The notes under the pieces: model-generated
Databases searched by the model: none
What the model was told of the DNA's origin: nothing
Seen by the model: the letters and a program-made list of their open reading frames with translations, nothing else
In this document: one piece after another, positions 1 to 64,000 of the stretch
How the letters are laid out: each line of letters starts with the position of its first letter
Position numbering within the stretch: the first letter of the stretch is position 1
Origin: Spirochaetales bacterium
GTDB taxonomy: Bacteria > Spirochaetota > Spirochaetia > SZUA-6 > JAFGRV01
Assembly: GCA_016935735.1 (NCBI GenBank)
Contig: JAFGQK010000300.1
Span: 3,437-67,436 of the forward strand
Length of the DNA stretch: 64,000 bases
Direction: 5' to 3'
Made by a program: the position numbers and the translations under genes

Positions 1-35
1 TAAACTGCAAGCTTCGTATAAAAAATAAAGAACCG

Positions 36-332
36 GTGGAAGATAATTCCATTGCCCTGCATTTGTACCGGATTGGACAGGAAGCAATTAACAATGCAAT
101 CCGGCATGGGAAACCGGATTTTATTGAAATATCATTTACGGCAACAGAGGATGAGATTGAACTTGTTATACGGGATAATGGGATCGGTATCCCGGAAAAT
201 TATACACATTCAAAAGGTATGGGATTGCAAATTATGAATTACCGGGCAAATATGATCGGCGGTAAACTGGATATAAGGCGAAATGAGAGAAAGGGCACGT
301 GTTTGTCCTGTATAATAAAACGAAAAAAATAG
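36..332 (+). pseudogene. Histidine kinase C-terminal ATPase (HATPase_c, NarL-partner type) fragment. All three forward frames hit stop codons within nt 1-30, so there is no upstream H-box/dimerisation domain.
   Basis: The translation contains LYRIGQEAINNAIRHG ... IRDNGIGIP ... GMGLQIMNYRANMIGGKL, which are the typical N, G1 and G2 boxes of a HisKA_3-type kinase. The ORF starts on GTG without a clear SD sequence. An in-frame TAA sits at nt 27-29. Confidence 0.4.
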
Positions 333-344
333 GAGAAATATAAA

Positions 345-1001
345 ATGGCGAAAGAAACCCGCTTTTTAATCATCGATGATCATCCGCTTTTTCGCGCTGG
401 ACTTAAACAGCTTATAAACCAGGAAAAGGGATTTACCGTGATTGCAGAAGCCGGGGATGCAGAAGAAGCCCTGGATATTATTAATCAACAGGTGCCCGAT
501 TTTGCCATTGTTGATATTTCATTAAAAGGGATGAATGGTCTTGAACTTATAAAAATAGTAAACTCGAAATATCCGAACCTGCTTATCCTTGTTGTTTCCA
601 TGCATGACGAAGCCCTTTATGCTGAACGCGCGCTAAAAGCCGGTGCCCGGGGATATATTATGAAACAGGAAGCATCAAAAAAAGTGCTTACTGCCATTCA
701 TCAGCTTCTTGAGGGGAAAGTCTATATCAGCGAAGCTATGCATGATAAAATGCTCATGGGGATGATAAAGGGAAAATCCGAGCTGGAGAATAATCCCATC
801 GATAAATTAAGCGACAGGGAGTTCGAGGTGTTTCTTCTTATTGGTAAAGGGCTTGGTCCTATCCAGATAGCAGAAGAGTTGAACCTGAGTGTAAAAACAG
901 TGGAAACCTATAGGGCACATATAAAAACAAAGCTTATGCTGGAGAATGCAGCAGAACTTCGTAAACATGCAATCAAGTGGATACAAAGCCAGAAGATGTA
1001 A
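345..1001 (+). CDS. NarL/FixJ-family response regulator (REC + LuxR-type HTH)
   Basis: N-terminal LIIDDHPLFRAGL ... D-x-K receiver motifs. C-terminal LSDREFEVFLLIGKGLGPIQIAEELNLSVKTVETYR HTH. Confidence 0.85.
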   Translation: MAKETRFLIIDDHPLFRAGLKQLINQEKGFTVIAEAGDAEEALDIINQQVPDFAIVDISLKGMNGLELIKIVNSKYPNLLILVVSMHDEALYAERALKAGARGYIMKQEASKKVLTAIHQLLEGKVYISEAMHDKMLMGMIKGKSELENNPIDKLSDREFEVFLLIGKGLGPIQIAEELNLSVKTVETYRAHIKTKLMLENAAELRKHAIKWIQSQKM

Positions 1002-1019
1002 AGATGTAAGTCCGGGGAT

Positions 1020-1871
1020 TTACTTCCTGCACACTGCACAGAGTGTCTCCGATTCGGCAGTATATTCTCTTCCGGTAATATCACCGAAGAGTTCGATTTT
1101 TTTAAAGGGTTGTTTTCCCAGTAATTCCATAATTGATGTTTCAGTGTAATACTGGTCCCATATCCTGTATACATCGATATTTTCGTTGTTTTCGATAATA
1201 ATATACTGGTCAACAAATGCGCGGTTCTGGGGATAATGGTATTGATTATGCAGGCAGATATGGGGATTTTCTTTCCAGAAACCTGTCAATGCAGTATACC
1301 ATGAATTCTTTTCTTCCCTGTATTTGGGGAAGCAGGGTGTATACACATCAAAAAGAAAGACTCCCCCGGGTTTTAGTGCCTGGTATATTTTTGAGAGGAG
1401 TATCTGTTGTTTTGACGGGGACAGAACGGCAAAATCACAAAAAATAAGTAATACAATATCGAATTCCTGCGTAAAATCGATCGTGAGGTAATCCTTGTTA
1501 TGATAATCAATAAGAAGGTGCGCTTTTTCCGCTTCCCTCCGGGCATATGCGATTGACCGCCGTGATATATCAATTCCCGTTACCCGGGTTGTTTTCCCTG
1601 CCAGCCGCCGGCAATAGAGCCCGGGGCCGCACCCCAGATCCAGAATAGAGGAGGGATCTTCTTTAATAGATGTTCCCTTTATCCAGGATACAGAAGCATC
1701 AATAGTTTCTGGTTTTCTACTGGCCTTTTCTTCCGTTGGATCCAGATGTGTTTTCAGCATCTGCCCGGAAATATGATCGTCATCCCAGAATGGTGCTGTA
1801 CTCTCTAAAAACAGGGGAGGCCGTTTTGCCAGTGTTATTAATTCTTCAATCATACAGCACCTTATGAACAC
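1020..1871 (-). CDS. Class I SAM-dependent methyltransferase
   Basis: Motif I LDLGCGPGLY, post-I acidic residue, and motif II/III FDIVLL ... LKPGGVFLF. Confidence 0.7.
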   Translation of the reverse strand: MFIRCCMIEELITLAKRPPLFLESTAPFWDDDHISGQMLKTHLDPTEEKASRKPETIDASVSWIKGTSIKEDPSSILDLGCGPGLYCRRLAGKTTRVTGIDISRRSIAYARREAEKAHLLIDYHNKDYLTIDFTQEFDIVLLIFCDFAVLSPSKQQILLSKIYQALKPGGVFLFDVYTPCFPKYREEKNSWYTALTGFWKENPHICLHNQYHYPQNRAFVDQYIIIENNENIDVYRIWDQYYTETSIMELLGKQPFKKIELFGDITGREYTAESETLCAVCRK

Positions 1872-2082
1872 GACAACCCGGGTTCACGTTTAGTAACATT
1901 ATCCCGGGCAATTGGTTTTATCTCCATTGCCCGGGTAGAATTTCGAACAATATTCATTATCAAAAGGAAACCACCTTCTTTGGAGGTGGTCTTTTCCCTC
2001 CTTATTATATTGATTATTAAGGCATAACCTTTCAGATCCTTTTGATTTAGAAAAAGCCACCTGCTTCGCAGGTGATCTTTTA

Positions 2083-3738
2083 CTACGGGTTAATTTTCTC
2101 TATAAGAGAAAGATCTTTCACACTTAATGCAAGGATATCCTTTGCACTGCTATTCACGAAAATTTTATCCCGGTAAAAGCTTATAAACGTATCAGCATAT
2201 ATCGGCTCGGTAGAGCGGGCCACCTGTACCATACTTTCATCATATTTCCCAAGATAGTAATTCGTTCCATCAATGGTGATTGCATAGACATAGCTGCCCT
2301 CTTTTTCAACAAAACTCCGGTGGAAAATATTGTCCGTTCCTTTTGCAAGAACATCAAGCGTATCATAATCTAACAGGGTAAGGTAGTGTCCTGCTTCATG
2401 GGAGCCTGTATGGGTAATAACGACAATTCCCTTATCCCACAGGATATATTTTCTCCCACAGATATTTTTTACCGCGGATTCTGAAATTATTTTTTGTGTA
2501 GGTGCATCGATCTTATATAATTCATTGTTATAATGTCCCCCGGTAAGATATTCTTTTATTTTCAGGTAGTAAAATATTCCTTTGTAGATTTTTTCTTCTT
2601 TTTCCTTTTCTTCTATAGTCTTTTCAATAAATTCTTCCGGATTATCTTTCGCTTCCTCGATCATTTTGTCTTTTTCAAGATCCTTTTTGTCTTCTTCAAT
2701 ATCCTTCCTGTCTTCTTCTATTTTGTCTTCTTCTTTTGTAATCCGGTCTTCCTCTTTTGTCACCCGGTCTTCTTCTTTTATCACCCGGTCTTCTTCCTTT
2801 GTTACCCGGTCTTCTTCGTCGGTAATCCGCTTTTCTTCTTCTATAATCCGCTCTTCTTCCTTTTTCCGCTCTTCTTCGTCCTTTATTTCATCAACTTTTT
2901 CCTTATCTTCTTCGAGTTTCGTCTTATCTTCTTCGAGTTTCGTCTTATCTTCTTCGAGTTTCGTCTTATCTTCTTCGAGTTTTGTCCTGTCTTCCTCCAG
3001 AATTCCTTTATCTTCTTCCAGTTTTTCTTCTTTTTCTTCAATGACACGTTCCTGGAGGTCGATCATATCCTCCCGCTCCTCGATTGCCTTGTCTTCTTCG
3101 TCCTTTAACGCTTCGATTGTGTCTTCGGTTAATTCTCCCATATCCAGGGAACTGATATCTCCCTTTTGTGCACCTTCACTTAACGGCACAAGGATTTTTG
3201 TTTTTCCCGGCCATTCCTTATAATTTGTCGCAAGTCCTGCGTTTGTTGCATCAAGATACCCCATGACTCTGTTTTTGTATTTTGTTTCCAGGTAAGAGAT
3301 TTCACCCCTGTGGATTGCATTATATACAGTGACAAAGAATGCAAGGGTACGGGCATCCCTTCCCGAATAGCCATATTGATATGAAAAAAATCCCATGAGT
3401 ATAAGCCTTAAGGTATCAATATGATTTACCCCACCGTACCTGGAGATAGATATAATATCCGCATCAAATTTTCCCGTTTCAGAGGGATCCGCCACATGAA
3501 TGGCAGAAAAAAAGTTATAATATTTCCCCTCTGATTTTCCTGCTTCAAGGTCTTTTGCCATCTTCGCACCCCAGGAGAGTATTTCCTCCACTGTATACTG
3601 CGGATTTTCCCCTGTATAATTTATAAACGTAACCTGTTTACCGCTTGCAGATTTCAGCTCATCAACATCAACTCCTAATGGAAATGAGTTAAAAAGCAGG
3701 ATAACGAAACATACTGCAATAATGAGTGTTCTTTTCAT
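2083..3738 (-). CDS. Secreted protein with an N-terminal signal peptide and a central array of E/D/K-rich heptad repeats (EEDKTKL and EEDRVTK units). Single-alpha-helix- or spacer-like; function unknown.
   Basis: MKRTLIIAVCFVILLFNSF signal peptide. Roughly 20 consecutive 7-aa repeats are encoded by 21-bp DNA tandem repeats. Globular N- and C-terminal domains were not recognised. Confidence 0.6.
   Translation of the reverse strand: MKRTLIIAVCFVILLFNSFPLGVDVDELKSASGKQVTFINYTGENPQYTVEEILSWGAKMAKDLEAGKSEGKYYNFFSAIHVADPSETGKFDADIISISRYGGVNHIDTLRLILMGFFSYQYGYSGRDARTLAFFVTVYNAIHRGEISYLETKYKNRVMGYLDATNAGLATNYKEWPGKTKILVPLSEGAQKGDISSLDMGELTEDTIEALKDEEDKAIEEREDMIDLQERVIEEKEEKLEEDKGILEEDRTKLEEDKTKLEEDKTKLEEDKTKLEEDKEKVDEIKDEEERKKEEERIIEEEKRITDEEDRVTKEEDRVIKEEDRVTKEEDRITKEEDKIEEDRKDIEEDKKDLEKDKMIEEAKDNPEEFIEKTIEEKEKEEKIYKGIFYYLKIKEYLTGGHYNNELYKIDAPTQKIISESAVKNICGRKYILWDKGIVVITHTGSHEAGHYLTLLDYDTLDVLAKGTDNIFHRSFVEKEGSYVYAITIDGTNYYLGKYDESMVQVARSTEPIYADTFISFYRDKIFVNSSAKDILALSVKDLSLIEKINP
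2743..2995 (-). repeat. Two families of 21-bp tandem repeats lying inside the CDS 2083..3738
   Basis: On the + strand: ccggtcttcttcttttgtcac-like units (about 6 copies), then tcttcttcgagtttcgtctta units (4 near-perfect copies). Frame-preserving 21-nt period equals 7 aa. Confidence 0.85.
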
Positions 3739-4113
3739 AGTTTAACTCCTTTGGTTCGTAAATTTTAATGGTATACTCTTCTAAAATGGTTTGTCTGTCA
3801 TACTCCTTATAATTTTATCCATACCATTATGGTTTATACACTTTCCCGGGTGCTTATTGCATCAAAGAATGACAAACCACCATTATAATCAAGGACAATC
3901 CGGTTTTGTATCTGTATAAATCCTCTTTTTATAATACGGAAAACTCCGCTTTTTGTAACAGTGATATCTATTCCTGGTATGAAAAAGAAAATGAAAATCA
4001 TAAGGATTATCCTTTTTTTCAAACTGATAAAATCATAATGGATATCCCTGTTCAAGTCAAGAATATTTCTTATTGAGCTTAAAGACCGGTAATTAAAAAA
4101 CTTTCATTAATTA

Positions 4114-4527
4114 TTGAACCATCTGAATTCGATAAATATAGTATACTATAACGATATTATAATAAGGGATATTTTATTATATTTTAACGATATGTTTAAT
4201 GGGTTAAGAAAAACATGGCTCTTTTCTTTACTGGGAAGATTAACAATATTTTTTGTTCTCTTTTCTTTACTTCTTCTTTTTCTTTATATCATTGGTAATT
4301 ACCAGGAATTCCTGGATTCCAGTCAATTTCTATTACTTAAATTACTGGAAATCATTTCGTTGTTTGGTGCTATATGCGGAATGTATTATATTTTTTTCCT
4401 GTTTTTTATCGCATTATTGGAAAAAAAGATTTTGATCCTCCGGTTTATTTTAACAATTCTTATCATCATATTATGCAGCATCCTTTTTACCGGGATAAAA
4501 TTCCTCTCTTCATGGTTTACCTTCTAA
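4114..4527 (+). CDS. Hypothetical small multi-pass membrane protein
   Basis: Hydrophobic 137-aa ORF in an AT-rich, otherwise ORF-poor 0.8 kb region. No recognisable motif. Confidence 0.25.
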   Translation: MNHLNSINIVYYNDIIIRDILLYFNDMFNGLRKTWLFSLLGRLTIFFVLFSLLLLFLYIIGNYQEFLDSSQFLLLKLLEIISLFGAICGMYYIFFLFFIALLEKKILILRFILTILIIILCSILFTGIKFLSSWFTF

Positions 4528-4570
4528 TGGCAGGATCCTGGCAGATGCCTCTGTTGTTGTAGCCATATTA

Positions 4571-5749
4571 TTGACAGCTATTCTCATACCTGTTACTATT
4601 CCTGTTATGATACAGTCGTTTTCATTTGAATGTCCAGAGACCATCCTTTTCGGGAAAGGGACAAGAGAAGAATTGCCCGGGATAATCCGGCAGTACGGGA
4701 AAAAGGTATGTATCATTACCGGTGCATCGTGGTTTGCCCGGTCAGGATGGCAGGATAGATTTAAAAAGCTTTTAAAAGATTTCCAGATTGAATTTTTTTC
4801 ATGTTCCGGGCGTGAACCTTCGATTAAAAGCATCCAGGGGTTGATTGACAATACCCGGGTTTTTTCACCAGACATTATTGTTGGTATTGGCGGTGGGTCA
4901 GTTCTCGATTCGGCAAAAGCAGTATCCGGGCTTGTTCGTGCAGAAGGCAATGTTGCAGATTACCTGGAAGGGATTGGGAAAGGCATTTCATTACAAAAGC
5001 CCGGTATTCCCTGGATAGCACTTCCCACCACCTCGGGAACAGGCGCAGAAGTGACAAAGAATTCCGTTGTAAAATCAGATGAACATAAGGTGAAAAAAAG
5101 CTTAAGATCACGGTTTCTCCTGGCAGATGCGGTGATTGTCGATCCTGAGCTTACCCTCGAATTACCCCTGTCTGTCTCCGGTATTGCAGGTATGGATGCC
5201 CTGGTCCAGCTTGTGGAATCTTATGTTTCCAAAAAAGCAAAACCCTTCCCCCGCGCCCTTGTAAAACAGGCACTACCCGTAATGTTCGGTGCATTAAAAA
5301 AGATCGCTTCCCATCCCCCTGATTCAGAGGCAAGAACAGGGGCCGCATACGGGTCACTTGTAAGCGGATTGTCTCTTGCGAATTCAGGGCTTGGCGCTGT
5401 TCATGGTTTTGCATCAGCATTGGGCGGGCTTTATGAGATTCCCCATGGTCTTATCTGTGCGGTTTTCCTGAATCCCGTGTTGAAAGCAAATGCAGATGTT
5501 ATCAGGAATGATATTATGGAGCTTTTCCCCGGTATTGTTCATAAAAAAGCAGATCCTGTGGAATGGCTTATGAATGAAGTCACCCTGCTTCTGAAACTCT
5601 ATGGAATCAAACCCCATCTAAAGGATTACGGAATCGGTAAGGATATGGTTGATACAATTGCCGGTAAGGCAACCGGTTCCAGTATGTCCGGAAATCCCAG
5701 GGAGCTCACCATGGAAGAAAAGAGGAAGATAATTCTTGAAGTACTGTAG
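4571..5749 (+). CDS. Iron-containing (group III) alcohol dehydrogenase family protein
   Basis: GGGSVLDSAKA NAD-binding/Fe-ADH signature and conserved His residues (HG ... H). Length 392 aa. Confidence 0.8.
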   Translation: MTAILIPVTIPVMIQSFSFECPETILFGKGTREELPGIIRQYGKKVCIITGASWFARSGWQDRFKKLLKDFQIEFFSCSGREPSIKSIQGLIDNTRVFSPDIIVGIGGGSVLDSAKAVSGLVRAEGNVADYLEGIGKGISLQKPGIPWIALPTTSGTGAEVTKNSVVKSDEHKVKKSLRSRFLLADAVIVDPELTLELPLSVSGIAGMDALVQLVESYVSKKAKPFPRALVKQALPVMFGALKKIASHPPDSEARTGAAYGSLVSGLSLANSGLGAVHGFASALGGLYEIPHGLICAVFLNPVLKANADVIRNDIMELFPGIVHKKADPVEWLMNEVTLLLKLYGIKPHLKDYGIGKDMVDTIAGKATGSSMSGNPRELTMEEKRKIILEVL

Positions 5750-5750
5750 G

Positions 5751-5875
5751 AAGAAGACCAGAGGATCAGAGAGTAAGAAAACCAGCGCATCAGCGAGTCA
5801 GAGGACCAGTGAGTCAGAAGACCAGAGAACCAGAGGACCAGAAGAGTAGATGACCAGAGAACCAGAAGACAGTAA
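5751..5875 (+). repeat. T-depleted polypurine array with 8-nt periodicity (CAGARGAC-like units, about 14 copies) immediately 3' of the adh stop codon
   Basis: Units: cagaggat cagagagt ... cagcgcat cagcgagt cagaggac cagtgagt cagaagac cagagaac cagaggac ... The + strand is about 85% purine with almost no T. Confidence 0.8.
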
Positions 5876-5937
5876 AAAGAGAAGATTGCCTGAACAATTG
5901 TTCCGGTCATACCGATAATAATAAATACGGTACATTC

Positions 5938-6744
5938 ATGACACTTGATAAATCATATATACCATTAAAAACATCTGTTGATGTTGCCAGGATTAGAAGA
6001 AGCTGCAGGATCTGTGAAAAAATACTGGTCCAGTTAAGCAGCTGCATTCGTGAAGGGGTGACAACAAAAGAACTTGATTCTCTTGCAGAGGTACTTATCA
6101 GGAAAGAGAAAGCAAAACCTGTACTTAAGGGGTATGATGGTTTTCCAGGTTCAATATGTACTTCCGTGAACAATGTTGTCGCACATGGAATACCATCCGG
6201 TTATTGTCTTAAGGATGGAGATATTATTACTATTGATATTACCATCGAAAAAGATGGCTGGTATGGAGATGGTGCATGGACGTTTATTACAGGAAAAAAA
6301 CAATCACCTGCAAAACATCTTGTAAAAGCGGCCTGGCAGGCATCGCTGGCCGGTATTATGGAGGTAAAAGCAGGATCTTTCCTGGGTAATATAGGATATT
6401 CAATAAATATGATTGCAAAAAAACATGGGTGTTCAATTGTTAAGGAGTTTGTAGGACATGGTATCGGGAAGGAGATGCATGAGGAACCCCTTATACCGCA
6501 TTTCGGAAAACCGGGAACAGGAAGACGGATTGTCCCGGGAATGGTTTTTACTATTGAACCGGTCTTAAGCCTGGGGAAGCCGGATATTATTATGACAGAA
6601 CAGGGATGGAATTGTATGACAAAAGATAATTCACTTACTGCCCAGTTTGAAAATACTATTGCAGTGTTTAAAGACAGGATTGAAATTTTAACACTTTCTT
6701 GCGGAAAATTAAAAGATTTTATTGACTATCCGCCTGTATTATAG
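5938..6744 (+). CDS. map: Methionine aminopeptidase, type I
   Basis: VAHGIP ... DGDIITIDITIEKDGWYGD ... FVGHGIG ... MVFTIEP metal-ligand motifs. Confidence 0.9.
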   Translation: MTLDKSYIPLKTSVDVARIRRSCRICEKILVQLSSCIREGVTTKELDSLAEVLIRKEKAKPVLKGYDGFPGSICTSVNNVVAHGIPSGYCLKDGDIITIDITIEKDGWYGDGAWTFITGKKQSPAKHLVKAAWQASLAGIMEVKAGSFLGNIGYSINMIAKKHGCSIVKEFVGHGIGKEMHEEPLIPHFGKPGTGRRIVPGMVFTIEPVLSLGKPDIIMTEQGWNCMTKDNSLTAQFENTIAVFKDRIEILTLSCGKLKDFIDYPPVL

Positions 6745-6768
6745 TAATATTACACTACTTGTTTATTA

Positions 6769-6842
6769 GCCACCTTAGCTCAGCTGGCCAGAGCACGTGA
6801 TTTGTAATCTCGGAGTCCTCGGTTCGAATCCGAGAGGTGGCT
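6769..6842 (+). tRNA. tRNA-Thr (anticodon UGU)
   Basis: Hand-folded cloverleaf. Acceptor stem gccacct/aggtggc of 7 bp. D arm gctc/gagc. Anticodon loop tTTGTAa. T arm ctcgg-ttcgaat-ccgag. 5-nt variable loop. CCA not encoded. Confidence 0.85.
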
Positions 6843-6853
6843 TTCTTACCGGA

Positions 6854-6888
6854 ACCTGATTCCTGTTATAAGGAAGCAGGTTTTTTTA
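6854..6888 (+). terminator. Rho-independent terminator downstream of tRNA-Thr
   Basis: Hairpin acctg-a-ttcc ... ggaa-g-caggt followed by a run of 7 T. Confidence 0.6.
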
Positions 6889-7343
6889 TTTTCCAGGTGT
6901 CATTTTGTTACTTGCATTTATTTTTCCCTTATAAAGAGTATAGTATCTAATTCATCTGCGTTCTATACCTTGCATAGACCAAAAAACTGGAAAATGTGTA
7001 AAAAAAAAGATAAATTTTATTCCAATGATAAGAGGAGTTTGGTATAGTAACAATCAGAGGTATTATTATATTATGATATACAATCGAAGTGATGCAGGTT
7101 GTCCGGTTTTGTGAAGATGCTGTTAAAAAGAAAATATTTACGACAGATTTTATTTTGGATGAAACAATTACTTTACTTTTACTGTTTCCGGTAGTTCCTG
7201 TTTACCAATTGTCCGGCAGTATGGATATGTGAGCTGCAAAAACAACCAGGAAGTAAAGGTTATCAGGTCAAATTGCTGAACTTTTTTTATTGTTTATAAT
7301 TGAACTATAGTTTAAAACTAATTGAAAAAAGCAGGTTATTTTT

Positions 7344-8477
7344 ATGAAATATAGTTTTGTAATCCCCACATATAATAATAAAAGGCTTTTAGAAAATACT
7401 CTTGAAGCATTACATCATCAGGAGGGTTTCGGAAAAGATGAGTACCAGGCAGTGATAGTGGATGACGGCTCGGATGATAATACACACCAAATCATTGAAA
7501 AGCAAAACAGGAACTATAATCTGAAATATATTTTTTTGGACAGGATGACAGACTCATGCAGGGCAAAAGCAAGAAATTGCGGCTGGAAGAATGCAGATGG
7601 AGAAATAATTATTTTTATTGATTCGGATATAATTGTGAAGAGAAATTATCTGTCTCAATTAACCGGATGTTATGAAATGGAATCTAACATGGTTGTTTTC
7701 GGAACCAGGTTGATGCTGCAGGATGATATAGAGACGGAAGAAATATCAAATGGTGAAATATTCAGAAAGTATAAATTCGATAGATCCAAAGCGGAATATT
7801 TTGAACACAGACATTATTTGTTTAACACAATGTCATACAATATCAATTGCTTTTTAGACCCATGGTTGTATGCATACAGTTGTAATGTGGCTATTCCCAG
7901 GAAGATTATAAATGAAGAAAGGGGATTTGATGAGAACTATAAAGGCTGGGGAGTAGAGGACCTGGAATTGTCATATAAAATATATCTTAAGGGAGTAAAG
8001 TTTGTATTCAACAGCAATCTTGAAGCTTTTCATCAAAATCACACCAGAGCAACCAATGTTAACGTAAAAAGTGGTGTATATAATGCTGAATGTTTTATAC
8101 GTAAGTATCCTGATGCTTTAAAAATATTTCCTCACGAGGTTAAAAAACTCTTGCTGATAGGCGGCCTTGAACACGATTTTACAGGCATGCAGGAAGAAGT
8201 GGAATATATAGGAAAGAAAATAGAAGCTTGTTTACCTCCAAACACTAAATGCAATAAAACTGAAATAATAGAGTTCAAAAATAAAGCGGATATTGACAAG
8301 ATTAAAGCAAAAATTAAGAAATTAACAGCGAGCAGCGATATTAGAATTATTGTAAACGACTATGTAGAAGACACTGATTTAGGTATCTGGATACAATTAC
8401 TTGATAAGTCTGGAAGCGTACCGCTGTATTTTGTAATGTCAAAAAAATTGAATGCCCCTGGTTTCCCGGGGCCTTGA
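7344..8477 (+). CDS. Family-2 glycosyltransferase (GT-A fold) with a roughly 120-aa conserved C-terminal extension; paralog of 9991..11154
   Basis: YSFVIPTYNN ... VIVDDGSDDNT ... IIFIDSDIIV (DxD). C-terminal region shared with its paralog (DY.E..DLGIWIQLL). Confidence 0.8.
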   Translation: MKYSFVIPTYNNKRLLENTLEALHHQEGFGKDEYQAVIVDDGSDDNTHQIIEKQNRNYNLKYIFLDRMTDSCRAKARNCGWKNADGEIIIFIDSDIIVKRNYLSQLTGCYEMESNMVVFGTRLMLQDDIETEEISNGEIFRKYKFDRSKAEYFEHRHYLFNTMSYNINCFLDPWLYAYSCNVAIPRKIINEERGFDENYKGWGVEDLELSYKIYLKGVKFVFNSNLEAFHQNHTRATNVNVKSGVYNAECFIRKYPDALKIFPHEVKKLLLIGGLEHDFTGMQEEVEYIGKKIEACLPPNTKCNKTEIIEFKNKADIDKIKAKIKKLTASSDIRIIVNDYVEDTDLGIWIQLLDKSGSVPLYFVMSKKLNAPGFPGP

Positions 8478-8687
8478 TGATATATACTTAAATTTACTAA
8501 AATTTTGCTTGACAATAAATCTACTTTGTGTTACTTTTATTTCATTAATTTAATTCAGTTAAACAAATAATAAATAAATTTGGTCTACGTGGAGAAAATA
8601 GGTGAATTAATAAATGGATGTTTTCTATCAAAGACTATCGAGTAGACCGAAAGCTAAAATAATTATTTTAACCGGAGGTATAAATAT

Positions 8688-9866
8688 ATGGAATATACAG
8701 TAGGAACTAATTGGGATTTTGATTTAATAGATAAGATAAATTACCCTGAAGTAAAGTCGGTATTCGGAGGAATTCCCGATGCATTGATCGCAAGTGGAAG
8801 ATCATCCTTTATGATCAATCCGATTCAGGAAGAAAACCTGAAGAATTATATAGGTAAAGTGCACGAAAAGGGGTGGAAGTTCGAATTTAATGTCAATTCT
8901 GGTTGTATAGAAAATATCGAGTTAACACCGGCAGGGCATAAAAAAATATTGAAATATTTTGAGTGGATAGAAAGCCTGGGTGTTGATTCTGTTATTATTA
9001 GCATACCGAACTTAGTCCAGATAGTTAAAAAGTTTTTTCCGAAACTGGAAGTTAAAATATCAACCTATCAAAAAATAAATAGTGTGGAAATGGCCACCCG
9101 TTTTGAAGATATGGGAGCAGATGCGATAATGCTTTCAGAACATATAAACAGGGACTTCAAGCTTTTACAGGGAATAAGAAACAATATAAAGTGTAAATTG
9201 ATGCTGATCGCAAATGTGGGATGTGTTTATGCGTGTGCAAACATGCATAGCCATACAAACAGCGTAGCACACAGCGGTGCGGAATCAGCAATCAATACAA
9301 TATTAACCGAGGTGTATGCAGCGGATTGTTTATACAAAAGGATCAGCAATCCCGTGGAATTAATAAAATCACGCTGGATCAGACCGGAAGATGTCGGTTA
9401 CTACGAAGAAATAGGGATAGATATGTTTAAAATAATCGACAGGCATTCGAGTACAGAGGCCCTGGCAGAAAGAATGAAAGCATACCACGAAAGAAGTTAT
9501 GACGGTAATCTTATAGATTTACTTGGCCAGATCATCAACAAAAAAAAGGGTGCACCTATAGATATGGATAGAGTCTTTAATCTGAAAAATCCTGAAGATA
9601 TGAAAAAAGTGGAAAAATTCTTAGGGGTCTTAAATATCTTAATTTCCGATCTATATTACCTTGATAATAAAGCAATACCCGATGACTTTTTAGAAGAATT
9701 TAAAAAGAGAGATTGCAAAAGGATGTCCTGCCTGAAATGCGGTTACTGTAAAAAAATTGCAGACATGGTAATAAAGAAGACCCAGGATGACGAACAGATT
9801 CAAGGGACTATACATATGCTTAAAGAAGTAAAACAGGAGATACTTGACGGATCTTTACTTTATTAG
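8688..9866 (+). CDS. Peptidase U32 family protein (collagenase-like TIM barrel; the family that includes the Fe-S O2-independent hydroxylases UbiU/UbiV, RlhA and TrhP)
   Basis: Block-wise similarity to U32 proteins: N-terminus GTNWDFDLIDKINYPEVKSVFGG (compare AGNLEKL ... YGADAVY.GG); VDSVIISIPNLVQIV; LEVKISTYQKINSVEMATRFEDMGADAIMLSEHI; Cys-containing segment NVGCVYAC; C-terminal cluster CKRMSCLKCGYC. Confidence 0.6.
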   Translation: MEYTVGTNWDFDLIDKINYPEVKSVFGGIPDALIASGRSSFMINPIQEENLKNYIGKVHEKGWKFEFNVNSGCIENIELTPAGHKKILKYFEWIESLGVDSVIISIPNLVQIVKKFFPKLEVKISTYQKINSVEMATRFEDMGADAIMLSEHINRDFKLLQGIRNNIKCKLMLIANVGCVYACANMHSHTNSVAHSGAESAINTILTEVYAADCLYKRISNPVELIKSRWIRPEDVGYYEEIGIDMFKIIDRHSSTEALAERMKAYHERSYDGNLIDLLGQIINKKKGAPIDMDRVFNLKNPEDMKKVEKFLGVLNILISDLYYLDNKAIPDDFLEEFKKRDCKRMSCLKCGYCKKIADMVIKKTQDDEQIQGTIHMLKEVKQEILDGSLLY

Positions 9867-9990
9867 TTTGATAAGCCTTGTGCAGCACCTTAAAAAAACA
9901 ACAATTCGGGCCTTGACAAATGTTGAGGAATTCAACAAAATTACACCAATTGTCGTTTTTAAGAGGTGGTATTCAGTAACCTGAAAGTGG

Positions 9991-11154
9991 ATGATAAAAT
10001 ATAGTTTTGTGATACCTGCTTATAATAATAAACGGCTTCTCAAGAACACTCTGATAGCCTTGAATTATCAGGAGAATTTCGGAAAAGAAGATTACGAAGT
10101 TGTTATAATAGATGATGGCTCTGACGATAATACAGAAGCTTATATCAGTGATATAAACAAAAACTATGCTTGCCAGTACATTTACATTGAAAGAGACGAG
10201 AAATCCTGCCGGAGCAGAGCAAGGAATTACGGCTGGAATGCTGCAAAAGGCGGGGTAATAATTTTTATTGACTCGGATATATTAATTAATAGAAATTATT
10301 TAAAAGAAATCGAAAGATGTTTTGATATAGATGACAATATTATATTATTTGGTACAGTATTCAGGCTTAAAGAGGATATTTCCCTGGAAGATGTTGAAGA
10401 TGGAAGCATATTTAAACAATTTGTTTCAGGAATCAATAAAATAGAATATCTGGAAGAAAGGCATATTTTTTTTAATATTTTTTCCTATAATAATTATTTT
10501 CATCCTTTCAGTTGGAGTTTTGTTTTTAGCGGTAACGTCGCTGTATCCAGAAAAAACCTGAAGGCTATAGGCGGATTCGATGAAGCTTACGTGTGTTGGG
10601 GAGGAGAAGACACTGAATGGGGTTACAGGGCATATAATAATGGATTAAGGCTTGTATATAATCATAAACTTGAGGCATTGCATCAGTATCACCAGGAAGA
10701 GATACAGAAAAAAAATTCCAGTAATAAAGCCAATCTGGATTACTTTTTCAGAAAACATCCTCAAGCATTAAGTTTCTTACCGGAGGAATCAAGATATAAA
10801 GTCTTGTCTGGATTTTCAAAAAACGAGGAAAATACAATAAAAACTGAAGCTGAAATGAGAGACAGATTAATCAGGATACTTAATGATGTTGAAAAGAATA
10901 TACGAGATACAAATCAAAAAATAGAGATAACTGTTGCTTTGCGGGATAAAAATAGGTTTTTAGAGATAAAAGAAATAATTGACTTCTTATCAAAAAGACC
11001 GGGGATTTTATTAATAGTCAAGGATTATAATGAAACCGGTAATCTCGATGTATGGATTCAGTTAATGGGTAAAAGAGAAAGCACCCCAATGTATTACCCG
11101 ATGAATAGGGAAAAATTTGATGATTTTATCAGAAATTATAGAAGCAGCCTTTAG
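9991..11154 (+). CDS. Family-2 glycosyltransferase (GT-A fold) with a conserved C-terminal extension; paralog of 7344..8477
   Basis: YSFVIPAYNN ... VIIDDGSDDNT ... IIFIDSDILI. C-terminal LLIVKDYNETGNLDVWIQLMG. Confidence 0.8.
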   Translation: MIKYSFVIPAYNNKRLLKNTLIALNYQENFGKEDYEVVIIDDGSDDNTEAYISDINKNYACQYIYIERDEKSCRSRARNYGWNAAKGGVIIFIDSDILINRNYLKEIERCFDIDDNIILFGTVFRLKEDISLEDVEDGSIFKQFVSGINKIEYLEERHIFFNIFSYNNYFHPFSWSFVFSGNVAVSRKNLKAIGGFDEAYVCWGGEDTEWGYRAYNNGLRLVYNHKLEALHQYHQEEIQKKNSSNKANLDYFFRKHPQALSFLPEESRYKVLSGFSKNEENTIKTEAEMRDRLIRILNDVEKNIRDTNQKIEITVALRDKNRFLEIKEIIDFLSKRPGILLIVKDYNETGNLDVWIQLMGKRESTPMYYPMNREKFDDFIRNYRSSL

Positions 11155-11275
11155 GCAAACAGGAGATAGTAAGCTTTATTAAATCGATTAGTTCATATAA
11201 ATTCTATAAATAGGCAATATATAAAAAACGATCGGAAAGCGGTAGAGAATATAGTTAATTGGTATCATATACCAA

Positions 11276-11429
11276 CAATCTTTTGGATTGCCGGTATTTC
11301 CAATAGTAGTGGTTGCCTGAAAATTATCAGGACTAATTTATTATACTATAAAGAATTATTCACCATGCTAAATGTACCGATGAGGCAAATCACTTTATTA
11401 AGGAGTATATGTTATTTTACGCAAAATAA
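11276..11429 (+). promoter_or_regulatory. Structured leader element D1 (paralog of D2 at 14067..14181). It ends in an SD sequence plus the 6-codon uORF MLFYAK.
   Basis: About 70% identity to the region upstream of the 3HCDH gene. Conserved segments: ttttggatt..tatttccaat.gtagtggtt.gcc and ggcaaa.cactttat.aaggagtata.atg. Long-range complementarity agtggtt(t)gcc / ggcaaa(c)cact. Confidence 0.5.
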
Positions 11430-11436
11430 CAAAGTA

Positions 11437-11519
11437 TTGGCCGCCAGGTTAATAAGATCAGTATAATTTTAAAAGAACCTGGACAGTCTGTTAATTGGGT
11501 GGGCGTAACCAACGTTATG
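11437..11519 (+). repeat. Island-specific structured repeat element A, copy 1 (+ orientation)
   Basis: ttggccgccaggttaat ... aaaagaacctggacag ... gttaattgggtgggcgtaaccaacgttatg. Conserved internal inverted repeat ccaggtt/aacctgg. About 75-80% identical to copies at 16994..17080 (reverse) and 23066..23153. Confidence 0.7.
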
Positions 11520-11538
11520 TTAAATAAAAAGGAATAAG

Positions 11539-12273
11539 ATGCAGTATATTACCAAAAAGTTAATTGAAACCACTGGTATTATTGAGATTAATAATCCACC
11601 CCGGAATCTCATCGATGAACCGGAATTCCTCGATATCGATGATTTAAATGGCTGGATAATAAAAAACTCTTTAAAAGGAGTAATCATCAGAGGGGTGGGC
11701 AGGAATTTTTCCGCCGGTGCCAATAAAGAGAAATTTTACGAGAAAGTAATAACAAATAAGACAATGGAGGGGGAGTTCAGCCGGGGGAGAAAGATTCTTA
11801 ACTTTTTTGAGTCTCTGACCATACCCACCCTGGCCTTGATACAGGGGGCTTGTTTCGGGGCGGGTTTGGAAATTGCACTCAGTTGTCATTTAAGAATTTG
11901 CAGCGACAATGCCCTCATCGCCTTTCCTGAATCCAATTATGACCTGATGCCCGGTTTCACAGGCACCTACAGGTTACCCAGGTTAATCGGCAAAGGTAAA
12001 TCCCTTGAAATAATATTATCAGGGGAGATAATAGATCCGCTTAAGGCCCTGGCATACGGAATTGTGGATTATGTAAAACCGAAAAAGGAAGCTGATGATT
12101 TTGCCCTTGAATTGCTAAAAAAATTGACAGCGAACAGGCCGCTTCATGTGATCAATGCGATTACAAAATCAATAAATAATTATTTTCTGCTGGATAGAGA
12201 CTCTGCTTTAAAAGAGGAAGCCAAACTATTCTGTCAGCTGGTGAGACAAAAATATCATGATGAAAAAACTTGA
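11539..12273 (+). CDS. Enoyl-CoA hydratase/isomerase (crotonase-fold) family protein
   Basis: Crotonase-fold motifs: IIRGVGRNFSAGANKE, FGAGLEIALSCHLRI, FPESNYDLMPGFTGTYRLPRLIG. Confidence 0.75.
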   Translation: MQYITKKLIETTGIIEINNPPRNLIDEPEFLDIDDLNGWIIKNSLKGVIIRGVGRNFSAGANKEKFYEKVITNKTMEGEFSRGRKILNFFESLTIPTLALIQGACFGAGLEIALSCHLRICSDNALIAFPESNYDLMPGFTGTYRLPRLIGKGKSLEIILSGEIIDPLKALAYGIVDYVKPKKEADDFALELLKKLTANRPLHVINAITKSINNYFLLDRDSALKEEAKLFCQLVRQKYHDEKT

Positions 12274-12940
12274 TTCCATTCTTTGGGAAGAAGCGGATAG
12301 GATAGGTCATTTGATACTTAATGATCCTCCTGCTAATCCAATGGATGTTCATTTTTTTGAAATCCTGCAGCAGATAATAGATGTGAAGATTGATATCGAC
12401 AACATTGATGCTCTTGTGATATATGGACAGGGCAGACATTTTTCTGCCGGTGCGGATCTTGAAGATGTTACACGAGATGTGGTAACTGATACATTAAAAT
12501 ATCCTGATGCCTTGTGCCGGAATAGCCGGGCTTTTTCCTTTTTTTCGGACATGACTATACCGGTGATTGCTTTAATAAATGGGGTTTGTCTGGGATCAGC
12601 TCTTGAACTGGTCTTATGCTGCCACATCAGAATTGCCGGCAATACTGCCCTTTTAGGATTGCCCGAGTCCACCTTCGACTTGATGCCGGGCTGTGGAGGA
12701 ACACAAAGATTGGTGGATATAGTCGGCCTGTCTAAAGCCATGGAAATGATTTTTACAGGTAGTAATTTGAATGCAAAAGAAGCACTGGAAGCCGGTTTAG
12801 TGGATGCTGTTTTCCCAAAGACGAATATTACAACAGAAGCCACCAGGCTGGCAAAAGGTATTGCTGAAAATTATCAAAAGCACGATAAGAGACAATATAT
12901 AAAAAAATATTTATCCGGGCAGGTGACAAAATATGAGTAA
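12257..12940 (+). CDS. Enoyl-CoA hydratase/isomerase (crotonase-fold) family protein, second tandem copy
   Basis: GQGRHFSAGADLE; LGSALELVLCCHIRIA; LPESTFDLMPGCGGTQRL. Overlaps the preceding gene by 17 nt. Confidence 0.75.
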   Translation: MMKKLDSILWEEADRIGHLILNDPPANPMDVHFFEILQQIIDVKIDIDNIDALVIYGQGRHFSAGADLEDVTRDVVTDTLKYPDALCRNSRAFSFFSDMTIPVIALINGVCLGSALELVLCCHIRIAGNTALLGLPESTFDLMPGCGGTQRLVDIVGLSKAMEMIFTGSNLNAKEALEAGLVDAVFPKTNITTEATRLAKGIAENYQKHDKRQYIKKYLSGQVTKYE

Positions 12941-14048
12941 TAAATATGTAAAACTGATGGGCTGCGGTTCCTATCTGCCGGGCAAGCCTGTACCTTTTGA
13001 TGATGTGGATAAAGTATTGGGCTGTTTTACAAAAGCTCCACCCCAAATTATCAAGTGGTTGGAAAATATCAAACCGGTGATGAAAGAGATCCTGGAAGTA
13101 AAGTATTATCATTATGCCATTGATCCCGAAACCCGGGAATTTACGGAAGATAATCTGAGTCTTTGTGTAAAAGCTGCAGGGAAGGCGTTAGCCGACTGCG
13201 GCATGGAACCCGGTGATATTGATTTTATCATCTACGGAGGGCCCTACCTGTACCAGATGCCTTGCCTTTCAGTACAGATTCAGGATGCCCTGGGTATTGA
13301 AAACTGTGCAGAAATGTCCATCCAGGCAAACTGTACATCCGCCTACAAGGCGCTGATGACGGCTTATCACCTGATTCGTGACGGGGGCTGTAGGACACCC
13401 CTGGTACTTTCTTCGAATATGCCCAGTGCCCAGTTAAGGGTTGAACATTATCACCAGGAAATTGTCAGGAAAGAAGACCTGTTTTTGCGCTGGTTTTTAT
13501 GTGACGGGGCCGGGGCGTTGATTCTGCAGGAAAGTAATGAGAGATCAAAGGGATTTTACATTGAAAATGTCTATCTGGAATCACCCGGTAGGAGGAAACC
13601 TTCAGCAATGTATACGAACTGGCCGGGATATTATCTCAATCCGCAGGAGGTTTATGAAAAGGGTCTCCATCACTTGAAACAGATGTTTCAAAAGCAGTTA
13701 ACCGAACATTTTCACGAGGAAGGGGGAACTATTTTTTTTAAAGGATTGATGCGGATGATCGAAAAATGCAACATCGATCTCGGCCGGCTTAAATACCTGC
13801 AGATAAATATGCCTTCCAGGCATGTGGTGGATTTGATCATCGATGAGTGTAAAGTCCTGGGAATAGAGAAAGAGCAGATATATTCATCATTGAGTGAATA
13901 CGGATATACCGGGCCTCCTGCAGCCTTTATTTCCATAGACCAATTTGTGAAAGAAAAGAAATTAAACCACGGTGATTTACTGATCAGCTTTGTGACCGAG
14001 GTAAGTAAGTTTATGCAAGCCGGTTTCAGTTTATCTTATTTTGAATGA
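12933..14048 (+). CDS. Thiolase-fold condensing enzyme: 3-oxoacyl-ACP synthase III (FabH)-like, or alternatively an HMG-CoA-synthase-like enzyme
   Basis: FabH-like layout: VKAAGKALADCGMEPGDIDFIIY; candidate nucleophile IQANCTSAYKAL; His in NMPSRHVVD. Length 371 aa. Distinguishing FabH from HMGS would need HMM scoring. Confidence 0.55.
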   Translation: MSNKYVKLMGCGSYLPGKPVPFDDVDKVLGCFTKAPPQIIKWLENIKPVMKEILEVKYYHYAIDPETREFTEDNLSLCVKAAGKALADCGMEPGDIDFIIYGGPYLYQMPCLSVQIQDALGIENCAEMSIQANCTSAYKALMTAYHLIRDGGCRTPLVLSSNMPSAQLRVEHYHQEIVRKEDLFLRWFLCDGAGALILQESNERSKGFYIENVYLESPGRRKPSAMYTNWPGYYLNPQEVYEKGLHHLKQMFQKQLTEHFHEEGGTIFFKGLMRMIEKCNIDLGRLKYLQINMPSRHVVDLIIDECKVLGIEKEQIYSSLSEYGYTGPPAAFISIDQFVKEKKLNHGDLLISFVTEVSKFMQAGFSLSYFE

Positions 14049-14066
14049 CGGGGAATTTATTGACAA

Positions 14067-14181
14067 TGTTTTGGATTATCAGTATTTCCAATCGTAGTGG
14101 TTTGCCAATTATTTATATTATAAAAAATTATTTCTCACCTCAAATCGTCAGGTGGGGCAAACCACTTTATAAGGAGTATAA
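14067..14181 (+). promoter_or_regulatory. Structured leader element D2 (paralog of D1), immediately upstream of the 3HCDH start. Contains a TTGACA hexamer at 14060..14065.
   Basis: An 11-bp long-range stem agtggtttgcc (14096..14106) / ggcaaaccact (14156..14166) encloses an inner hairpin cacct ... aggtg and an AT-rich segment. The SD aaggag lies just 3' of the stem. Confidence 0.5.
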
Positions 14182-15351
14182 ATGATACAATGCGTCGGTG
14201 TGATTGGTACAGGGAAAATGGGTACCAATATTCTCGATTACCTGTTACATTATGATTTTAAACTCAGATGGAAGTGCCACTACGAAAAAGATGTGTCAGT
14301 TCTGGATTCATTAATAGATCGAAAAGTAAAGCGTGTGCTGAAAATGCAGGAGCGTTATGATGAAAATACTTTTATACAGTACAGGGGGCGGATACAGATA
14401 AGCAGTTCGATTTACGTGTTAAAAGGTTGTGATCTGATTATTGAATCGGTAACGGAAGATAAAACGGTCAAGACCGATGTATTCCGTCAACTGAATCAAA
14501 TTATCACTCCCGAAACTATCTGTGTAACCAATACTTCCAGTCTGGATCCGGGCCTTCTGTTTCAGGGGTATAATCATAAAAATCGTTGCGGGGGCTACCA
14601 TTTTTTTTATCCCATACATTATAAAAATATCGTGGAAATCAATTGTACAGAGCAGACGGACAAAGCGACCCGGGAAATGTTAATTCATTTTTCAGAAAGT
14701 ATAAAAAAGCAGTACCTCATTCTTGATGAACCGGACCATTTTATATTGAATCGTATATTCTGCCCCCTCCAGGCACAGGCTTATCTTTTTCTGCAGGAAG
14801 GGATACTTACTGTTGATGAACTGGATAGTTTAATCCGGGAAAAAGTTTTTCCAATAGGTGTATTCGAGTTTATCGATTCAGTGGGGATAGATATAATCAG
14901 CACTTCTGTAAAAAATTATCTTTCCCATTATGCTCATAAGGAGTTTTTTAATCCCTGGATAGAGGCTATGGAGCAAATGGTTGCAACAGGAAACCTGGGT
15001 AAAAAAAGCGGCCAGGGATTTTACCGTTATTTGAAAGGGGGAAAACAGGCTATGATTTTTAATAATCAAAACAAAAACCCGCAGGCCCCCGGAGAATATA
15101 AACAAAGGGTCACTGATATGCTGGAAGCCCTCTATTTAAACGGATTCTGCCATGAAACAGGCAATATTCCCCCGGGAATTCTGGATAATGCAATAAAGGA
15201 ATATTGGGGAATGGATACGGGACCCCTTGATTTGTTGAAAAAAAGCGCCATCAATCAGCTGCGTTTAATGGAATTTTATAAAATGACAGGGAATGAATTT
15301 TATAAACCCGCGGCTGCCTGGGAAGGAGTGAACCAATTAAAAGAAAAGTAG
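14182..15351 (+). CDS. 3-hydroxyacyl-CoA dehydrogenase family protein (NAD-binding)
   Basis: Rossmann motif VGVIGTGKMG. 3HCDH signatures CDLIIESVTEDKTVK ... TNTSSL. C-terminal 3HCDH_C-like helical domain. Confidence 0.8.
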   Translation: MIQCVGVIGTGKMGTNILDYLLHYDFKLRWKCHYEKDVSVLDSLIDRKVKRVLKMQERYDENTFIQYRGRIQISSSIYVLKGCDLIIESVTEDKTVKTDVFRQLNQIITPETICVTNTSSLDPGLLFQGYNHKNRCGGYHFFYPIHYKNIVEINCTEQTDKATREMLIHFSESIKKQYLILDEPDHFILNRIFCPLQAQAYLFLQEGILTVDELDSLIREKVFPIGVFEFIDSVGIDIISTSVKNYLSHYAHKEFFNPWIEAMEQMVATGNLGKKSGQGFYRYLKGGKQAMIFNNQNKNPQAPGEYKQRVTDMLEALYLNGFCHETGNIPPGILDNAIKEYWGMDTGPLDLLKKSAINQLRLMEFYKMTGNEFYKPAAAWEGVNQLKEK

Positions 15352-16562
15352 TGATTAGCGGAATTGATATGATAACGGCCCTGGGATTGAATTATCAAAC
15401 CTGTTGGGAGAATTTGAAGAACGGACAGTCCGGGGTAAAAAAAATAACTCTTTTTGATCCGGAAGATAATGAAACCCGGATAGCTGCCCAATTACCCGAT
15501 GGTTTTGAAGAGTACGCCCGCGGTTATTATACCCGGAGACTTAAGCAGCAGATGACCCGGGTAACAAGAATGGCGTATGTCTGCGCTATTAATGCGGTGA
15601 ATAACAGCAGGATCGACTTTAACATGTTTGATCCTCTGCGGGTGGGTGTTATCCTGGGAATCGTGGATACCGGTTATAACAGCCTGGAACAGGAAGAAAG
15701 TGAGGACAATAGAATCCTGAAATCGATGAACAATGCTCCCTGTGCCTTATTATCCATCAAGTATAAGATTGAAGGCCCCTGTTTTCCTGTTAGCACCGCC
15801 TGCTCTTCCTCCGGGTATGCCATCGGTCTTGGGTATGATCTTATCGATAACAATAGATGTGATGCTGTTATTGTCGGGGGGGCGGATTCAACCCTGAGTC
15901 CGGAACAGGTGCGGGGATTCAACGAGTTATACGCTTTAAGTGTGAATAACCCGGAACCGGAAAAGGCCTCTTGTCCCTTCAGCCGGGAACGTGATGGTTT
16001 TGTGATCGGTGAAGGGGCTGGTATGCTTATCCTGGAATCCGAAGAGTCCGCATTAAAACGCAATGCGGAAATCTATGGGGAAATCGCCGGTTATGCGATG
16101 ACGACGGAAGCCTATAATTTACTTTCCCCGAAAAAGGATGGCGAGGGTATGGTGCGAACAATGGAACTTGCCGTCAAAAACGCCGGGATGACCGTTAATG
16201 ATATTGATTATATCAACGCCCATGGGACATCGACCTTCCTCAATGACCTCTGTGAAACCATGGCCATCAAAGCGCTTTTCAAAGAAAGGGCTTATTCTAT
16301 TCCTGTCACTTCGAGTAAATCAATGATCGGTCATACTATAGGGGCTGCCGGGGCTATAGAATCGATCATAACCGCTTTAAGTATAAAGGAAGGAATCCTT
16401 ACACCTACCATAAATCTGGAGTTTAATGACCCGGAATTGGATCTTGATTATGTTCCTTGCAAAGCCAGGAAGCAGGTTATCAACACCGGACTTTCCAATT
16501 CTTTCGCTTTTGGAGGACACAATGTTTCTATTGTTATTAAAAAGGCCTTTCGTAATCTTTGA
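15351..16562 (+). CDS. Beta-ketoacyl-ACP synthase (FabF/FabB-like KS, active-site Cys present)
   Basis: VSTACSSSGYAIG (catalytic Cys), HGTST and GHTIGAAG His motifs. GTG start overlaps the preceding TAG stop. Confidence 0.85.
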   Translation: MISGIDMITALGLNYQTCWENLKNGQSGVKKITLFDPEDNETRIAAQLPDGFEEYARGYYTRRLKQQMTRVTRMAYVCAINAVNNSRIDFNMFDPLRVGVILGIVDTGYNSLEQEESEDNRILKSMNNAPCALLSIKYKIEGPCFPVSTACSSSGYAIGLGYDLIDNNRCDAVIVGGADSTLSPEQVRGFNELYALSVNNPEPEKASCPFSRERDGFVIGEGAGMLILESEESALKRNAEIYGEIAGYAMTTEAYNLLSPKKDGEGMVRTMELAVKNAGMTVNDIDYINAHGTSTFLNDLCETMAIKALFKERAYSIPVTSSKSMIGHTIGAAGAIESIITALSIKEGILTPTINLEFNDPELDLDYVPCKARKQVINTGLSNSFAFGGHNVSIVIKKAFRNL

Positions 16563-16658
16563 AGGTTTCATCACCGGAAAAACAGGAGTATTGATCAAAA
16601 TTTCTTATTGTAATATAATGTGTCAAATTGCACAAAATTTATAAGGTGGAGTATGTTA

Positions 16659-16961
16659 ATGAAAAAGATAACTGAAAATACACGTGCCGAGGTTAAAGAT
16701 ATCATATTTGACTTTTTAGCCGATGCATGTGAAATAGAGAAATCGGAATTAAATGAAGATATGAAAATTATCGAAGAATTGGGGGGCGATTCCCTGATGT
16801 TCTTAAGTATGCTGGAAATATTCAAGAAAAAATATAATTTGAATGTTGAACTGAAAGCCATCGGCAAATATATCTTAAAACATCCTGCAGAAACAATCGG
16901 GGAAATCATTGATGCTACTTTAGTAATTATTGAGTATGAAAATAGGATTGTTGACATGTAA
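16659..16961 (+). CDS. Acyl carrier protein
   Basis: LGGDSLMFLSMLE phosphopantetheine-attachment (DSL) motif. Start chosen at the ATG 8 nt after SD aaggtgg. The listed ORF extends further upstream. Confidence 0.75.
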   Translation: MKKITENTRAEVKDIIFDFLADACEIEKSELNEDMKIIEELGGDSLMFLSMLEIFKKKYNLNVELKAIGKYILKHPAETIGEIIDATLVIIEYENRIVDM

Positions 16962-16993
16962 CCGATAGTTCCCCCGGGCTGTCGAACTTATAG

Positions 16994-17080
16994 CATAACG
17001 TTGACTACGCCCACGACCCGGATAATGAGCTGTCCAGGCTCCAATTAATTATACTAATCTGTTTAACCTGGCGGCAGGCG
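16994..17080 (-). repeat. Repeat element A, copy 2 (reverse orientation)
   Basis: Its reverse complement reads cctgccgccaggttaaacagattagtataatt ... cctggacag ... gggcgtagtcaacgttatg, homologous to A1 and A3. Confidence 0.7.
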
Positions 17081-17085
17081 TTTAT

Positions 17086-17134
17086 CTATTTTGTTTAAAA
17101 TCTTGTTATTTTAACAAGATTTTAAACAAAATAG
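17086..17134. repeat. Perfect 49-bp palindrome P1 (23-bp arms, 3-nt centre)
   Basis: ctattttgtttaaaatcttgtta ttt taacaagattttaaacaaaatag. Homologous to P2 at 23012..23061. Confidence 0.85.
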
Positions 17135-17157
17135 TATATATAAGGAAGTTTTATTGC

Positions 17158-18096
17158 TTGTATTTATGTATGAAAAATAATGTAATGGCAGATATTGTGT
17201 TCCCGGCTTTTGGTGCGGAATACCTGGGTTGCGAAAGGGATTTTGTCCAGCAGGAAACAACCGGGATTGAATTTTACCTGCAAAGAGCGGAAAAAGCTGT
17301 AGATATCGATAAGCAGTTTATTGAGGCGGATAAAGGCGCAGAGGTCTACGATGAATTGCAATCCCAGTTTGCCAGCTATATTTACAGCTGTATCTTTGCG
17401 GATATCATTAATCAACGAGGAATCAAATCCGGGCTGGTGGCAGCGTATAGCATGGGATTGTACGCGGCCTTATACCATTGCGGAGTTTTTTCTTTTGAAG
17501 ATGGTTTACGCATTATCAGGGATGCCTGTCAACTGGCTCAGGCCACTGCAAAAGGTAAAAAGTTTGCTATGGGGGTCATTGTCGGTTTGGATGTTGATGA
17601 TGTAAAAGGTTTGATTTCCGCCCATGCAACCGGTGTGGATATAATCAATATCAACAATCAATATCAAATCATTATCTGTGGGCCGGAGAATGAAGTCGTG
17701 AAAATAATTACTGCTGCTCAAGATGAGGGGGCGTTGAAAGCTTATATCCTGCAGATAAAAAACCCCTATCATACAGCCCATGTAAAGTCTGCAAGGCATG
17801 AATTTGAAAAAGTGCTGGAAACCTATTCATTACAAAACAGCAAATACCCTCTGGTCTCTTCTCTGGATCAGAAGATATACAATACCCGGAAGGAAATAAT
17901 TAATGAAATGGTTAAAAACATTTATAATTCTTCCAACTGGTATAAAACAATGGAGGTATTGATTGAAAAGGGTTCAAAAAAAATCATCGAGTGCGGTCCG
18001 GGAAAGAGCCTTTGTAATATGGCCAGATTCATACCAGGGGATTACAAAATATACCATATGAAACTGGTTTACAATAATAATTTCAACCTCAAATAA
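17158..18096 (+). CDS. Acyltransferase (malonyl-CoA:ACP transacylase-like, FabD fold)
   Basis: FPAFGAEYLG N-terminus. Nucleophile elbow AYSMGLYAAL in the GHSxG position. Length 312 aa. The true start may be one of the internal Met residues (MADIVFP). Confidence 0.6.
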   Translation: MYLCMKNNVMADIVFPAFGAEYLGCERDFVQQETTGIEFYLQRAEKAVDIDKQFIEADKGAEVYDELQSQFASYIYSCIFADIINQRGIKSGLVAAYSMGLYAALYHCGVFSFEDGLRIIRDACQLAQATAKGKKFAMGVIVGLDVDDVKGLISAHATGVDIININNQYQIIICGPENEVVKIITAAQDEGALKAYILQIKNPYHTAHVKSARHEFEKVLETYSLQNSKYPLVSSLDQKIYNTRKEIINEMVKNIYNSSNWYKTMEVLIEKGSKKIIECGPGKSLCNMARFIPGDYKIYHMKLVYNNNFNLK

Positions 18097-18134
18097 GCAA
18101 TTAAATCCGGCAGAAATGATTTATCAGGTGGGCT

Positions 18135-19478
18135 CTAAATAGTATCCGTGCCTTCTTTAATCAACCAGAGATCGGAAACATTTTTATAAAATTCTTCGAG
18201 GGGTAATGTTGTTTTTAATACCGAATTAAAAAAATTGTATTTATTAAGGTCATAATCAATAATCTGTTCCTTTACTTGATTGTAATACACAGTTCCGGGC
18301 ATGGGAGTAAGAATCGTATACCCCGCATAGACTACTTTGTGGGAGTTTGAATAATCAGCCATGGCCTTAAAATCATCTTCCTTATAATAAGGAGGAATGA
18401 CATAATTTCCCCGGATCTTTATCCCATTGGCCTGGAGTATATTAATCGCCTTTTCTATCAGTTCCGGCCTGGTATCTTTATTATATTTTTTTAATTCATC
18501 ATAGCGATAGGATTCAAAACCGCAGATAACTACTTGCAGACCGCATTGAGCCAGTTTCTCGATTAAATCGGGATGCGCGGCTACCGTGTCTACACGAATA
18601 TCAATGACCAGCTCCTTTTTTATGTTTTCTTCCAGGATACGGTCACATAATTGGTGAATGAATCCGGGATTCACGACTGTGTTCGCATCGGCAAAACGAA
18701 TAACGTTATACTCAGGATCTATGGATTGCATTTCATCAATAATGCTTTTTATCTCCCTCTGGTAAAATTTTCCTTTGTATTGAGGCCGGATGGAACAGAA
18801 AGAACAATTGTAGGGGCATCCCAGTGAAGTAAAAATATAGGTGATCGGGCCGATTTTTCCCCGTATTTTGTAGGCCTGTATCCATTTTTTGATAAATGAA
18901 CGGTCCGGCACGATAAAATCCTGCCCGGCTGAATAATACCGGGTTGTTAAAGGCTTTCCGGGAACCAATTGATTGTGCTTATTAATTAATATTCCGGCAA
19001 CGGCTTCTACATCTTTGTTTTCCTGTTTTGCGCTGACGATTTCTCTGAAAATTTTAGCGGATTCCCCGGGACAGATAATATCCGCCGCGGTACTGATAAA
19101 ATCCTCCGGACATAATGTTGCATGGAGTCCGCCGGCAATGGTAAGGATGTTATGATTATAGGTTTTTACAGTTTTTAAAATAGCGGCTCCACCGTTAAAT
19201 TCCGATGCTATAAAAGTAACCCCGACCAAATCAGGATTGATTTTTTCAAGGTATTGACGGGTTAATTCGCCGGGGGGAGGAGCATGCGGGTGTAAATCAT
19301 ATTCTGCTTTCATATCCAGGACTGTAACATCATGGTCCCTGACTGCCCCGGCAACGGTCAATAATCCCAACGGAGGGCCGATTAATTTCTGATGAATAAA
19401 TTTTTTGGCATCTGCAGAAGCATAGTGAAATATTCCATTTTCATTTGATCTGGGCGGATTGATTAAAAGAATTTTCAT
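18135..19478 (-). CDS. B12-binding domain radical SAM protein (class B rSAM)
   Basis: N-terminal cobalamin-binding-like domain (ILLINPP ... GPPLGLLTVAGAV). LGCPYNCSFCS CxxxCxxC motif. Length 447 aa. Confidence 0.8.
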   Translation of the reverse strand: MKILLINPPRSNENGIFHYASADAKKFIHQKLIGPPLGLLTVAGAVRDHDVTVLDMKAEYDLHPHAPPPGELTRQYLEKINPDLVGVTFIASEFNGGAAILKTVKTYNHNILTIAGGLHATLCPEDFISTAADIICPGESAKIFREIVSAKQENKDVEAVAGILINKHNQLVPGKPLTTRYYSAGQDFIVPDRSFIKKWIQAYKIRGKIGPITYIFTSLGCPYNCSFCSIRPQYKGKFYQREIKSIIDEMQSIDPEYNVIRFADANTVVNPGFIHQLCDRILEENIKKELVIDIRVDTVAAHPDLIEKLAQCGLQVVICGFESYRYDELKKYNKDTRPELIEKAINILQANGIKIRGNYVIPPYYKEDDFKAMADYSNSHKVVYAGYTILTPMPGTVYYNQVKEQIIDYDLNKYNFFNSVLKTTLPLEEFYKNVSDLWLIKEGTDTI

Positions 19479-19633
19479 ATATTCTCCCGAATTATATCAA
19501 TTTATAAATTATACAGAATCCTGATTGTAATAGAAAAGAAGGTGTTTTGCAACATCTTACCGGTGGGAGTAATTCCCGGTTCCCCGTTTTTTATAGTCTT
19601 TTCTGTATTCTATCAATAGAATTATCAATAAAA

Positions 19634-19659
19634 TGTGGACAAAAGAATTGCTGTCCACA
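19634..19659. promoter_or_regulatory. Candidate operator: perfect 8-bp inverted repeat TGTGGACA-N10-TGTCCACA
   Basis: Sits in the divergent intergenic region between the two radical SAM genes and abuts the -35 hexamer. Confidence 0.45.
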
Positions 19660-19663
19660 ACTA

Positions 19664-19692
19664 TTGACAGTATCTCAATAATATAGTATACA
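19664..19692 (+). promoter_or_regulatory. Sigma70-like promoter for the SPASM radical SAM gene (TTGACA-17 bp-TATACA)
   Basis: Consensus -35, 17-bp spacer and -10 TATACA, leaving a roughly 110-nt leader to the ATG at 19808. Confidence 0.5.
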
Positions 19693-19807
19693 TAACTGAA
19701 AAATTATAGAGGGCAAGTTGTAATTTCCTAAATAAATTTTAACTCTTGACAGGGAAATTTGTCTTAAAAGAATCTATTTTAAACAAACAGAAAGAAGGAT
19801 TTTGTTT

Positions 19808-20773
19808 ATGGAAAATGATATTTTTCAGAAAGATTTGAAACACATAGGGATTGTCCTTTCATTTACATGTAATCTGAAGTGTAAAATGTGTAAATTATGG
19901 ATGAAGCCCCCATTGTCGCTTTCCCTGGATTCGATCAAGAGTATATTAAAACAGGCTAAAGCATTGGGTGCAGACATTTTTACACCTTTCGGGGGGGAAC
20001 CGGTATTAAGAAAAGATATTTTTGAAATTTTTAGTTATGCCCACCAATTAGGGTATGATATTGAATTTGTGACAAATGGAACTTTAATCAATGAGCAGGT
20101 AGCTGAAAGATTATTCAAGTATATATCCGGGATTTCCATATCCATTGAAGGATCGAAAGAACATCACGATGAAATAAGAGGTAATGGGACTTTTGATAAG
20201 GCAATCTCCGCAGTCAAGTTTCTGACAAAGTACAAACGCCGGGATGCGAATATCTGTTTAACTATGGTCGTAACCAAAAATAGCTATAAATATATGAAAA
20301 AACTTGTCGATTTGGCCAGTGAGCTCAAAGTTGATAAAATTTTTTACCAACCTTTCAACAGGGCCCAGGCAAGAAAAGAAAATGTACATGACTTTCTGGT
20401 CCCGGCAGTCGAAATTCCCGTTTTGCAGCTGGAAATAGAGAGTACCATCAATTATGCAATGCACAAGAATGTACAATTGGGTTCTGTTATCGAATTTAAA
20501 TTGATCCCTTTATACTTTAAACTAAATGGTAAAATAAAACCAACAAAAGGATGCTTCTTACCATACCATGATATGTTAATTATTCCCAATGGTAAAGTAT
20601 TTGCTTGTCCCTTCGAGCGTATTGAAGTAGGTGATATCAATGAGAACAATCTTGACTATATCTGGAATTCCGAAAAATATGAAAAACAAAGAGAAAAAGC
20701 AAGATTAAAAAAATGCCGCGGTTGTCTTGCCAATTGCTCAGATTTGGATTCATATAAAATAGAAAGTGCATAA
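19808..20773 (+). CDS. Radical SAM protein with C-terminal SPASM/twitch Cys-rich domain
   Basis: FTCNLKCKMCK CxxxCxxC. C-terminal CFLPYH ... ACPFE ... CRGCLANCSD. SD gaaagaagga 8 nt upstream of the ATG at 19808. The listed ORF begins at an upstream TTG. Confidence 0.8.
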   Translation: MENDIFQKDLKHIGIVLSFTCNLKCKMCKLWMKPPLSLSLDSIKSILKQAKALGADIFTPFGGEPVLRKDIFEIFSYAHQLGYDIEFVTNGTLINEQVAERLFKYISGISISIEGSKEHHDEIRGNGTFDKAISAVKFLTKYKRRDANICLTMVVTKNSYKYMKKLVDLASELKVDKIFYQPFNRAQARKENVHDFLVPAVEIPVLQLEIESTINYAMHKNVQLGSVIEFKLIPLYFKLNGKIKPTKGCFLPYHDMLIIPNGKVFACPFERIEVGDINENNLDYIWNSEKYEKQREKARLKKCRGCLANCSDLDSYKIESA

Positions 20774-20798
20774 AATCCTGGTATAACCGCAGAATAAT

Positions 20799-21644
20799 TT
20801 ATTTTAAACCGTTATGCGATTTATAATATTTTACGATGAGACATTCGTTAAAACGCTTTATTACATTATATGCTAAACCAAAGCCGTCAAGCAATTTCTT
20901 AATTTCATTACGTTCACGATAAGGTGTATCACCAGGAAGACTGTCATACAGATCTTTTGGGTCGATATTCATCTCTTTCGCCTGCATAAAAATTTCGGCC
21001 ATTTCCTGGCGTTCTTTTTTTAATATTCTTGAGAAAGTAATCCTTATCTTTATCCAGGAAAAAAAAACTCTCAAAAAATCTTTGTTTGTATATGTCATTA
21101 TCTGTTTTACCGCAAGCAAAGAACCTTTCCGGGCAAGTTCATCAATATCATTAAGTCTTTTGCGCTTTAGCTTACCCGAGGAATCAAGAATGCCGATTTT
21201 TTTATAAATTCTTTCAAGTACTCTCTCGACCTGGTAAAATGCGACAAAGAGGTGACCATGCAATGCAACAACACGCATAGCCTCATTAATTATTGTTTTG
21301 ATTAGTTTCTCATCCGAAAGACGATCCACCACACCGGAAGAAATAATAACTGTTTTATAAGAACAGTTCTCAAAAGGCAGGCTTCTTGCATTTGCTTTTA
21401 TTAATTTAATGGAATGCCTGATATAGGCGTATTTTATCATTTCATCTACGATATCGACACCGTCGGCTATATAACCTTTATCACGGAGATGTTTTACTAT
21501 CAGTCCCTGTCCTGCACCGATTACCAATACAGGGCTTGCAATATCATTAATTATTTTATCCGTCACATGAGTATTCATGTGACGGTTTTCCATTTTATCC
21601 CAGAAAGGACTCCATATTGACCACCATTTTATATTCTTATCCAT
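20799..21644 (-). CDS. Class I SAM-dependent methyltransferase
   Basis: VLVIGAGQGLIVKHL motif I, acidic D after the beta2 strand, Rossmann-like layout. Confidence 0.6.
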   Translation of the reverse strand: MDKNIKWWSIWSPFWDKMENRHMNTHVTDKIINDIASPVLVIGAGQGLIVKHLRDKGYIADGVDIVDEMIKYAYIRHSIKLIKANARSLPFENCSYKTVIISSGVVDRLSDEKLIKTIINEAMRVVALHGHLFVAFYQVERVLERIYKKIGILDSSGKLKRKRLNDIDELARKGSLLAVKQIMTYTNKDFLRVFFSWIKIRITFSRILKKERQEMAEIFMQAKEMNIDPKDLYDSLPGDTPYRERNEIKKLLDGFGLAYNVIKRFNECLIVKYYKSHNGLK

Positions 21645-21898
21645 AAATATTTCTCACTTTTAAAATAATTTTTAACCCATCGCAGCCTTCGGCTGCAACC
21701 AGAGTAGTTCCAAAAATCTTCTTAAAATTGGAAGATTTGGGGGTATAATACTATATTACTTGAGTTTGTCCCGCAACCCCAAACAAGGCAAGCCAATAAC
21801 ATCCATCCATTATATATGGGGGCGTGATTGAATTAAGGCATACTATATATAGCATTGATAGAAGGCAATTTCATCATAATTGAAGTTGTCGGACAACC

Positions 21899-22879
21899 TC
21901 AATGATAGACCTCTTGATGGACTAAAGCAGCCTGTCCCTGCTCCAACCACCTGGCGCAATCCGGGGGTAGTATTTCAGAAACAGTAGTTTCATAAAGGAC
22001 TATCTCATCTTCAGACAGGACCCCTTTCCAGCGATTATTCGTTCCTCTGTACAAAAAACGCTGGCTTCCGCCAAAGAAAGCTTTTCCCCCACCTGGAACG
22101 ATATTATCCGCATTGTTTTTCATCGACTTGAATGATGCATTATCAAGTAAAGTTGGCCAGATATCTTCATTTACTTCAATATCAAGATATCTTGCGATCA
22201 GACGTATTTGCCTATCAATATCTCCTAAAAGATCATTGAAATGCATCAGCAAAATATTGGGTAGATGCCTGTAAGCCCACCATGTTTGCACATTGTTCAG
22301 AATTGATAAACCAAGATTTCCCTCACCTAATCCGGAGAACCAGCCTTTAGTCATAAAGTCTTTAAAGAATTCGTGAATATCATCTGATGGGCGAGTAAGG
22401 GGATCACCGACCCGGCCAGGGGTATTGTTGAATATGTCAAACATTTCCGGCGTTAAATGGCGGTAGTGATTCCAGAGAGACATAAAAATATCTCGTCCGT
22501 CACGCGCAATGTAGATATATTTTACCTGTGGATAATAGATAAGACCGTCGAGGGGTAGGTGCGTTTTGACAAAGCGCCGATGAGTTTGCGCTTCGATGAG
22601 ATCAAATTGCTTTTTAATCATGGCGGGCCGAAAATCGATCCACGGTGATAACTGCCAGATCGGTGCAGGTATTTCTTGATTTTGAAAAATCAAATGAGCA
22701 ACAATGGTCTGTATCCATGTTGTCCCCGATTTGCCGGTAGTGGCGATGATAATGTCATCAGCACGCGGTTTAAAATCATTCCAATAGGTGCTGTCCATGG
22801 TATGATTTTGATAGATATGATTGACGCTCGGCAGTGGTGACATTCCCCACGGTTCACCTTTATTATTTTTTGTTGTCAT
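21899..22879 (-). CDS. PAPS-dependent sulfotransferase family protein
   Basis: 5'-PSB motif TGKSGTTWIQ and 3'-PB motif RDGRD ... typical of Sulfotransfer_1 domain enzymes. Confidence 0.8.
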   Translation of the reverse strand: MTTKNNKGEPWGMSPLPSVNHIYQNHTMDSTYWNDFKPRADDIIIATTGKSGTTWIQTIVAHLIFQNQEIPAPIWQLSPWIDFRPAMIKKQFDLIEAQTHRRFVKTHLPLDGLIYYPQVKYIYIARDGRDIFMSLWNHYRHLTPEMFDIFNNTPGRVGDPLTRPSDDIHEFFKDFMTKGWFSGLGEGNLGLSILNNVQTWWAYRHLPNILLMHFNDLLGDIDRQIRLIARYLDIEVNEDIWPTLLDNASFKSMKNNADNIVPGGGKAFFGGSQRFLYRGTNNRWKGVLSEDEIVLYETTVSEILPPDCARWLEQGQAALVHQEVYH

Positions 22880-23011
22880 GATTCACTCCTCACATGTTAT
22901 TTAAAAACTTCCGATCCGGGCGTATGCCCGGTACCGGAAAATTTAAAGAAATAGGTTCCTGCCTGAATTGTCGATACTATTATGGCAATAACCGACAAGG
23001 AGGAATCTATG

Positions 23012-23061
23012 CTATTTTGACTCAAAATCTTGTCAAAATAACAAGATTTTAAGCAAAATAG
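23012..23061. repeat. Imperfect 50-bp palindrome P2 (homolog of P1)
   Basis: ctattttgactcaaaatcttgtcaaaataacaagattttaagcaaaatag. Two arm mismatches relative to a perfect palindrome. Confidence 0.8.
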
Positions 23062-23065
23062 ATAA

Positions 23066-23153
23066 ACGTTGGCCGCCAGGTTAATGAGACCAGCATAATT
23101 AAAAGAACCTGGATAGCTTGTTAATTAGGTCGTGGGCTTAAGCCTTCGTTATG
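23066..23153 (+). repeat. Repeat element A, copy 3 (+ orientation)
   Basis: ttggccgccaggttaatgagaccagcataattaaaagaacctggatag ... gttaattaggtcgtgggcttaagccttcgttatg. Confidence 0.7.
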
Positions 23154-23580
23154 GTAAAAACCTACAACAATCGGCAGGAAAAGTCCAGTAAAATAATGCA
23201 ATTATGGAGCGCCTGCGGTACTTTTACGAATGTAATTCACACAGGTACAAATTACTCTAAGTTCGAGGCTGGGGTAATCATGGAAGAGAATAAATCGGAC
23301 TGGAAGGCTGTTTGTCTTTACTGGCTATTCAGGTACAGTAAAAAGAGCGTATTATGTAAAAATACGGAATACAGATCGGTATGGAAAAGAATACGCTCTT
23401 GAAGGCGAAGGTCTTTTCGCAAGATGTAACTACTATTGTGCCTCGACGAATGTTGAGGAGTACCTTATAAATTGAGTCCCATTGTTGTTAAAATGGCTGT
23501 ACCGTAAATAAAAAAAACCGAAAATACAGGAAAATCTATATAAAATACTTGCATAAATCAGAATTATTGATTAAATTGCT

Positions 23581-23589
23581 TGGTATAAT
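23581..23589 (+). promoter_or_regulatory. Extended -10 element (TGgTATAAT) upstream of tRNA-Tyr
   Basis: tggtataat lies 38 nt upstream of the mature tRNA 5' end. No well-spaced -35 hexamer. Confidence 0.35.
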
Positions 23590-23626
23590 TGATTTTGGTA
23601 GAACAGCCACACAAGAGGTGGCTTCA

Positions 23627-23708
23627 GGGGAGATACCCGAGTGGCCAAAGGGGGCAGACTGTAAATCTGTTGGCTCAGCCTTCGAAGGTTCGAATCCTTC
23701 TCTCCCCA
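23627..23708 (+). tRNA. tRNA-Tyr (anticodon GUA), long variable arm
   Basis: ggggaga ... cccgagtggccaaaggg ... cagaCTGTAAAtctg ... long variable arm ... ggttcgaatcc ... tctcccc-a. Close to the E. coli tRNA-Tyr pattern. CCA not encoded. Confidence 0.85.
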
Positions 23709-23794
23709 TTATTTCCCGGATTTGTTGAAATTGAGTACTCTTCAAAAAGAAAAAAGTTTTAATAGTCTATCTTATTTTATGGGGATTTACCATT

Positions 23795-24244
23795 TTGATA
23801 AGTAAAATTGCAAAACCTTTTTACTTAGAAGGTTTACGTTTTGAATGTAACCGGTGCTCTGTCTGCTGTAGACATACACCAGGTTATGTGTTTCTTTCTT
23901 TAAAAGATCTGGAATTACTTGTTTCCTTTACCGGGATGACAGAAGAAACCTTTTTATCCTCGTATTGCCGGGAAATAGTTACCATTCGCGGTATAAAAAT
24001 AAGTTTAAAAGAAAAAGCAAATTACGATTGTATTTTCTGGGAAAAGGATGGATGTATATATTATGAGGCACGGCCGTTTCAATGCAGAAGCTTTCCTTTC
24101 TGGAAACAGTACCTCGGGACAAAAAGAAAATGGGATACCCTGTTATCATTCTGCCCGGGAATCGGGAAAGGGCAGATACATACAAAAGAAGAGATTGAAG
24201 AGTGGATCGAGAAAGTAAGCCAGGAAGAATACTATTATAAATAA
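23795..24244 (+). CDS. YkgJ/UPF0153 family cysteine-cluster (putative Fe-S or Zn) protein
   Basis: ECNRCSVCCR CxxCxxCC motif plus downstream Cys residues (YDCIFW ... DGCIYY ... FQCRSFPFW). Confidence 0.6.
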   Translation: MISKIAKPFYLEGLRFECNRCSVCCRHTPGYVFLSLKDLELLVSFTGMTEETFLSSYCREIVTIRGIKISLKEKANYDCIFWEKDGCIYYEARPFQCRSFPFWKQYLGTKRKWDTLLSFCPGIGKGQIHTKEEIEEWIEKVSQEEYYYK

Positions 24245-24278
24245 ATTCCTTATAACAATGTAATGGAGTTTCATAGTT

Positions 24279-25220
24279 ATGCTGGTTAAATTCTGGGGAG
24301 TAAGGGGTTCAATACCGACCCCCCTAACATCTCAACAGGTAAAAAATCGAATAGCTTCTGTTCTTCAGCGGGTGAAACCGGATGATCTGATTTCACCTGA
24401 AAGCAAGGAAATATTTCTTTCAACGCTCCCGGAGGATATTTTCGGTACTGTAGGAGGGAATACCACCTGTATAGAAGTGATAACGAAAAATCCAATATGT
24501 CTTATTTTTGACGCAGGAACCGGGTTAAGAGAACTTGGTAATTACTATGCAAGAGAAAAAAAAGAGGTAAATGAATTTCATATCTTTTTTACTCATTTCC
24601 ACTGGGATCATATACAGGGAATTCCGTTTTTTGCCCCGTTTTTCAATAAAAAGAATTCGATTTACTTTTACAGCCCTGTTCCTCAATTCGAGACATACTT
24701 AAAAGATCAAATGAAATTCCCTTATTTTCCTATTGAAATGGGGTTTCTCGCTGCACGGATTCATTTTATTGAACTGGAAGGAAGAGAAAAAAAGATAAAA
24801 GATTCAGTAATCGCCTGGAGGCGGATGAAACACCCCGGCGGCTGCTTTTCATATAAAGTATCCAGTAATGGAAAAAGCACCATTGTCGCAACCGATTCGG
24901 AGATTACGGAAAAAGAGTTTAAACAAATAGATGAAAATATTTCTTTTTTTAAAGATGCTGATATGCTTATCCTGGATTCCCAGTACACACTGACCGAGCA
25001 CATCAATAAAATCGACTGGGGTCATTCATCATATAGTATGGATGTTGACCTTGCCTCTGTCTGGAAAGTGAAAAACCTTGTTCTTTTTCATCATGAACCC
25101 CTTTATAATGATAAGAAAATCATGAGTATAGAAAGGCTTTCCAGGTGGTATCTGAACCACCTTAAGAATAAAAATATTAACATTATCATCGCCATTGAGG
25201 GGAAGGAGCTTAAGGTGTGA
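24279..25220 (+). CDS. MBL-fold metallo-hydrolase
   Basis: THFHWDH (HxHxDH) motif plus downstream His/Asp ligands. Confidence 0.7.
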   Translation: MLVKFWGVRGSIPTPLTSQQVKNRIASVLQRVKPDDLISPESKEIFLSTLPEDIFGTVGGNTTCIEVITKNPICLIFDAGTGLRELGNYYAREKKEVNEFHIFFTHFHWDHIQGIPFFAPFFNKKNSIYFYSPVPQFETYLKDQMKFPYFPIEMGFLAARIHFIELEGREKKIKDSVIAWRRMKHPGGCFSYKVSSNGKSTIVATDSEITEKEFKQIDENISFFKDADMLILDSQYTLTEHINKIDWGHSSYSMDVDLASVWKVKNLVLFHHEPLYNDKKIMSIERLSRWYLNHLKNKNINIIIAIEGKELKV

Positions 25221-25414
25221 ATGATCCAGATAACGATTTTATTTTACAGCTAAAGAGAAAAGATGTTATTGGTCTTTATATTTCATTAAAACAGTCTGGT
25301 TGTCAATTAACAGATTCCACAGCCAGAATTTTAAAAAAAATCGAGGATTATCTTTATACTTTTCTTACGATTGACCAATTTGAGAATATAGAAGATATTT
25401 ATACAAGCTATTAG
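25217..25414 (+). CDS. Hypothetical small protein (65 aa), ATGA start/stop overlap with the upstream gene
   Basis: A 4-nt overlap with the MBL gene suggests translational coupling. No recognisable motif. Confidence 0.35.
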   Translation: MNDPDNDFILQLKRKDVIGLYISLKQSGCQLTDSTARILKKIEDYLYTFLTIDQFENIEDIYTSY

Positions 25415-25491
25415 GAGTTGCTTTTCATATTGATATTTTATTATCTTCTTAAACTGAATAGATAGGTAATCTATTATAACAAGAGAGGAAT

Positions 25492-26541
25492 ATGGCAATA
25501 CAGATAGTAAAAACCTTTTTTATATTTCTCTGTGTATTATTTGTAATGATGATTTTTTTTGGTATTGGTGTTGTCTATCTGAACAGCCCTCCCGGGACAA
25601 AAAGTTATAATAATACATTTATTATTAAAAAAGGTGAAAGCCTTATCAATATATCAAACAATCTTGAATCAAAGGGAATCATCCGGTCTGCTATCTTTTT
25701 ACGAATCGTGAGTAAATTACTGGAAACAGAGAAAGATTTCAGAGCCGGATATTATAAGATGGAAAAAGGATTTTCCACCTTTGATGTTCATAATCTCTTA
25801 ATTTCAGGAAAACAGACACAGATAAGAATTACTATCCCGGAAGGTTGGACAAAGACAAAGATCGCACGCCATTTTGAAGATTATGGTATTTACCGTACAG
25901 AAGAGATATTGAAAGCAATTCAATCAGAAAATCTTATGAAAAAATATGGCATAAGGGCAAATAATCTGGAGGGATACCTGTTCCCGGATACTTATTTTAT
26001 CAATGAGTCACTGGCAGCAGAAGAAATTATCGAACGGATGGTGAAGAATTTCTTTATAAATTTAAAAGAAATTGTACCTGATTATGAATCAATGAGTAGA
26101 AAACAGATTCATAACAATGTCATTATGGCTTCCATTATTGAAAAGGAATACAGAATATCTGAAGAAGCCCCGATTATTTCATCTGTCTTTTATAACAGAC
26201 TAAAAACACAGATCGGGCTGGAGTCATGCGCTACAATAGAATATATCATTACGGAGATATATGGAGAGCCGCATCCGGAAACAATAACTGCAGAAATGAA
26301 AGCGATCGATTCGCCATACAATACCTATATGTGGTACGGGCTTCCCCCGGGGCCTGTAACCAATCCTGGCAGAATCGCACTTGCCGCTTCATTTCGCCCG
26401 GCACAAACGGATTACTGGTATTTCTGTGTAAAAAATTCTGAAACAGGAGAACATTATTTTTCAAGAACCCTGGAAGAACATAATCAGGCAAAATGGTATT
26501 ACCTGAAAGGCCGCGGCCTGCCTCCAAAAGAAAATGATTAA
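25492..26541 (+). CDS. mltG: Endolytic murein transglycosylase MltG (YceG family)
   Basis: N-terminal TM helix. YceG-like domain motifs (GYYKM, IRITIPEGWT, EGYLFPDTYF, conserved E in ESCATIEY). Confidence 0.8.
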   Translation: MAIQIVKTFFIFLCVLFVMMIFFGIGVVYLNSPPGTKSYNNTFIIKKGESLINISNNLESKGIIRSAIFLRIVSKLLETEKDFRAGYYKMEKGFSTFDVHNLLISGKQTQIRITIPEGWTKTKIARHFEDYGIYRTEEILKAIQSENLMKKYGIRANNLEGYLFPDTYFINESLAAEEIIERMVKNFFINLKEIVPDYESMSRKQIHNNVIMASIIEKEYRISEEAPIISSVFYNRLKTQIGLESCATIEYIITEIYGEPHPETITAEMKAIDSPYNTYMWYGLPPGPVTNPGRIALAASFRPAQTDYWYFCVKNSETGEHYFSRTLEEHNQAKWYYLKGRGLPPKEND

Positions 26542-26574
26542 AATCATTTTTTAAAAAAAAGGAGGTAAGAGTGG

Positions 26575-28368
26575 ATGATACAGGAACTGTATAGAACAGA
26601 AAAGATGGAATCAGGAACAGAAATTAAAGAAGAAATAAAGAGAAAAATTTTTATTTCCGATCTGGTCGGTGAATATGTAGCCCTTAAAAAAAAGGGAACA
26701 AAATACTGGGGTTTGTGTCCATTTCATACGGAAAAAACCCCTTCTTTTACTGTGTCACCGGACAAAGAGATGTATTATTGCTTTGGCTGTCATAAGCACG
26801 GGGATATTTTTACCTTTATCATGGAGATGGAGAAAGTATCATTTCCCGAAGCCCTTAAAATTCTGGCGCAAAAAGCACATATCCCCCTTTCTTTTGAATA
26901 CAATAAAGAAAAGGAATCCCGGAAAGAATTGCTTTTAGAGTTATATAATCGGCTTACCATGAGTTTTCACCATCTCCTTTTGAACAGCGAGAATGCCCGG
27001 CATGCAAGATCGTATCTTGAAGAAAGAGGGGTGAAACCTGGAATAATTTCCACATTTCAACTTGGATATGCTCCCGGTGACCGGAACTGGCTTATGAATT
27101 TTCTTAAAAAAAAGAATTACTCGGAAGAATTTATGGAAACATCCGGGTTGTTTACCCGGAGGAATAATGAACTTGTTCCTTATTTTTATTACAGAATCAT
27201 CTTTCCCATTAAAAACACCAGGGGTCAGGTGATTGCATATGGAGGTCGGAGGCTTTCCGAAGGGGGACCGAAATACCTGAATTCGCCGGAAACACTTATA
27301 TTCAAAAAAGGAAATACATTGTTTAACCTGGATCAGGCTCTGATAAGTGCAAAAGAGTCACACTCTATCTACCTTGTAGAAGGGTATATGGATGTCCTGT
27401 CTCTTTTTCAGGCAGGAATAACAAACTGTGTTGCACCACTTGGAACAGCATTTACGGAAAATCAGGCTGGAATACTTAAGAGGTATGCAGATAAAGTAAT
27501 CCTTTTTTTTGATGGTGATGAGGCAGGGGAGAAGGCAGCTTTAAGGGCAATTGAAATTTGTGAAAGTAAAGGTATTGAATCCGGGGTCGTTGAACCTCAA
27601 GAGGGACTTGATCCGGATGATATTTTACAAAAACATGGTATAAATGGATTGAAAAAAATCATAGAATATCCTATAAATAGTTTTAGATACCTTTTAAATC
27701 GGGCGTTTCTCAAATTCAATAGGGAAACTCCAAAGGGAAAAGAGAATATATTTAATTTTATTTTTCCATATTTAAAAAGAATTGATTCTCAGATAAAACG
27801 GGATGGGTATCTATCTATTCTGGCAGAGTCTTTAAAGGTTGATTTTAAATCTGTGTGGAAAGATTTTCAGAACCAGAACCGGTTTATGGAGGTGAAAGAA
27901 GAGAATCCTGCAAAAAAAAACAGTTTCTTTGAATCTATTTCAGAGGAGTTGTTTTTAATGCTGGCTTTAACTGCAAACAGGGATTCATTTGCCGGTGTAA
28001 GGTGCGATCTTGCACTCGATCATCTTACAGATCCCTTTGCACGGGAAATATATATAGCCCTGGAAGAGAATTTCCGGGAAGGCACTACTTCACTGGAATC
28101 GCTTATGGAGAAAATCGAAAATGAGGAATTATCCTCATTAATCGCAGAAAAGAATACATCCAGTGAGTTTTCGTATCACCCGGAGAAACTTATCTCGGAT
28201 GGAGTTTTACGGATAAAACGTCGATTATTATTAAAGAAGAGGGAAGAAATTTCTTTTTTAATAAATAAATACGAAAAAAGTGAACCCTGGAAGATGAAGG
28301 ATCTTCTTGTCGAGAAAATGATACTTGATAAAGAATATGAGGAGATAAGGAAGAATAAAGATGTCTGA
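26575..28368 (+). CDS. dnaG: DNA primase
   Basis: Zinc-binding [11 protein letters not shown] ... [23 protein letters not shown] ... FDGDEAG. Confidence 0.9.
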
Positions 28369-30085
28369 ATTGGAGAATGATCCAGCTGTTAAAAAACTGC
28401 TGGAATTTGCCAGAACAAAAAAAATTATCAGTTTTGACGAGGTAAATGATTTCTTACCGGATCATATCATTAATTCTGAAAAAATGGATGATGTCATTGC
28501 AATCCTGGAAAAGAACAAGATCAAACTCCAGGAAGAACAGATAAACCTTGATTTTGAACTTGAAAAGGTTTCCTCGCAAAAGAAGAAACTGGTAAAACAT
28601 ACAAGGGATTCTGCAATTGATGATCCCATAAGGTTATATCTAAAGGAAATCGGGAAAGAGAATTTACTTACAGCAGAACAGGAAGTGATTCTTTCCAAAA
28701 GAATGGAAGACGGCTCTAATATTGTCAAAGAAGTGATTAAATCTTCAGGCCTTTTCATTAATGAATTGTTTATCATTGCCATGAGAATACTTTCAAAAAG
28801 TGATCCAAGGAATATGAACCTTACAAAGAAGCAAATTTCCGAGTTCCTTGCGGAAAAAAGAAGACTAAACCAGGCATACCTGGAGGCATGTAAAGAAAAT
28901 TTTACTCTTTTAAAACAATATATCGATTACAAGAAAAAGTGTGAATATAACGGAAGGGACATTTTTAAGGATAATGAACTTAAGAACATGAAGAGTAATC
29001 TGCAGAAAAAACTTAAGAATGTTGAAATACATAATGTAGAGATTGGGATCCTTTCGGAGCGGTTTTTTAAAGCAAGAAGGGTGATAAAGAATTTCCGGCG
29101 TGAGCAGGACAGGATTAAAAGAAATTTAAATCTTTCAGAGATAAAGGATTTAAGAGGCCTTATGAGGTCTCTTGCCATTCCCAAGGACAGGGAACAGATA
29201 GAAAAAGATCTGAATACTCCTTCGGATGTAATCAAGAAACAGATCCAGGAATTTTACGAATCCAGAAACAAATTAAGAAATCTTGAGTTTGATTTTGAAT
29301 TAACCACCGATAAAATCATAGAAGAAGCAAATGAAATTGCCCGGGGTAAAATAATGCTGGAAAATGCCAAGAACAGGCTTATAAAGGCAAATCTAAGACT
29401 GGTTGTAAGTATTGCAAAAAAATATACAAACCGGGGATTACATTTTTTTGATCTTGTACAGGAAGGAAATATCGGTCTCATAAAAGCCGTGGAAAAGTTC
29501 GAATACAGAAAGGGATATAAATTTTCCACTTATGCAACATGGTGGATCAGGCAGGCGATTACCAGGTCGATTTCAGACCAGGCAAGAACCATCCGTGTGC
29601 CTGTACATATGATAGAACAGATAAACAAAGTGATACGGGAATCCCGTCAGCTTATGCAGATACTGGGAAGAGAACCTTCAAACGAGGAGATTGCAGAACG
29701 TCTGGGCTGGCCGGTAAGCAGGGTGAAATCGGTGAAAAATGTGGCAAGAGAGCCTATTTCCCTGGAAACCCCGATTGGGGAAGAAGATGATTCTTTATTA
29801 GGAGACTTTATCGAGGATAAGGAAGTAGAGAATCCGGCGAGTCAGACAGCTTTCAAACTATTACAGGAGCAACTGGAAGATGTGCTTAAATCGCTGCCCA
29901 AGCGAGAACAGGATGTCCTTAAAATGAGATTCGGTCTTGAAGATGGCTATTCCCTGACACTGGAAGAAGTCGGTTTATATTTCAATGTCACCAGGGAGCG
30001 TATAAGACAGATTGAAGCCAAGGCTTTACGAAGACTCAGACATCCGAAACGGAGCCGGAAGTTGAGAGATTATCTGGATCATTAA
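28361..30085 (+). CDS. rpoD: RNA polymerase sigma-70 factor RpoD
   Basis: Region 2 [38 protein letters not shown]. Region 3 TIRVPVHM. Region 4 LEEVG ... [18 protein letters not shown]. Confidence 0.95.
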
Positions 30086-30088
30086 TAA

Positions 30089-30158
30089 GTCAGAGGACAG
30101 GGGACCAGAGGGTTGGAAGTCAGAAGACCAGAGAGCCAGCAAGTCAGATGGCCAGAAG
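30089..30158 (+). repeat. Second T-depleted polypurine 8-nt periodic array (cagaggac / cagaagac / cagagagc ...) directly after the rpoD stop
   Basis: Same CAGARGAC-like unit family as 5751..5875. About 8 units. Confidence 0.75.
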
Positions 30159-30205
30159 GATAAAAGATACGGAATCCTTATAGAACAAAAGAAGGAGTAG
30201 AACAA

Positions 30206-30946
30206 ATGATGCAGGAAGTTTTTACCAAACTCAGAACTCTTCAGGATATTTTATCGAGGAAATTTGAAATTGAAAGGGATATGAAAGAGATCCCTAAAAT
30301 TCTTACCACGAAAATTGAATTATTGAATCGTTTAAAAAAATCATATGTGGATAAGAATGATGAAATTTCATTTAAAAAGCAGAAGATAAAGGACCTGCGG
30401 GGGAAAATGCTGGGAGCAGAAATGGAAAGGGATAAATATGAACAGCAAATGGATCATGTTAAAACACAACGGGAATATGAAGCCCTGGATAAAGAGATTA
30501 AAACAGCGGCAGAAAAAGAATCCGACTTAAGAACTCAACTCCAGAAAGAGGAGAAAATACTCGAAGAGATGGTTTCAAATATTGAAAGAGAAGAGATAAT
30601 GATTAAAAAGCAGGAGGAAGAAATAAAATCCGAACAATCCAGGATTAAACATGAGTTAAAAGAAAAAAGCAAACTCCTTAAGAATCTGGAAAAGGAAGAG
30701 ACGAAAATAACCCCGGGACTGGATGAAGAAATCCTTTTTAAATTTGAAAGAATTATTAAAAGTAAAGCCGGGGTCGGTATTGTGCCGATCATTCAGGGTA
30801 TATGCACAGGATGTCATATGATTCTTACTTCCCAGTTTACCAATGACGTCCGGCTTCTTGAGAAAATAATGTTTTGTCCAAATTGCAGCCGTATTCTTTT
30901 TTACCAGGAAGTTGAAACAGAAGAAGACATAGGAGAAGAGGACTGA
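30206..30946 (+). CDS. Coiled-coil protein with C-terminal C4 zinc ribbon (COG1579-like)
   Basis: Long heptad-rich helical region followed by CTGCHM ... CPNCSRILF. Confidence 0.6.
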   Translation: MMQEVFTKLRTLQDILSRKFEIERDMKEIPKILTTKIELLNRLKKSYVDKNDEISFKKQKIKDLRGKMLGAEMERDKYEQQMDHVKTQREYEALDKEIKTAAEKESDLRTQLQKEEKILEEMVSNIEREEIMIKKQEEEIKSEQSRIKHELKEKSKLLKNLEKEETKITPGLDEEILFKFERIIKSKAGVGIVPIIQGICTGCHMILTSQFTNDVRLLEKIMFCPNCSRILFYQEVETEEDIGEED

Positions 30947-30970
30947 CTTTTATCTAAAAGTGATTATAAA

Positions 30971-31345
30971 AGACGGGCATGATCATCGCTGTTACTTTTA
31001 TGTAACAGAGGAAAGTCCGGGCTCCATAGAGTAAAATACCGGGTAATACCCGGGTCTGCCCTGTAACAGGGTGGAACAGAAAGTACCACAGAAAAAATAC
31101 CGCCGGCACTCAATTATTGAGTGCAAGGTAAGGGTGAAAAGGCGGGGTAAGAGCCCACCACCTGGCCGGCAACGGACAGGGTATGGCAAACCTTATTTGG
31201 AGTAAAGCCAAGCAGCAGAGGATTACTCGTCCATAATCTGCGGGTAGGCTGCATGAACAAAATGTGAAAGCATTCTGTCAAGACAGATGATGATCACTAT
31301 ACCATGAAAATGGTATTTTACAGAACCCGGCTTATATGCCCGTCT
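30971..31345 (+). ncRNA. rnpB: RNase P RNA (bacterial type A)
   Basis: GAGGAAAGTCCGGGCTCCATAG (P4 5' strand) and ACAGAACCCGGCTTA (P4 3' strand). Perfect 10-bp P1 agacgggcat/atgcccgtct. GNRA-like and conserved A-rich loops (gtaagagcccaccacc, aggtaagggtgaaaaggcgg). Confidence 0.9.
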
Positions 31346-31443
31346 CTTTATTAATTAAGTTTATACACCTCTTTTATAAAAGGAATTGACTTTTTCTTTT
31401 TTTTTCTGTTTAATAAAATCTAACATAGAGAGTTATTATCATT

Positions 31444-32376
31444 ATGAGAAAAGATAAATACATTTATCATTTAAGCGGAAAAAAGAAGAAAAAATGGAGA
31501 ATTGTAATGCTTTTCATCTTTATTTGTTTATTGTGTGCAGCTGGTTATTTTTTTCTTCCGTTTAATAAAATCATACGTTTTTTTTCCGGAAAAGAAAATG
31601 AAATAAATTTAAATAAATTATGGAACAATAAAAATTATGATGAAATTATAAGAATATGCAATGAAAAGCTTTTACAATATCCCCTGCATCCGCTTTATCT
31701 TACCTATAAAGGATTTTCATATTTTTACAAAGCAAAGACAGATACCCAGGAAACAGAAGATCTGTTAACCGAATCAATTCTGGTATTACGAAAGGCAAAG
31801 CTATCGGAAAAATCTCATCTGGAAGGTGAAATCGATTATGTCCTCGGACTGGCATATTTTTTAAAAGGGAAATATTATTATGATCTGACAGTTAAATATA
31901 TGCTTGCTTCCCTGGAAAATAATTATACAGGAATTGATACATACCGGTGCCTGGGGCTTGCATATGGGGGGCTCGGAGATTCCCGGAAAGAACTGGACTT
32001 TTTCTTGAAGGCACTCGAACAGGAAGAAACAGGGTATGCTCTTCTTTCTGTTGGAGAAGCATATTTGAAAAAAAGTGATTATGAAAAGGCAGAGGAATAT
32101 TTATTACGTGCGTTAAATAAAGCAGATGAACCTGAAATTATCGTACAATGCAGATTCAAACTTGGCGAGATATATATGGAAAAGAAGGATTATTTCAAAG
32201 CAGAAGAACAGTATAAGGAAATTATTAGAGTGAATGAAGCTTCTGCAAATGCACATTTTTATTTAGGTGAAGTTTATTATAATTTGAATGACAGGGTGAA
32301 GGCCCGGTCCGAATGGCGGGAAGCATTACGAATTGATCCTTCACATTATGGAGCAAAACTCCGTTATTATAGATAA
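31444..32376 (+). CDS. Tetratricopeptide-repeat protein with N-terminal TM anchor
   Basis: N-terminal hydrophobic helix. Multiple 34-aa TPR-like repeats (AEEYLLRALN ... AEEQYKEIIR ... ARSEWREALRIDP). Confidence 0.6.
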   Translation: MRKDKYIYHLSGKKKKKWRIVMLFIFICLLCAAGYFFLPFNKIIRFFSGKENEINLNKLWNNKNYDEIIRICNEKLLQYPLHPLYLTYKGFSYFYKAKTDTQETEDLLTESILVLRKAKLSEKSHLEGEIDYVLGLAYFLKGKYYYDLTVKYMLASLENNYTGIDTYRCLGLAYGGLGDSRKELDFFLKALEQEETGYALLSVGEAYLKKSDYEKAEEYLLRALNKADEPEIIVQCRFKLGEIYMEKKDYFKAEEQYKEIIRVNEASANAHFYLGEVYYNLNDRVKARSEWREALRIDPSHYGAKLRYYR

Positions 32377-32439
32377 CTGTTTCTTTCTGAAATAAAGAGG
32401 GTATAATGCCCTTTTATCCGGATATATGGAGGTAATACT

Positions 32440-33474
32440 ATGGGGCTAGGAAATATTTTCGAGATTTTTTCTGCAGATATCGGGATTGATCTCGGAACAT
32501 GCAATACACTCGTGTATGTAAAGGGAAGGGGTATTGTCTTAAGTGAACCTTCTGTTGTAGCAGTGGAAAGGGGAACAAAGAAAGTTCTGGCCGTGGGTTT
32601 TGAAGCAAAAAGAATGCTCTGGAAAACCCCTGGTGAAATTATATGTATCCGTCCTTTAAGAGACGGGGTGATTGCGGATTTTGAAACAACGGAAAAGATG
32701 ATCAGGTATTTCGTCGGGAAGGTTCTTCCAAGACGATGGTTTGTAAAACCACGAATGGCCATTGGGGTACCAACCTGTATTACCGAAGTGGAAAAAAGAG
32801 CTGTCCGTGAGAGTGCAGAACAGGCAGGAGCAAGGGATCCTGTTTATCTTATCGAGGAATCCATGGCTGCTGCCATTGGAGCAGACATCCCGATATCCGA
32901 ACCTGCCGGAAATATGTTATGTGATATTGGCGGTGGTACGACAGAGATATCGGTTATATCCCTGGATGGTATGGTTGTTACCAATTCCATACGTGTCGGG
33001 GGGGATGAGTTTGATGAAGCAATTATAAAACATGTCCGGAACGTTCATAATCTCATTATTGGAGAATCAACAGCAGAGAACATTAAAAAAACGATCGGGA
33101 GTGCTATCCCGGATAAAAAGATTGAAAGAATGGAAATAAAGGGAACTGATGCAATTACAGGACTCCCGAGAAAACTTGAACTCGATTCTGTTGAAGTGAG
33201 GGATGCTTTACAGGAACCGATTAATATAGTCATTGATGAGATTAAAAAAACCCTTGGCCAGACACCCCCGGAACTGGCGGCCGATATTATTGAACGCGGT
33301 ATAGTAATGACAGGGGGCGGATCCCTGCTGAAAGGATTTCCGAAACTCATAGCAAAAGAGACCGGTGTTCCATCGATTCTTGCAGAAAATCCGCTTAACT
33401 GCGTTGCCCTTGGTGCAGGGAAGTATCTTGAAATGATACGGAATAATAATAAGAAACTCTATAATATTATGTAA
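32440..33474 (+). CDS. mreB: Rod-shape-determining protein MreB
   Basis: Actin-fold motifs [30 protein letters not shown]. Confidence 0.95.
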
Positions 33475-34334
33475 TGCGAAGTATCAAATATTTTCTAAAA
33501 AGGTATGTTCATTTAATTATCTTTATTGTTCTTGTATCTCTTTCTTTTATTCTGCTGTTCAGTGCACGGACAGAAGTATTAAAAAGTATAAAATCTTCCG
33601 GGCTTACATTATTTTCATCTTTCCAACTCGGATTTTCAGGAATCTCCGATATTTTTTCCGGTATATCGGGACATTTCCAGGATATAAAAAAGGTAAGAGA
33701 AGAACTGGCATTAACACAGCAAAAACTGGATAAAGCGTATCAGCTTATTGATGAAATCGAGGATTTAAAAAAACAAAATATTAAGCTGAGGGGAGTTATC
33801 GGCTATTCTTTTACCATTCCTTCTCTTTATGATGACAGCATTAGAATTCTTCCAGCCCAGGTTATAGCAAAACAACCCGGGAATTATTCTTCCTGCATGA
33901 CAATAAACAAAGGGAAAAAAGACGGGATAAAAATAAATATGCCGGTAATTGCCCCTTATGAAGAACACCAGGGACTTGTTGGGAAAATTCTAACTGTTGG
34001 AGGAAATACCTCGATTGTCCTGCCTCTTTACAATACATCTTTTTATATTTCTGCACGATTCAAAGATACTGAATACGAGGGACTTATTAATGGATTAGGG
34101 GAAAATATACCCCATATTCTTATGCAATATGTTGCAAAGCATGCAAAAGCAGAGATTAAATACGGTGACCTGGTTATAAGTTCCGGCATGGGAGAACTTT
34201 ATCCCAGGGGAATTCATATTGGAAAAGTAAATGCAATAAAGGCCAAACCCTATGAAACTTCTATGGAATGTGAGATCGTACCGGTAATTGATTTTTCCCG
34301 TCTTGAAAATGTGTATGTTATTATGAAAAGGTAA
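33474..34334 (+). CDS. mreC: Rod-shape-determining protein MreC
   Basis: N-terminal TM, coiled coil, C-terminal beta domain. Operon position after mreB. Confidence 0.8.
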   Translation: MRSIKYFLKRYVHLIIFIVLVSLSFILLFSARTEVLKSIKSSGLTLFSSFQLGFSGISDIFSGISGHFQDIKKVREELALTQQKLDKAYQLIDEIEDLKKQNIKLRGVIGYSFTIPSLYDDSIRILPAQVIAKQPGNYSSCMTINKGKKDGIKINMPVIAPYEEHQGLVGKILTVGGNTSIVLPLYNTSFYISARFKDTEYEGLINGLGENIPHILMQYVAKHAKAEIKYGDLVISSGMGELYPRGIHIGKVNAIKAKPYETSMECEIVPVIDFSRLENVYVIMKR

Positions 34335-34338
34335 CTCT

Positions 34339-34845
34339 ATGGGTGAAAAAATGAGATTAACATTCCTTACTTTTTTTCTCATCGTATGTGCATTACTGCT
34401 GCAATCCACATTATTCAGTATCCTCTCGATTGGAGGAGTAAAACCCGACCTTTCACTCATTGTGCTGATTTTTATCAGCTATAAAAGGGGAAATATGGCA
34501 GGCCAATTCACCGGTTTTTCTGCCGGATTAATTGAAGATTTCCTTGGTCTTACCCCGTTAGGATTTCATTCACTGGTAAAAACGCTTATCGGGTTTTTGT
34601 ACGGGTATATCAAAGGAAGGGTAGTGATTGATATTATCGTAATCCCTGTTCTTTTTGTTACCATAGGAACAATAATTAAACTGTTTTTATGCTGGATTGT
34701 ATCATTAATTTTCTCCATTCAGGCAGTATATGTCAGTTTCTTTCATCTGAATACGATAATAGAAATTATCTATAATGCTGTTCTTACTCCTTTTGTCTTT
34801 AGCCTGCTTAATCTTTTTAAATCTTTTAAAACAGGAGAAACATAA
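34339..34845 (+). CDS. mreD: Rod-shape-determining protein MreD
   Basis: Small polytopic membrane protein placed between mreC and mrdA. Confidence 0.6.
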   Translation: MGEKMRLTFLTFFLIVCALLLQSTLFSILSIGGVKPDLSLIVLIFISYKRGNMAGQFTGFSAGLIEDFLGLTPLGFHSLVKTLIGFLYGYIKGRVVIDIIVIPVLFVTIGTIIKLFLCWIVSLIFSIQAVYVSFFHLNTIIEIIYNAVLTPFVFSLLNLFKSFKTGET

Positions 34846-34850
34846 AAAAA

Positions 34851-36749
34851 ATGACAATGAATTTACCCGCCAACAGGCTGGTAATAAGAATAAGTAAAGC
34901 AAGAATCCTTTTTATCAATATCCTTATTACTGCATCTTTATCCATCCTTATTATTTATCTCTTTACCCTGCAAATTGTGGAAGGAATTAAATATCAAAAA
35001 CGTGCTAAAGAGATATTAAAAAGAGATATACCGATTATTGCACAGCGCGGACAGATATATGATCGTTATTACGATGTTCCCCTTGTGTACAATATCGATT
35101 CATTTGCAGTGAATGTCATTCCCGGGGATATTCCGGATGAAATAAAAGAAGAAGTATTTTTCCGGCTTGCAAGAGTATTACAAATAGAGGTATCTGATGT
35201 CAAAAAGAAAACTCCGGTGAAATACTATAATAATTACCAGCCCCGGGAAATTAAAAGCGGTGTATCGTATCCTAAAATCGCATATATTGCAGAGCATGTC
35301 GAAGATTTTCCAGGGGTAACATGGCACAATAAACCTATACGGGGATATTTTTTTGTTGATTCCCTTGCACATATTCTCGGGTACACAGGTGATATTACCA
35401 ATGACGAATTGAACACATTATATAACAAGGGTTATACCTTGAACTCGACAATCGGGAAATCCGGGATTGAAAAGCAGTATGATTTTATTTTAAAGGGGAA
35501 AGACGGTAAACGATTTAAGATTGTTGATGTAAAAGAAAAACAACTTACGGCAAAGACAGACGAAGATATACCTCCCGAGCCGGGACAAACCCTTGTTCTT
35601 ACCATAGACCGGCATCTGCAGCTTCTTGCACAAAAGGCCCTTGGTGAGCGTATTGGTGCAGTTGTTGTTTTAAAACCGGCAACAGGAGAAATTCTGGCAA
35701 TGGTTTCATATCCCTGGTTTGATCCGGGTATTTTCTACTCGGAATCTGCCGCTGAAAAGTTTAAAGACTTATCCCTGGACATCCGGTTTCCCTTTTTAAA
35801 CCGGGCCATCCAGGCCCAGTATCCACCTGCATCTGTTTTCAAGATTATCATGTCAACCGCGATGATAGAAGAGGGTTCTTTCCCTATTTCTGATATTATA
35901 AATTGTAAAGGAGAAATGGAACTGGGAGACCGTGTGGCACATTGCTGGAAAGAACATGGACATGGGAAAGTTGATTTTTTTAAGGCCTTTGCCAATTCAT
36001 GCAATATTTACTTCTATACAGTCGGGGTGGAAAATATAAAGATTGATTCCATTGTACGTTATGCAAGGATTTTCGGCCTGGGAAGCCAGACAGGAATAGA
36101 TCTCCCGGAGGAATCCCCGGGGTTCTTGCCTACTCCTGAATGGAAATATAAAAAGGAACATATGAAATGGCTGGGAGGGGATACAATGAATATCTCCATA
36201 GGCCAGGGTTGGGTTACTGTAACCCCGCTTCAGCTTGCAAATGTCGTTGCGATGATTGCAAATGAGGGTACTGTTTACAAACCTCATGTATTAAAACAAA
36301 TACGTGACTCTATTACCGGTGATAGTATCAAAGAAATCCAGAGAGAGGAATTACAGAAAGCGCTTATAAGTAAAAAGACCTTTGAACTTGTCAAAAAAGC
36401 CATGCGTACAGTGGTAACAGATGGGACAGGGTATTTTATCACTACCAGGGCGGTAAAAGTCGCAGGAAAAACAGGCACCCCGGAAACAGGACAGGAAGAC
36501 AGGTATCATTCCTGGTTTGCTTCATATGCCCCTTATGATTCCGATAATCCGGAAGACTATGTTGTGGTTGTCGGGATTATCGAGGCTTCCAATATAGAAG
36601 AATGGTGGGCATCAAGGACAGCCAATATCATCTACCAGGGAATATTCGCCAACCAGACCTATGAAGAGGCACTGGTTACCCTGTATCCCTGGATGAGAAA
36701 CAGAATAAAGCAAGCAGAAGAAACACAGAATACGGCGAGTACTGAATGA
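34851..36749 (+). CDS. mrdA: Penicillin-binding protein 2 (peptidoglycan D,D-transpeptidase)
   Basis: N-terminal TM and PBP dimerisation domain. Transpeptidase motifs SVFK (SxxK), SCN, KTGT. Confidence 0.9.
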   Translation: MTMNLPANRLVIRISKARILFINILITASLSILIIYLFTLQIVEGIKYQKRAKEILKRDIPIIAQRGQIYDRYYDVPLVYNIDSFAVNVIPGDIPDEIKEEVFFRLARVLQIEVSDVKKKTPVKYYNNYQPREIKSGVSYPKIAYIAEHVEDFPGVTWHNKPIRGYFFVDSLAHILGYTGDITNDELNTLYNKGYTLNSTIGKSGIEKQYDFILKGKDGKRFKIVDVKEKQLTAKTDEDIPPEPGQTLVLTIDRHLQLLAQKALGERIGAVVVLKPATGEILAMVSYPWFDPGIFYSESAAEKFKDLSLDIRFPFLNRAIQAQYPPASVFKIIMSTAMIEEGSFPISDIINCKGEMELGDRVAHCWKEHGHGKVDFFKAFANSCNIYFYTVGVENIKIDSIVRYARIFGLGSQTGIDLPEESPGFLPTPEWKYKKEHMKWLGGDTMNISIGQGWVTVTPLQLANVVAMIANEGTVYKPHVLKQIRDSITGDSIKEIQREELQKALISKKTFELVKKAMRTVVTDGTGYFITTRAVKVAGKTGTPETGQEDRYHSWFASYAPYDSDNPEDYVVVVGIIEASNIEEWWASRTANIIYQGIFANQTYEEALVTLYPWMRNRIKQAEETQNTASTE

Positions 36750-38044
36750 AAAGAAGATCTTTTTTTGGATTTGATATTTTTATATTATGTGCAATGCTTA
36801 TGCTTATGGTCATCGGGGTCCTGTTTATCTATTCAAGCGGCGTTTCCTCTACAGGGATATCATATTCCGATGAATATAAAAAACAGATCGTCTGGATCGT
36901 TACCGGGATCATTCTCATGGTCTTAATAATTTCTATAAGAGTATCCCAGTTAAAAGCATTTTCTTTATATATATATGTTTTTTTTATTTTATTACTCATT
37001 CTTACCAAAATTTTCGGGAAGGTGGTAAATGGTGCCCGTTCCTGGATAGGATTCCCTGATATCGGAATTCAGCCATCTGAATTTGCAAAAATTGCCACTA
37101 TATTATTTCTTGCATTCTATTATGACTATATAGGGAAAAAGATCGTAAAACTCAAATATTTTCTCCTGGGTTTTATCATCATCTTATTCCCGGTTTCCCT
37201 TATTCTCATACAACCCGATCTTGGCACTGCAATCGTTTATTTTCCTATTTTTATTATTATGACACTTATAGCCGGTGCCCAGGTAAGACATCTGCTTTTT
37301 TTATTTCTTACAGGGGTTATCCTGATTATTCTTGTTGTCCTTCCCTATATTGAAAGCCAGATAATCAGGGAAGAATATCCTGTATTTTCCATTCTAAAGA
37401 ATATACAGGTTATTTTAATTCTTCTTGCATTTTTATTGTTAATCCTGGGCATTGCTGCATATGGTTTTTTTGCATTTAAAAAGCGGGTATTTTTCTGGAT
37501 TATGTATGGGATGTCGATTCTTACCTTTGCAATTCTGGGTTCGATCGTGCTTGGTTCATTTATTAAGGATTATCAGATTAAACGGATTATTACTTTTTTA
37601 AATCCTTATATAGACCGCCGGGATGCGGGCTGGAATATCATTCAATCTATTACTGCGATTGGTTCAGGTGGGTTATTCGGAAAGGGTTTTCTTATGGGAA
37701 CCCAGAGTCATTACCAATATCTTCCTCAACAGAGTACGGATTTTATTTTTTCGATTATCGCAGAAGAATGGGGATTTTTCGGCGGAATACTGGTGGTTAT
37801 TCTGTTTATGATTATCCTGCTGCGGGGAATATCGGTTATTTCCAATACAAATGACAGGTATGCAGTTTTTGTCGGATTGGGTATTATTACAATGATTTTT
37901 TTTCATGCTGTGATTAATATAGGTATGGCCATGGGTATTATGCCCATTACCGGAATTCCGCTTTTTTTCCTCTCTTATGGAGGATCTTCACTCTGGACAG
38001 CCCTTATCGGAATAGGTATTCTATTGAATATATCATTTAAATAA
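36746..38044 (+). CDS. rodA: Peptidoglycan glycosyltransferase RodA (SEDS family)
   Basis: 10-TM FtsW/RodA/SpoVE signature (GSGGLFGKGF, FIFSIIAEEWGF). Operon position. Confidence 0.9.
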   Translation: MKRRSFFGFDIFILCAMLMLMVIGVLFIYSSGVSSTGISYSDEYKKQIVWIVTGIILMVLIISIRVSQLKAFSLYIYVFFILLLILTKIFGKVVNGARSWIGFPDIGIQPSEFAKIATILFLAFYYDYIGKKIVKLKYFLLGFIIILFPVSLILIQPDLGTAIVYFPIFIIMTLIAGAQVRHLLFLFLTGVILIILVVLPYIESQIIREEYPVFSILKNIQVILILLAFLLLILGIAAYGFFAFKKRVFFWIMYGMSILTFAILGSIVLGSFIKDYQIKRIITFLNPYIDRRDAGWNIIQSITAIGSGGLFGKGFLMGTQSHYQYLPQQSTDFIFSIIAEEWGFFGGILVVILFMIILLRGISVISNTNDRYAVFVGLGIITMIFFHAVINIGMAMGIMPITGIPLFFLSYGGSSLWTALIGIGILLNISFK

Positions 38045-38096
38045 CGTTACCAACGGTGATTATTACTGGCGGGGTTTTACACAGAAAGTAAAAGAA

Positions 38097-38122
38097 CACC
38101 TGCAGAGCAGGTGGCTTTTTTT
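38097..38122 (+). terminator. Rho-independent terminator after rodA
   Basis: cacctgc-aga-gcaggtg stem (7 bp) followed by gc and TTTTTTT. Confidence 0.7.
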
Positions 38123-38207
38123 AAATCAAAAGAATCTGAAAGGCATAGCCTTTATAATCAATATAATAAGGAGGAAATAGACTACCTCCAAAGAAAGTGG
38201 CTTCCTT

Positions 38208-40694
38208 TTGATAATGAACTGTATTATTCCGGAAAAAGATTTATGGGACTCACTTCTCCGGGTAGAGAAACCGGGAAGATATACCGGTGGTGAGTATGGA
38301 ATAACTGCGAAACATGATAAAGCAATTCTTTATGTAGCGCTTTCGTATCCGGATCTCTATGAAATCGGTATGTCCAATCATGCCATAAGGATACTCTATT
38401 GTCTTTTAAACTCACTTCCCGGTATTTCCTGTGAGAGAGTTTTTGCCCCTGCCCCGGATTTTGAAGAAGAACTCCGAAAAAAGAACATACCTCTCTATTC
38501 CCTCGAATCGGGCCTGCCTCTTAATGAGTTTGACATTATTTGCTTTTCACTGGGATATGAGTTGAATGCAACGAATGTTCTTACCATCCTTGACCTTGGC
38601 AGGGCAGGTATCAACAATGAGGACAGAGGCGAAAGCGATCCTGTGGTCATAGCAGGGGGACCTGCCGTGACAAACCCTGTCCCATTTGCTTCTTTTATTG
38701 ATTGCTTTTTTATCGGGGAGGCAGAAGGGAAGGTAGAAGAGCTTTTTACAGGTCTTTGTTCCATTAAAAGGAAAGGTCATAACAGGCAGGAGTTACTGCA
38801 TTATATACTTCAAGAACCATCAGTCTGGAGCTCTGCAAAACCGGATCATAAAGCTTCAAAAAATATATGGATGGGTTTTTCAACCGGAACCCTGCATCAA
38901 CATTTTCCTGTCCCCAATATTTCCGTTATCCAGGATCAGGGAGTAGTGGAAATAATGCGGGGTTGTCCGAACATTTGCCGTTTTTGCCATTCGAGTATTT
39001 ATTACAGGCCTTTCCGGCTAAAAATGCCCTGTCATATCTTTTCTGAAGTTGAGCATCTTATTCTTTGCGGCGGTTACAGGCGAATAACCCTTACTTCGCT
39101 TTCCTCCGGGGATTACCGATATATTGATGAGCTTGTACGTATTCTTTCTGCCAGGTATAAACAGGCTGGGATATCCTTTTCCCTCCCGTCTTTGCGAATC
39201 GACAGTCTGGCTCTTTCTCTTTTAAAGGATATCTCCGAGGTAAGAAAAAGCGGACTCACCTTTGCCGTAGAAACTCCCGATCCCGCGTGGCAGGCAGGGG
39301 TAAATAAAAGTGTTTCCTTCGAAAAGACGATGTCCCTTTTACTGGAAGCGAGAAAGATGGGGTGGAATAAAGCCAAATTCTACTTTATGATCGGACTTCC
39401 CCTGTACCAGTGTGATGAATCAGATATGATTATTGAGTTTGCCAGAGAAGCAAGAAAAAGAACAAAGATGCAGCTTACCATCGCCATATCCACTTTTATT
39501 CCCAAACCCCATACTCCTTTTCAATGGGCTCCGCAACTTTCAGAGGATATCGCTTTTGAAAGAATTATGCATATTAAAAGGAATCTTTCTGAAAAATATT
39601 TCAAGATAAGTTATCATTCACCTTTTTCATCATTACTTGAAGGGATTATTTCCAGGGGAACAAAAGAAGTTGGAGATATTATTTTTAATGCATACAAAAA
39701 AGGTGCACGTCTGGATGCCTGGGATGATTATATAAGAAGAAGTATCTGGCGAAATGCAATCGGGGAAGCAGGGACAGATATCATTTCCGGTACTCTTGGT
39801 GCGAGAAAAAGTGACGAACCTTTACCCTGGGATTCCGTGGATCTGGGTGTATCAAAACAATATTTAAAGAATGAATGGGAAAAAGCAGTAAAGCGGGAAT
39901 ATACAGAAGCATGCAGTTCATCGTGTTCCCACCCTTGCGGAATATGCGGGAGAAAAATAAAAGTTATGGATACTATCGTAAAAAAAGAAATTACAGATCT
40001 TGAATCCCTTACCCCTTTTCGTTTGCAGGCCACTAGCCGCAAAAGGCTTCTTTTTTCCTATTCAAAGACCGATAAAGCAGTATTTTTATCTCATCTTAAC
40101 AGCATGCATATATTTGAGCGTGCATTATTGCGTGCAGGATATCTTCCTTATTTTACAAAAGGGTTTAATCCGAAACCCACCCTGGAGTTTGCATCGCCTC
40201 TTGCCCTGGGGGTTGAATCCAGGGATGAGATAGCTGCCTGTGAGATAGAGAATTTCGATTCCATAGAGAAGTTTAAAGAAAAGATCAATAACGTCTTGCC
40301 GGAAGGATTTTCTTTAGAAAAGTGTAAAGAACTTCCTTCGTATAAAAAAGGAACAAAAAAAATATCCCTTGCACGATTATACTGGGGATCTGATTATTTA
40401 CTCACCCAGGGAAAGGAAATTAAGCAGATTATCCATATTTTTTCATTGATTAATAATGTAAACGAGGAAGAGAGTGAGCTCTATGAGTTTTCACCTGCCC
40501 TTGATTCCTTTTTTATGCTGGGAAAAGATATATGTATCCGGTGGAAAAAGATAGAGAAAAAAGGATGTAATATCATTCATTTTCTGGAAAGATTAACCGG
40601 CAGACTGCATTTTGAATCCGGGATAAGGATTATACGGATGAAGACACTCATAAAGACCGGAGAAGAGCCAGGGTGTTTTTTTGATGTCCTGTGA
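38208..40694 (+). CDS. Fused radical SAM protein (TIGR03960-like N-terminal half) plus DUF2344/TIGR03936-like C-terminal half
   Basis: EKPGRYTGGEYG N-terminus. CPNICRFCH CxxxCxxC. Length 828 aa. Confidence 0.65.
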   Translation: MIMNCIIPEKDLWDSLLRVEKPGRYTGGEYGITAKHDKAILYVALSYPDLYEIGMSNHAIRILYCLLNSLPGISCERVFAPAPDFEEELRKKNIPLYSLESGLPLNEFDIICFSLGYELNATNVLTILDLGRAGINNEDRGESDPVVIAGGPAVTNPVPFASFIDCFFIGEAEGKVEELFTGLCSIKRKGHNRQELLHYILQEPSVWSSAKPDHKASKNIWMGFSTGTLHQHFPVPNISVIQDQGVVEIMRGCPNICRFCHSSIYYRPFRLKMPCHIFSEVEHLILCGGYRRITLTSLSSGDYRYIDELVRILSARYKQAGISFSLPSLRIDSLALSLLKDISEVRKSGLTFAVETPDPAWQAGVNKSVSFEKTMSLLLEARKMGWNKAKFYFMIGLPLYQCDESDMIIEFAREARKRTKMQLTIAISTFIPKPHTPFQWAPQLSEDIAFERIMHIKRNLSEKYFKISYHSPFSSLLEGIISRGTKEVGDIIFNAYKKGARLDAWDDYIRRSIWRNAIGEAGTDIISGTLGARKSDEPLPWDSVDLGVSKQYLKNEWEKAVKREYTEACSSSCSHPCGICGRKIKVMDTIVKKEITDLESLTPFRLQATSRKRLLFSYSKTDKAVFLSHLNSMHIFERALLRAGYLPYFTKGFNPKPTLEFASPLALGVESRDEIAACEIENFDSIEKFKEKINNVLPEGFSLEKCKELPSYKKGTKKISLARLYWGSDYLLTQGKEIKQIIHIFSLINNVNEEESELYEFSPALDSFFMLGKDICIRWKKIEKKGCNIIHFLERLTGRLHFESGIRIIRMKTLIKTGEEPGCFFDVL

Positions 40695-41181
40695 AAGTGT
40701 CATATTTTTTTTATTTTATTGGAAAATTGTTGAAATAAATTAAAAAGTATAGTAAAATAATTTTGTCTGCTTGTAATAGATTATTTATAAGGGGAGACAT
40801 GCCATAATAGGGGAGTCGACCGCAGAACCCTGTTGATCTGAATAAAGCAGATGTTTCCGGATACAATAGTATTCCGGTGTTTAAGGGAAGGGAATCAAGC
40901 AGGAAAATCCTTACAGGCGGGTAGAGGGGACTTCTTATATCCTTAATAATGTACGGTTTTTCATTTTTTGATTAGGGCAGCACTATAACCGTTTTGTATG
41001 TGTATTTAAAGTTTATCAGCTGAAAAATTTATACTATAAACTATCCTGAAGACTCCTGTTCAATAAACAAAAAAATACTATGTTAAATTTTGCTTTTATA
41101 ACAGAGATATACAATCATTGCAGATCACCACCTTTATAAATATGTTGTATATAAATATACATATTAACGAGGAGGTTATTA

Positions 41182-41505
41182 ATGGCAAAAATAAATAACA
41201 TTAAATATAAAATACTGTTCGAAGAAAAGATACCATACTGGTGGCGATTTGCTTATCTTATTCCTGATCCCTGGATTGAACGTCTGGTCGATATAGATCA
41301 ATTTTCTGCAATTGTCCAGGGTAAAAATACGAAGTTTGGGGAATATGTACAAAAATATGTGAAAGCTTTTATAGAAGAAGGTAAAATGCCGCCATCCACT
41401 ATTGCCGGAACGATTATAAATATTGCAGAAGATATTATGGCCGGACGTAAGCCAACAATACGTGCAGGAGATTATATAGCAATACAAAATGAGATGCGTG
41501 ATTAA
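41182..41505 (+). CDS. Hypothetical 107-aa protein (no Cys, aromatic-rich segment KIPYWWRFAYLIPDPWIERL) immediately upstream of a SPASM radical SAM gene
   Basis: Strong SD gaggagg 7 nt before the ATG. No recognisable family. Confidence 0.45.
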   Translation: MAKINNIKYKILFEEKIPYWWRFAYLIPDPWIERLVDIDQFSAIVQGKNTKFGEYVQKYVKAFIEEGKMPPSTIAGTIINIAEDIMAGRKPTIRAGDYIAIQNEMRD

Positions 41506-41569
41506 ATAGATTTAGTACTTTTTTAATGGGCAGGATAAACCCTGCCCATTATTAAAAATGGAGGCTTGA

Positions 41570-42619
41570 ATGGATTATAAGAATTTTCCTTTTGTCATTG
41601 GATGGGAATTAACACTCCGTTGTAATCTTCAATGTAAACATTGTGCATCCTCTGCCGGATATCCCAGAGATAATGAATTAACACTAGATGAATCTCTTTC
41701 TATTTGTGAACAATTACCGGATTTATTGGTGAATGAGGTTATTTTTACGGGCGGAGAACCGCTATTATATAAAAATTGGCATACCATTGCATTAGCATTG
41801 CATAATTGTGGGATAAAAACCGGTATGGTTACAAATGGTTTACTTATAGATGACAAAATAATCGAGAATATGAAAAAAAGCGGGATGAATTGTATAGGAA
41901 TCAGTATTGATGGTATTGGAGAATTACATGATCGACTCCGGTGTTTTCCCGGGGCATTTGAGAAAATTATAAAAAATATAGAAAATTTAAGGAGAAATAA
42001 TATTAATATTACAGTGATTACATCAATAACACACGAAAATATCCTGAAACTTGATGATATATATCACTTAATCACACAGTTAGGAGCCTGGAAATGGCAG
42101 CTTCAACCTATCTTCCCTTTAGGCCGGGGAAACGGGAATTCACATCTTCATTTAACAGAGGAACAATTTGTTAGTCTGGGAAAATACATCTTTCATTTAC
42201 AGCCAGTAGCATTAAAAAAAGGGTTGGAAATAGTCCCTGCCGACAGCTGCGGGTATTTTTCTTCTCTTGATATTCCTGAGTTTAACTGGCAGGGATGCGG
42301 TGCAGGCCGATTCAGTTGCGGAATTATGAGTAATGGCTATATTAAAGGTTGTCTCTCCTGGCCTGATACAATAATTGAAGGGGATCTTCGAAAGGATGAT
42401 TTATGGACTATCTGGTTCAGACCTGATTCTTTTTCAAAACAACGTTTTTTTTCAAAAGAAGACATGAACGGCAATTGCATTGATTGTGAAGTTGCAATGG
42501 AATGCGGCGGAGGATGCCAGGCAATGTCTTTAGCAAAGACCGGGATGTGGAGAGCAGATCCATATTGCTATCGTAGAATATTAAAGGAAAAGGGTACTCT
42601 TTTGAAAAATCCACATTAA
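41570..42619 (+). CDS. Radical SAM protein with C-terminal SPASM domain (PqqE/anSME-like peptide- or protein-modifying type)
   Basis: LTLRCNLQCKHC CxxxCxxC. C-terminal CGAGRFSCGIMSNGYIKGC ... CIDCEVAMECGGGCQAM. Confidence 0.8.
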   Translation: MDYKNFPFVIGWELTLRCNLQCKHCASSAGYPRDNELTLDESLSICEQLPDLLVNEVIFTGGEPLLYKNWHTIALALHNCGIKTGMVTNGLLIDDKIIENMKKSGMNCIGISIDGIGELHDRLRCFPGAFEKIIKNIENLRRNNINITVITSITHENILKLDDIYHLITQLGAWKWQLQPIFPLGRGNGNSHLHLTEEQFVSLGKYIFHLQPVALKKGLEIVPADSCGYFSSLDIPEFNWQGCGAGRFSCGIMSNGYIKGCLSWPDTIIEGDLRKDDLWTIWFRPDSFSKQRFFSKEDMNGNCIDCEVAMECGGGCQAMSLAKTGMWRADPYCYRRILKEKGTLLKNPH

Positions 42620-42790
42620 TAACTTTTGGAGGTTTGACTGTGAAAAACATCCGTTTGAAAAGGATACCTTACCTGTTTCTTTGATTATTTACCGGAAACA
42701 TTGAAAAATTCCGCCGATAGTGCTACTGTATGTAGCGATTAAGATTGCCGGCATAAAATATTTCTACGCGATTATTATTTGGAGGTAATC

Positions 42791-43588
42791 ATGAAAGTTG
42801 AAAATAAAATAATACACATTATCAAAAAAGGAATGATTTTATTTTTATTTATCATTCTTGTATTCGCTTGTGAATTCCAGGGAATAGATGAAGGAGAGAA
42901 TACCACTGGAATAACTGATGCGGATAGATCCGGGCAGCCGGATTTCACTGTTATAATCAGCCACACATATGCGGAATTGGTCATTGGCCAATACGAAACT
43001 TTCAAGGCATTTGTCATCAACTCGGGAACAGCAGCTTCCGCAACCGCAGTACTAAAATTTCAGATCGGCGGCAGTGTTACCTTTCATTCCATACCTGTTC
43101 TTCAACCGGGGGGACATTTTTCCGTATGCCGTACTGTCCATTTCGATACTGCCGGAACATATTTAGTTACGGCGATAGCGGATGTATATAATACGGTTGC
43201 GGAAAGTAATGAAACCAATAACACCAAACAGATAACGATTCCTGTAAAAGATTACGGTAAACCCGATTTGTATATCAGCACCCTCACGTATGCGGGGACC
43301 CCAAAAGTTGGAAATTTTATGAATTTCATCATCCAGGTCAAGAATAACCTGTTTTGCGGGATGTCTCCGGCCACGAGAGTAAATGTGCGGATAGGTGGGG
43401 AAACATTCGGACAATTTTACAATATTCCGGCACTCGCCCCGGGACAGGGGTATAACCTCTCAAGAGGCTGGACGCCGTCTGTAGCAGGGAATTTTCGAAT
43501 TACGGCTGTAGCCGATGCAGACAATGATGCGAGTGAAAAGAGTGAAAGCAACAATACGAAATACATATCTGTTCAGGTGACAAATTAG
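42791..43588 (+). CDS. Lipoprotein with two CARDB-like beta-sandwich domains
   Basis: Lipobox LVFAC. Two internal repeats ending ESNETNNT / ESNNTKY typical of CARDB domains. SD ggagg 7 nt before the ATG at 42791. Confidence 0.5.
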   Translation: MKVENKIIHIIKKGMILFLFIILVFACEFQGIDEGENTTGITDADRSGQPDFTVIISHTYAELVIGQYETFKAFVINSGTAASATAVLKFQIGGSVTFHSIPVLQPGGHFSVCRTVHFDTAGTYLVTAIADVYNTVAESNETNNTKQITIPVKDYGKPDLYISTLTYAGTPKVGNFMNFIIQVKNNLFCGMSPATRVNVRIGGETFGQFYNIPALAPGQGYNLSRGWTPSVAGNFRITAVADADNDASEKSESNNTKYISVQVTN

Positions 43589-44114
43589 AACACTGTTATG
43601 TGACAGATGAATGGTAAGGGTTATCTTATTCATACTGCAATCATACCTCAACGAAAGTCGAGGCACGATAGTAATGGTAAATGAAAAGGGGCGGTGGAGA
43701 GGATATTCCTTTCTGTCGCTCCTTTGTTTTGTCGTAACAATGCTGCCCCGGCCCGGTAACGGTATTCTTAAAAAAATGATAAGCCAGGAAAAAAATTATA
43801 TAAAAATAATAATCAGCTCTATAATTCTTATAATCATATCTTGCATTAGTGGAAGCAGCCTGCTATAGTATTTTGTATACAGGGTTTTACCTGGAAGATC
43901 ATACTGGATTTTTTGTGAAATTGCCATTGCTGCCTGTAATCCCGGGATTAAATCTTCTGTTCGGATTTCCTCTTTTATGAGGAGCTATCGATCTGTGCAA
44001 TAATTAAGGAAGAAGATGATTATTATACAAATGACATTGCGGCAGGGTATTATAGCGCTTCTTTTTGAAACCGTAAGAATGGTAATACCCCGGAATTAAC
44101 AAAGGGGGTCGATA

Positions 44115-44936
44115 ATGGACAGGGCAAAAATAAAGTTTAAGCAGGAAAAGGAAACCCTACTCATTCCACTTTACTGTAAGTATCTGGAAAGCCGGAAAGT
44201 ATTACCGATTATTAAAGATGAAAAGGCAATCGAAATAGTAAACAGTATTGACTATGATTTTGAACACCTCGAGATTCCTGAACAAACATACGTTACTATT
44301 TGTATAAGGGCTAAGCAATTTGATAAGTATGCCAGGAATTATTTGATGAAAGTGCCTGACAGTGTTTTCATTCATCTGGGATGTGGCCTCGATAGCCGGT
44401 TTCATCGTGTCGATAATAATAACGTTGAATGGTATGATCTGGATTTTTCGGAGGTTATCGAAATAAGAAAATATTTTTATAATGAGAGTGATAAATATCA
44501 TTTCATTTCATCATCTGTAATGGAATTGAACTGGTTGGAAAAAATAAACCCTGAAAACAGACAGATAATAATTCTGGCAGAAGGTTTGTTTATGTATTTA
44601 AAAGAGGAAGAAATAAAATTATTATTTAAAGCTATTAAAAATAAATTTTCTAAAAGCATTATTATTTTTGACTGTTATAGTGAAATAACAGCAAAAGGTA
44701 TTAAAAATCATCCGTCAATAAAAAGGACCGGGGCAGTAATTAATTGGGGAATAAATAATGCAAAAGAGATTGAATCATGGGATGATAACATACATCTTAT
44801 TGAAGAATGGTATTTTACGCAGTCTGAAGAACTGAGTAAACTGGATTCAGGCTATAGAGTTTTATTTAAAATTATGGGATTATTCCCATTGGCAAAAAAA
44901 GCACATAGGATATTAGTATTTCAATTGGGAATGTGA
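44115..44936 (+). CDS. Class I SAM-dependent methyltransferase of the TcmP/leucine-carboxyl-methyltransferase-like family
   Basis: LIPLYCKYLES ... VFIHLGCGLDSRFHRV ... ILAEGLFMYL, resembling PF04072-type O-methyltransferases. Confidence 0.5.
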   Translation: MDRAKIKFKQEKETLLIPLYCKYLESRKVLPIIKDEKAIEIVNSIDYDFEHLEIPEQTYVTICIRAKQFDKYARNYLMKVPDSVFIHLGCGLDSRFHRVDNNNVEWYDLDFSEVIEIRKYFYNESDKYHFISSSVMELNWLEKINPENRQIIILAEGLFMYLKEEEIKLLFKAIKNKFSKSIIIFDCYSEITAKGIKNHPSIKRTGAVINWGINNAKEIESWDDNIHLIEEWYFTQSEELSKLDSGYRVLFKIMGLFPLAKKAHRILVFQLGM

Positions 44937-45196
44937 ATGAATGTACCAGTTCAATCAGCCTCATTTCCAAAACTGCTGATTTCCGCTCACTTTCATTGCT
45001 GGGATTAATTACACCACCACGAACAGGGGTAAAGGAATATGTGCAACTCCGGCTACAAAGCCACTTTATTATATCAGGCGACCCTGCAAATCATTCCGGA
45101 TTATCAATCCGCGAACTCTTTATGACAGATGAAATCTATATAAATGATATAATAATAGGTTCATTAACCTTAAAGGTGCAAAACAAGGAGGATATT

Positions 45197-46072
45197 ATGA
45201 ACAATTTTATTATTGATAAAGAGAGATGTACGAAATGCGGACTATGTTCTGCAATCTGTGTGGATAATACCATTACTCAAAAAGGGAATGATTTCCCTTA
45301 CATAGACTCTGAAATAAACTGTAAATCCTGTGGGCATTGCATTGCGATTTGTCCTAATAATGCGATCATGCATAAAAACATGGATATGAAGAGTTTTTTC
45401 CCCATTACAAATGGTATCACAGGGAATCAACTGAAGAATTTTCTCTTATCTAAACGTTCCGGGAGACATTACCTGGATAAACCGGTTGATAGTACGACAA
45501 TAAATAAAATTCTTGAGGTTGCAGCGATGGCTCCTACGGCGAAAAACAGGCAATGGCGCAGTTTTATTGTACTTACAGATAGAGAAAAAATCAGAGAACT
45601 TGAAAAATTACTTTTGCACAATGTCAAAAAGATGATAAGCCAGTTACGCTTTGCAGCCGGCACATTAGGGAAGTTACTCATTAAAGATCCCTATGCAAGG
45701 GAACTTTTGGGATTTTTACACAGGGACAGTGAAGAATTAATAAAAGAGGAAAACAGGGAAAAATCCCTCATTTTTTATAATGCCCCCTGTATTATTTTTA
45801 CCTATGCCTGGCACGATAACGGGATGGGGGGAGACGTCTTTGCCAGGGAGCATTGTGACTATATGGCAAGCTATGTGATGTTGCAGGCCCATGCCATGGG
45901 ATTAAGTACATGCCTGATAGGTTATGCATCAACTGTTCCCAAAATATTACAAAAATTCCTGAAAGTCCCTAAAGGATATAAGGTATATAATGTCATTACC
46001 CTTGGTTACCCGAAATATCGATTCAGGCGGACAGTACCCAGAAAACCGGCATATGATATTTTATGGATTTAG
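45197..46072 (+). CDS. Ferredoxin-domain / nitroreductase-family fusion protein
   Basis: 2x CxxCxxCxxxCP ferredoxin motifs (CTKCGLCSAICVDN, CKSCGHCIAICPNN). Nitroreductase-like RRSGRHYLDKPV ... segment. Start placed at the ATG 8 nt after aaggagg. The listed ORF extends to a GTG at 44933. Confidence 0.65.
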   Translation: MNNFIIDKERCTKCGLCSAICVDNTITQKGNDFPYIDSEINCKSCGHCIAICPNNAIMHKNMDMKSFFPITNGITGNQLKNFLLSKRSGRHYLDKPVDSTTINKILEVAAMAPTAKNRQWRSFIVLTDREKIRELEKLLLHNVKKMISQLRFAAGTLGKLLIKDPYARELLGFLHRDSEELIKEENREKSLIFYNAPCIIFTYAWHDNGMGGDVFAREHCDYMASYVMLQAHAMGLSTCLIGYASTVPKILQKFLKVPKGYKVYNVITLGYPKYRFRRTVPRKPAYDILWI

Positions 46073-46129
46073 TTTAAAGTAATAAAACGAGAAAAGTAAT
46101 ATAATGGCAGTAAAACAACCAAATAACAT

Positions 46130-48394
46130 TTACTTTACCATTATTCTTACTATATCAGACGAATCATGATCTTTCACCGTAATACACCATTTTCCTTTCT
46201 TAAGGGGAAAAAACCATGTATAAGGATAGGTGATGTCATCTGCTTTTATCCCATTAACAAATACAGAAAGGATATCATTCATTTGTGTGTGGATAATCTC
46301 GAATTTTACTGCCTGTTGTGATACAGGAATGGAAGGGTCGGTATAAAAATATTCACCATCTCCCGGTTGCCGGATAAAAGGAGTTTCATACTCATAAGGC
46401 AGGGATATCATATCGTTTCCCAGCTGTTCCCTGGCCCAGGATGTATAGAGTGGCGGATATTTTGTTTTTAACATCCCATTTTCCCTGTAATGGAAATCAC
46501 AAGGTTTTATTGATGCATGATACGGGAGGTATTCTTCCACAATTCCCGGACATGCATCCGTTGCAAGCCCGCCGGAAAGAGAACAAATTCTCACCTTTTT
46601 TGCTTCTTCCGGTACAGGAAAAGGCTCAGGACTCCTGTCGATAATGGAAATTATTTCTTTTACAATTTGTGCAGGAATCGAACTCCCCGGCATACCGATG
46701 ACTGTCTTGCCACTGAAATTTCCCAACCAGACACCTACGGTATAGTTAACGGTAGCCCCTAAAGCCCATATATTCCCGAATTGATTTGATGTTCCTGTCT
46801 TGAACATAACAGGAATTCCCGTGTTTAATACAGAATCTGTGGTAAATCCCAGTGCCCTGCTTGCATTATCGGAAAGCATATGACAGATCATGGCAGAAGT
46901 ATACGGACTGAATACCCGTTTCCCATCGGGAATTCTTGCTTTTTTCCTGTATTTCCAGACAGGAGGTGCTTTTATTCCCTTTGCCGGGAAAATACTGAAA
47001 GCCTGTGTCAATTCAAACAGGGTAATTTCCGCATTGCCAAGGGCAAGACCACTCCCGAATTGATGCTCTTTATTGTCCAGGGAATGAAATCCAAGTTCGA
47101 CAAGTTTCTGCCTGAAATTTTCCACACCGAGCCGGGTTATCATATATACGGCAGGTACATTAAGGGAAGAAGCAAGGGCAACGCGAAGCCTGACAGGCCC
47201 ATGAAATCGGTTGTTGAAATTTACCGGTCTGTATACTTCATCTGTACCAAAGTCCGTGGGAATATCGGGCAGGAGTGTGTTGGGGGAAAATCCGTTTTCA
47301 AGTGCATATGCATAGAGAAACGGTTTCAGGCATGAACCGGGTTGATTGTGTATATGAAGTCCATCTATCTCCCCGGCATGTTCCTTATCATTAAAATCAT
47401 TGGAGCCGGTATATGCGAGAATTTCCCGGGTCCTGTTGTTCAGTACCAGTGCAGCCCCGTTGGTAAGTCTGTTATGTTGATGTTTGTCCAGGGCATGCCG
47501 GATCTTCTCTTCTACCAGATGATTCAGGGCCAGGTCCAGGGAAGTGGCAATTTCCCGGCCGGAAATTTTCCGGCCGGGTGTTAATTCATCCGGTGAAAGA
47601 TTATTTTTTACATAAAGGGAGAAATGAGGGGCCAGAAAAGGCCACTCGAAAGGTGTGAGATTCGAGATAATGGATCTGATTTCTTTTTCCAGCCGGGATT
47701 CTCTTTCTGTCCCTGAACCTGTGCCCATACGAATGGCAAGCTTTTTTACCGCATCAATCAATAATTCCTGTTCACTAAACGGATTATATAATGAAGGGTT
47801 TCTTATTATAACAGCAAGGATACATGCTTCAAGTTTTGTTAACATCTTTACATCCTTGTGAAAATAAACCCTGCTTGCAGATGCGATACCGGTTGTGTTC
47901 ATGCCAACCGGTATTGAATTGAGCCAGAGTTCAATTATTTCTTCCTTGCTGCATTGTGCTTCCAGGCGAATCGCATTAATAGCCTCCCATAATTTACCGG
48001 TTATTCCCCTTTTGTGTGGCAGTATCATCCTGGCAAGCTGCATGGAGATGGAGGATGCACCGGAAACAATATATCCGCTTTTTATATTAAGGGAAAGTGA
48101 CCGGATTACTGCAATGAAATCGATCCCATGATGATAAAAAAACCGTTTATCTTCACTTTGTATGAATACGGAAATAATATCCGGATGAATTTCATCCAGC
48201 CTGGCATATTCCCTTCGCTGTCCATCGGGAAGGGGAATGACATGAAGCAGGGTTCCCTTCCGGTCAAAAAGGCAGGGGCTGTATGACTTGCTTTTAAACT
48301 TATCCAGTTCAGGGAACGGAAACAGCAGGAAAGTAATCTGGGTGATTATCATAACAAGGATAATATAGAAAAGAAGATTTTTCATGATATTCAT
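46130..48394 (-). CDS. pbpC: Bifunctional penicillin-binding protein 1C-like (GT51 transglycosylase + transpeptidase)
   Basis: GT51 motifs (QSEDKRFFYHHGID, RMILP). Transpeptidase SxxK/KTGT (FKTGTS). C-terminal PBP1C-type extension. Confidence 0.7.
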   Translation of the reverse strand: MNIMKNLLFYIILVMIITQITFLLFPFPELDKFKSKSYSPCLFDRKGTLLHVIPLPDGQRREYARLDEIHPDIISVFIQSEDKRFFYHHGIDFIAVIRSLSLNIKSGYIVSGASSISMQLARMILPHKRGITGKLWEAINAIRLEAQCSKEEIIELWLNSIPVGMNTTGIASASRVYFHKDVKMLTKLEACILAVIIRNPSLYNPFSEQELLIDAVKKLAIRMGTGSGTERESRLEKEIRSIISNLTPFEWPFLAPHFSLYVKNNLSPDELTPGRKISGREIATSLDLALNHLVEEKIRHALDKHQHNRLTNGAALVLNNRTREILAYTGSNDFNDKEHAGEIDGLHIHNQPGSCLKPFLYAYALENGFSPNTLLPDIPTDFGTDEVYRPVNFNNRFHGPVRLRVALASSLNVPAVYMITRLGVENFRQKLVELGFHSLDNKEHQFGSGLALGNAEITLFELTQAFSIFPAKGIKAPPVWKYRKKARIPDGKRVFSPYTSAMICHMLSDNASRALGFTTDSVLNTGIPVMFKTGTSNQFGNIWALGATVNYTVGVWLGNFSGKTVIGMPGSSIPAQIVKEIISIIDRSPEPFPVPEEAKKVRICSLSGGLATDACPGIVEEYLPYHASIKPCDFHYRENGMLKTKYPPLYTSWAREQLGNDMISLPYEYETPFIRQPGDGEYFYTDPSIPVSQQAVKFEIIHTQMNDILSVFVNGIKADDITYPYTWFFPLKKGKWCITVKDHDSSDIVRIMVK

Positions 48395-48473
48395 CGCTTA
48401 TTCCCTTAAATAATACAAAAGGGCGGGCAAGATGACAAGAATAAACATACGGTTTATTTTTAATAAATTTTTT

Positions 48474-49586
48474 TCAGTAACTTCTCGTGGAGTTACTACC
48501 GAATCCCCTGAACAGATGCGTACGGTAAAGCAGATTCCCGGTCGGACAATTGTCCATACATAAACCGCAGCCAACACAGGAAATATCCCGTACCGGCTTT
48601 TTTTCCTGTACCCTGGCCATTATATCGATCGACATTTTACAGGCATCATTACAGGCACTGCATTGAATACAATGTGTCAGACCTGTTTCCACCCGCTGGC
48701 CTATGAGACGTGAAATAAGCGCCAGACCGAAACCTGCCGGGCAATAAAAGCAATATCCCCGGCCACCAATAAACACCCAGAGAAACATCAGCAGTGTTAA
48801 TTCAAGACTGATATATTTGATGAGTTCGATACGAATAAGGGTGTTTTCAGGAATCAGTGTCCAGCCTGTTATCAGATAACAACTCCAGAGTCCTGTAAGC
48901 AGGATATTTACGGTAAAAAGGATGCGCTGTATGAGGATAAGGATAGTATGTAAAACAGGTTTGATTTGTTTTGAATGGGGACGCTTTTTATTGTGGATAA
49001 TAAAGGGTAAACCAATACCCAGGGTTTCGGCATGACACCCATTCATAAGACAAATCATACTGCATTGCCATTTACGGCCCAGGACAATTGTACCTGCAAA
49101 AGCGATCACCTGATAAATCCCATAAGCCCAAAGAAGCAAAGTTGCGGAATCGATACCCTTCCAGGGGGGAAGTGAGGTTCCATAAAATTTACCGTTCATG
49201 GCAAGCTGGAAGGGAAGCGTTGTCCATGGAAAGGGCATAAAAGCATAATAAAGTTCCCAGTAACCGGAAGCAATCGGCCAGATTACAAGCAAAAGAAGCG
49301 AAGTAATTGAAAAACTGAATAAGGTGATTTTCCTCTGTAAAGGAACCCGCCCTGTACTTTTTTTTATAAACCGGTAGGTTAAAAGACTTCCCAGGAATAC
49401 GGTAAATGCCCGGAAAAAATGTTCAAAATAAAAATAAAGCATTTTCCAGAAATGCTTTACTGAAGGATTTAAATTCTTTGCAAATCCGTAATTTGCAGCT
49501 GCAACTACAACTGCTATGACCAATAATGCCAGGGTCATAATCTTGATGATAATAATATTGATATCTCTTTTTTTCGTTTGAATCAT
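48474..49586 (-). CDS. Polytopic membrane protein with C-terminal 4Fe-4S ferredoxin-type cluster motifs
   Basis: Multiple TM helices. CIQCSACNDAC and CVGCGLCMDNCP. Confidence 0.55.
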   Translation of the reverse strand: MIQTKKRDINIIIIKIMTLALLVIAVVVAAANYGFAKNLNPSVKHFWKMLYFYFEHFFRAFTVFLGSLLTYRFIKKSTGRVPLQRKITLFSFSITSLLLLVIWPIASGYWELYYAFMPFPWTTLPFQLAMNGKFYGTSLPPWKGIDSATLLLWAYGIYQVIAFAGTIVLGRKWQCSMICLMNGCHAETLGIGLPFIIHNKKRPHSKQIKPVLHTILILIQRILFTVNILLTGLWSCYLITGWTLIPENTLIRIELIKYISLELTLLMFLWVFIGGRGYCFYCPAGFGLALISRLIGQRVETGLTHCIQCSACNDACKMSIDIMARVQEKKPVRDISCVGCGLCMDNCPTGNLLYRTHLFRGFGSNSTRSY

Positions 49587-49930
49587 TCGTATTTCTCCTT
49601 ACTGTATTACACCATAACCTGCAATTACATCACATCCAGGAAGGTTCCGGCCAACGAAAGTGTTATGGCTCGAAAATCCCGGAATTCTACTAAAATAGTC
49701 AAAGTTCAAAGATTATACAAGTCCCTAAAAAAACCTCGAAACAATGCCATAATGATTAAAGTTCAAAATTTCAACAGGCATTGTAAAGAAAAAAAATAAA
49801 CCGGTAAAAAGGGAAAGGCAAAAATGGAAACCTCTTGCAATATGCAATAAAAATATGTTATTGTCAGATAGATTATATTCTATAAACTGGAATTTTCTAT
49901 TTCATTTTATTAGAATCGGAAGCGAATTAA

Positions 49931-52255
49931 GTGAAAAACATAAAAAACCTGAAAACCAGGCCGACAATCGGATTACTTATCGGTGAACTTGAAGAAAGTT
50001 ACCAGGCCAGGGTTTGGCCCGGTGTTGCAGATTATGCGCAGGAACATGATGTGAATCTTATCATTTTTGTCGGAAAAGCTCCCCGGTCCCCATATGGGTA
50101 TGACTACCAGCATAATTGTATCTACAAAATAGTGCATAAGAACTTTATCGACGGGCTTGTGGTTCTTTCCGGTACTCTCGGGAACTTTCTTACACCCGGT
50201 GAGCTTGCAAAATTTTATAAACAATTCAGATCAATCCCTATTGTGAGTATCGCACTTGAGATAAAGGGGATCCCGTGTGTCATGGTAGATAATGAAAGCG
50301 GCATGAGACAGGCACTCATCCATCTTATAGAAAAACACGGATATGAACGGATCGCATTTATAAGGGGACCGAAAACACACCAGGAAGCTGAAAAACGTTA
50401 TATGACCTATCTGAATATTCTAACAGAGTATCATTTACCTATCCGGGAAGAACTTACTGTTATCGGGGACCTTCATCCCCGGGGCGGTTCTGATGCGATT
50501 CATACACTCCTTGATGAAAGACATATAAATTTCGATGCTCTTGTTGCAGCAAATGATGGAATGGCATTAAGTGCTTTAAAAGCATTACAGGCCAGGGGCA
50601 TTAAAGTCCCGGAAGAAATTGCAGTAGTCGGTTTTGATGATATTGATGAAGCAAGCTATATAACACCCCCTCTTTCCACTGTGAAACAGCCCCTTTATGA
50701 GCAGGCAAAAACGGCTATCAAGCTTCTCCTCGATAAAATCGAGGGAAATAAGGTGAGTAATAAAATCTGTTTGCCCACCACCTTTATTATAAGAGAATCC
50801 TGCGGCTGTTTTCACGAAACCATTCCACATAAATTATATCCAAAGCAACGGGGAAAACATACAAAGAAAAGCCTGGATGAAGCACTTGAAAAAATGAAAA
50901 CGGCAGTTCTTAATGATGTAGTATCATCATGTGAATCGATTTATCTGGAAAAAGATCAGTTTATCGCATGGTTAAAAAAATTAATAGACGGTATTGCCAT
51001 CGATCTCCTGGATCAGCACGAGTCCAGAAACTTTACCCCTTTTCTGAATGAAATCCTTATTCAAAAAATGCTTGGTAAGTACCAGTATAATTTCTGGCAG
51101 AATATTTTAATCTTTTTACACGATAGAATTTTTGATCATCTACAAGGATTCAACCTGGATGATAAAATTCAATACCTTTTTGAACAGGGATTTTGTTTAC
51201 TAAGAGAAATTATGATGCGGGCTCTCTATTACCGGAGAATCCAGGTTGAATATGATATCGGGCTTCTCGGGGAAGTAAGCCAGGCCCTTATTACAACAAT
51301 AGATTTGCCAGAGCTTATGAATGCTATTTCACGTGAAGTTCCGAAATTGAATATACAGAGTTGTTATATCATCAGGTACAACCAGGATAAAGCAGACCGG
51401 TGCAGTACCAGCTGGAAAGTTCCTGCGACATCGGAACTGGTACTTGCTTTTGACAGACAGCACAATGTTGTCATGCATACGGAAAAAAGAAAATTCCGGA
51501 CTCGTGAGTTATTACCGGACCGCTTGTTAACAATCTGGCACAGGCGGACATTTATCTGTATGCCCCTTTTTTTTAGAGAGGAAAAACTCGGGCATCTGCT
51601 TTTTGAATTCGGCCCAAAGGAGGGAATCATCTATGAGACCCTAAGGAGTCAGATAAGCAGCGCATTAAAAGGTGCATTGCTTTTCCAGAAGCACCTGGAT
51701 ACGGAAAAGGAACTAAAGAAAACACTCTTACAACTTGAAAGGACAAATAAAGAACTCCAGAACCTTTCACTCCGGGATGATTTAACAGGACTTTATAACA
51801 GACGTGCATTCATCACACTGGGAGAGCAGCACCTACGGCTCGCACAACGTACAAAAAAAATCTTTCTGCTTTTCTTTGCAGATATGGATGGATTAAAGGT
51901 TATTAATGATACGTATGGCCACAGGGAAGGAGATATTGCAATATTGAAAAGCGCAGAAATATTAAGACAATCATTCCGGCATGCAGATATTATTGCCAGG
52001 TTTGGCGGGGATGAATTTACCATTATTGCGATTGATGCGGGCAGGGAAGATAGTTCGACATTAAGGGAAAACTTCATGAAAAATATTAATAATTATAATC
52101 GAATATCAAAAAAACCCTATAAACTGGGGATTAGTATGGGGGCCGCTTCCTATGAGATCGATTCACTGAAAACTTTCGAAAATCTTCTTACGGAAGCAGA
52201 TTGTGATCTATACGAACAGAAACAATATAAAAAGAAAAAGAATAAGCAATTATAA
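49931..52255 (+). CDS. GGDEF diguanylate cyclase with N-terminal LacI/PBP1-type ligand-binding domain
   Basis: LacI-type sugar-binding-like N-terminal region (IAFIRGP ... VVGFDDI). C-terminal RFGGDEF with RxxD-like I-site context. Confidence 0.7.
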   Translation: MKNIKNLKTRPTIGLLIGELEESYQARVWPGVADYAQEHDVNLIIFVGKAPRSPYGYDYQHNCIYKIVHKNFIDGLVVLSGTLGNFLTPGELAKFYKQFRSIPIVSIALEIKGIPCVMVDNESGMRQALIHLIEKHGYERIAFIRGPKTHQEAEKRYMTYLNILTEYHLPIREELTVIGDLHPRGGSDAIHTLLDERHINFDALVAANDGMALSALKALQARGIKVPEEIAVVGFDDIDEASYITPPLSTVKQPLYEQAKTAIKLLLDKIEGNKVSNKICLPTTFIIRESCGCFHETIPHKLYPKQRGKHTKKSLDEALEKMKTAVLNDVVSSCESIYLEKDQFIAWLKKLIDGIAIDLLDQHESRNFTPFLNEILIQKMLGKYQYNFWQNILIFLHDRIFDHLQGFNLDDKIQYLFEQGFCLLREIMMRALYYRRIQVEYDIGLLGEVSQALITTIDLPELMNAISREVPKLNIQSCYIIRYNQDKADRCSTSWKVPATSELVLAFDRQHNVVMHTEKRKFRTRELLPDRLLTIWHRRTFICMPLFFREEKLGHLLFEFGPKEGIIYETLRSQISSALKGALLFQKHLDTEKELKKTLLQLERTNKELQNLSLRDDLTGLYNRRAFITLGEQHLRLAQRTKKIFLLFFADMDGLKVINDTYGHREGDIAILKSAEILRQSFRHADIIARFGGDEFTIIAIDAGREDSSTLRENFMKNINNYNRISKKPYKLGISMGAASYEIDSLKTFENLLTEADCDLYEQKQYKKKKNKQL

Positions 52256-54238
52256 TTCATCTTCTGCAAGAACAACAAGGGAATCATCTGCCGTTAATGT
52301 AAATACCCTGTTTTTTTCAGGATTAAGCAAAACACCGAAGTTCTGAAGGGGATCTTTTAATAAAGCCCCTCTCCTGATTCCCAGGCAGATTTCCTGTCTC
52401 TGCTGGACCTGGGACAGGATGTCGAGAAAGGAAACATTAACCGGGAGGGTATCAAAGTAAAAAGGAACCGGTTTAATATAAATTTCACTTCCTTCTTCAC
52501 AGAACAGCTGGTCATAAAGAAACTTGATCTCATGATTCTCGCTTATCTGGGCTATAATCTTTGTAATCATTTTATTGCTTATAATAAAATCATCAACATT
52601 TGATTGTTCAATCAATTCCTGGTTATCCGAATTGAGTATCTGGGTAATAATTTTCGTCTTTTTCTCACTGATACCTTGTTCATTTATAAGTTCCCGGAGG
52701 AGAAGGAGAATAAGCATGGTATCCGAATCAACCTTTTCCGGTGTATAATCTTTTTCATCCTGGGCAAGGATAATGATATTATTATAAGAAAAAGGGGATA
52801 TGTTCTTCAGATTCCGGGGTGAAAGCGGATTTTCATGGATAAGAGATATCTTAAGCTCCCTGAACTCTTCCTGAAAGGATTTGATTTTCGCTTCTACCTG
52901 TGCAGATGGTTTATAAATCATGATATCGATTGCAGATCCCCCGGGAAGAAAATTTGCAAATTCACGGAGGATTATCTCTGCTATACTGTGCCACCCCAGC
53001 AAAAGCTCTTTTTCCACCTTTCTGGATGTTTCTTTTTTTACAAGTGAATATTGCTTCGGTTCTGCTATCTTTTGTTTTTTAAATTTGATTGTGGAATCAT
53101 CTTCTGCAAGAATGAAAATGCTGTCATCTTTTTCCATCTTTCTTGTTGCAGGTGGCCGCAGGGCAAGAATGTTATCTTTGTTCATAATCCCAAGTGGAAT
53201 TCCATCGATAAAATGACATTGAAGCTCTCCAAAGGGGATATTTCCCCATTCAGTCCTGTATTTGTAGATTTCACACCCTTTAAAAGAGAGAATCTCGCTG
53301 TATACAAGCTCAAGTCCGCTGGAAAGAGATGTCTGGACCAGAAGTTTCCCAAGGATCTCCCTGGAGTCAATAGATATTACATTCCGGAATCGAAGTGAAT
53401 CCAGAATCTTTCTTTTTTCATTGCTGAAGATTTCTGCGACAATTGTCATGTGCGCTTTCTCCTCAACATTCGTTGAGGCACGATTGTAATTTATAAGGTA
53501 CTCTTCCCGGCTCATAAGAAGGGCAAGAATTGTCTTGATTGTTTTCGTATCGGAAATTTCTTTCATGTCATCTGAAGAAGAATCCGGACAGCAGGAAAGG
53601 ATGATTGCAGATTTTGCTTCTTTTGCATTAACCCGTTTCAGTTCATTCAAAGAGGATGTATCCCCGGTTCTGGTGATAATTTTCATTGTTTTCATCCTCG
53701 AAAACTGCTTCGCTATTTTATGATCCATGGTTTCTTTATCTTCTTCAGATAGAATGACAATAATACCGTTTCTTTCACTTTCATTTGCAACAATCAATTC
53801 TTTCATCACATCAAAAATCCGTTCATTCCACCCAAGGATGAGTGTGTGGCCCTGTTCAATCACCTGGCTTTTCCCTTTACGGAAGTTATAGATGATTTCC
53901 TCTACATGGGTAGTAATAAAAGCGATGAGCATGGAAAAAATGACAAGCCCGGATAATATGGTAACGGTTCCCACAATGTAATACCAGATGAAATCACCTC
54001 CTTCCATCCCAAGGGTGCCGGGATCAGTCAGGCCAAGAAAAACCCGCCAGAAATGTTTGAAAAAGTTCGCAGTAATCTGTTCATCCGGATTTAATGCAAC
54101 AAAGATTCCCCGGATAATTGTTAAAACAATAAGGGCAATAATGAAAAGAATAAGAAGGCTTAAAAATACAGCAACACCGCCATGGGCCATGAAGTTTTCC
54201 AGCCAGTAACGAAACCTTTTCCCTATTGTGGTTTTCAT
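52250..54238 (-). CDS. Membrane protein with N-terminal TM helices and tandem RCK/TrkA-N-like domains (Castor/Pollux-like putative ion channel)
   Basis: N-terminal hydrophobic helices, then HTLILGWNERIFDVMKEL and a second NAD-binding-like lobe. Start set at MKTTIGKRF. Confidence 0.45.
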   Translation of the reverse strand: MKTTIGKRFRYWLENFMAHGGVAVFLSLLILFIIALIVLTIIRGIFVALNPDEQITANFFKHFWRVFLGLTDPGTLGMEGGDFIWYYIVGTVTILSGLVIFSMLIAFITTHVEEIIYNFRKGKSQVIEQGHTLILGWNERIFDVMKELIVANESERNGIIVILSEEDKETMDHKIAKQFSRMKTMKIITRTGDTSSLNELKRVNAKEAKSAIILSCCPDSSSDDMKEISDTKTIKTILALLMSREEYLINYNRASTNVEEKAHMTIVAEIFSNEKRKILDSLRFRNVISIDSREILGKLLVQTSLSSGLELVYSEILSFKGCEIYKYRTEWGNIPFGELQCHFIDGIPLGIMNKDNILALRPPATRKMEKDDSIFILAEDDSTIKFKKQKIAEPKQYSLVKKETSRKVEKELLLGWHSIAEIILREFANFLPGGSAIDIMIYKPSAQVEAKIKSFQEEFRELKISLIHENPLSPRNLKNISPFSYNNIIILAQDEKDYTPEKVDSDTMLILLLLRELINEQGISEKKTKIITQILNSDNQELIEQSNVDDFIISNKMITKIIAQISENHEIKFLYDQLFCEEGSEIYIKPVPFYFDTLPVNVSFLDILSQVQQRQEICLGIRRGALLKDPLQNFGVLLNPEKNRVFTLTADDSLVVLAEDEL

Positions 54239-54417
54239 TCTCTTAATTGTTTCCTTTCCATATATTGTTACACAATAATTATAGGAAGAGAAATAAAGGA
54301 AAATCAATTATTTTTTTAATAAAAGTATGGTAAAAAGAGATCCAATTCCCTTGCTTTACAAAAAGTACTTTTTTCATATATAATAATATCCTGGACGGAT
54401 TTAAATTAAGGAAAAGA

Positions 54418-56433
54418 ATGAAAGATATATATGTACCTGTTATTTTATTTTTCTGTTGTATGTTCCTCCTTTCCATTTTATCCTGTACCCCGGAAATACA
54501 AATCAAGGCAGAAAGAGGGGAATTGGATCTCTCCTCATGGGATTTTGAAAAAAATGGAATTGTGGAGCTCGATGGTGAATGGGAATTTTATTGGAAAGAA
54601 ATTCTTTATAGTAATGATTTTAAACAAGCCACTGTGGAAAAAACTCCTGATTACCGGCATGTACCATCTCTCTGGAATACCTATCGTATTCATACCGGGG
54701 TTCTTCCGGTAACAGGATATGCAACCTACCGCCTGTTCCTTACCCTCCCTGATTCTCATAGACTTTATGCCTTTAAAATATATGACCAGAGTACTGCTTA
54801 CCGTCTTTATATTTATGGAAAATATATAATGGGGAATGGCAAAGTCGGCAAAACAAAAGAAGAGTCCATTCCTGTCTGGCGTTCAACCATGAGCGTCTTT
54901 ATGCCGGAATCTACTACAATAGAGATTATTCTGCACATTTCAAATTTCCATTTTAATAAACCGGGTTTCTGGAAAAGTATCTCCTTTGGGCCGGATAAAC
55001 AAATTATTGCCATGGATATGCAGTCAAAAGCGTGGGTTTATCTTGTGCTCGGTATTTATCTTGCAATCGGAACTTATCATCTGGTTCTTTTTTTCCTGGG
55101 GAAAAAGGATAAAGCGACTCTCTTTTTTGGGTTTTTTTGCCTGATTTTTATTATACGATCCGTTTTTACCGATGAACGTATTGCTCTTTCCCTTTTCCCC
55201 TGGATAAACTGGCATGCTGGTCTGCTTGGTGAAATTCTTTCTGTTTATTACCTTGTTATCTTTTTTATTCTATTCCTTAAAGCCCTTTATCCGGAGGAAA
55301 TGATTTCATGGATAAACCGGATTATTATTATTATCTCTGTAATCATAAGCCTGATTCTCCTGTTCACTCCTTCGATATTGATAAATGTGATTCATTCATA
55401 CTATTTAATAATAATCCTTTTTGTAATTATTTATGCAATTATTGTATTGTTATTTGCCAGTATTAGAAAACGCACAGGAGCAATTTTCCTTTTTATCGGG
55501 TTTCTCTTGTTTTCCGTCACTATATTTTACGATATCCTTGTTTCGCAATTTATTATAAACTTAAACTTCCTGGCTCCCCTTGGTATCCTGTTCTTTATTT
55601 TTACCGAATTCACCCTTTATGTTAAATTTATAAAAGCAGAAGATGAACTCCGGGAAAGGGAAAAGGAATTACTTCATGCAGAAAAACTCGCATCCCTGGG
55701 TACTCTTATTGCCGGGGTTGCACATGAAATCAACAATCCCAATGCTTCGATTTATATGACAACCAGTACACTTTCCACTATCTGGAAGGACCTGATTCCC
55801 CAGCTTGATGAGTTTGCAGAAAAGGAAGGAAATTTCACCATAGGAAACTTATCCTATACCGCTTTTAAAGAAGCTATACCTGTTTCCTTGAACAGGATAA
55901 AGAAAAACTCAAAAAGAATAGAAGAGATTGTAAAGGACTTAAAGGATTATGCAAAAAAGGATGAGAGTAATCAGGATAATAAAGTAAATATCAATAATGT
56001 TATCAATAGTTCCCTGCGGTTGCTGGATAATCTGATTAAAAAAAGTACGGGAAAACTCGAACTTGATTTAATGGAACACCTCCCGCCTGTACAGGGAAAT
56101 GCCCAGCGTCTTGAACAGGTTATCATCAATATTATTCAGAATGCCTGCCATGCACTTGAGGATAAGCAAAAAGGAATCTTCATCTCCACCGGTTTTAACG
56201 AGGCAGCAAAAAAAGTGATTATCTCTATCATGGATGAAGGGATTGGGATGGACAAAAAAACATTAAAACAGATTTACGACCCTTTTTTTACAACAAAAAG
56301 ATTAAAAGGGGGGACAGGGCTGGGGATGGCAGTGACTTCCAGGATAGTAAAAGATCATGGGGGAGAACTTATGATTACCTCCAGACCGGGAAAAGGAACC
56401 ACGGTAGAGATTTTACTGAATAGCTTCTTATAA
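54418..56433 (+). CDS. Sensor histidine kinase with 7TMR-DISM extracellular and 7-TM domains
   Basis: 7TMR-DISMED2-like LDLSSWDF ... LDGEWEFYWKEIL. Seven hydrophobic helices. HisKA EKLASLGTLIAGVAHEINNP. HATPase_c G-boxes. Confidence 0.8.
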   Translation: MKDIYVPVILFFCCMFLLSILSCTPEIQIKAERGELDLSSWDFEKNGIVELDGEWEFYWKEILYSNDFKQATVEKTPDYRHVPSLWNTYRIHTGVLPVTGYATYRLFLTLPDSHRLYAFKIYDQSTAYRLYIYGKYIMGNGKVGKTKEESIPVWRSTMSVFMPESTTIEIILHISNFHFNKPGFWKSISFGPDKQIIAMDMQSKAWVYLVLGIYLAIGTYHLVLFFLGKKDKATLFFGFFCLIFIIRSVFTDERIALSLFPWINWHAGLLGEILSVYYLVIFFILFLKALYPEEMISWINRIIIIISVIISLILLFTPSILINVIHSYYLIIILFVIIYAIIVLLFASIRKRTGAIFLFIGFLLFSVTIFYDILVSQFIINLNFLAPLGILFFIFTEFTLYVKFIKAEDELREREKELLHAEKLASLGTLIAGVAHEINNPNASIYMTTSTLSTIWKDLIPQLDEFAEKEGNFTIGNLSYTAFKEAIPVSLNRIKKNSKRIEEIVKDLKDYAKKDESNQDNKVNINNVINSSLRLLDNLIKKSTGKLELDLMEHLPPVQGNAQRLEQVIINIIQNACHALEDKQKGIFISTGFNEAAKKVIISIMDEGIGMDKKTLKQIYDPFFTTKRLKGGTGLGMAVTSRIVKDHGGELMITSRPGKGTTVEILLNSFL

Positions 56434-57090
56434 ATTCTTTGCCGCCCACATCGCAGCAAGAAACCTGTTGTTCACATCTATTTTCTTGTAGATGTTATAA
56501 AGATGTGTCTTTACCGTATTCAGACTCAGATGTAGTGAATCGGAGATTTCCTCATTTGTGGATCCTAAACTCACCATGGAGAGAATCTCGATCTCTCGCT
56601 GGGTAAGATTATTCTTTTCTTTGATTACTTCCCTTTTTTCCTTAAAGCTTTGAAGTACAAACCGGGAAAGGAGTTTTCTTTGGACCCAGAGTTCGTCTTT
56701 AAGGATAATTATAATACCTTTAAGAAAAAGATCTATTTTCTCTTCTTTATAAAAAAATCCTTTTATATTTTTAGCCAGTCCGTTTTTTTCTATACCTGTA
56801 TTTTCAGATAAATTAAAAAGCGCAACATAGAAATGAGTATCGCTCATAAAAGAACTCAAATGCCTTAACATCTCTTCAAAACTTGAATGGATACTATCGA
56901 TTAAAAGCAGATACTTCCTTTTTTTCAGTGAATGGAGTATTTGTTCTTTCCTCTGTGCAATGAAATTATCGATAACCGGGTAGAGATGACACTTCATCTT
57001 AAGTTCCCGTTCAATAATATATACGAGGAATTTATTATGCAGGTTCTCCGGCCCAATTATAAAAACTAACGCCTCTTGATTATTATCCAT
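56428..57090 (-). CDS. LuxR-family transcriptional regulator (C-terminal HTH, non-receiver N-terminal domain)
   Basis: LTQREIEILSMVSLGSTNEEISDSLHLSLNTVKTHLYNIYKKI. Confidence 0.7.
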   Translation of the reverse strand: MDNNQEALVFIIGPENLHNKFLVYIIERELKMKCHLYPVIDNFIAQRKEQILHSLKKRKYLLLIDSIHSSFEEMLRHLSSFMSDTHFYVALFNLSENTGIEKNGLAKNIKGFFYKEEKIDLFLKGIIIILKDELWVQRKLLSRFVLQSFKEKREVIKEKNNLTQREIEILSMVSLGSTNEEISDSLHLSLNTVKTHLYNIYKKIDVNNRFLAAMWAAKNL

Positions 57091-57134
57091 TTCAAGTATA
57101 TATATATAAGTATAAGGCTAAAGCCGTCTATTTG

Positions 57135-57563
57135 TCAAAGTTCTGCATTTGCTATCCACCTGCCATGTTTATTGCAGAAGTGTACAACTGTTAATTTTCC
57201 TGTTACACTCTTTTTTACATGAATACTCACTGCCGGTTGCATTGAATCAGGAAGCATAGTATACCTGGAAGTATAGTTGTTATTAACATAAATATCTATC
57301 CAGACAATCCAGTGATCCTGCTGCATAGGATGTGTTGTAGATCCGATTTTTATATGAATATCACGGCAATCATCAATCATTCCGCAGGCAGCAGTCACGG
57401 TAATAACAGGTACATGCTTTTCTTTGCCTTCTTTTTCAGAGGGTATGATTGCATCCGGATTTTCCCGGAAATTCACCTTTGATGCCCCGCATACCGGACA
57501 TTTTTCCGGTATATGATTGAATTCAATATGACCGCATACATTACAAACAAATAATTTATCCAT
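57135..57563 (-). CDS. Superoxide reductase (desulfoferrodoxin family) with an N-terminal CxxC ... CxxC zinc-ribbon/rubredoxin-like domain
   Basis: EKHVPVI centre-II motif plus His/Cys ligands (H ... H ... C ... H). N-terminal CNVCG ... CPVCG. Confidence 0.7.
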   Translation of the reverse strand: MDKLFVCNVCGHIEFNHIPEKCPVCGASKVNFRENPDAIIPSEKEGKEKHVPVITVTAACGMIDDCRDIHIKIGSTTHPMQQDHWIVWIDIYVNNNYTSRYTMLPDSMQPAVSIHVKKSVTGKLTVVHFCNKHGRWIANAEL

Positions 57564-57740
57564 TTTACCTACTCCTTCTTTTTACCTTAATTCCAACTTA
57601 CATTATAATGTAATTCCTTTCTCTGTTTACGTCAAGAACATGGCGCGAGTGCCAAAACAGGTTTTTTTAACTACAGAAAACAGGATTCACGGAAATAAAA
57701 GGAAATTCCTGATCTGTTTCATAAATAACACCTATAATTA

Positions 57741-58775
57741 TTGACATACAATAAGTTAAATGATACACTTCCGCTATACATTATGAATCATATAAAAACT
57801 TTTTTCATACTTATCCTGTTTTTTTGTATTTATCACTGTCCCGTACAGGGATTGGAACTAATAAAAACAAAAAAATGGGACGTGAATCTGTCTTTGCGGC
57901 TTGCCCCGGCATATGTCTTTAACTATCCATCTTTATTGAATGGATTTGAATTTTATAATATGGAAATCGAATTTGAATGTGAGTATGATAATCGTGTTGA
58001 GTTGGCTCTTGCTTTCGATCTCATGGAACTCTATGAAGGATCCGGCTTTGTGCCCGGAAAACTTATTGAAGATGCATATCTGAACTATAATTTTCATAAA
58101 TTCTTAAAAATCCGGGCAGGGCAGTATAAAGTACCCCTGGGTGAAGAAATAGCTCTTGGCATGTCGGAAAGACCGTACTATGATCATTCTCTGGGGTCAA
58201 GACGATTGGCCCCCGGCCGGCGGCAGGGATTGATGTTTTCCGGTAAGGAAATTTTCTCTTTCCTTGGCTACCAGGCTGGCATCTTCAATACGTCGGAAAC
58301 AGATAAAGAAGAAAATGAAAGCCCCTATCTTTCAACAGCAGGAAAGCTTATTCTTGATTTCGATGAGTTCCCGGGAATATATCTAAAAAGCAGTTATAGC
58401 ATTTATTACAGCTTTGATGAGATTTTTGCCCAGGCAGCATCCCAGTATTTTTCCTGGCAGTTCTTTCAAATCCATAAACTTACCCTGTTCGGTGAATACC
58501 TGGAACAACGATTTTACCATTACCACTGGAACAATAGTATTTTCCTGTTGTTAGCATACCGTGCAGGGCTTTTTGAGATCTACAGCTCGGGAGAGTTCTA
58601 TGACGAGAATGTCGGGAAAGAGGATAAAGACGATTGCTTTTCATTATGCTCAGGGATTAATCTCTATTGGATAAAAGACCGTTTACGAACCAGTCTGGGA
58701 CACCGATACACAAATGAATATCAAAAAGGAGAAGAAAAAAACCGGTTCGTTCTCGTAATGATGTGGGAAATATAA
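57741..58775 (+). CDS. Hypothetical outer-membrane (porin-like beta-barrel) protein
   Basis: N-terminal signal sequence. Alternating amphipathic beta-strand pattern. Ends in an aromatic residue (W-E-I). Confidence 0.35.
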   Translation: MTYNKLNDTLPLYIMNHIKTFFILILFFCIYHCPVQGLELIKTKKWDVNLSLRLAPAYVFNYPSLLNGFEFYNMEIEFECEYDNRVELALAFDLMELYEGSGFVPGKLIEDAYLNYNFHKFLKIRAGQYKVPLGEEIALGMSERPYYDHSLGSRRLAPGRRQGLMFSGKEIFSFLGYQAGIFNTSETDKEENESPYLSTAGKLILDFDEFPGIYLKSSYSIYYSFDEIFAQAASQYFSWQFFQIHKLTLFGEYLEQRFYHYHWNNSIFLLLAYRAGLFEIYSSGEFYDENVGKEDKDDCFSLCSGINLYWIKDRLRTSLGHRYTNEYQKGEEKNRFVLVMMWEI

Positions 58776-59996
58776 ATGATACGATTACTTATAAAAGCCT
58801 TCATTCCTTTCAGTATCATTTTTTTTATTACCGGATGCGCGTTCTTTCTTAATGAAGATGGATTTGATCCCCTGGAGCGTCCGACAGAGGACGGGTTGCC
58901 TGTTTTCTACATCCATCCTGCCCCGAAAAGCACTGATTATTGTCCGGCGACAGTCTATTATCGCGGAAAGAAATATAAAGCAGAAGCCAGGGTCCGGGGG
59001 TCAGTATCCCGGCATTTCCCGATGAAAAGTTATGCATTACGGTTTCCCGAAGATCAATTGTTCAATGATCCTGAATTCCAGTTTCATGATGAAAGAATAA
59101 TCGCCTTAACTACCTCTTTCAGTGACAATTCATTTATCCGCAACCGTCTTGCATTTGATCTTTGGAATCATATGGACAGTGCACATGTTCAGATAAAGAC
59201 CTATAATGCTGTCGTTTACCTGAATGCCTGTTACTGGGGACTTTATACGATCTGTGAACATGTTGATGATCTATTACTGGAAGAAAATGGTTTGAACCGG
59301 TATGGGAATCTTTACAAGGGAGTGACCCATGATGCAAATTTCTACTTAAAGGAAAATCTGCACGAGGGATTCTTGAAAACAGAAGGAAATCCTGAACATG
59401 GAGAAAATGGGGCATATACCGATCTGGATGAATTCATTAATTTTGTCTGCAAGACAGAGCCGGATGATTTTGTTGCCCGGCTTGGTTCGGTTCTGAAGCA
59501 ACAGGAATATGAAGACTGGTGGATGTATGTTGTTTTTATGATGACATTTGATTGCTGTAATAAAAACGCATATCATTATATTGATCCGGCAGGGGGGCTC
59601 TGGCGTTATATTCCCTGGGATTTTAATGATGCATTCGGGCAGCTCAGAACAAGGCGGCTTAATCCTTTTGATGATCCGGATTATACCAACCTTAATAACT
59701 TATTCAGGCGGTTTCTTGAACAGGAAGAAATTTTTTCGTCCATAAAGGCCAGGTATCTTGATATTCTTTCCCCCGGCAATGCATTTGATGATAACTGGAT
59801 AGTGTCAAAAATCGATGAATACGATGCAGAAATACATGACGCAGCAGTAAAAAGCGAAAAAAAATGGAGAAAAGAGTACAGGGATTATGGAACATGGAGT
59901 GACAGGGATGACTTTACCACCTATGAGGAAGAAATCCAGTATATGAAAAACTGGGTAATCGACCGTCATTCATTTCTGCTGGATAAGTATGACTGA
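58776..59996 (+). CDS. CotH kinase family lipoprotein
   Basis: Lipobox ITGC. CotH-like NAVVYLNACYWGLYTICEHVDD ... GNLYKG ... segment. Confidence 0.55.
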   Translation: MIRLLIKAFIPFSIIFFITGCAFFLNEDGFDPLERPTEDGLPVFYIHPAPKSTDYCPATVYYRGKKYKAEARVRGSVSRHFPMKSYALRFPEDQLFNDPEFQFHDERIIALTTSFSDNSFIRNRLAFDLWNHMDSAHVQIKTYNAVVYLNACYWGLYTICEHVDDLLLEENGLNRYGNLYKGVTHDANFYLKENLHEGFLKTEGNPEHGENGAYTDLDEFINFVCKTEPDDFVARLGSVLKQQEYEDWWMYVVFMMTFDCCNKNAYHYIDPAGGLWRYIPWDFNDAFGQLRTRRLNPFDDPDYTNLNNLFRRFLEQEEIFSSIKARYLDILSPGNAFDDNWIVSKIDEYDAEIHDAAVKSEKKWRKEYRDYGTWSDRDDFTTYEEEIQYMKNWVIDRHSFLLDKYD

Positions 59997-60015
59997 ACAG
60001 GTAATAGCGATACAA

Positions 60016-61161
60016 TCACGTAATAGTCTTCACACCCCTGCTGTATTTCATCTTATACGCATATACTGCAATAAATAAGGCACCAAAGGCAAGAAGCAGC
60101 AGGATGGTAAAACCGGACGAAGCAAGGGATGCCCCGTTCTGCAGATTTTGCAGTGCCCGCATGGTCCAGCTCTGGGGGAATACCCCGGCAGCATATTGCA
60201 GAAAATCGGGCATAAAACTTAAAGGCCAGAAACAGCCCCCAAGCATGGAGGTGGTGCTGATAATCACGTTGGAAAACAATGCTGATTGTATGGTGGATCC
60301 TGCAAAAGAAGTGATCATAATCCCGAAACCAATAGCGGTAATCGTAAATGCCAGTAAAAGTGGCAGTACTGTAAGTACGGAAACGCCGAGATTGATGTTT
60401 AACAGAAATACAATGATGAAAAGGGTAGTGATAATCTGGGCGCAAAGGATGATAAATGCCGCAAGCATATTACCAAGTGAATAGAAAATTTCCCGTACCG
60501 GTGCAACCTGTATCCGGTAGAATGTCCTGTTTTGTTTTTCTTTAAGCATAAGACCTGTTATGACAGATGCCTGCATCAGGATAATATACAGAAAAAAACC
60601 AAATCCTATTGAACCCGCCGTTTTACTGGTGCCGGTATCGTTAACCTCACGGATTTTAAGGGCAGTTTCGGTTGTTAAAAAATCTTTATACATTACTGTA
60701 AAAAGTCCGGAATCTGTCCCGGTTATCTCTTTGAGTTTTAAAACACTGTCAATAAAATAATTGATTTCATTCTGTATGAATCCGGCGGCCGCTTCACCTT
60801 TAAGTGAATAAAGATAAATTACAGGTTTGCGATCATTTTCCAGTTCATCAGAAAAATTTCCTGGGATAAGTAAAGACATAACGGTGTTTCCGTCGATGAT
60901 ACTGCTGTCCAGCCGGTCTTCGGGAACAGGGATAATCCTGTTCTTTTCTGTTTTTCCCAGATGGGCGATCAAATCTGCACCAATCCGGCCATTATCTTTA
61001 TTAATATAGCCGATTGAAAGACCCCCGGTCATTGCGGTTCCAAAAATTACTGTCATAAGTAAAAAGCTTGCGACTGGTGCTACGATAAAGAGAAGATAAT
61101 TTATCTTTTTTGAAAAGGTCAATTTCATGAAGTTGGACATGATAATGAAAAGTGTTCTCAT
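60016..61161 (-). CDS. ABC-2 family transporter permease
   Basis: N-terminal TM, large extracytoplasmic loop, 5 C-terminal TM helices typical of ABC-2 permeases. Confidence 0.7.
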   Translation of the reverse strand: MRTLFIIMSNFMKLTFSKKINYLLFIVAPVASFLLMTVIFGTAMTGGLSIGYINKDNGRIGADLIAHLGKTEKNRIIPVPEDRLDSSIIDGNTVMSLLIPGNFSDELENDRKPVIYLYSLKGEAAAGFIQNEINYFIDSVLKLKEITGTDSGLFTVMYKDFLTTETALKIREVNDTGTSKTAGSIGFGFFLYIILMQASVITGLMLKEKQNRTFYRIQVAPVREIFYSLGNMLAAFIILCAQIITTLFIIVFLLNINLGVSVLTVLPLLLAFTITAIGFGIMITSFAGSTIQSALFSNVIISTTSMLGGCFWPLSFMPDFLQYAAGVFPQSWTMRALQNLQNGASLASSGFTILLLLAFGALFIAVYAYKMKYSRGVKTIT

Positions 61162-62279
61162 ATTGTTTTCCTCCTTACTGCCTTTATTGTGGATATACCC
61201 AGCAATACTATTCCCGGAACCAGGCAGAAAAGAAGTGCGGGGAAAAAATAATGATGACTGGTGCTGTAAATGATTTCATAAAGTGCCTTATTTACCCATG
61301 AAAGAGGGGAAAACCACGATAGAATTTTGAATAATCCCGTATCCGGCAGTTTCATATATCCGCCACCCAGAAAAATGAGACAGGGGATAAAACCATTTAA
61401 AATACCGGTGACAGCATTGATGTTATCCAATAAATGGGCGATTCCTACACCAAGGGACAGGGCAAAAATGCTTTCACAAAATAAAAGGGCAATAACTACA
61501 GGAACATTCTCACCAAAATAAATATTCAAAAGATACTTTTCGGTAAGTAAAAGAATCAGGAGTTGCAACATCAATATGATGATTGTTCCGAGACAAATAC
61601 CAAGAAGAAACTGTACTCTCGTTACCGGGGCAGTGTATATCCGGTTAAGTGTTTTGAGTGATTTTTCCTTGATGACGCCAAAAGAGCCAATAAACGAACC
61701 ATAAAGAATTGCCATGGTAAGTATGGTAATACCGAAATAATCAATTGCCCTCGGCTGCCGTGATGCGTTTAGTGATGAATGTGTAATAAAATCGGCTTCT
61801 TTGGAGGTGATAACAGATTCCAGGGCTTCCGGTTTATACCGGAACACCAGGTTATAAAAATCAAACCGGGCTAAAAAACCATTCAGTATTCCTTCGATAA
61901 TACCGGCCTGCACACCGCTGTTGTTATTCAAGACAAGTTCAAGACTCTTTTGTTTTTCATCAATAATGATAAAAGCCTGGTATTCTCTCTGCCTGGTCTT
62001 TTCTTCTCCTGCATGGATGCTTTCTGTTTCTTCACTGGTTACCTTAAAATCATCAAGTTGTTGGAGAAACATTTTAAATCCGGCATATAGATTTCCCTTT
62101 TCCTCACAATAATATCCGATCTTCATGTCTATGGTGACCTGTCCTTGAGAGAAAACACCCGATAAAGCAAGACCCAGGATCAAAATGAGAAAAACCGGGC
62201 TTACTATCAAAAGGCTAAGAGCAATAGGCCGTTTCAAATTCTGCTTAATATATTTCCAGGCAATACGTAGACTATTCAT
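61158..62279 (-). CDS. ABC-2 family transporter permease
   Basis: Same architecture as the adjacent permease. 4-nt overlap. Confidence 0.7.
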   Translation of the reverse strand: MNSLRIAWKYIKQNLKRPIALSLLIVSPVFLILILGLALSGVFSQGQVTIDMKIGYYCEEKGNLYAGFKMFLQQLDDFKVTSEETESIHAGEEKTRQREYQAFIIIDEKQKSLELVLNNNSGVQAGIIEGILNGFLARFDFYNLVFRYKPEALESVITSKEADFITHSSLNASRQPRAIDYFGITILTMAILYGSFIGSFGVIKEKSLKTLNRIYTAPVTRVQFLLGICLGTIIILMLQLLILLLTEKYLLNIYFGENVPVVIALLFCESIFALSLGVGIAHLLDNINAVTGILNGFIPCLIFLGGGYMKLPDTGLFKILSWFSPLSWVNKALYEIIYSTSHHYFFPALLFCLVPGIVLLGISTIKAVRRKTI

Positions 62280-62299
62280 AAATCAAAATCCTCCCTTCA

Positions 62300-63232
62300 T
62301 CAGTGGTCCCTTAGTTTTCTCCCGGTCAGGGTAAGAAATACCATTTCCAGGTTGGGAACATCCAGTTCCAGATTATTCACCGGTATTTCATTTCCAATAA
62401 AATAGGATATTATCTGAGTCAGGTTATTCACACCCCTGTCGTTGTCAATAAATACCTTGTTCCCGAGTGTTTCAACATGGAGAACTCCCTGAATACGGGA
62501 TAGTTTTTCAGTATCTACAGGATAATCTGTTTTCATGGAAACAATAAATCTGCTCTTGTCTTTTATTAAGGATTTGAGTTCTTCATTTGTACCTTCTGCA
62601 ATAATTTTCCCATGATCGATAATGGCGATTTTTGAACATATGGATTCAGCCTCTTCCATATAATGGGTTGTGTAAATTACCGTGCACCCCTGTTTATTCA
62701 GTTTTTTAACCGATTCGAGAATATGATTGCGGGATTGGGGGTCGATCCCTACCGTCGGCTCATCCATAAATATGATTTCAGGATTATGGGCAAGTCCGCA
62801 GGCAATATTCAAACGGCGCTTCATTCCACCGGAAAACGTCCGGGGATACTTTTTCGCTGCATCTTTCAGACCGGTAAATTCAAGCACATTCATAACAGAT
62901 TCCTTTAATTCCTGCCCCCGGACCCCGTAAAGGCTGGCAAAAAACTTTACATTATCATAGGCAGATAAATCCTCATAAATCGCCATGTCCTGCGGTATGA
63001 CCCCGATGATCTCTTTTATTTGATGGATGTTTTTTCGGATGTCATAATTCCCGATTGTCACTTTACCACCTGTCGGGGGCAGGAGTCCGCAGAGAATGTT
63101 GATGAGAGTGGTTTTCCCTGCACCGTTTGGCCCGAGTAAACCATAAATTGTCCCTTTTTCTATAAAAAGGGAAACATTATTGACTGCCGTCACGTCTGCA
63201 AATCTTTTTGAAAGTTCTTCTATACGGATCAT
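62300..63232 (-). CDS. ABC transporter ATP-binding protein
   Basis: Walker A GPNGAGKTT, signature LSGGMKRRL, Walker B IIFMDEPT. Confidence 0.9.
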   Translation of the reverse strand: MIRIEELSKRFADVTAVNNVSLFIEKGTIYGLLGPNGAGKTTLINILCGLLPPTGGKVTIGNYDIRKNIHQIKEIIGVIPQDMAIYEDLSAYDNVKFFASLYGVRGQELKESVMNVLEFTGLKDAAKKYPRTFSGGMKRRLNIACGLAHNPEIIFMDEPTVGIDPQSRNHILESVKKLNKQGCTVIYTTHYMEEAESICSKIAIIDHGKIIAEGTNEELKSLIKDKSRFIVSMKTDYPVDTEKLSRIQGVLHVETLGNKVFIDNDRGVNNLTQIISYFIGNEIPVNNLELDVPNLEMVFLTLTGRKLRDH

Positions 63233-63333
63233 AACTCATCCTCCCTCTTATTATTTCTGTATTCTACTCTAAATATAAAAGATAGTGAGAAGAGGTGAAA
63301 AGCGAGAAAAGTCATTTTCGGATATGACAAACG

Positions 63334-63957
63334 TCATATTTTTCCGCGTTTTAAATAATAGACAGCGATCTGGGTCCTCTGTTTTAGCTTTAGCCTGGAA
63401 AGGATAGAGGAAATATAATTTTTAATGGTTCCTTCGGATAAAAAAAGATGTCCGGCGATTTCCCTGTTTGAATATCCTTCTGCTATAAGTTTTATGACTT
63501 CTATTTCCCTTTCAGAAAACTGCGATGTGTCGATTTTCGGTGATGCTGAACCGGATTGTATTTTATCAAACACCGAATCCTGAAAGACCGTACTTCCATT
63601 ATAAACAAGCTTTACCGTATCCTTTATTTCACGGGCAGTCTTCCCTTTTAAAAGGTATCCTCTTGCCCCGTTCTTTACTGCCCGGTAAATAAGTTCATCT
63701 TCATCAAAGGTTGTTAATATAATCGTTTTTGTACGGGAACCTTCGGTAATCTGTTTTACCGCTTCCACCCCATTCAAGACCGGCATCCGTATATCAATCA
63801 AAGCAACATCAACCCTGCCGGAAATACAAGCATCCACTGCCTGCTTTCCATCATTCACCGAGGCAACGACTTTGAAATCCTCGTCCCTGCCAAGAATAAT
63901 TTCAAGTCCTTCCCGGATAAGGGGATCATCATCTGCTATTAAAACCCGGATTGGCAT
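63334..63957 (-). CDS. NarL/FixJ-family response regulator
   Basis: VLIADDDPLIREGL ... D ... K receiver motifs. LuxR HTH LSEREIEVIKLIAEGYSNREIAGHLFLSEGTIKNYI. Confidence 0.85.
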   Translation of the reverse strand: MPIRVLIADDDPLIREGLEIILGRDEDFKVVASVNDGKQAVDACISGRVDVALIDIRMPVLNGVEAVKQITEGSRTKTIILTTFDEDELIYRAVKNGARGYLLKGKTAREIKDTVKLVYNGSTVFQDSVFDKIQSGSASPKIDTSQFSEREIEVIKLIAEGYSNREIAGHLFLSEGTIKNYISSILSRLKLKQRTQIAVYYLKRGKI

Positions 63958-64000
63958 GTTCGTCTCCTTTTTTAAAAAGCATGATCATGGCAAAGCCATC

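Follow-up and report, generated by a model that had tools for sequence, protein, structure and literature searches.

Background

Long simple-sequence repeats, with units of 5-11 nt, are an established class of repeat that is distributed sporadically among genomes and for which slippage has been proposed (Mrazek et al. 2007, as cited in PMC4679880). In Xanthomonas and Nostoc, arrays of the heptamers GGGNATC and GGGGAYT are transcribed and have no link to mobile elements (Rehm et al. 2015; PMC4692102). TAACTGA arrays are present at 169 intergenic sites in one Beggiatoa genome and are absent from close relatives; roles involving RNA-binding proteins and translation have been proposed for them, but are unproven (MacGregor 2015; PMC4679880). 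In Geobacter metallireducens, multicopy tandem octa- and heptanucleotide sites have been read as regulator binding sites (PMC2700814).

The DNA analysed here is a 64,000-nt stretch ("the window", 38% GC) from an uncultured spirochete, in which two arrays of imperfect octanucleotide units follow stop codons. A first-pass annotation of the window held that such elements belong to no standard annotation class. However, Tandem Repeats Finder (TRF) reports a tandem repeat, and similar intergenic arrays of 7-8-nt units have been published (PMC4692102, PMC4679880, PMC2700814); the exact units of the present arrays had no match in a literature search. The arrays are long simple-sequence repeats, or tandem repeats, of a known kind and not a conserved regulatory element.

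Anatomy and composition of the array behind adh

Array 1 occupies positions 5750..5875 of the + strand (126 nt). The gene that precedes it, adh (4607-5749), encodes an Fe-dependent alcohol dehydrogenase (Pfam Fe-ADH and ADH_Fe_C) and ends in a TAG stop codon at 5747..5749 (+), so the array begins, as first described, 1 nt past the stop. Since the C-terminus of the adh product is as long as that of its relatives, the array sits beyond the native stop. It consists of 15 imperfect octanucleotide units with the consensus CAGAGGAC (CAGRRRRY). After an initial G, the units read AAGAAGAC CAGAGGAT CAGAGAGT AAGAAAAC CAGCGCAT CAGCGAGT CAGAGGAC CAGTGAGT; these are followed by CAGAAGAC CAGAGAAC CAGAGGAC CAGAAGAGT AGATGAC CAGAGAAC CAGAAGAC and then by AGTAA. 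With head-to-tail units in the range of 5-11 nt and copies beyond chance, array 1 is a simple-sequence repeat.

The 8-nt periodicity is evident from the autocorrelation of C, which is 14, 12, and 14 at lags 8, 16, and 24 versus 0-8 at other lags. The autocorrelations of A and G also peak at lags 8, 16, and 24, and TRF assigns periods of 16, 24, and 32 with scores of 82-107. The period had been called strict, which it is not; at 5839-5854 a 9-nt unit is followed by a 7-nt unit. The array also contains a higher-order duplication (5799..5870, +), which TRF reports as a 32-nt block present in 2.2 copies with 87% matches and in which units 7-10 are duplicated as units 11-14. The 32-nt block duplication and the 9+7-nt unit pair are signs of slippage or unequal exchange.

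Array 1 is composed of 44% A, 30% G, 19% C, and 7% T. Its A+G content is thus 74%, rather than the ~85% originally given, and it is the top 126-nt stretch of the + strand of the 64-kb window for both purine content and T-poverty. The rarity of T hints at either a purine constraint or a very young age. Deviations from the consensus comprise 33 transitions versus 11 transversions. Positions 2-3 of the unit (AG) are invariant in 15/15 units, and position 1 is C in 12 of 15; mismatches amount to 3/45 at positions 1-3 versus 25/75 at positions 4-8 (Fisher p=7e-4, a value that is overstated because the block duplication means that the events are not all independent). Array 2, described below, also has a nearly invariant CAG and a variable remainder in units picked by eye. 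Such uneven variation counts against neutral decay, because neutral decay would hit all unit positions alike.

The tract had been taken to be non-coding, and indeed no + strand ORF of at least 40 aa passes through array 1. On the - strand, a 94-aa ORF (5626..5910) runs through the array and overlaps the 3' end of adh, and a second ORF (5798-5935) crosses the array as well. The 94-aa ORF is a repeat artefact, as the first reading had it, because it is impossible in relatives that lack the array; no gene is called there on the Logan contig. An extension of adh by read-through or frameshifting was considered and ruled out, given an in-frame stop after 8 codons and the same C-terminus in relatives. 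Beyond the array, the residual spacer between adh and the next gene, map (5876..5937, +), lies outside the repeat and contains a sigma-70-like hexamer pair (5891-5919).

A second array behind rpoD

The first-pass annotation also mentioned a homologous array behind rpoD (28361-30085), and an array is indeed found there. Array 2 (30086..30160, +) starts directly 3' of the rpoD TAA stop codon (30083..30085, +) and contains about 9 units of the same CAGRRRRY family: CAGGGGAC CAGAGGGT .. CAGAAGAC CAGAGAGC CAGCAAGT CAGATGGC CAGAAGGA. The residual rpoD spacer (30161..30205, +) contains the Shine-Dalgarno sequence (AAGGAG, 30192-30197) of the Zn_ribbon_9 gene, whose ATG is at 30206; this AAGGAG is also present in relatives.

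When 48-nt windows are scanned for (CAGRRRRY)n in a phase-aware manner, array 1 scores 47/48 and array 2 scores 44/48. The best of 20 shuffles scores 39, and a score of at least 40 is seen nowhere else in the window. A pattern search gives 33 matches versus 12.5 +/- 3.7 in shuffles, with the surplus mostly in the two arrays. Both array regions are identical in an independent Logan assembly of SRR13394437, which was built from the same reads.

Some units recur in both arrays, as does a 21-mer that matches at 20 of 21 positions (GTCAGAAGACCAGAGARCCAG), and both terminate in CCAGAAG..TAAAAGA. Homology between the arrays over their whole length was rejected, the alignment registers giving 34, 34, 33, and 31 matches of 53, none of them outstanding. 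Because no alignment register stands out, the likeness of the arrays exists only at the level of the unit. If arrays were inserted uniformly across the 7.5 kb of intergenic sequence, the presence of two of them at unlinked junctions, both abutting stops, would have a p of ~7e-4.

Genomic setting and transcription

Both arrays lie between co-oriented genes. Array 1 is flanked by adh and map; array 2 follows dnaG-rpoD and precedes the Zn_ribbon_9 gene, after which comes RNase P RNA. The latter is a class A bacterial RNase P RNA (259 bits, window 30970-31350), located 24 nt past the Zn_ribbon_9 gene in the dnaG-rpoD orientation. Terminator-like sites are absent from 5750-5938 and from 30086-30206, and neither spacer contains the GC-rich hairpin followed by a U tract of an intrinsic terminator. 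Since there is no terminator between the stop and the next start, the arrays are probably transcribed, in the sense orientation. They end 45-62 nt upstream of the next start codons. The array-bearing, purine strand (+) is the G-rich strand and probably the leading strand.

The arrays show no RNA structure beyond that of shuffles (array 1, -12.1 kcal/mol for the 126 nt, z -1.0; array 2, z -1.4). When the whole window was searched with Rfam at gathering thresholds, the arrays had no match, CsrB/Rsm-type families included, and a search of 5600-6000 at E<=1 gave no match either. A G-quadruplex would need at least 4 consecutive G-tracts of at least 3 G; array 1 lacks GGG, and the GGG and GGGG of array 2 are scattered. 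Within 250 nt of the arrays, a search for the inverted partner of a REP or MITE element gave best 16-mers of 11/16 and 10/16, which is the chance level.

Elsewhere in the window, a gene of the Borrelia P83/100 family (2083-3738, -; Pfam E=9e-69) contains ~18 copies of a 21-nt (7-aa) repeat, and these repeats, at 2664-3039, form the most pyrimidine-rich stretch of the + strand in the window. A block of ~17 kb (6.9-23.6 kb) is present between tRNA-Thr (6768-6843) and tRNA-Tyr (23627-23708). This block is absent in one relative, L129, in which a CxxCxxCC gene follows map within 570 nt. The genes of the block encode GT2 glycosyltransferases, a U32 peptidase, two enoyl-CoA hydratases, KAS, and 3-hydroxyacyl-CoA dehydrogenase, together with two radical-SAM enzymes, a methyltransferase, and a sulfotransferase. 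The block resembles a tRNA-flanked island devoted to a modified lipid or glycan.

Absence of the arrays from relatives

The adh-map order is retained in three relatives, none of which has an array in the gap between the two genes. L125 (adh 68% identity) has a gap of 4 nt, L124 (62%) one of 8 nt, and L129 one of 51 nt. The 51-nt spacer of L129 and the final ~55 nt upstream of map in the window have a TCATAC(C)GATAATAA block in common, recognized partly by eye. Since the residual spacer matches L129, there is moderate support for the idea that the added piece is pure array beside the stop. In L254, the closest adh relative found (79%), a 45-nt purine tract is located at the same spot, directly after TAG. 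It reads GGGAGGGAG AAGACAG AAGACAG GAGATAG CAAGGAG TGGGGGGG and, with its heptamer-like units, is a short proto-array.

Array 2 is absent from L126, L127, L128, L129, and L130. Compared with the rpoD/Zn_ribbon_9 spacer of the window (30083-30205), that of L126 (544-597; downstream protein 95% identical) and that of L129 (9948-10001) are 52 nt long. The spacers of L127 (1381-1541), L128 (1714-1862), and L130 (678-888) contain three other unrelated fillers, whose lengths are, in one order or another, 147, 159, and 209 nt. One rpoD-spacer filler contains a hairpin with a 13-bp stem. The rpoD/Zn_ribbon_9 spacer thus differs among all relatives examined and is a hot spot of sequence turnover.

No CAGRRRRY array is found in ~56 kb of spirochete loci (L005, L010, L123-L130), and the C-termini of both upstream proteins, those of adh and rpoD, are unaltered. 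The arrays are young additions, specific to this lineage, in spacers that are unstable in their own right. These comparisons, of array presence and absence and of a short proto-array, are between relatives at 62-95% protein identity.

Similar arrays in other genomes

Octamer arrays of a similar type are present in many phyla among the matches listed for two scans, each of which gave at least 120 loci. One covered a genome collection with one genome per species (CAGNNRRY x4, a pattern that is too permissive) and the other covered metagenome contigs (CAGARRAC x3). Because these patterns preselected CAG, the scans are no proof that the CAG unit is special. Among the metagenome matches listed there is no close relative; protein identity to the window reaches 53% at most. 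A scan of viral contigs yielded 3 matches, too few for comparison with composition-matched controls. A match of the 3' flank to another contig, L142 (AAAAAGAGAAAGAT), was dropped; the contig is unlike that of a related bacterium.

The context of these arrays was evaluated with stop-to-stop ORFs rather than gene calls, and adjacency to stops was judged on the low-GC subset with controls on both strands; in high-GC DNA it is unreliable because spurious stop-free ORFs end wherever the array supplies a stop. Among the low-GC matches listed, the stop of an ORF of at least 100 aa abuts the array ~5x more than expected. This holds both for same-strand ORFs at the 5' edge (5 versus 0.9 expected) and for opposite-strand ORFs at the 3' edge (6 versus 1.2). 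Such a pull to gene 3' ends without strand preference is easier to reconcile with a DNA-level or tolerance explanation than with a function of the sense RNA.

Variation in copy number is seen in two metagenome contigs (41% GC), L186 (4159-4294) and L195 (3600-3631), which share an orthologous junction between genes for an APH-family kinase and an NTP-transferase. The junction reads TGA-AAGAC-(CAGNNGAC)n-A-ATG, where n is 17 in one of the contigs and 4 in the other, and the array fills it from 5 nt past the TGA to 1 nt short of the ATG. The array at this operon junction behaves as a VNTR and is placed like the window arrays.

Of the arrays among the matches listed, 12-17% have an inverted partner array nearby, while the window arrays have none. 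In L026, L031, L057, L068, L085, and others, an octamer array is followed within 250 nt by an array of the reverse-complement unit; such pairs could fold into hairpins, periodic and very long, at the 3' ends of genes. Soil metagenome contigs of ~70% GC (L133, L152, L155, L159, L163, L204, L219, L227, L228, L231, L234) contain a dispersed hairpin, TCTCACC-(CAGAGRAC)3-loop-(GTYCTCTG)3-GGTGAGA. The three copies that were checked are located 15-24 nt past the TGA stops of unrelated genes, and Rfam gives no match for the hairpin. It resembles a REP-like or terminator-like family with arms made of octamer repeats. Finally, two Spirochaetota MAGs carry CAGCAAAT in 9 versus 4 copies (L005 2995-3069, -, and L010 388-422, +). 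These repeats are located directly behind a GTG start preceded by AAGGAGG, and a long ORF (602 aa) exists only with 4 copies, which looks like classic slipped-strand phase variation in a gene for a secreted protein or lipoprotein.

Origin and possible roles of the arrays

The tract is probably a slippage-born, imperfect octanucleotide simple-sequence repeat that resembles a VNTR, is carried passively in the transcript of an operon spacer, and is of one kind with the heptamer arrays of Xanthomonas/Nostoc and Beggiatoa. The array would have arisen recently, in place and in this lineage, with a purine-rich seed immediately downstream of the adh stop as its starting point. It would gain and lose length, 8 nt or a multiple of 8 nt at a time, through replication slippage or unequal exchange. 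It would be tolerated because the upstream protein and the downstream initiation region are left intact at the least constrained position of the spacer. Passively transcribed as an unstructured, purine-rich intercistronic or 3'-UTR segment, it may well have no dedicated sequence-specific function, and its main effect would be a longer spacer that uncouples the two cistrons. R-loops promote repeat expansion in eukaryotes; naked purine-rich RNA past the stop may form R-loops as well and thereby contribute to expansion there. Support for a passive repeat comes from the anatomy of the repeat, the block duplication, the absence from relatives, the L254 proto-array, and the change in copy number at an analogous junction. 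The excess of transitions, the lack of RNA structure, Rfam matches, and terminators, and the octamer arrays of many phyla speak for it as well. The occurrence of the CAGRRRRY family at two unlinked junctions counts against a neutral repeat. Left unaccounted for by the passive reading are the invariant CAG and the presence of the CAGRRRRY unit at two unlinked stops.

Several alternatives assign a role to the array RNA. TRAP recognizes (G/U)AG triplets separated by 2-3-nt spacers, and HutP recognizes UAG triplets separated by 4-nt spacers. The array likewise presents regularly spaced NAG in unstructured RNA, with CAG every 8 nt and weak folding, and by the logic of these proteins it might act as a periodic platform for a multimeric RNA-binding protein, with CAGs 5 nt apart, through which that protein would govern either read-through to the downstream cistron or its translation. 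The near-invariant CAG and the variation of the spacer positions among purines in both arrays, the unstructured RNA, and the position of both arrays on the sense strand within apparent operons would all suit such a protein. Nevertheless, we consider it unlikely. The spacing is unlike that of either TRAP or HutP sites, and the array follows a gene rather than lying ahead of a regulated one. The arrays are not conserved despite flanking proteins that are 79-95% identical, the two flanking gene pairs are functionally unrelated, and a Pfam scan of 48 window ORFs found no gene for such a regulator, whether CsrA, Hfq, or TRAP- or HutP-like. Furthermore, arrays in other bacteria abut gene ends equally in either orientation among the matches listed. 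It is quite unlikely that the tract acts in translation, its Shine-Dalgarno-like AGAGGA/GGAG sequences retaining terminating ribosomes or providing a 30S standby site, so that the downstream gene would still be expressed without the close coupling of the ancestor (a gap of 4-8 nt). The junctions of relatives are of the overlapping type, a Shine-Dalgarno sequence is not evident for map in the window, and the L186/L195 array reaches right to the ATG. However, the 6 Shine-Dalgarno-core 4-mers of array 1 (array 2 has 4) compare with ~5 expected, as estimated from base composition, and the core falls outside the conserved part of the unit; the arrays stop 45-62 nt short of the start codons, and the Zn-ribbon gene retains its own AAGGAG. 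Scarcely credible is a role in sequestering or binding CsrA (GGA) or Hfq ((ARN)n), both raised in the first-pass annotation, even though the tract is unstructured, rich in A/G, and has a few GGA motifs. In arrays 1 and 2, GGA occurs 3 and 4 times versus 4.9 and 3.7 expected; it belongs to the variable positions of the unit and is not presented in loops, the arrays having no hairpins. The longest (ARN)n runs are 3 and 2, where binding to the Hfq distal face would call for at least 4, and there is no CsrB/Rsm-type Rfam match. In general, the content of GGA, (ARN)n, Shine-Dalgarno-like sequences, and purine runs in the arrays is not above the expectation from composition.

Other alternatives act on the DNA. 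The arrays might be the product of a dedicated process, either a mobile or dispersed repeat that targets the position after stops or a templated, telomerase-like addition of 8 nt by a polymerase or reverse transcriptase. One degenerate unit family at two unlinked sites, the precise placement at stop codons, and the 21-mer and array ends that the two arrays have in common would follow from such a process, and an invariant CAG next to variable purines is reminiscent of degenerate telomeric repeats. We regard it as distinctly unlikely, given that no register between the arrays stands out, that terminal inverted repeats, target duplications, and partner arrays were not found, that no transposase or reverse transcriptase gene lies nearby, and that the proto-array found at this site in L254 speaks for growth in place. 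H-DNA and a replication or recombination signal had also been suggested; a DNA-level signal of this sort, whether a triplex or, for example, a Chi-like array, is very improbable. The purine/pyrimidine asymmetry of the strands, the mirror repeat CAGAAGAC, the G-rich and probably leading purine strand, and the tendency of arrays elsewhere, among the matches listed, to abut gene ends whatever the strand are consistent with it. However, H-DNA would call for an uninterrupted homopurine mirror repeat of ~12 nt or more per arm, and the purine runs of the array stay at or below 8 nt because CC or TC interrupts every unit. The 6- and 7-mers of the unit occur at the expected frequency on both strands in the rest of the window, unlike a Chi-like or uptake-like signal, and relatives lack the arrays. 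Direct tests speak against the readings that invoke DNA structure or CsrA/Hfq. A multimeric protein that binds RNA or ssDNA, with the arrays as its lineage-specific platform, or the templated addition of repeats past stops, remains, as a combined proposition, a long shot; if true, it would account for the invariant CAG, for the recurrence of one unit at unlinked loci, and for the exact placement of the arrays against stops.

On the reading of a passively carried repeat, the tract should be annotated as a tandem repeat rather than as a regulatory RNA, and the arrays would be useful as hypervariable markers of this uncultured spirochete lineage. A small but real point is that arrays with 7-8-nt units from several phyla, those described here and those of Xanthomonas and Nostoc, cluster at stop codons. 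We know of no explanation for this clustering. The pair of arrays, with its invariant CAG, offers a clean case for separating selection from mutational bias.

Comparison with known systems

Like the RNA sites of TRAP and HutP, the arrays have a conserved NAG triplet at fixed spacing in unstructured RNA. In array 1, however, the triplets are separated by 5 nt rather than 2-4 nt, there are 15 repeats, and the array is neither located in a leader nor conserved; unlike for TRAP and HutP, no cognate protein is known to us.

Among the short-unit repeats, the Geobacter families also consist of tandem 7-8-nt units (3-5 there) that are scattered in the genome and missing from a sister species. They are short and often paired on opposite strands, whereas the arrays here are single and long and have no inverted partner (PMC2700814). 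The TAACTGA heptamers of Beggiatoaceae, cyanobacteria, and Bacteroidetes resemble the present arrays in that one short unit is found at unrelated intergenic sites and close relatives lack it. However, TAACTGA arrays are located a few nt before start codons, over the ribosome-binding site, while the arrays here begin at stops (PMC4679880). The heptamer arrays of Xanthomonas and Nostoc are likewise intergenic tandem arrays that are not tied to mobile elements or surface genes. They are characterized by G-tracts, G-quadruplexes, and a preference for four units, in contrast to the 9-15 units of 8 nt, with rare GGG, seen here (PMC4692102).

The class of Mrazek et al. (2007) can be compared as it is represented in later papers. 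In the published surveys, as these papers relate them, heptamers dominate, while the unit here is 8 nt, and the copies here are unusually degenerate, with an invariant CAG. In addition, such repeats are described in PMC4692102 as occurring mostly in large, high-GC genomes, and the host here is an uncultured spirochete with 38% GC. As far as the class is portrayed in these sources, the arrays otherwise agree with it: short units are arranged head-to-tail, the arrays are longer than chance and sporadic, and units that are not a multiple of 3 are kept out of coding regions.

Follow-up and report, generated by a model that had tools for sequence, protein, structure and literature searches.

The interval between a tRNA-Thr gene (TGT; 6768-6843, + strand) and a tRNA-Tyr gene (GTA; 23627-23708, + strand) in a spirochaete MAG measures 16,783 bp (16.8 kb) and holds 14 intact metabolic genes and two families of intergenic repeats. 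Both borders were identified by ARAGORN and by Rfam, with 61.4 and 60.9 bits, respectively. The window analysed here is the whole 64 kb stretch of DNA surrounding this interval; L001 spans no more than positions 7125-14182 of it, and the tRNA junctions rest on one assembly. The original prediction that only metabolic genes lie between the two tRNAs held, and Pfam and NCBIfam searches bore out the domains it named and their order. As it also stated, the island contains no NRPS or PKS megasynthase, no RiPP core enzyme and no integrase.

Three related spirochaete contigs (L087, L088 and L089) share the flanking gene order Fe-ADH, MetAP, tRNA-Thr, tRNA-Tyr, CxxCxxCC, with synteny reaching the MBL gene in L087 and L088 and YceG in L087. 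The tRNA-Thr gene is 97-99% identical to its counterparts in L087-L090, and the tRNA-Tyr gene 94-96% identical to those in L087-L089. The gap between the tRNAs is 172, 14 and 12 bp in L087, L088 and L089, respectively. Since the two genes are only 12-172 bp apart in three relatives with the same flanks, the 16.8 kb found here is an insertion between normally adjacent tRNAs. A fourth, closer relative has other DNA downstream of tRNA-Thr, and the insertion site is therefore variable. No att repeat was found for the island, and its GC content (0.378 vs a comparison value of 0.386) shows almost none of the compositional deviation proposed as a check. The adjacency of the tRNAs in the relatives thus supports the horizontal acquisition suggested earlier, whereas the repeats that had been cited in its favour are no evidence of transfer (see below).

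The leftmost genes encode two glycosyltransferases and, between them, a U32-family Fe-S protein. GT2a (7344-8477, + strand; 377 aa; PF00535, 84.8 bits) comprises a GT-A domain and a C-terminal region of roughly 140 aa, and its top NCBIfam match, EpsD at 115 bits, falls under the EpsD cutoff. Its paralogue GT2b (9991-11154, + strand; 387 aa; PF00535, 79.8 bits; PF02709) shares 41% amino acid identity overall and 77% nucleotide identity across the first 141 nt; the nearest solved structure is the chondroitin synthase K4CP (E 2e-25). The U32 protein (8688-9866, + strand; PF01136, 45 bits) has eight Cys residues invariant among 19 homologues (C73, C179, C183, C214, C343, C348, C351 and C354). Known U32 reactions are O2-free hydroxylations of aromatic rings (PMC6747719, PMC10990095), and the protein is a candidate O2-independent hydroxylase. 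Three unrelated contigs (L091-L093) hold homologues with 52-58% identity close to PKS/FAS-like genes, a recurrence that ties this subfamily to lipid/polyketide clusters; flanking GT2 genes are found in none of these three contexts.

The central genes encode acyl-chain enzymes. Two crotonase-fold proteins, ECHa (11539-12273, + strand; 244 aa; PF00378, 108 bits) and ECHb (12257-12940, + strand; 227 aa; PF00378, 122.5 bits), both keep the two catalytic Glu positions, as judged by alignment (to 3pea for ECHa). They are followed by the KASIII-like condensing enzyme KAS3 (12933-14048, + strand), a 3-hydroxyacyl-CoA dehydrogenase-family reductase (3HCDH; 14182-15351, + strand; 389 aa; PF02737, 117.5 bits; PF00725, 73.4 bits), and a FabF-like ketosynthase (KS; 15351-16562, + strand), whose TIGR03150 fabF score of 417 bits does not reach the cutoff of 494. 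The KS has an intact Cys-His-His triad, with Cys151 and His291 conserved throughout 59 homologues and His328 in 58 of them. The acyl carrier protein (ACP; 16620-16961, + strand; PF00550, 24.5 bits vs cutoff 20.8) carries a GGDSL motif in its translation. The translated FabD-like malonyl-CoA:ACP acyltransferase (AT; 17158-18096, + strand; PF00698, 30.5 bits; TIGR00128 fabD, 156 bits, short of the cutoff of 261) has the active-site motif AYSMG together with the Ser, Arg and His motifs. A class B, B12-binding radical SAM enzyme (18135-19478, - strand; PF02310, PF04055) has HpnR (124 bits) and BchE (123 bits) as top NCBIfam matches and is a candidate C-methylase or BchE-like oxidative enzyme. The core genes overlap or abut, with junctions of -17 nt (ECHa/ECHb), -8 nt (ECHb/KAS3) and -1 nt (3HCDH/KS), which fits an operon.

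KAS3 had been described as KAS-III/HMGS-like, and the HMGS part of that description proved wrong: the protein matches ACP_syn_III and not the HMG_CoA_synt families, with a weak NCBIfam match to HMG-CoA synthase of 25.6 bits. NCBIfam, profile and fold comparisons all point to StlD/DarB. The top NCBIfam match is the StlD/DarB family, although below threshold (104 bits vs a cutoff of 450, and 73 vs 550 bits for a second curated model), and the KAS3 family profile matches StlD (5gk0) over its full length with E 5e-22. The AlphaFold model (pLDDT 84) has StlD as its top fold match (TM 0.82), compared with TM 0.69 for FabH. By sequence and predicted fold, KAS3 is thus closest to StlD, a cyclohexanedione/resorcinol-forming ketosynthase. 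Its active site consists of Cys134, Asn292 and Tyr325, a triad present in 83 of 85 related sequences; the remaining two are His/Asn paralogues, so that all 83 orthologues have it.

To the right lie the remaining tailoring genes, in separate and partly opposed transcription units. The SPASM-domain radical SAM enzyme (19802-20773, + strand; 323 aa; PF04055, 77.9 bits; PF13186, 49 bits) has no RRE domain, and its top NCBIfam match, AhbD at 101 bits, is far under the cutoff. A class I SAM methyltransferase (20799-21644, - strand; 281 aa; PF13649, PF08241) is followed by a PAPS-type sulfotransferase of the cytosolic SULT fold (21899-22879, - strand; PF00685, Sulfotransfer_1, 138.8 bits). The latter has the 5'-phosphosulfate-binding motif TGKSGTTW in its translation, and among solved chains the phenol/aryl sulfotransferases are nearest to it (SULT1A1, E 6e-20). 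An 83-aa ORF (23151-23402, + strand) begins with an ATG inside the conserved CGTTATG end of repeat copy B, matches nothing in Pfam or NCBIfam, has no homologue in 80 cassette loci and is probably not a gene.

Both repeat families are confined to the island within the 64 kb window, as originally noted, and are located at sub-operon junctions. Copy A of family 1 (11414-11528, + strand; nhmmer E 6e-32; alignments A1 and A4) is partial, lacking half of the palindrome, and ends 11 nt upstream of the ECHa start. Copy B (23003-23152, + strand; E 7e-46) has its palindrome side toward the start of the sulfotransferase gene, at a distance of about 130 nt, and contains a promoter-like TTGACA-16-TAGCAT on the minus strand (23036-23009). 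Copy C (16983-17144, - strand; E 4e-49; fold z-score -5.1) lies in the opposite orientation to A and B; its palindrome (17086-17134, 23-nt arms; inverted repeat I6, 100% complementary) faces the AT start. In family 2, copy D (11266-11402, + strand; E 9e-41; aligned with copy E) terminates in AAGGAGTATATG, the start of a 6-codon ORF. Copy E (14055-14181, + strand; E 9e-34; RNA fold z-score -3.5) fills the KAS3/3HCDH spacer and bears the 3HCDH ribosome-binding site, and the repeat alignment continues into the start codon at 14182. One of the families was also found in a metagenome contig unrelated to this one; given this and their position at sub-operon junctions, the repeats do not count as evidence of transfer.

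The sole part of the island that recurs elsewhere is the core cassette, ECH-ECH-KASIII-like-3HCDH-KS-ACP-AT-B12 radical SAM. A KASIII-like relative is encoded in 332 of 344 candidate stretches from GTDB species representatives, corresponding to 332 species. The gene neighbourhood was inspected in 80 listed loci of these 332, all from Bacteroidota or Spirochaetota MAGs. Among 83 loci, the ECH pair (like ECHa itself) was found in 81, KS and 3HCDH in 54 each, the B12 radical SAM enzyme in 53, and ACP and AT in 34 each; B12 radical SAM orthologues with 54-59% identity occur in about 30 loci. No PKS megasynthase family appears among the recurrent gene clusters of the 80 loci. In 76 of 83 loci, the cassette comes with a 4HBT thioesterase gene at the position occupied here by copy D. 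This gene is absent from the whole 64 kb window, which leaves product release unexplained or means that the island's copy of the cassette may be impaired. L095 carries the most closely related core, arranged as a tight operon with a B12 radical SAM gene and 20-24 bp spacers at the position of copy E. The cassette has no characterised member or known product, and a characterised syntenic pathway that could contradict the original prediction was not found. The island's core enzymes belong to a widespread pathway, as yet uncharacterised.

These results lead us to favour, with a modest degree of confidence, a mosaic, horizontally acquired island with an orphan O2-independent core, whose acyl lipid product would be condensed, possibly resorcinol-like, and subsequently decorated. 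The likely product of the gene set is a small molecule derived from a fatty acid, made in the absence of oxygen and bearing added hydroxyl, methyl, sugar and sulfate groups. In the proposed order, the AT would load malonate on the dedicated ACP and the KS would form a beta-ketoacyl thioester, part of which 3HCDH and the two crotonases could convert to the 2-enoyl form. KAS3 would then join two chains without decarboxylative elongation, giving a head-to-head condensed lipid, possibly cyclohexanedione- or resorcinol-like, which the B12 radical SAM enzyme might methylate or modify oxidatively. In this lineage, the U32 protein could hydroxylate the scaffold without O2, the two GT2 enzymes glycosylate it and the SAM methyltransferase methylate it, while the SPASM enzyme would modify it further and the SULT1-like sulfotransferase would sulfate a hydroxyl. 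The U32 precedent, the phenol-type sulfotransferase and an O-methyltransferase (Methyltransf_2 and Dimerisation domains) in Bacteroidales versions of the cassette offer hints that the acceptor may be aromatic or phenolic.

The original prediction of a single glyco/sulfo-lipid pathway stands in part: its observations are confirmed and the core recurs elsewhere, but the GT2, U32, SPASM, methyltransferase and sulfotransferase genes accompany the cassette in 0 of the 80 other loci listed, and the island as a whole is thus not conserved as a unit. We infer one product for all 14 genes because of their co-insertion, not co-conservation. It is accordingly conceivable, though we regard it as the less probable outcome, that two or three functionally independent units share one variable tRNA site with no uniting product: a GT2-U32-GT2 set for glycan or other glycosylation, the conserved acyl cassette, and the radical SAM/methyltransferase/sulfotransferase set. 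The lack of accessory genes in the 4.7 kb seen of L095, the lack of GT2 genes beside the U32 homologues, the polysaccharide enzymes among the GT2 matches, and the several transcription units on both strands, with spacers of 124-384 bp and repeats at junctions, are all consistent with this notion. However, all units are jointly missing from the site in three relatives, the U32 subfamily is repeatedly near PKS/FAS-like genes, and genes for polysaccharide export, a flippase or a priming transferase are missing from the island. Moreover, both a U32 hydroxylase and a sulfotransferase of the phenol type require a small molecule as acceptor, and nothing in the island other than the cassette is a candidate to supply it.

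The breadth of the core, found in 332 species at about 55% identity throughout and vertically common in Bacteroidales and Spirochaetota, could also indicate that the cassette product serves anaerobes as a structural lipid of the membrane or envelope and is not a specialised metabolite for secretion. The product would then be a modified fatty acid or a chain condensed head to head, of which the island would give the spirochaete a decorated version. An outer-membrane beta-barrel-like protein and a PPTase are encoded in some of the Bacteroidales cassettes, and FAS-like plus radical SAM clusters with no assigned role have been reported across anoxic-water MAGs (bioRxiv 10.1101/2022.12.20.521206). 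We consider this improbable, as the cassette is missing at the site in close spirochaete relatives and hence dispensable here, the island has no glycerol- or phosphate-linking acyltransferase, and cassette composition differs between lineages in a manner more typical of accessory metabolism. A catabolic, beta-oxidation-like role for the ECH, 3HCDH and thiolase-fold genes is very improbable: fatty-acid oxidation enzymes give the top NCBIfam matches for ECH and 3HCDH, but the operon also encodes the FabF-like KS, the FabD-like AT and an ACP of its own, the cassette elsewhere bears a PPTase and thioesterase, and genes for an acyl-CoA dehydrogenase, a CoA ligase or a degradative thiolase are lacking. 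We practically dismiss an HMG-CoA-synthase-type beta-branching cassette serving a trans-AT PKS encoded elsewhere, which the gene set (KS, ACP, thiolase-fold condensing enzyme, two ECH, AT) superficially resembles and the weak HMG-CoA synthase match of KAS3 would fit, since KAS3 belongs with ACP_syn_III and StlD, the KS retains the active-site Cys where beta-branching KS units carry Ser, the hydratase Glu pair is kept in both ECH proteins, and no PKS is encoded in the window.

DarAB and ladderane-type loci were both rejected as the identity of the island, and no DarA/StlC-type aromatase is present. The StlD triad is Cys-His-Asn, and KAS3 has Asn and Tyr in place of His and Asn; its reaction may therefore differ. 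DarB/StlD enzymes pair a beta-ketoacyl with an alpha,beta-unsaturated acyl thioester (PMC6836626), and the beta-keto and enoyl species that KS, 3HCDH and ECH would yield match this pair. There is precedent for the proposed glycosylation and sulfation, as both glycosylated dialkylresorcinols, the bartolosides (PMC6836626), and sulfated alkylresorcinols (PMC12135136) are known.

The window carries exactly two tRNA genes according to ARAGORN, with concordant Rfam matches: tRNA-Thr(TGT) at 6768-6843 and tRNA-Tyr(GTA) at 23627-23708, both on the forward strand. Pfam and NCBIfam scans of the ORFs between them recovered all of the domains named in the original prediction, and in the same order. The first block of this island consists of a GT2 glycosyltransferase, a U32 protein and a second GT2; the second of two crotonases, a KASIII-like condensing enzyme (KAS3; 12933-14048, +), a 3-hydroxyacyl-CoA dehydrogenase (3HCDH), a FabF-like ketosynthase (KS), an ACP and a FabD-like acyltransferase (AT); and the third of a B12-binding radical SAM enzyme (-), a SPASM radical SAM enzyme (+), a SAM methyltransferase (-) and a Sulfotransfer_1 protein (-). 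The same scans found no megasynthase, integrase or RiPP core enzyme in the island, as had been stated. A reading frame of 83 codons, orf83 (23151-23402), matches no family and has its ATG inside the conserved end of an intergenic repeat, and for these reasons it is not counted as a gene.

Outside the island the window contains spirochaete housekeeping genes, including a homologue of Borrelia P83/100 (2083-3738, -), PBP2, RodA and the RNase P RNA (bacterial class A, 30970-31350, 259 bits), and synteny with the related contig L087 points to genes for DnaG and RpoD as well. The RNase P RNA and the P83/100 homologue are consistent with a spirochaete chromosome. A separate region at 41182-46072, possibly another small cluster devoted to maturation or modification, comprises a 107-aa ORF followed by a radical SAM gene (41570-42619) with a Cys-rich C-terminus, a CARDB-domain protein, an LCM-type methyltransferase and a nitroreductase/ferredoxin fusion.

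Relatives of the contig were located with the flanking methionine aminopeptidase (MetAP) as query, and the MetAP identities to this contig are 64% in L087, 66% in L088, 71% in L089 and 76% in L090. The order Fe-ADH, MetAP, tRNA-Thr, tRNA-Tyr, CxxCxxCC is kept in the first three, with synteny reaching an MBL gene in L087 and L088 and extending further to YceG in L087. The gap between the two tRNA genes is 172 bp in L087, 14 bp in L088 and 12 bp in L089, compared to 16,783 bp here, and BLAST found no match to window positions 6845-23625 in these three contigs. The DNA between the tRNA genes here is therefore an insertion, and the adjacency of the tRNA genes in relatives supports the horizontal acquisition suggested in the original prediction. 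In L090, the closest relative found, tRNA-Thr is followed (3862-4632) by non-coding, AT-rich sequence and then by the first part of an ORF resembling protein kinases, and neither tRNA-Tyr nor island-like DNA follows. The site is therefore variable, and it looks like a hotspot for different insertions.

The compositional signature of transfer is weak, with a slight offset in tetranucleotide correlation with the flanks (0.92–0.95 inside the island, 0.945–0.98 outside) and a GC content nearly that of the flanks (0.378 inside compared to 0.386 outside). Integration mediated by an integrase or an att site finds no support, as the island contains no integrase domain and the tRNA-Thr 3' end occurs only once, with up to three mismatches allowed, leaving no att-type direct repeat. 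The island is like tRNA-associated genomic islands in that it adjoins tRNA genes, is missing from the corresponding site of relatives and occupies a variable site; it is unlike them in having no integrase, no direct repeat of a tRNA 3' end and no mobility genes, and in its host-like composition. The locus thus has no mobility hallmarks, yet it acts as an integrative island in comparative terms. The contig belongs to a metagenome-assembled genome (MAG), and the one independent assembly compared, L001, spans positions 7125-14182 and reaches neither tRNA junction.

Homologues of the KASIII-like protein number more than 1,250, at approximately 55% identity, and a scan in which each GTDB species was represented by one genome found a relative of it in 332 species. 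The best 80 of these 332 are all MAGs, with 60 from Bacteroidota, 17 from Spirochaetota (including Leptospirales) and 3 unclassified. Co-occurrence was assessed by searching the window proteins against the fetched loci and by clustering all ORFs of those loci. Among 83 loci with the KASIII-like gene, the crotonase pair is present in 81, a 4HBT thioesterase of the YbgC/FadM type in 76, KS and 3HCDH in 54 each, the B12 radical SAM enzyme in 53, ACP and AT in 34 each, an AcpS-type PPTase in 33 and a Methyltransf_2 O-methyltransferase in 21. All of the 80 other cassette loci (the best 80 of 332) lack orf83 and the genes for GT2, U32, the SPASM enzyme, the methyltransferase and the sulfotransferase. 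The island is a mosaic built around a widespread core, which extends here from the first crotonase to the B12 radical SAM enzyme (11539-19478). No characterised homologue or description of this cassette was found in the literature that could be searched. Its closest relative, on contig L095, has a KAS3 64% identical to ours in a tight operon (crotonase, KAS3, B12 radical SAM, 3HCDH) with spacers of 20–24 bp; the closest U32 is 81% identical, and both are on short contigs. A 4HBT-family thioesterase is encoded nowhere in the 64-kb window, and its usual slot just upstream of the first crotonase (11155-11538) is occupied by two repeat copies.

The best NCBIfam family of KAS3 is StlD/DarB (NF005293), yet the score of 104.3 bits falls far short of the cutoff of 450, and the DarB model NF053539 gives 72.9 bits against a cutoff of 550. 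The best solved relative is StlD, at about 20–22% identity (E = 2e-17 for the single sequence and 5e-22 over the full length for the family profile). In a Foldseek search of the PDB with the AlphaFold model of KAS3 (pLDDT 84.4), StlD chains take ranks 1–6 with TM scores of 0.80–0.83 and E about 1e-28, while FabH reaches 0.67–0.70 and AbyA1, PqsD, MxnB and CorB also fall behind StlD. The predicted fold is StlD-like, nearer to StlD than to FabH. The canonical triad is Cys-His-Asn in StlD (with His302); alignment of KAS3 to FabH and StlD shows that Cys134 is kept, with Asn292 at the His position and Tyr325 at the Asn position. This Cys-Asn-Tyr combination is found in 83 of 85 sequences of the KAS3 cluster. 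The remaining two sequences, both of them second copies, have His and Asn in these columns, which confirms that the alignment is sound. The second copies belong to loci L030 and L076, and their canonical His and Asn indicate that some genomes keep a conventional KASIII/DarB-type paralogue beside the cassette.

No characterised syntenic pathway was found for the locus. Assignment as a DarAB cluster is favored by the fold only and fails on the family threshold, on the triad and on the aromatase: no DarA/StlC aromatase is present among the 14 island ORFs, all of which fall into other families without a match to the NCBIfam DarA model. Of the "KAS-III/HMGS-like" label in the original prediction the KASIII half stands, ACP_syn_III being the only Pfam match. 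The HMGS half does not, with 25.6 bits against a cutoff of 244 for the NCBIfam HMGS model. An HMGS beta-branching cassette is rejected: the condensing enzyme is not of the HMGS family, the KS has its active-site Cys, and the two crotonases, although equal in number to an ECH1 dehydratase plus ECH2 decarboxylase pair, both have the hydratase Glu pair. The KS retains Cys-His-His, with the Cys and first His in 59 of 59 homologues and the second His in 58 of 59, and the Cys of its TACSSS motif is present here and in all 59. Both crotonases keep the two catalytic Glu residues, and their nearest relatives are ordinary hydratases. A ladderane-type FAS/radical SAM cluster is rejected by the B12 radical SAM enzyme, which reaches 33.7 bits with TIGR04072 (lipid-biosynthesis B12-binding radical SAM), far from the threshold of 360. 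A RiPP locus is likewise rejected, as the SPASM enzyme has no RRE, the 323-bp divergent spacer has no plausible precursor ORF and orf83 is unsupported.

The B12 radical SAM enzyme (PF02310 54.9 bits, PF04055 62.2 bits, CPYNCSFC motif) is, judged by its N-terminal B12-binding domain and CxxxCxxC radical SAM core, a class B (cobalamin-dependent) member, and its top NCBIfam scores are against HpnR and BchE. The ACP carries GGDSL and the AT an active-site Ser (AYSMG), together with an Arg and a His that we take, from a reading of the motifs, to be those of malonyl-specific FabD.

The U32 protein of the island scores 45 bits with PF01136 (cutoff 22.4) and only 24.9 bits against TrhP. It shares PF01136 with UbiU/UbiV, TrhP and RlhA, and like them has invariant Cys residues consistent with Fe-S binding, eight within its subfamily. 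As for the U32 O2-independent hydroxylases, it belongs to an anaerobe in which a small molecule open to hydroxylation is likely to be present. The known enzymes differ in their quinone or RNA-modification context and in their Cys spacing, which is CX6CX15CX3/4C in known U32 hydroxylases (PMC6747719) compared to C-x105-C-x3-C-x30-C followed by a C-terminal CX4CX2CX2C here. By these sequence features the island protein represents a distinct subfamily. Homologues with 52–58% identity lie on three unrelated contigs near a KS/CLF pair, a type I PKS and an aryl-polyene-like FAS set. The surroundings of the 58%-identical protein (L091, positions 1-13700) include a KS/CLF-like pair, UbiD, a flavodoxin-like reductase, methyltransferases, an asparagine-synthase-like protein and two radical SAM enzymes; this region is another uncharacterised anaerobe cluster in which U32 may perform a tailoring step. 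The only U32 reactions known are O2-independent hydroxylations of aromatic rings, with prephenate as the oxygen donor (PMC6747719, PMC10990095), and none of the U32 literature examined assigns such an enzyme to a natural-product pathway.

The sulfotransferase (PF00685 138.8 bits, cutoff 22) has the 5'-phosphosulfate-binding motif TGKSGTTW, and its domain score and binding loop place it in the cytosolic-type PAPS family. Its nearest solved chains are phenol/aryl SULT1 enzymes of the SULT1A1 type (E = 6e-20). The two GT2 paralogues share 41% amino acid identity overall and 77% DNA identity over the first 141 nt (7344-7484 and 9994-10134), a pattern pointing to gene conversion or to a recent, partial duplication event around U32.

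Two families of intergenic repeats are found in the island. The first, fam1, has copies at 11414-11528 (+), 23003-23152 (+) and 16983-17144 (-), each built of a long palindrome followed by the conserved core GCCGCCAGGTTAA...CCTGGA...GTGGGCGTA...CGTTATG. The second family, fam2 (two copies, 11266-11402 and 14055-14179), covers a whole intergenic spacer, and the alignment of its copies ends in AAGGAGTATA(A)ATG, where the ATG of the second copy (14182) is the start of 3HCDH. All five copies are located at sub-operon junctions, between the second GT2 and the first crotonase, between KAS3 and 3HCDH, between ACP and AT, and upstream of the sulfotransferase gene. No Rfam match was obtained at gathering thresholds or at E ≤ 1, and no further copies were found in the 47 kb of flanking DNA, in viral contigs or in some 90 related loci. 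When metagenomes were scanned for the exact pattern, a single additional fam1 copy appeared on the 1.1 kb contig L094 (118-272), between the start of an unidentified gene and one of the MoaD/ThiS-like type, with the same core and a different palindrome sequence. In this unrelated context the copy indicates that the element is not specific to the biosynthetic island. The repeats noted in the original prediction therefore exist and are restricted to the island within the window, but with fam1 also in L094 they provide no evidence of transfer.

The palindrome side faces the start of an outward-reading gene in three of four copies, and a −35/−10-like pair overlaps the palindrome upstream of the sulfotransferase gene. 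Folding z-scores are significant for some copies; consensus folding of only four sequences gave one compensatory pair in either orientation, so that covariation is uninformative. No MITE-type terminal inverted repeats were seen by eye. It is possible that the repeats represent a shared promoter/operator module, an RNA leader or a small dispersed repeat.

Discrete, apparently active FAS/PKS-like enzymes form an operon with a dedicated ACP. In the pathway that we propose, AT would load malonyl-ACP, KS would make a beta-ketoacyl thioester, and the 3HCDH-type reductase and the crotonases, with no enoyl reductase alongside them, would give a 2-enoyl form. The StlD-like KAS3 would then join two chains non-decarboxylatively. 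DarB, StlD and BrtD convert a beta-keto and an alpha,beta-unsaturated thioester to carboxy-cyclohexanediones, the precursors of dialkylresorcinols (PMC6836626). As these substrates are the products of KS and of 3HCDH with the crotonases, the cassette would supply both itself. Three independent hints of an aromatic or phenolic product come from U32 chemistry, from the phenol-type sulfotransferase and from the O-methyltransferase of Bacteroidales cassettes. The latter has Methyltransf_2 and Dimerisation domains, an arrangement that it shares with phenol O-methyltransferases of the plant type. Other bacteria are known to make glycosylated and sulfated alkylresorcinols (PMC6836626, PMC12135136).

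The observations of the original prediction were confirmed, and its interpretation was borne out in part. We lean slightly towards the general reading, in which the island is an acquired cluster that makes a small, acyl-derived molecule and tailors it, and regard the specific ring-forming step by KAS3 as doubtful. A little less likely again is the full proposal that the cassette of thioesterase, two crotonases and Cys-Asn-Tyr KASIII, usually with 3HCDH, KS, ACP, AT and B12 radical SAM, might be a new anaerobic pathway, widespread in nature, that produces resorcinol-like or head-to-head condensed lipids with undescribed ketosynthase chemistry, joined here by U32 (which would be the first enzyme to hydroxylate a natural product independently of O2) and by glycosyl- and sulfotransferases to yield a glycosylated, sulfated phenolic lipid. 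The altered triad, the absence of an aromatase, the missing thioesterase and tailoring genes that never accompany the core elsewhere count against the phenolic-lipid reading. If the reading is right, hundreds of uncultured anaerobic species of Bacteroidales and Spirochaetota share an unstudied lipid or polyketide pathway, with a ketosynthase whose Cys-Asn-Tyr active site is unlike that of every characterised KASIII-type enzyme. U32, the B12 radical SAM and SPASM enzymes and the phenol-type sulfotransferase would then show how hydroxylated, sulfated lipids can be made without O2, and the island would offer a test case for the idea that prephenate-dependent hydroxylation is a general function of U32 proteins. 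MAGs commonly contain orphan clusters, and this one has no bearing on a long-standing question; its worth is that of a well-defined target rather than a surprise, a clean orphan pathway open to testing, in which the ketosynthase is unusual and the tailoring enzymes are rare.

Among known systems, the adp cluster of Streptomyces davaonensis (sulfatostatins) likewise has a PAPS-type sulfotransferase beside phenolic-lipid enzymes. Its scaffold comes from a type III PKS, unlike that of the island, and it has its own PAPS synthesis genes, which are absent among the scanned window ORFs. Sulfotransferase-containing bacterial clusters are rare, with six in one survey (PMC12135136). The brt cluster (bartolosides) resembles the island in that glycosyltransferases are clustered with the condensing enzyme (PMC6836626). 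The DarAB/StlCD systems are alike in that KAS3 is nearest to StlD by profile and predicted fold, with StlD/DarB as its best family, and in that KS, reductase and crotonases would supply DarB-type substrates (PMC6836626). They differ in their Cys-His-Asn triad, in having a DarA/StlC aromatase and in reaching the curated thresholds; DarAB systems have no dedicated crotonase, 3HCDH, KS, AT and B12 radical SAM partners, all of which are present in the island, and the cassette hosts, unlike those of DarAB/StlCD, belong to strict-anaerobe lineages. We class the locus as a FAS/PKS-like cluster of discrete enzymes, the condensing enzyme among them being related to DarB/StlD.

Follow-up and report, generated by a model that had tools for sequence, protein, structure and literature searches.

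A divergent U32-family protein and two paralogous glycosyltransferases in a putative fatty-acid/polyketide gene cluster of a Spirochaetales bacterium

Results

In a 64-kb stretch of DNA from a Spirochaetales bacterium (hereafter the window), three plus-strand open reading frames encode a divergent U32-like protein between two paralogous family-2 glycosyltransferases, GT2a and GT2b, with exactly the coordinates that the sequence-only reading had claimed (Table 1). The gaps that separate the three from one another and from the crotonase (ECH) gene that follows measure 124–384 bp, so that their co-transcription with the downstream cassette is only putative, and a weak terminator-like site lies at 11316–11331, between GT2b and the ECH gene. 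Their GC content (33–36%) is slightly below that of the ketosynthase (KS) core (39–46%), a difference that falls inside the range of the window's housekeeping genes. The two TTGACA hexamers that had been proposed as candidate promoters do exist, but promoter-like sites are not more frequent in the region (26) than in shuffled sequence (23.2 ± 4.6, promoter scan), and the hexamers therefore carry no evidential weight.

Among the genes downstream, the KASIII-type ketosynthase has its best family match in the StlD/DarB family (NCBIfam NF005293; 104 bits, cutoff 450) and its best PDB sequence match in StlD (5gk0, E 2e-17; best FabH 1e-11), and no DarA/StlC-type aromatase was seen among its neighbors. 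An HMG-synthase beta-branching cassette was considered and rejected, as the KASIII-like protein reached only 25.6 bits against the HMGS model and gave no PF01154 or PF08540 match. The B12-binding radical SAM (rSAM) enzyme is of the family encoded most often beside this type of U32 protein, and weak NCBIfam matches to RiPP rSAM models were also found in the cluster. A gene content rich in radical SAM and Fe-S proteins suggests that the host is an anaerobe.

Table 1. Features of the cluster region and their positions in the window
Feature	Coordinates	Strand	Evidence and remarks
tRNA-Thr(TGT), left boundary of cluster region	6768..6843	+	ARAGORN; Rfam tRNA 61.4 bits
GT2a, family-2 (GT-A fold) glycosyltransferase, 377 aa, with C-terminal module	7344..8477	+	
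GT2a C-terminal beta-alpha-beta-alpha-beta module	8256..8435	+	residues ~305-364; hallmark motif DYxExTDLxIWIQL...Y; kept in four GT2s
TTGACA hexamer in 210-bp, 23% GC gap 5' of U32 gene	8510..8515	+	direct sequence reading; absent from promoter-scan list
U32-family protein, divergent, 392 aa: TIM barrel and helical C-terminal region	8688..9866	+	
Promoter-like TTGACA-17-CAAAAT 5' of GT2b	9913..9941 (hexamer 9913-9918)	+	promoter scan, 10/12 matches
GT2b, GT2a paralog, 387 aa, with same C-terminal module at approximately 10924-11115	9991..11154	+	
Enoyl-CoA hydratase/crotonase 1	11539..12273	+	PF00378 E 5.5e-31; counterpart in L006, L092, L094
Enoyl-CoA hydratase/crotonase 2	12257..12940	+	PF00378 E 2.4e-35; counterpart in L006, L092, L094
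KASIII-type ketosynthase closest to ring-forming StlD/DarB family	12933..14048	+	51% identical counterparts in L006, L092
3-Hydroxyacyl-CoA dehydrogenase (3HCDH) family protein	14182..15351	+	PF02737, PF00725
FabF-like beta-ketoacyl synthase, TACSSS active-site Cys motif	15351..16562	+	PF00109, PF02801; TIGR03150 417 bits
Acyl carrier protein (ACP), DSL phosphopantetheine attachment motif	16620..16961	+	PF00550 24.5 bits, cutoff 20.8
FabD-like malonyl-CoA:ACP acyltransferase (AT)	17158..18096	+	TIGR00128 156 bits (below cutoff); PF00698
B12-binding radical SAM enzyme	18135..19478	-	PF02310, PF04055; HpnR and BchE models score about equal
Radical SAM/SPASM enzyme, homolog of rSAM half of GT2-module-rSAM fusions	19802..20773	+	PF04055, PF13186
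SAM-dependent methyltransferase, possible tailoring enzyme	20799..21644	-	PF13649, PF08241
Sulfotransferase, possible tailoring enzyme	21899..22879	-	PF00685 E 2.8e-40
tRNA-Tyr(GTA), right boundary of cluster region	23627..23708	+	Rfam, ARAGORN

The assignment of the middle protein to the U32 family was upheld: it scores 45 bits against Pfam PF01136 (cutoff 22.4), in a match that spans only profile positions 2–82 of 233, and its cysteines are conserved. The U32 C-terminal domain (PF12392), which had been suggested as a further check, went undetected in the Pfam scan. In profile-profile comparison (hhalign), residues 8–312 match a four-member canonical profile (TrhP/UbiU/RlhA) at 99.1% probability (E 8e-18), with K248 and R252 aligned to the KIEGR motif of that profile. 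The structure model has a pLDDT of 91.8, and a (beta/alpha)8 barrel of the Mk0906 type is present. The sole NCBIfam match is TrhP (NF011996; 24.9 bits against a cutoff of 534), and the protein reaches the score cutoff of no characterized hydroxylase model in NCBIfam. The branch to which it belongs is found at 544 loci at least in reference genomes of anaerobic Bacteria and Asgard Archaea, and the source annotations of its relatives read 'U32 family peptidase' or 'collagenase-like PrtC family protease'. Judged by these comparisons, the protein is a member of a distinct, widespread subfamily of the U32 'oxidase' superfamily and a putative metallo-enzyme.

The Cys-containing segments to which attention had been drawn, NVGCVYAC (C179, C183) and the C-terminal CKRMSCLKCGYC (C343, C348, C351, C354), are both present, and their cysteines, together with C214, show no exception among 83 distinct relatives, whose identity to the protein goes as low as 31%. 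C73 is kept in 95% of these relatives, with Ser in its place in 4 of the 83, while H189 and H195 are each kept in at least 95%. The conserved four-Cys motif of Fe-S U32 oxidases is CX6CX15CX3/4C (PMC6747719). Aligned to the TrhP/UbiU/RlhA profile (hhalign), C179 and C183 occupy the positions of canonical ligands 1 and 2, although X3 rather than X6 separates them, and no Cys aligns with ligands 3 and 4, so that only half of the canonical motif is present. We infer a barrel-face Cys site, made up of C179, C183 and C214 and perhaps joined by C73, and a further four-Cys site at the C-terminus with the spacing C343-x4-C348-x2-C351-x2-C354, which could bind Zn instead of an Fe-S cluster.

GT2a and GT2b are 41% identical over their full length (E 6e-100), and both match PF00535, have the GT-A fold and carry a DxD motif (D93-S-D95), D93 being invariant across the family that these two represent. 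A shared C-terminal region of 110–120 residues had been described for the pair; the paralogy and a family-specific, unannotated module stand, but the strongly conserved part extends over about 70 residues and is preceded by a helical linker. Compared as a possible common known domain such as TPR or SPOR, the module has no match in Pfam or among solved GT2 appendages. It matches no more than 60 representatives out of 1.84 billion, and D339 of GT2a is invariant in 42 family members. GT2-module-rSAM/SPASM fusion proteins exist (P0230, P0253), and the SPASM enzyme of the window aligns end to end with residues 414–725 of P0230 (34% identity, E 8e-45). At L097 and L098 the gene immediately upstream of GT2 encodes a SPASM rSAM enzyme, and no such gene was found in the retrieved DNA of L006 and L094. 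At the Paenibacillaceae locus L099 the GT2-family member has a flippase on one side and a UbiA prenyltransferase on the other. In NCBIfam the GT2s score highest against EpsD, far under its cutoff, and the name that JGI gives to their relatives is 'glycosyltransferase involved in cell wall biosynthesis'.

Ten distinct close contexts of the U32 gene were compared (relatives of at least 45% identity, genes within 10 kb). KS, ACP or PKS genes lie near it in nine of them (the window, L001, L003, L004, L006, L007, L092, L093 and L094), L009 being the sole exception. The ECH-ECH-StlD-like KS-3HCDH-B12-rSAM cassette of the window is common to L006, L092 and L094, although only part of it is present in L094. 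In L006, a 56% identical U32 protein is encoded in one operon with KS-ACP-KASIII-like-B12 rSAM-AT-3HCDH-ECH-ECH and two GT2s of the same family; in L094, whose contig ends upstream, there are 3HCDH, two ECH genes, a B12-like radical SAM, one same-family GT2 and two U32 genes, and U32 directly adjoins the B12 radical SAM gene. U32 subfamily, GT2 family and KS/ECH/3HCDH cassette therefore form single same-strand arrays in two unrelated metagenomic contigs, and these arrays, with the repeated cassette in L092, bear out the claim that the three genes belong to one biosynthetic cluster. The further claim of a dedicated 'hydroxylate-then-glycosylate' GT2-U32-GT2 module did not hold, since the sandwich order occurs only in the window among the contexts compared, same-family GT2s are absent near the close U32 relatives in most contexts (L001, L003, L004, L007, L009, L093), and same-family GT2s at L097–L099 have no U32 gene in their 10-kb flanks. 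What is conserved for U32 is cluster membership, not the sandwich arrangement.

The commonest neighbor in the wider U32 family is a B12 radical SAM gene (50 of 88 loci; 100 of 109 ORFs on the same strand, often in two copies), and KS genes lie near U32 at only about 13 of the 88 loci. No B12 rSAM gene was found in the retrieved DNA of L003, L004 and L093, where U32 relatives are part of PKS/NRPS clusters. A KS/CLF pair near U32 is accompanied by UbiD in L001 and by an archaeal-type DHQ synthase and a DeoC-type aldolase in L004. A chorismate mutase gene (PF01817, E 1.7e-22) lies about 2 kb downstream of U32 in five related deltaproteobacterial loci and is absent from the window; this neighborhood, confined to one lineage, may be inherited synteny.

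Discussion

We tentatively favor the reading that the region from 7.3 to 22.9 kb is an orphan fatty-acid/polyketide biosynthetic gene cluster, in which the U32-like protein would provide O2-independent oxidative tailoring and the GT2s independent glycosylation. The FabD-like AT, ACP, FabF-like KS, 3HCDH and two crotonases would supply beta-keto and 2-enoyl acyl thioesters, which the StlD/DarB-like KS may join head-to-head into a cyclohexanedione/alkylresorcinol-type ring. By analogy with the action of UbiU/UbiV on prenylphenol, the U32-like protein would most likely carry out O2-independent oxidative tailoring, as hydroxylation of the ring or of an enol, and probably acts together with the B12-radical SAM enzyme of the cluster. 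The GT2 paralogs would add sugars as separate tailoring enzymes, and their C-terminal module probably serves to dock or link them to a SPASM radical SAM partner, for which the enzyme at 19802–20773 is an example. The product is probably fatty-acid/polyketide-derived and glycosylated, and possibly methylated or sulfated too. Characterized U32 reactions all hydroxylate aromatic or heteroaromatic rings with prephenate as oxygen donor (PMC6747719, PMC10990095, PMC11574389), a donor that may serve here as well.

We consider it rather unlikely that the U32-like protein lacks hydroxylase activity and instead serves the B12-binding radical SAM enzyme as a redox or accessory partner, lipids or polyketides being the substrates on which this functional pair would act. 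It might then act as an oxidase/aromatase from cyclohexanedione to resorcinol, as an IspH-like dehydratase/reductase with a three-Cys [4Fe-4S] open-iron cluster, or as an electron-transfer subunit. Such a partnership would suit the dominance of B12 radical SAM over KS genes in the wider family and the absence of an aromatase gene beside the StlD-like KS; only C179, C183 and C214 are strictly invariant on the barrel face, which is compatible with a site-differentiated cluster, the conserved H189 and H195 and the missing ligands 3 and 4 point the same way, and the extra four-Cys site fits an electron relay. Moreover, the review PMC11574389 describes the role of the U32 clusters as unknown and raises an IspH-like mechanism. 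However, wherever genetics has defined the role of a U32 protein, that role is tied to hydroxylation (PMC6747719, PMC10990095), the PKS/NRPS clusters of L003, L004 and L093 are without B12 rSAM in the DNA retrieved, and the chorismate mutase gene near U32 in a single clade suggests that prephenate is used.

It is improbable that GT2a, U32 and GT2b constitute a cell-envelope or exopolysaccharide-type unit that lies incidentally beside the KS cassette. The intergenic gaps, the terminator-like site before the ECH gene, the slightly lower GC of the three genes, the cell-wall naming and EpsD match of the GT2s and the flippase/UbiA surroundings in Paenibacillaceae could all be read in this way, but U32, GT2 and KS/ECH/3HCDH genes occur together in the same-strand arrays of L006 and L094, nine of the ten close U32 contexts contain KS/ACP/PKS genes, and the GC difference is within the housekeeping range. 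We regard it as very improbable that the protein is a true PrtC/collagenase-type peptidase, for example the leader peptidase of a RiPP modified by SPASM/B12 rSAM enzymes. RiPP maturation commonly involves SPASM and B12 radical SAM enzymes, RiPP rSAM models find weak matches in the cluster, and both the historical family name and the annotations of the relatives speak of proteolysis. Nevertheless, the two clustered motifs, with their seven invariant cysteines, are the mark of a metallo-redox protein, the neighbors are consistently KS/ACP/AT/ECH rather than peptide-related, no precursor-peptide-like ORF was noticed in passing, and a peptidase assignment of Fe-S U32 proteins is doubtful in the current literature (PMC6747719, PMC11574389).

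Returning to O2-independent oxidative tailoring as the favored role, a broader proposal is conceivable though doubtful: the protein may represent an unrecognized deep-branching U32 clade with two metal sites, which would serve anaerobes as a general O2-independent oxygenase/oxidase for lipids and polyketides with B12-radical SAM partners. If this were true, the clade would be the anoxic counterpart of P450 and flavin monooxygenases in natural-product tailoring, and it would be the first link of U32 chemistry to secondary metabolism. The putative chemistry suggests a route by which strict anaerobes could oxidize natural products without O2.

With UbiU/UbiV, the O2-independent ubiquinone hydroxylases of E. 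coli, the U32-like protein shares the U32 TIM-barrel superfamily and occurrence in anaerobes. A Cys that directly follows the equivalent beta-strand of the U32-like protein aligns with ligand 1 (UbiU C169), and another aligns with ligand 2. The substrate of UbiU/UbiV, a lipidic alkylphenol, is chemically near the product of alkylresorcinol type that might arise from the StlD-like KS. However, the similarity is marginal, as UbiU alone aligns with only residues 21–132 and UbiV not at all (hhalign). The Cys spacing is CX3C...X30C in contrast to CX6CX16CX38C, the CX4CX2CX2C site is additional, and the context is a KS/ACP cluster instead of ubi genes. The characterized ubiquinone enzyme acts as a UbiU-UbiV heterodimer. 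The two U32 subunits and SCP2 protein (UbiT) of that system are not found in the window: tblastn with UbiU, UbiV, TrhP, RlhA and the second U32 protein of L094 detected no second U32 gene in the 64 kb, and no UbiT-type SCP2 domain is present among the Pfam-scanned neighbors.

The best profile-profile match of the U32-like protein is to the RNA-hydroxylating U32 proteins TrhP (YegQ) and RlhA (YdcP), at the 99.1% given above, and their KIEGR-type motif is kept as K248...R252. Unlike them, it lacks the CX3C ligands 3 and 4 and the C-terminal U32 domains, and its locus has no RNA-related gene context. Mk0906 (PDB 5d88), to our knowledge the only solved U32 structure, is 18% identical to it; the 247 solved residues of Mk0906 are the barrel only, whereas the U32-like protein has about 140 more, including the four-Cys motif. 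The window resembles the DarABC and StlC/StlD/StlE pathways in its KASIII-type KS with best matches DarB and StlD next to an ACP. It differs from them in that this KS scores under the family cutoff, in the lack of a DarA/StlC aromatase, and in the additional FabF-like KS, AT, 3HCDH, two crotonases, radical SAMs, U32 and GT2s; its presumably anaerobic host is a further difference. The window GT2s have the DxD motif in common with GT-A fold GT2 enzymes such as the chondroitin polymerase K4CP, TarP/TarS and the PglI-like AvpGT, but their C-terminal ~125 residues (helical linker and module) are unmatched in those structures and belong to the small family of 60 representatives, some of which are fused to a SPASM radical SAM.

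Results

The sequence-only reading had described a 392-aa U32-like protein sandwiched between two paralogous family 2 glycosyltransferases, GT2a and GT2b, and the three open reading frames were recovered exactly where it had placed them. On the 3′ side of GT2b follow two crotonases (ECH), a KASIII-type ketosynthase (KS), a 3-hydroxyacyl-CoA dehydrogenase (3HCDH), a FabF-like KS, an acyl carrier protein (ACP) and a FabD-like acyltransferase (AT), and beyond the AT a B12-binding radical SAM enzyme on the minus strand, a SPASM radical SAM enzyme, a methyltransferase and a sulfotransferase. The block is enclosed by two tRNA genes, with a small CxxCxxCC (PF03692) putative Zn/Fe-chelating protein just past tRNA-Tyr. 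The window is spirochete chromosomal DNA, containing dnaG, rpoD, mreBC, PBP2, rodA and two spirochete chromosome markers, a Borrelia P83/100 homolog (E 9e-69) and class A RNase P RNA (259 bits). The GC content of the GT2a, U32 and GT2b genes (33-36% versus 38% for the window) is inside the range of the housekeeping genes and gives no clear island signal, and a foreign-island origin by composition was rejected. The gap 5′ of the U32 gene (210 bp, GC only 23%) contains no ORF, and an Rfam scan of the intergenic gaps returned no match. The TTGACA hexamers that had been proposed as two candidate promoters are present, but promoter-like sites occur at chance frequency.

Positions of features in the window and in the loci of relatives (L numbers)
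Feature	Sequence	Position	Strand
Borrelia P83/100 family protein	Window	2083-3738	-
tRNA-Thr	Window	6768-6843	
GT2a	Window	7344-8477	+
Gap 5′ of U32 gene	Window	8478-8687	
U32-like protein, 392 aa	Window	8688-9866	+
GT2b	Window	9991-11154	+
KASIII-like protein	Window	12933-14048	
B12 radical SAM	Window	18135-19478	-
SPASM radical SAM	Window	19802-20773	
tRNA-Tyr	Window	23627-23708	
CxxCxxCC (PF03692) protein	Window	23795-24244	+
Class A RNase P RNA	Window	30970-31350	+
B12 radical SAM, example of those often found two per locus	L019	1662-3044	
Tungsten aldehyde:ferredoxin oxidoreductase (AFOR)	L092	5448-7523	
Canonical-type U32, 323 aa	L094	2956-3927	
Divergent-type U32, 392 aa	L094	5183-6361	
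DLH-radical SAM trio	L097	15323-20385	
DLH-radical SAM trio	L098	15297-20283	
Listed under GT2/radical SAM fusions	L097	20402-21149	
Listed under GT2/radical SAM fusions	L098	20300-21137	

The U32-like protein passed PF01136 (45 bits versus a cutoff of 22.4) with a match confined to the first third of the model, while its sole NCBIfam match was TrhP (24.9 bits versus a cutoff of 534), and none of the curated NCBIfam models covers the divergent subfamily. When the family profile was compared by hhalign with a single sequence, UbiU or UbiV of E. coli, probabilities were 35% and 0.4%, respectively, and the cysteine region was never reached. The informative comparison used a small canonical profile composed of TrhP, UbiU, RlhA and the canonical U32 of locus L094, and gave 99.1% probability. 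In this alignment C179 and C183 correspond, with a deletion of three residues, to canonical ligands 1 and 2, which are C170 and C177 in TrhP. The 'KIEGR' motif is matched by K248 and R252, and no cysteine is aligned with canonical ligands 3 and 4. The U32 family ligand motif is CX6CX15CX3/4C (PMC6747719), whereas the divergent subfamily has C73...C179-X3-C183-X30-C214 plus C343-X4-C348-X2-C351-X2-C354. In a set of 83 distinct sequences with identities as low as 31%, C73 is retained in 79 and the other seven cysteines are conserved in all (100%), which argues strongly for two putative metal sites. Taken together, the PF01136 match, the profile alignment and the cysteine pattern indicate a true member of the U32 superfamily that departs from the canonical ligand motif and, judged by its sequence, is placed outside all characterised hydroxylase families. 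Thus, the U32 identity proposed earlier stands as to superfamily membership and conserved cysteines, but not as to the canonical motif or membership of a characterised hydroxylase family. A peptidase reading is unlikely. Neither a second U32 gene nor a chorismate mutase was found in the 64-kb window.

A word-indexed search retrieved 760 relatives of the U32-like protein, and a scan in which each species was represented by one genome located at least 544 loci of the divergent form in Nitrospirota, Thermodesulfobacteriota, Omnitrophota, Dehalococcoidia, Planctomycetota, Elusimicrobia and several Asgard archaeal lineages. Ten distinct contexts of relatives with at least 45% identity were inspected within a reach of 10 kb, and nine contained KS, ACP or PKS genes. 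Proteins of the window cassette are common to L006, L092 and L094 at 24-51% identity (tblastn). In L092 the AFOR gene lies between AT and ACP, and this variant may thus use reductive release or aldehyde chemistry.

Gene contexts of close relatives of the U32-like protein
Locus	Context
L006	KS-ACP-KASIII-like-B12 rSAM-AT-3HCDH-ECH-ECH-U32-ABC transporter-GT4-GT2-GT2-PPTase-MatE, single orientation
L092	U32-AT-AFOR-ACP-ECH-thioesterase-ECH-KASIII-like-B12 rSAM-3HCDH
L094	3HCDH-ECH-ECH-canonical U32-?-glyoxalase-divergent U32-B12 rSAM-ABC-GT4-GT4-GT2
L093	U32 flanked by 5,922-aa type I PKS and NRPS
L003	U32 near type I PKS
L001	U32 with UbiD, KS/CLF-like pair, SPASM rSAM
L004	U32 with DeoC-type aldolase-methyltransferase fusion, PPTase, archaeal-type DHQ synthase, two KS, 73-aa ORF (may be an ACP)
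L007	KS, ACP, KR, FabA/ApeI/ApeP-like dehydratase ~8 kb upstream of U32, opposite strand
L009	Exception, no KS/ACP/PKS genes

In the wider family, unbiased neighbour clustering of 88 loci (L011-L090 included) identified the B12-binding radical SAM enzyme as the most frequent neighbour (109 ORFs in 50 loci; 100 ORFs share the strand of U32), in many phyla including Asgard archaea, a pairing for which there is no described precedent; KS genes occurred in 13 of these loci. The B12 radical SAM enzyme of the window itself scores ~123 bits, below the cutoffs, to both HpnR and BchE, which are the hopanoid C-3 methylase and the anaerobic Mg-protoporphyrin cyclase, respectively. A 93-aa chorismate mutase (PF01817, E 1.7e-22) is encoded on the same strand ~2 kb downstream of U32 in L020, L028, L029, L040 and L048. 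This neighbour is of interest in view of the UbiU/V reactions, in which prephenate donates the oxygen (PMC10990095). The five loci are related and deltaproteobacterial, and the adjacency may be lineage-specific synteny.

The KASIII-like protein of the window matched best the StlD/DarB family of ring-forming ketosynthases, with an NCBIfam score (104 bits) under the cutoff of 450, and against the PDB it gave E values of 2e-17 for StlD and 1e-11 for FabH. This similarity is a hint that an anaerobe could produce a cyclohexanedione or resorcinol; no recognisable aromatase gene lies near the ketosynthase. A beta-branching cassette (HMGS plus ECH1/ECH2) is excluded since the protein is not an HMG-CoA synthase.

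The C-terminal region shared by the two GT2s is conserved, as had been noted, but it comprises ~70 rather than 110-120 residues. It forms a beta-alpha-beta-alpha-beta module (model pLDDT 91.4) with the hallmark DYxExTDLDIWIQL...YYPMSKR, for which there was no Pfam match, and no solved GT2 structure aligned past ~253 residues. The module is also kept in L006, by both of its GT2s, and in the GT2s of L094, L097, L098 and L099. When 1.84 billion representatives were searched exhaustively with the profile, the module turned up in only 60 proteins and almost always occupied residues ~285-360 of a GT2 360-400 aa long, and a word-indexed search with the C-terminal profile gave only two short proteins. 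Approximately 90 sequence clusters, mostly from Clostridia but also from Paenibacillaceae and Acidobacteria, span the full GT2 length, and D339 is invariant in 42 family members.

The GT2 family is not tied to U32, as it is found among ACP, radical SAM and ABC genes in L097 and L098 and between a flippase and a UbiA prenyltransferase in L099. Its members P0230 and P0253 (733-737 aa) are fusions of GT2, module and radical SAM/SPASM, and in a second fusion type (~970 aa) the GT2 is joined to methyltransferase and radical SAM domains. The radical SAM half of P0230 aligns end to end with the SPASM enzyme of the window at 34% identity (E 8e-45), and a SPASM gene lies directly upstream of GT2 in L097 and L098. 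These fusions and upstream genes indicate that the clearest functional partner of the GT2 family is the SPASM radical SAM enzyme and not U32; the retrieved DNA of L006 and L094 contained no SPASM gene. L097 and L098 also contain a dienelactone-hydrolase (DLH)-radical SAM fusion as three paralogs in tandem, each of ~550 aa, adjoining ACP, SPASM, GT2, ABC and RND-adaptor genes, in what looks like an unusual uncharacterised cluster.

Discussion

The most economical reading of the 7.3-22.9 kb region is that of an orphan lipid/polyketide cluster of an anaerobe, in which the AT, ACP, KS, 3HCDH and ECH set would supply beta-ketoacyl and 2-enoyl thioesters. In the Dar and Stl pathways such thioesters are the substrates from which StlD/DarB-type enzymes form cyclohexanedione or resorcinol rings by condensation. 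In this reading, the U32-like enzyme would act as an O2-independent oxidative tailoring enzyme. This assignment is proposed because the genetically characterised U32 reactions all hydroxylate aromatic or heteroaromatic rings, one substrate being a lipidic phenol (PMC6747719, PMC10990095, PMC11574389), because ring-related genes recur as neighbours (StlD-like KS, KS/CLF-like pairs, UbiD and DHQ synthase), and because one clade has a chorismate mutase. However, the altered ligand motif and the lack of a second U32 subunit in the window speak against a direct transfer of function. With B12 radical SAM enzymes dominant among the wider-family neighbours, the protein may instead have a different, radical SAM-coupled redox role, in which it could be an oxidase/aromatase, carry an IspH-like site or serve as an electron relay. 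For the GT2s, the best view is that they act independently as tailoring enzymes and would belong to the same cluster. A hydroxylate-then-glycosylate module, as the sandwich had been interpreted, is not maintained, since the arrangement is local and not conserved and the GT2 family also occurs without U32.

To our knowledge, the installation of oxygen on natural products and lipids by strict anaerobes without O2 is largely unexplained, and the U32 'oxidases' are the newest answer. Their known roles are so far confined to the synthesis of ubiquinone and the hydroxylation of RNA bases, with no in vitro activity shown (PMC10990095, PMC11574389), and a 2024 review gives ubiquinone and RNA as their only roles. 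No paper in the searchable literature connects U32 proteins with B12 radical SAM enzymes or with gene clusters for polyketides or lipids. A well-delimited U32 subfamily in KS/ACP/PKS clusters, accompanied in many phyla by B12 radical SAM enzymes, provides concrete candidates for testing, including small operons fit for heterologous expression. If the oxidative tailoring role is true, prephenate-type or related O2-free oxidation would extend to secondary metabolism. Moreover, the GT2 family with its private C-terminal module and SPASM fusions points to an unexplored partnership between glycosyltransferases and radical enzymes.

The protein is a genuine U32 enzyme that has an altered and expanded cysteine architecture and, from its gene neighbourhoods, probably a new genomic role. 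The changed ligand pattern and the second cysteine site may help to explain the role of the Fe-S clusters in the U32 family. On the Clostridia contig of L094, the divergent-type gene lies two ORFs apart from a canonical-type gene whose product carries C185-x6-C192-x18-C211, and these paired U32 genes recall the UbiU/UbiV heterodimer.
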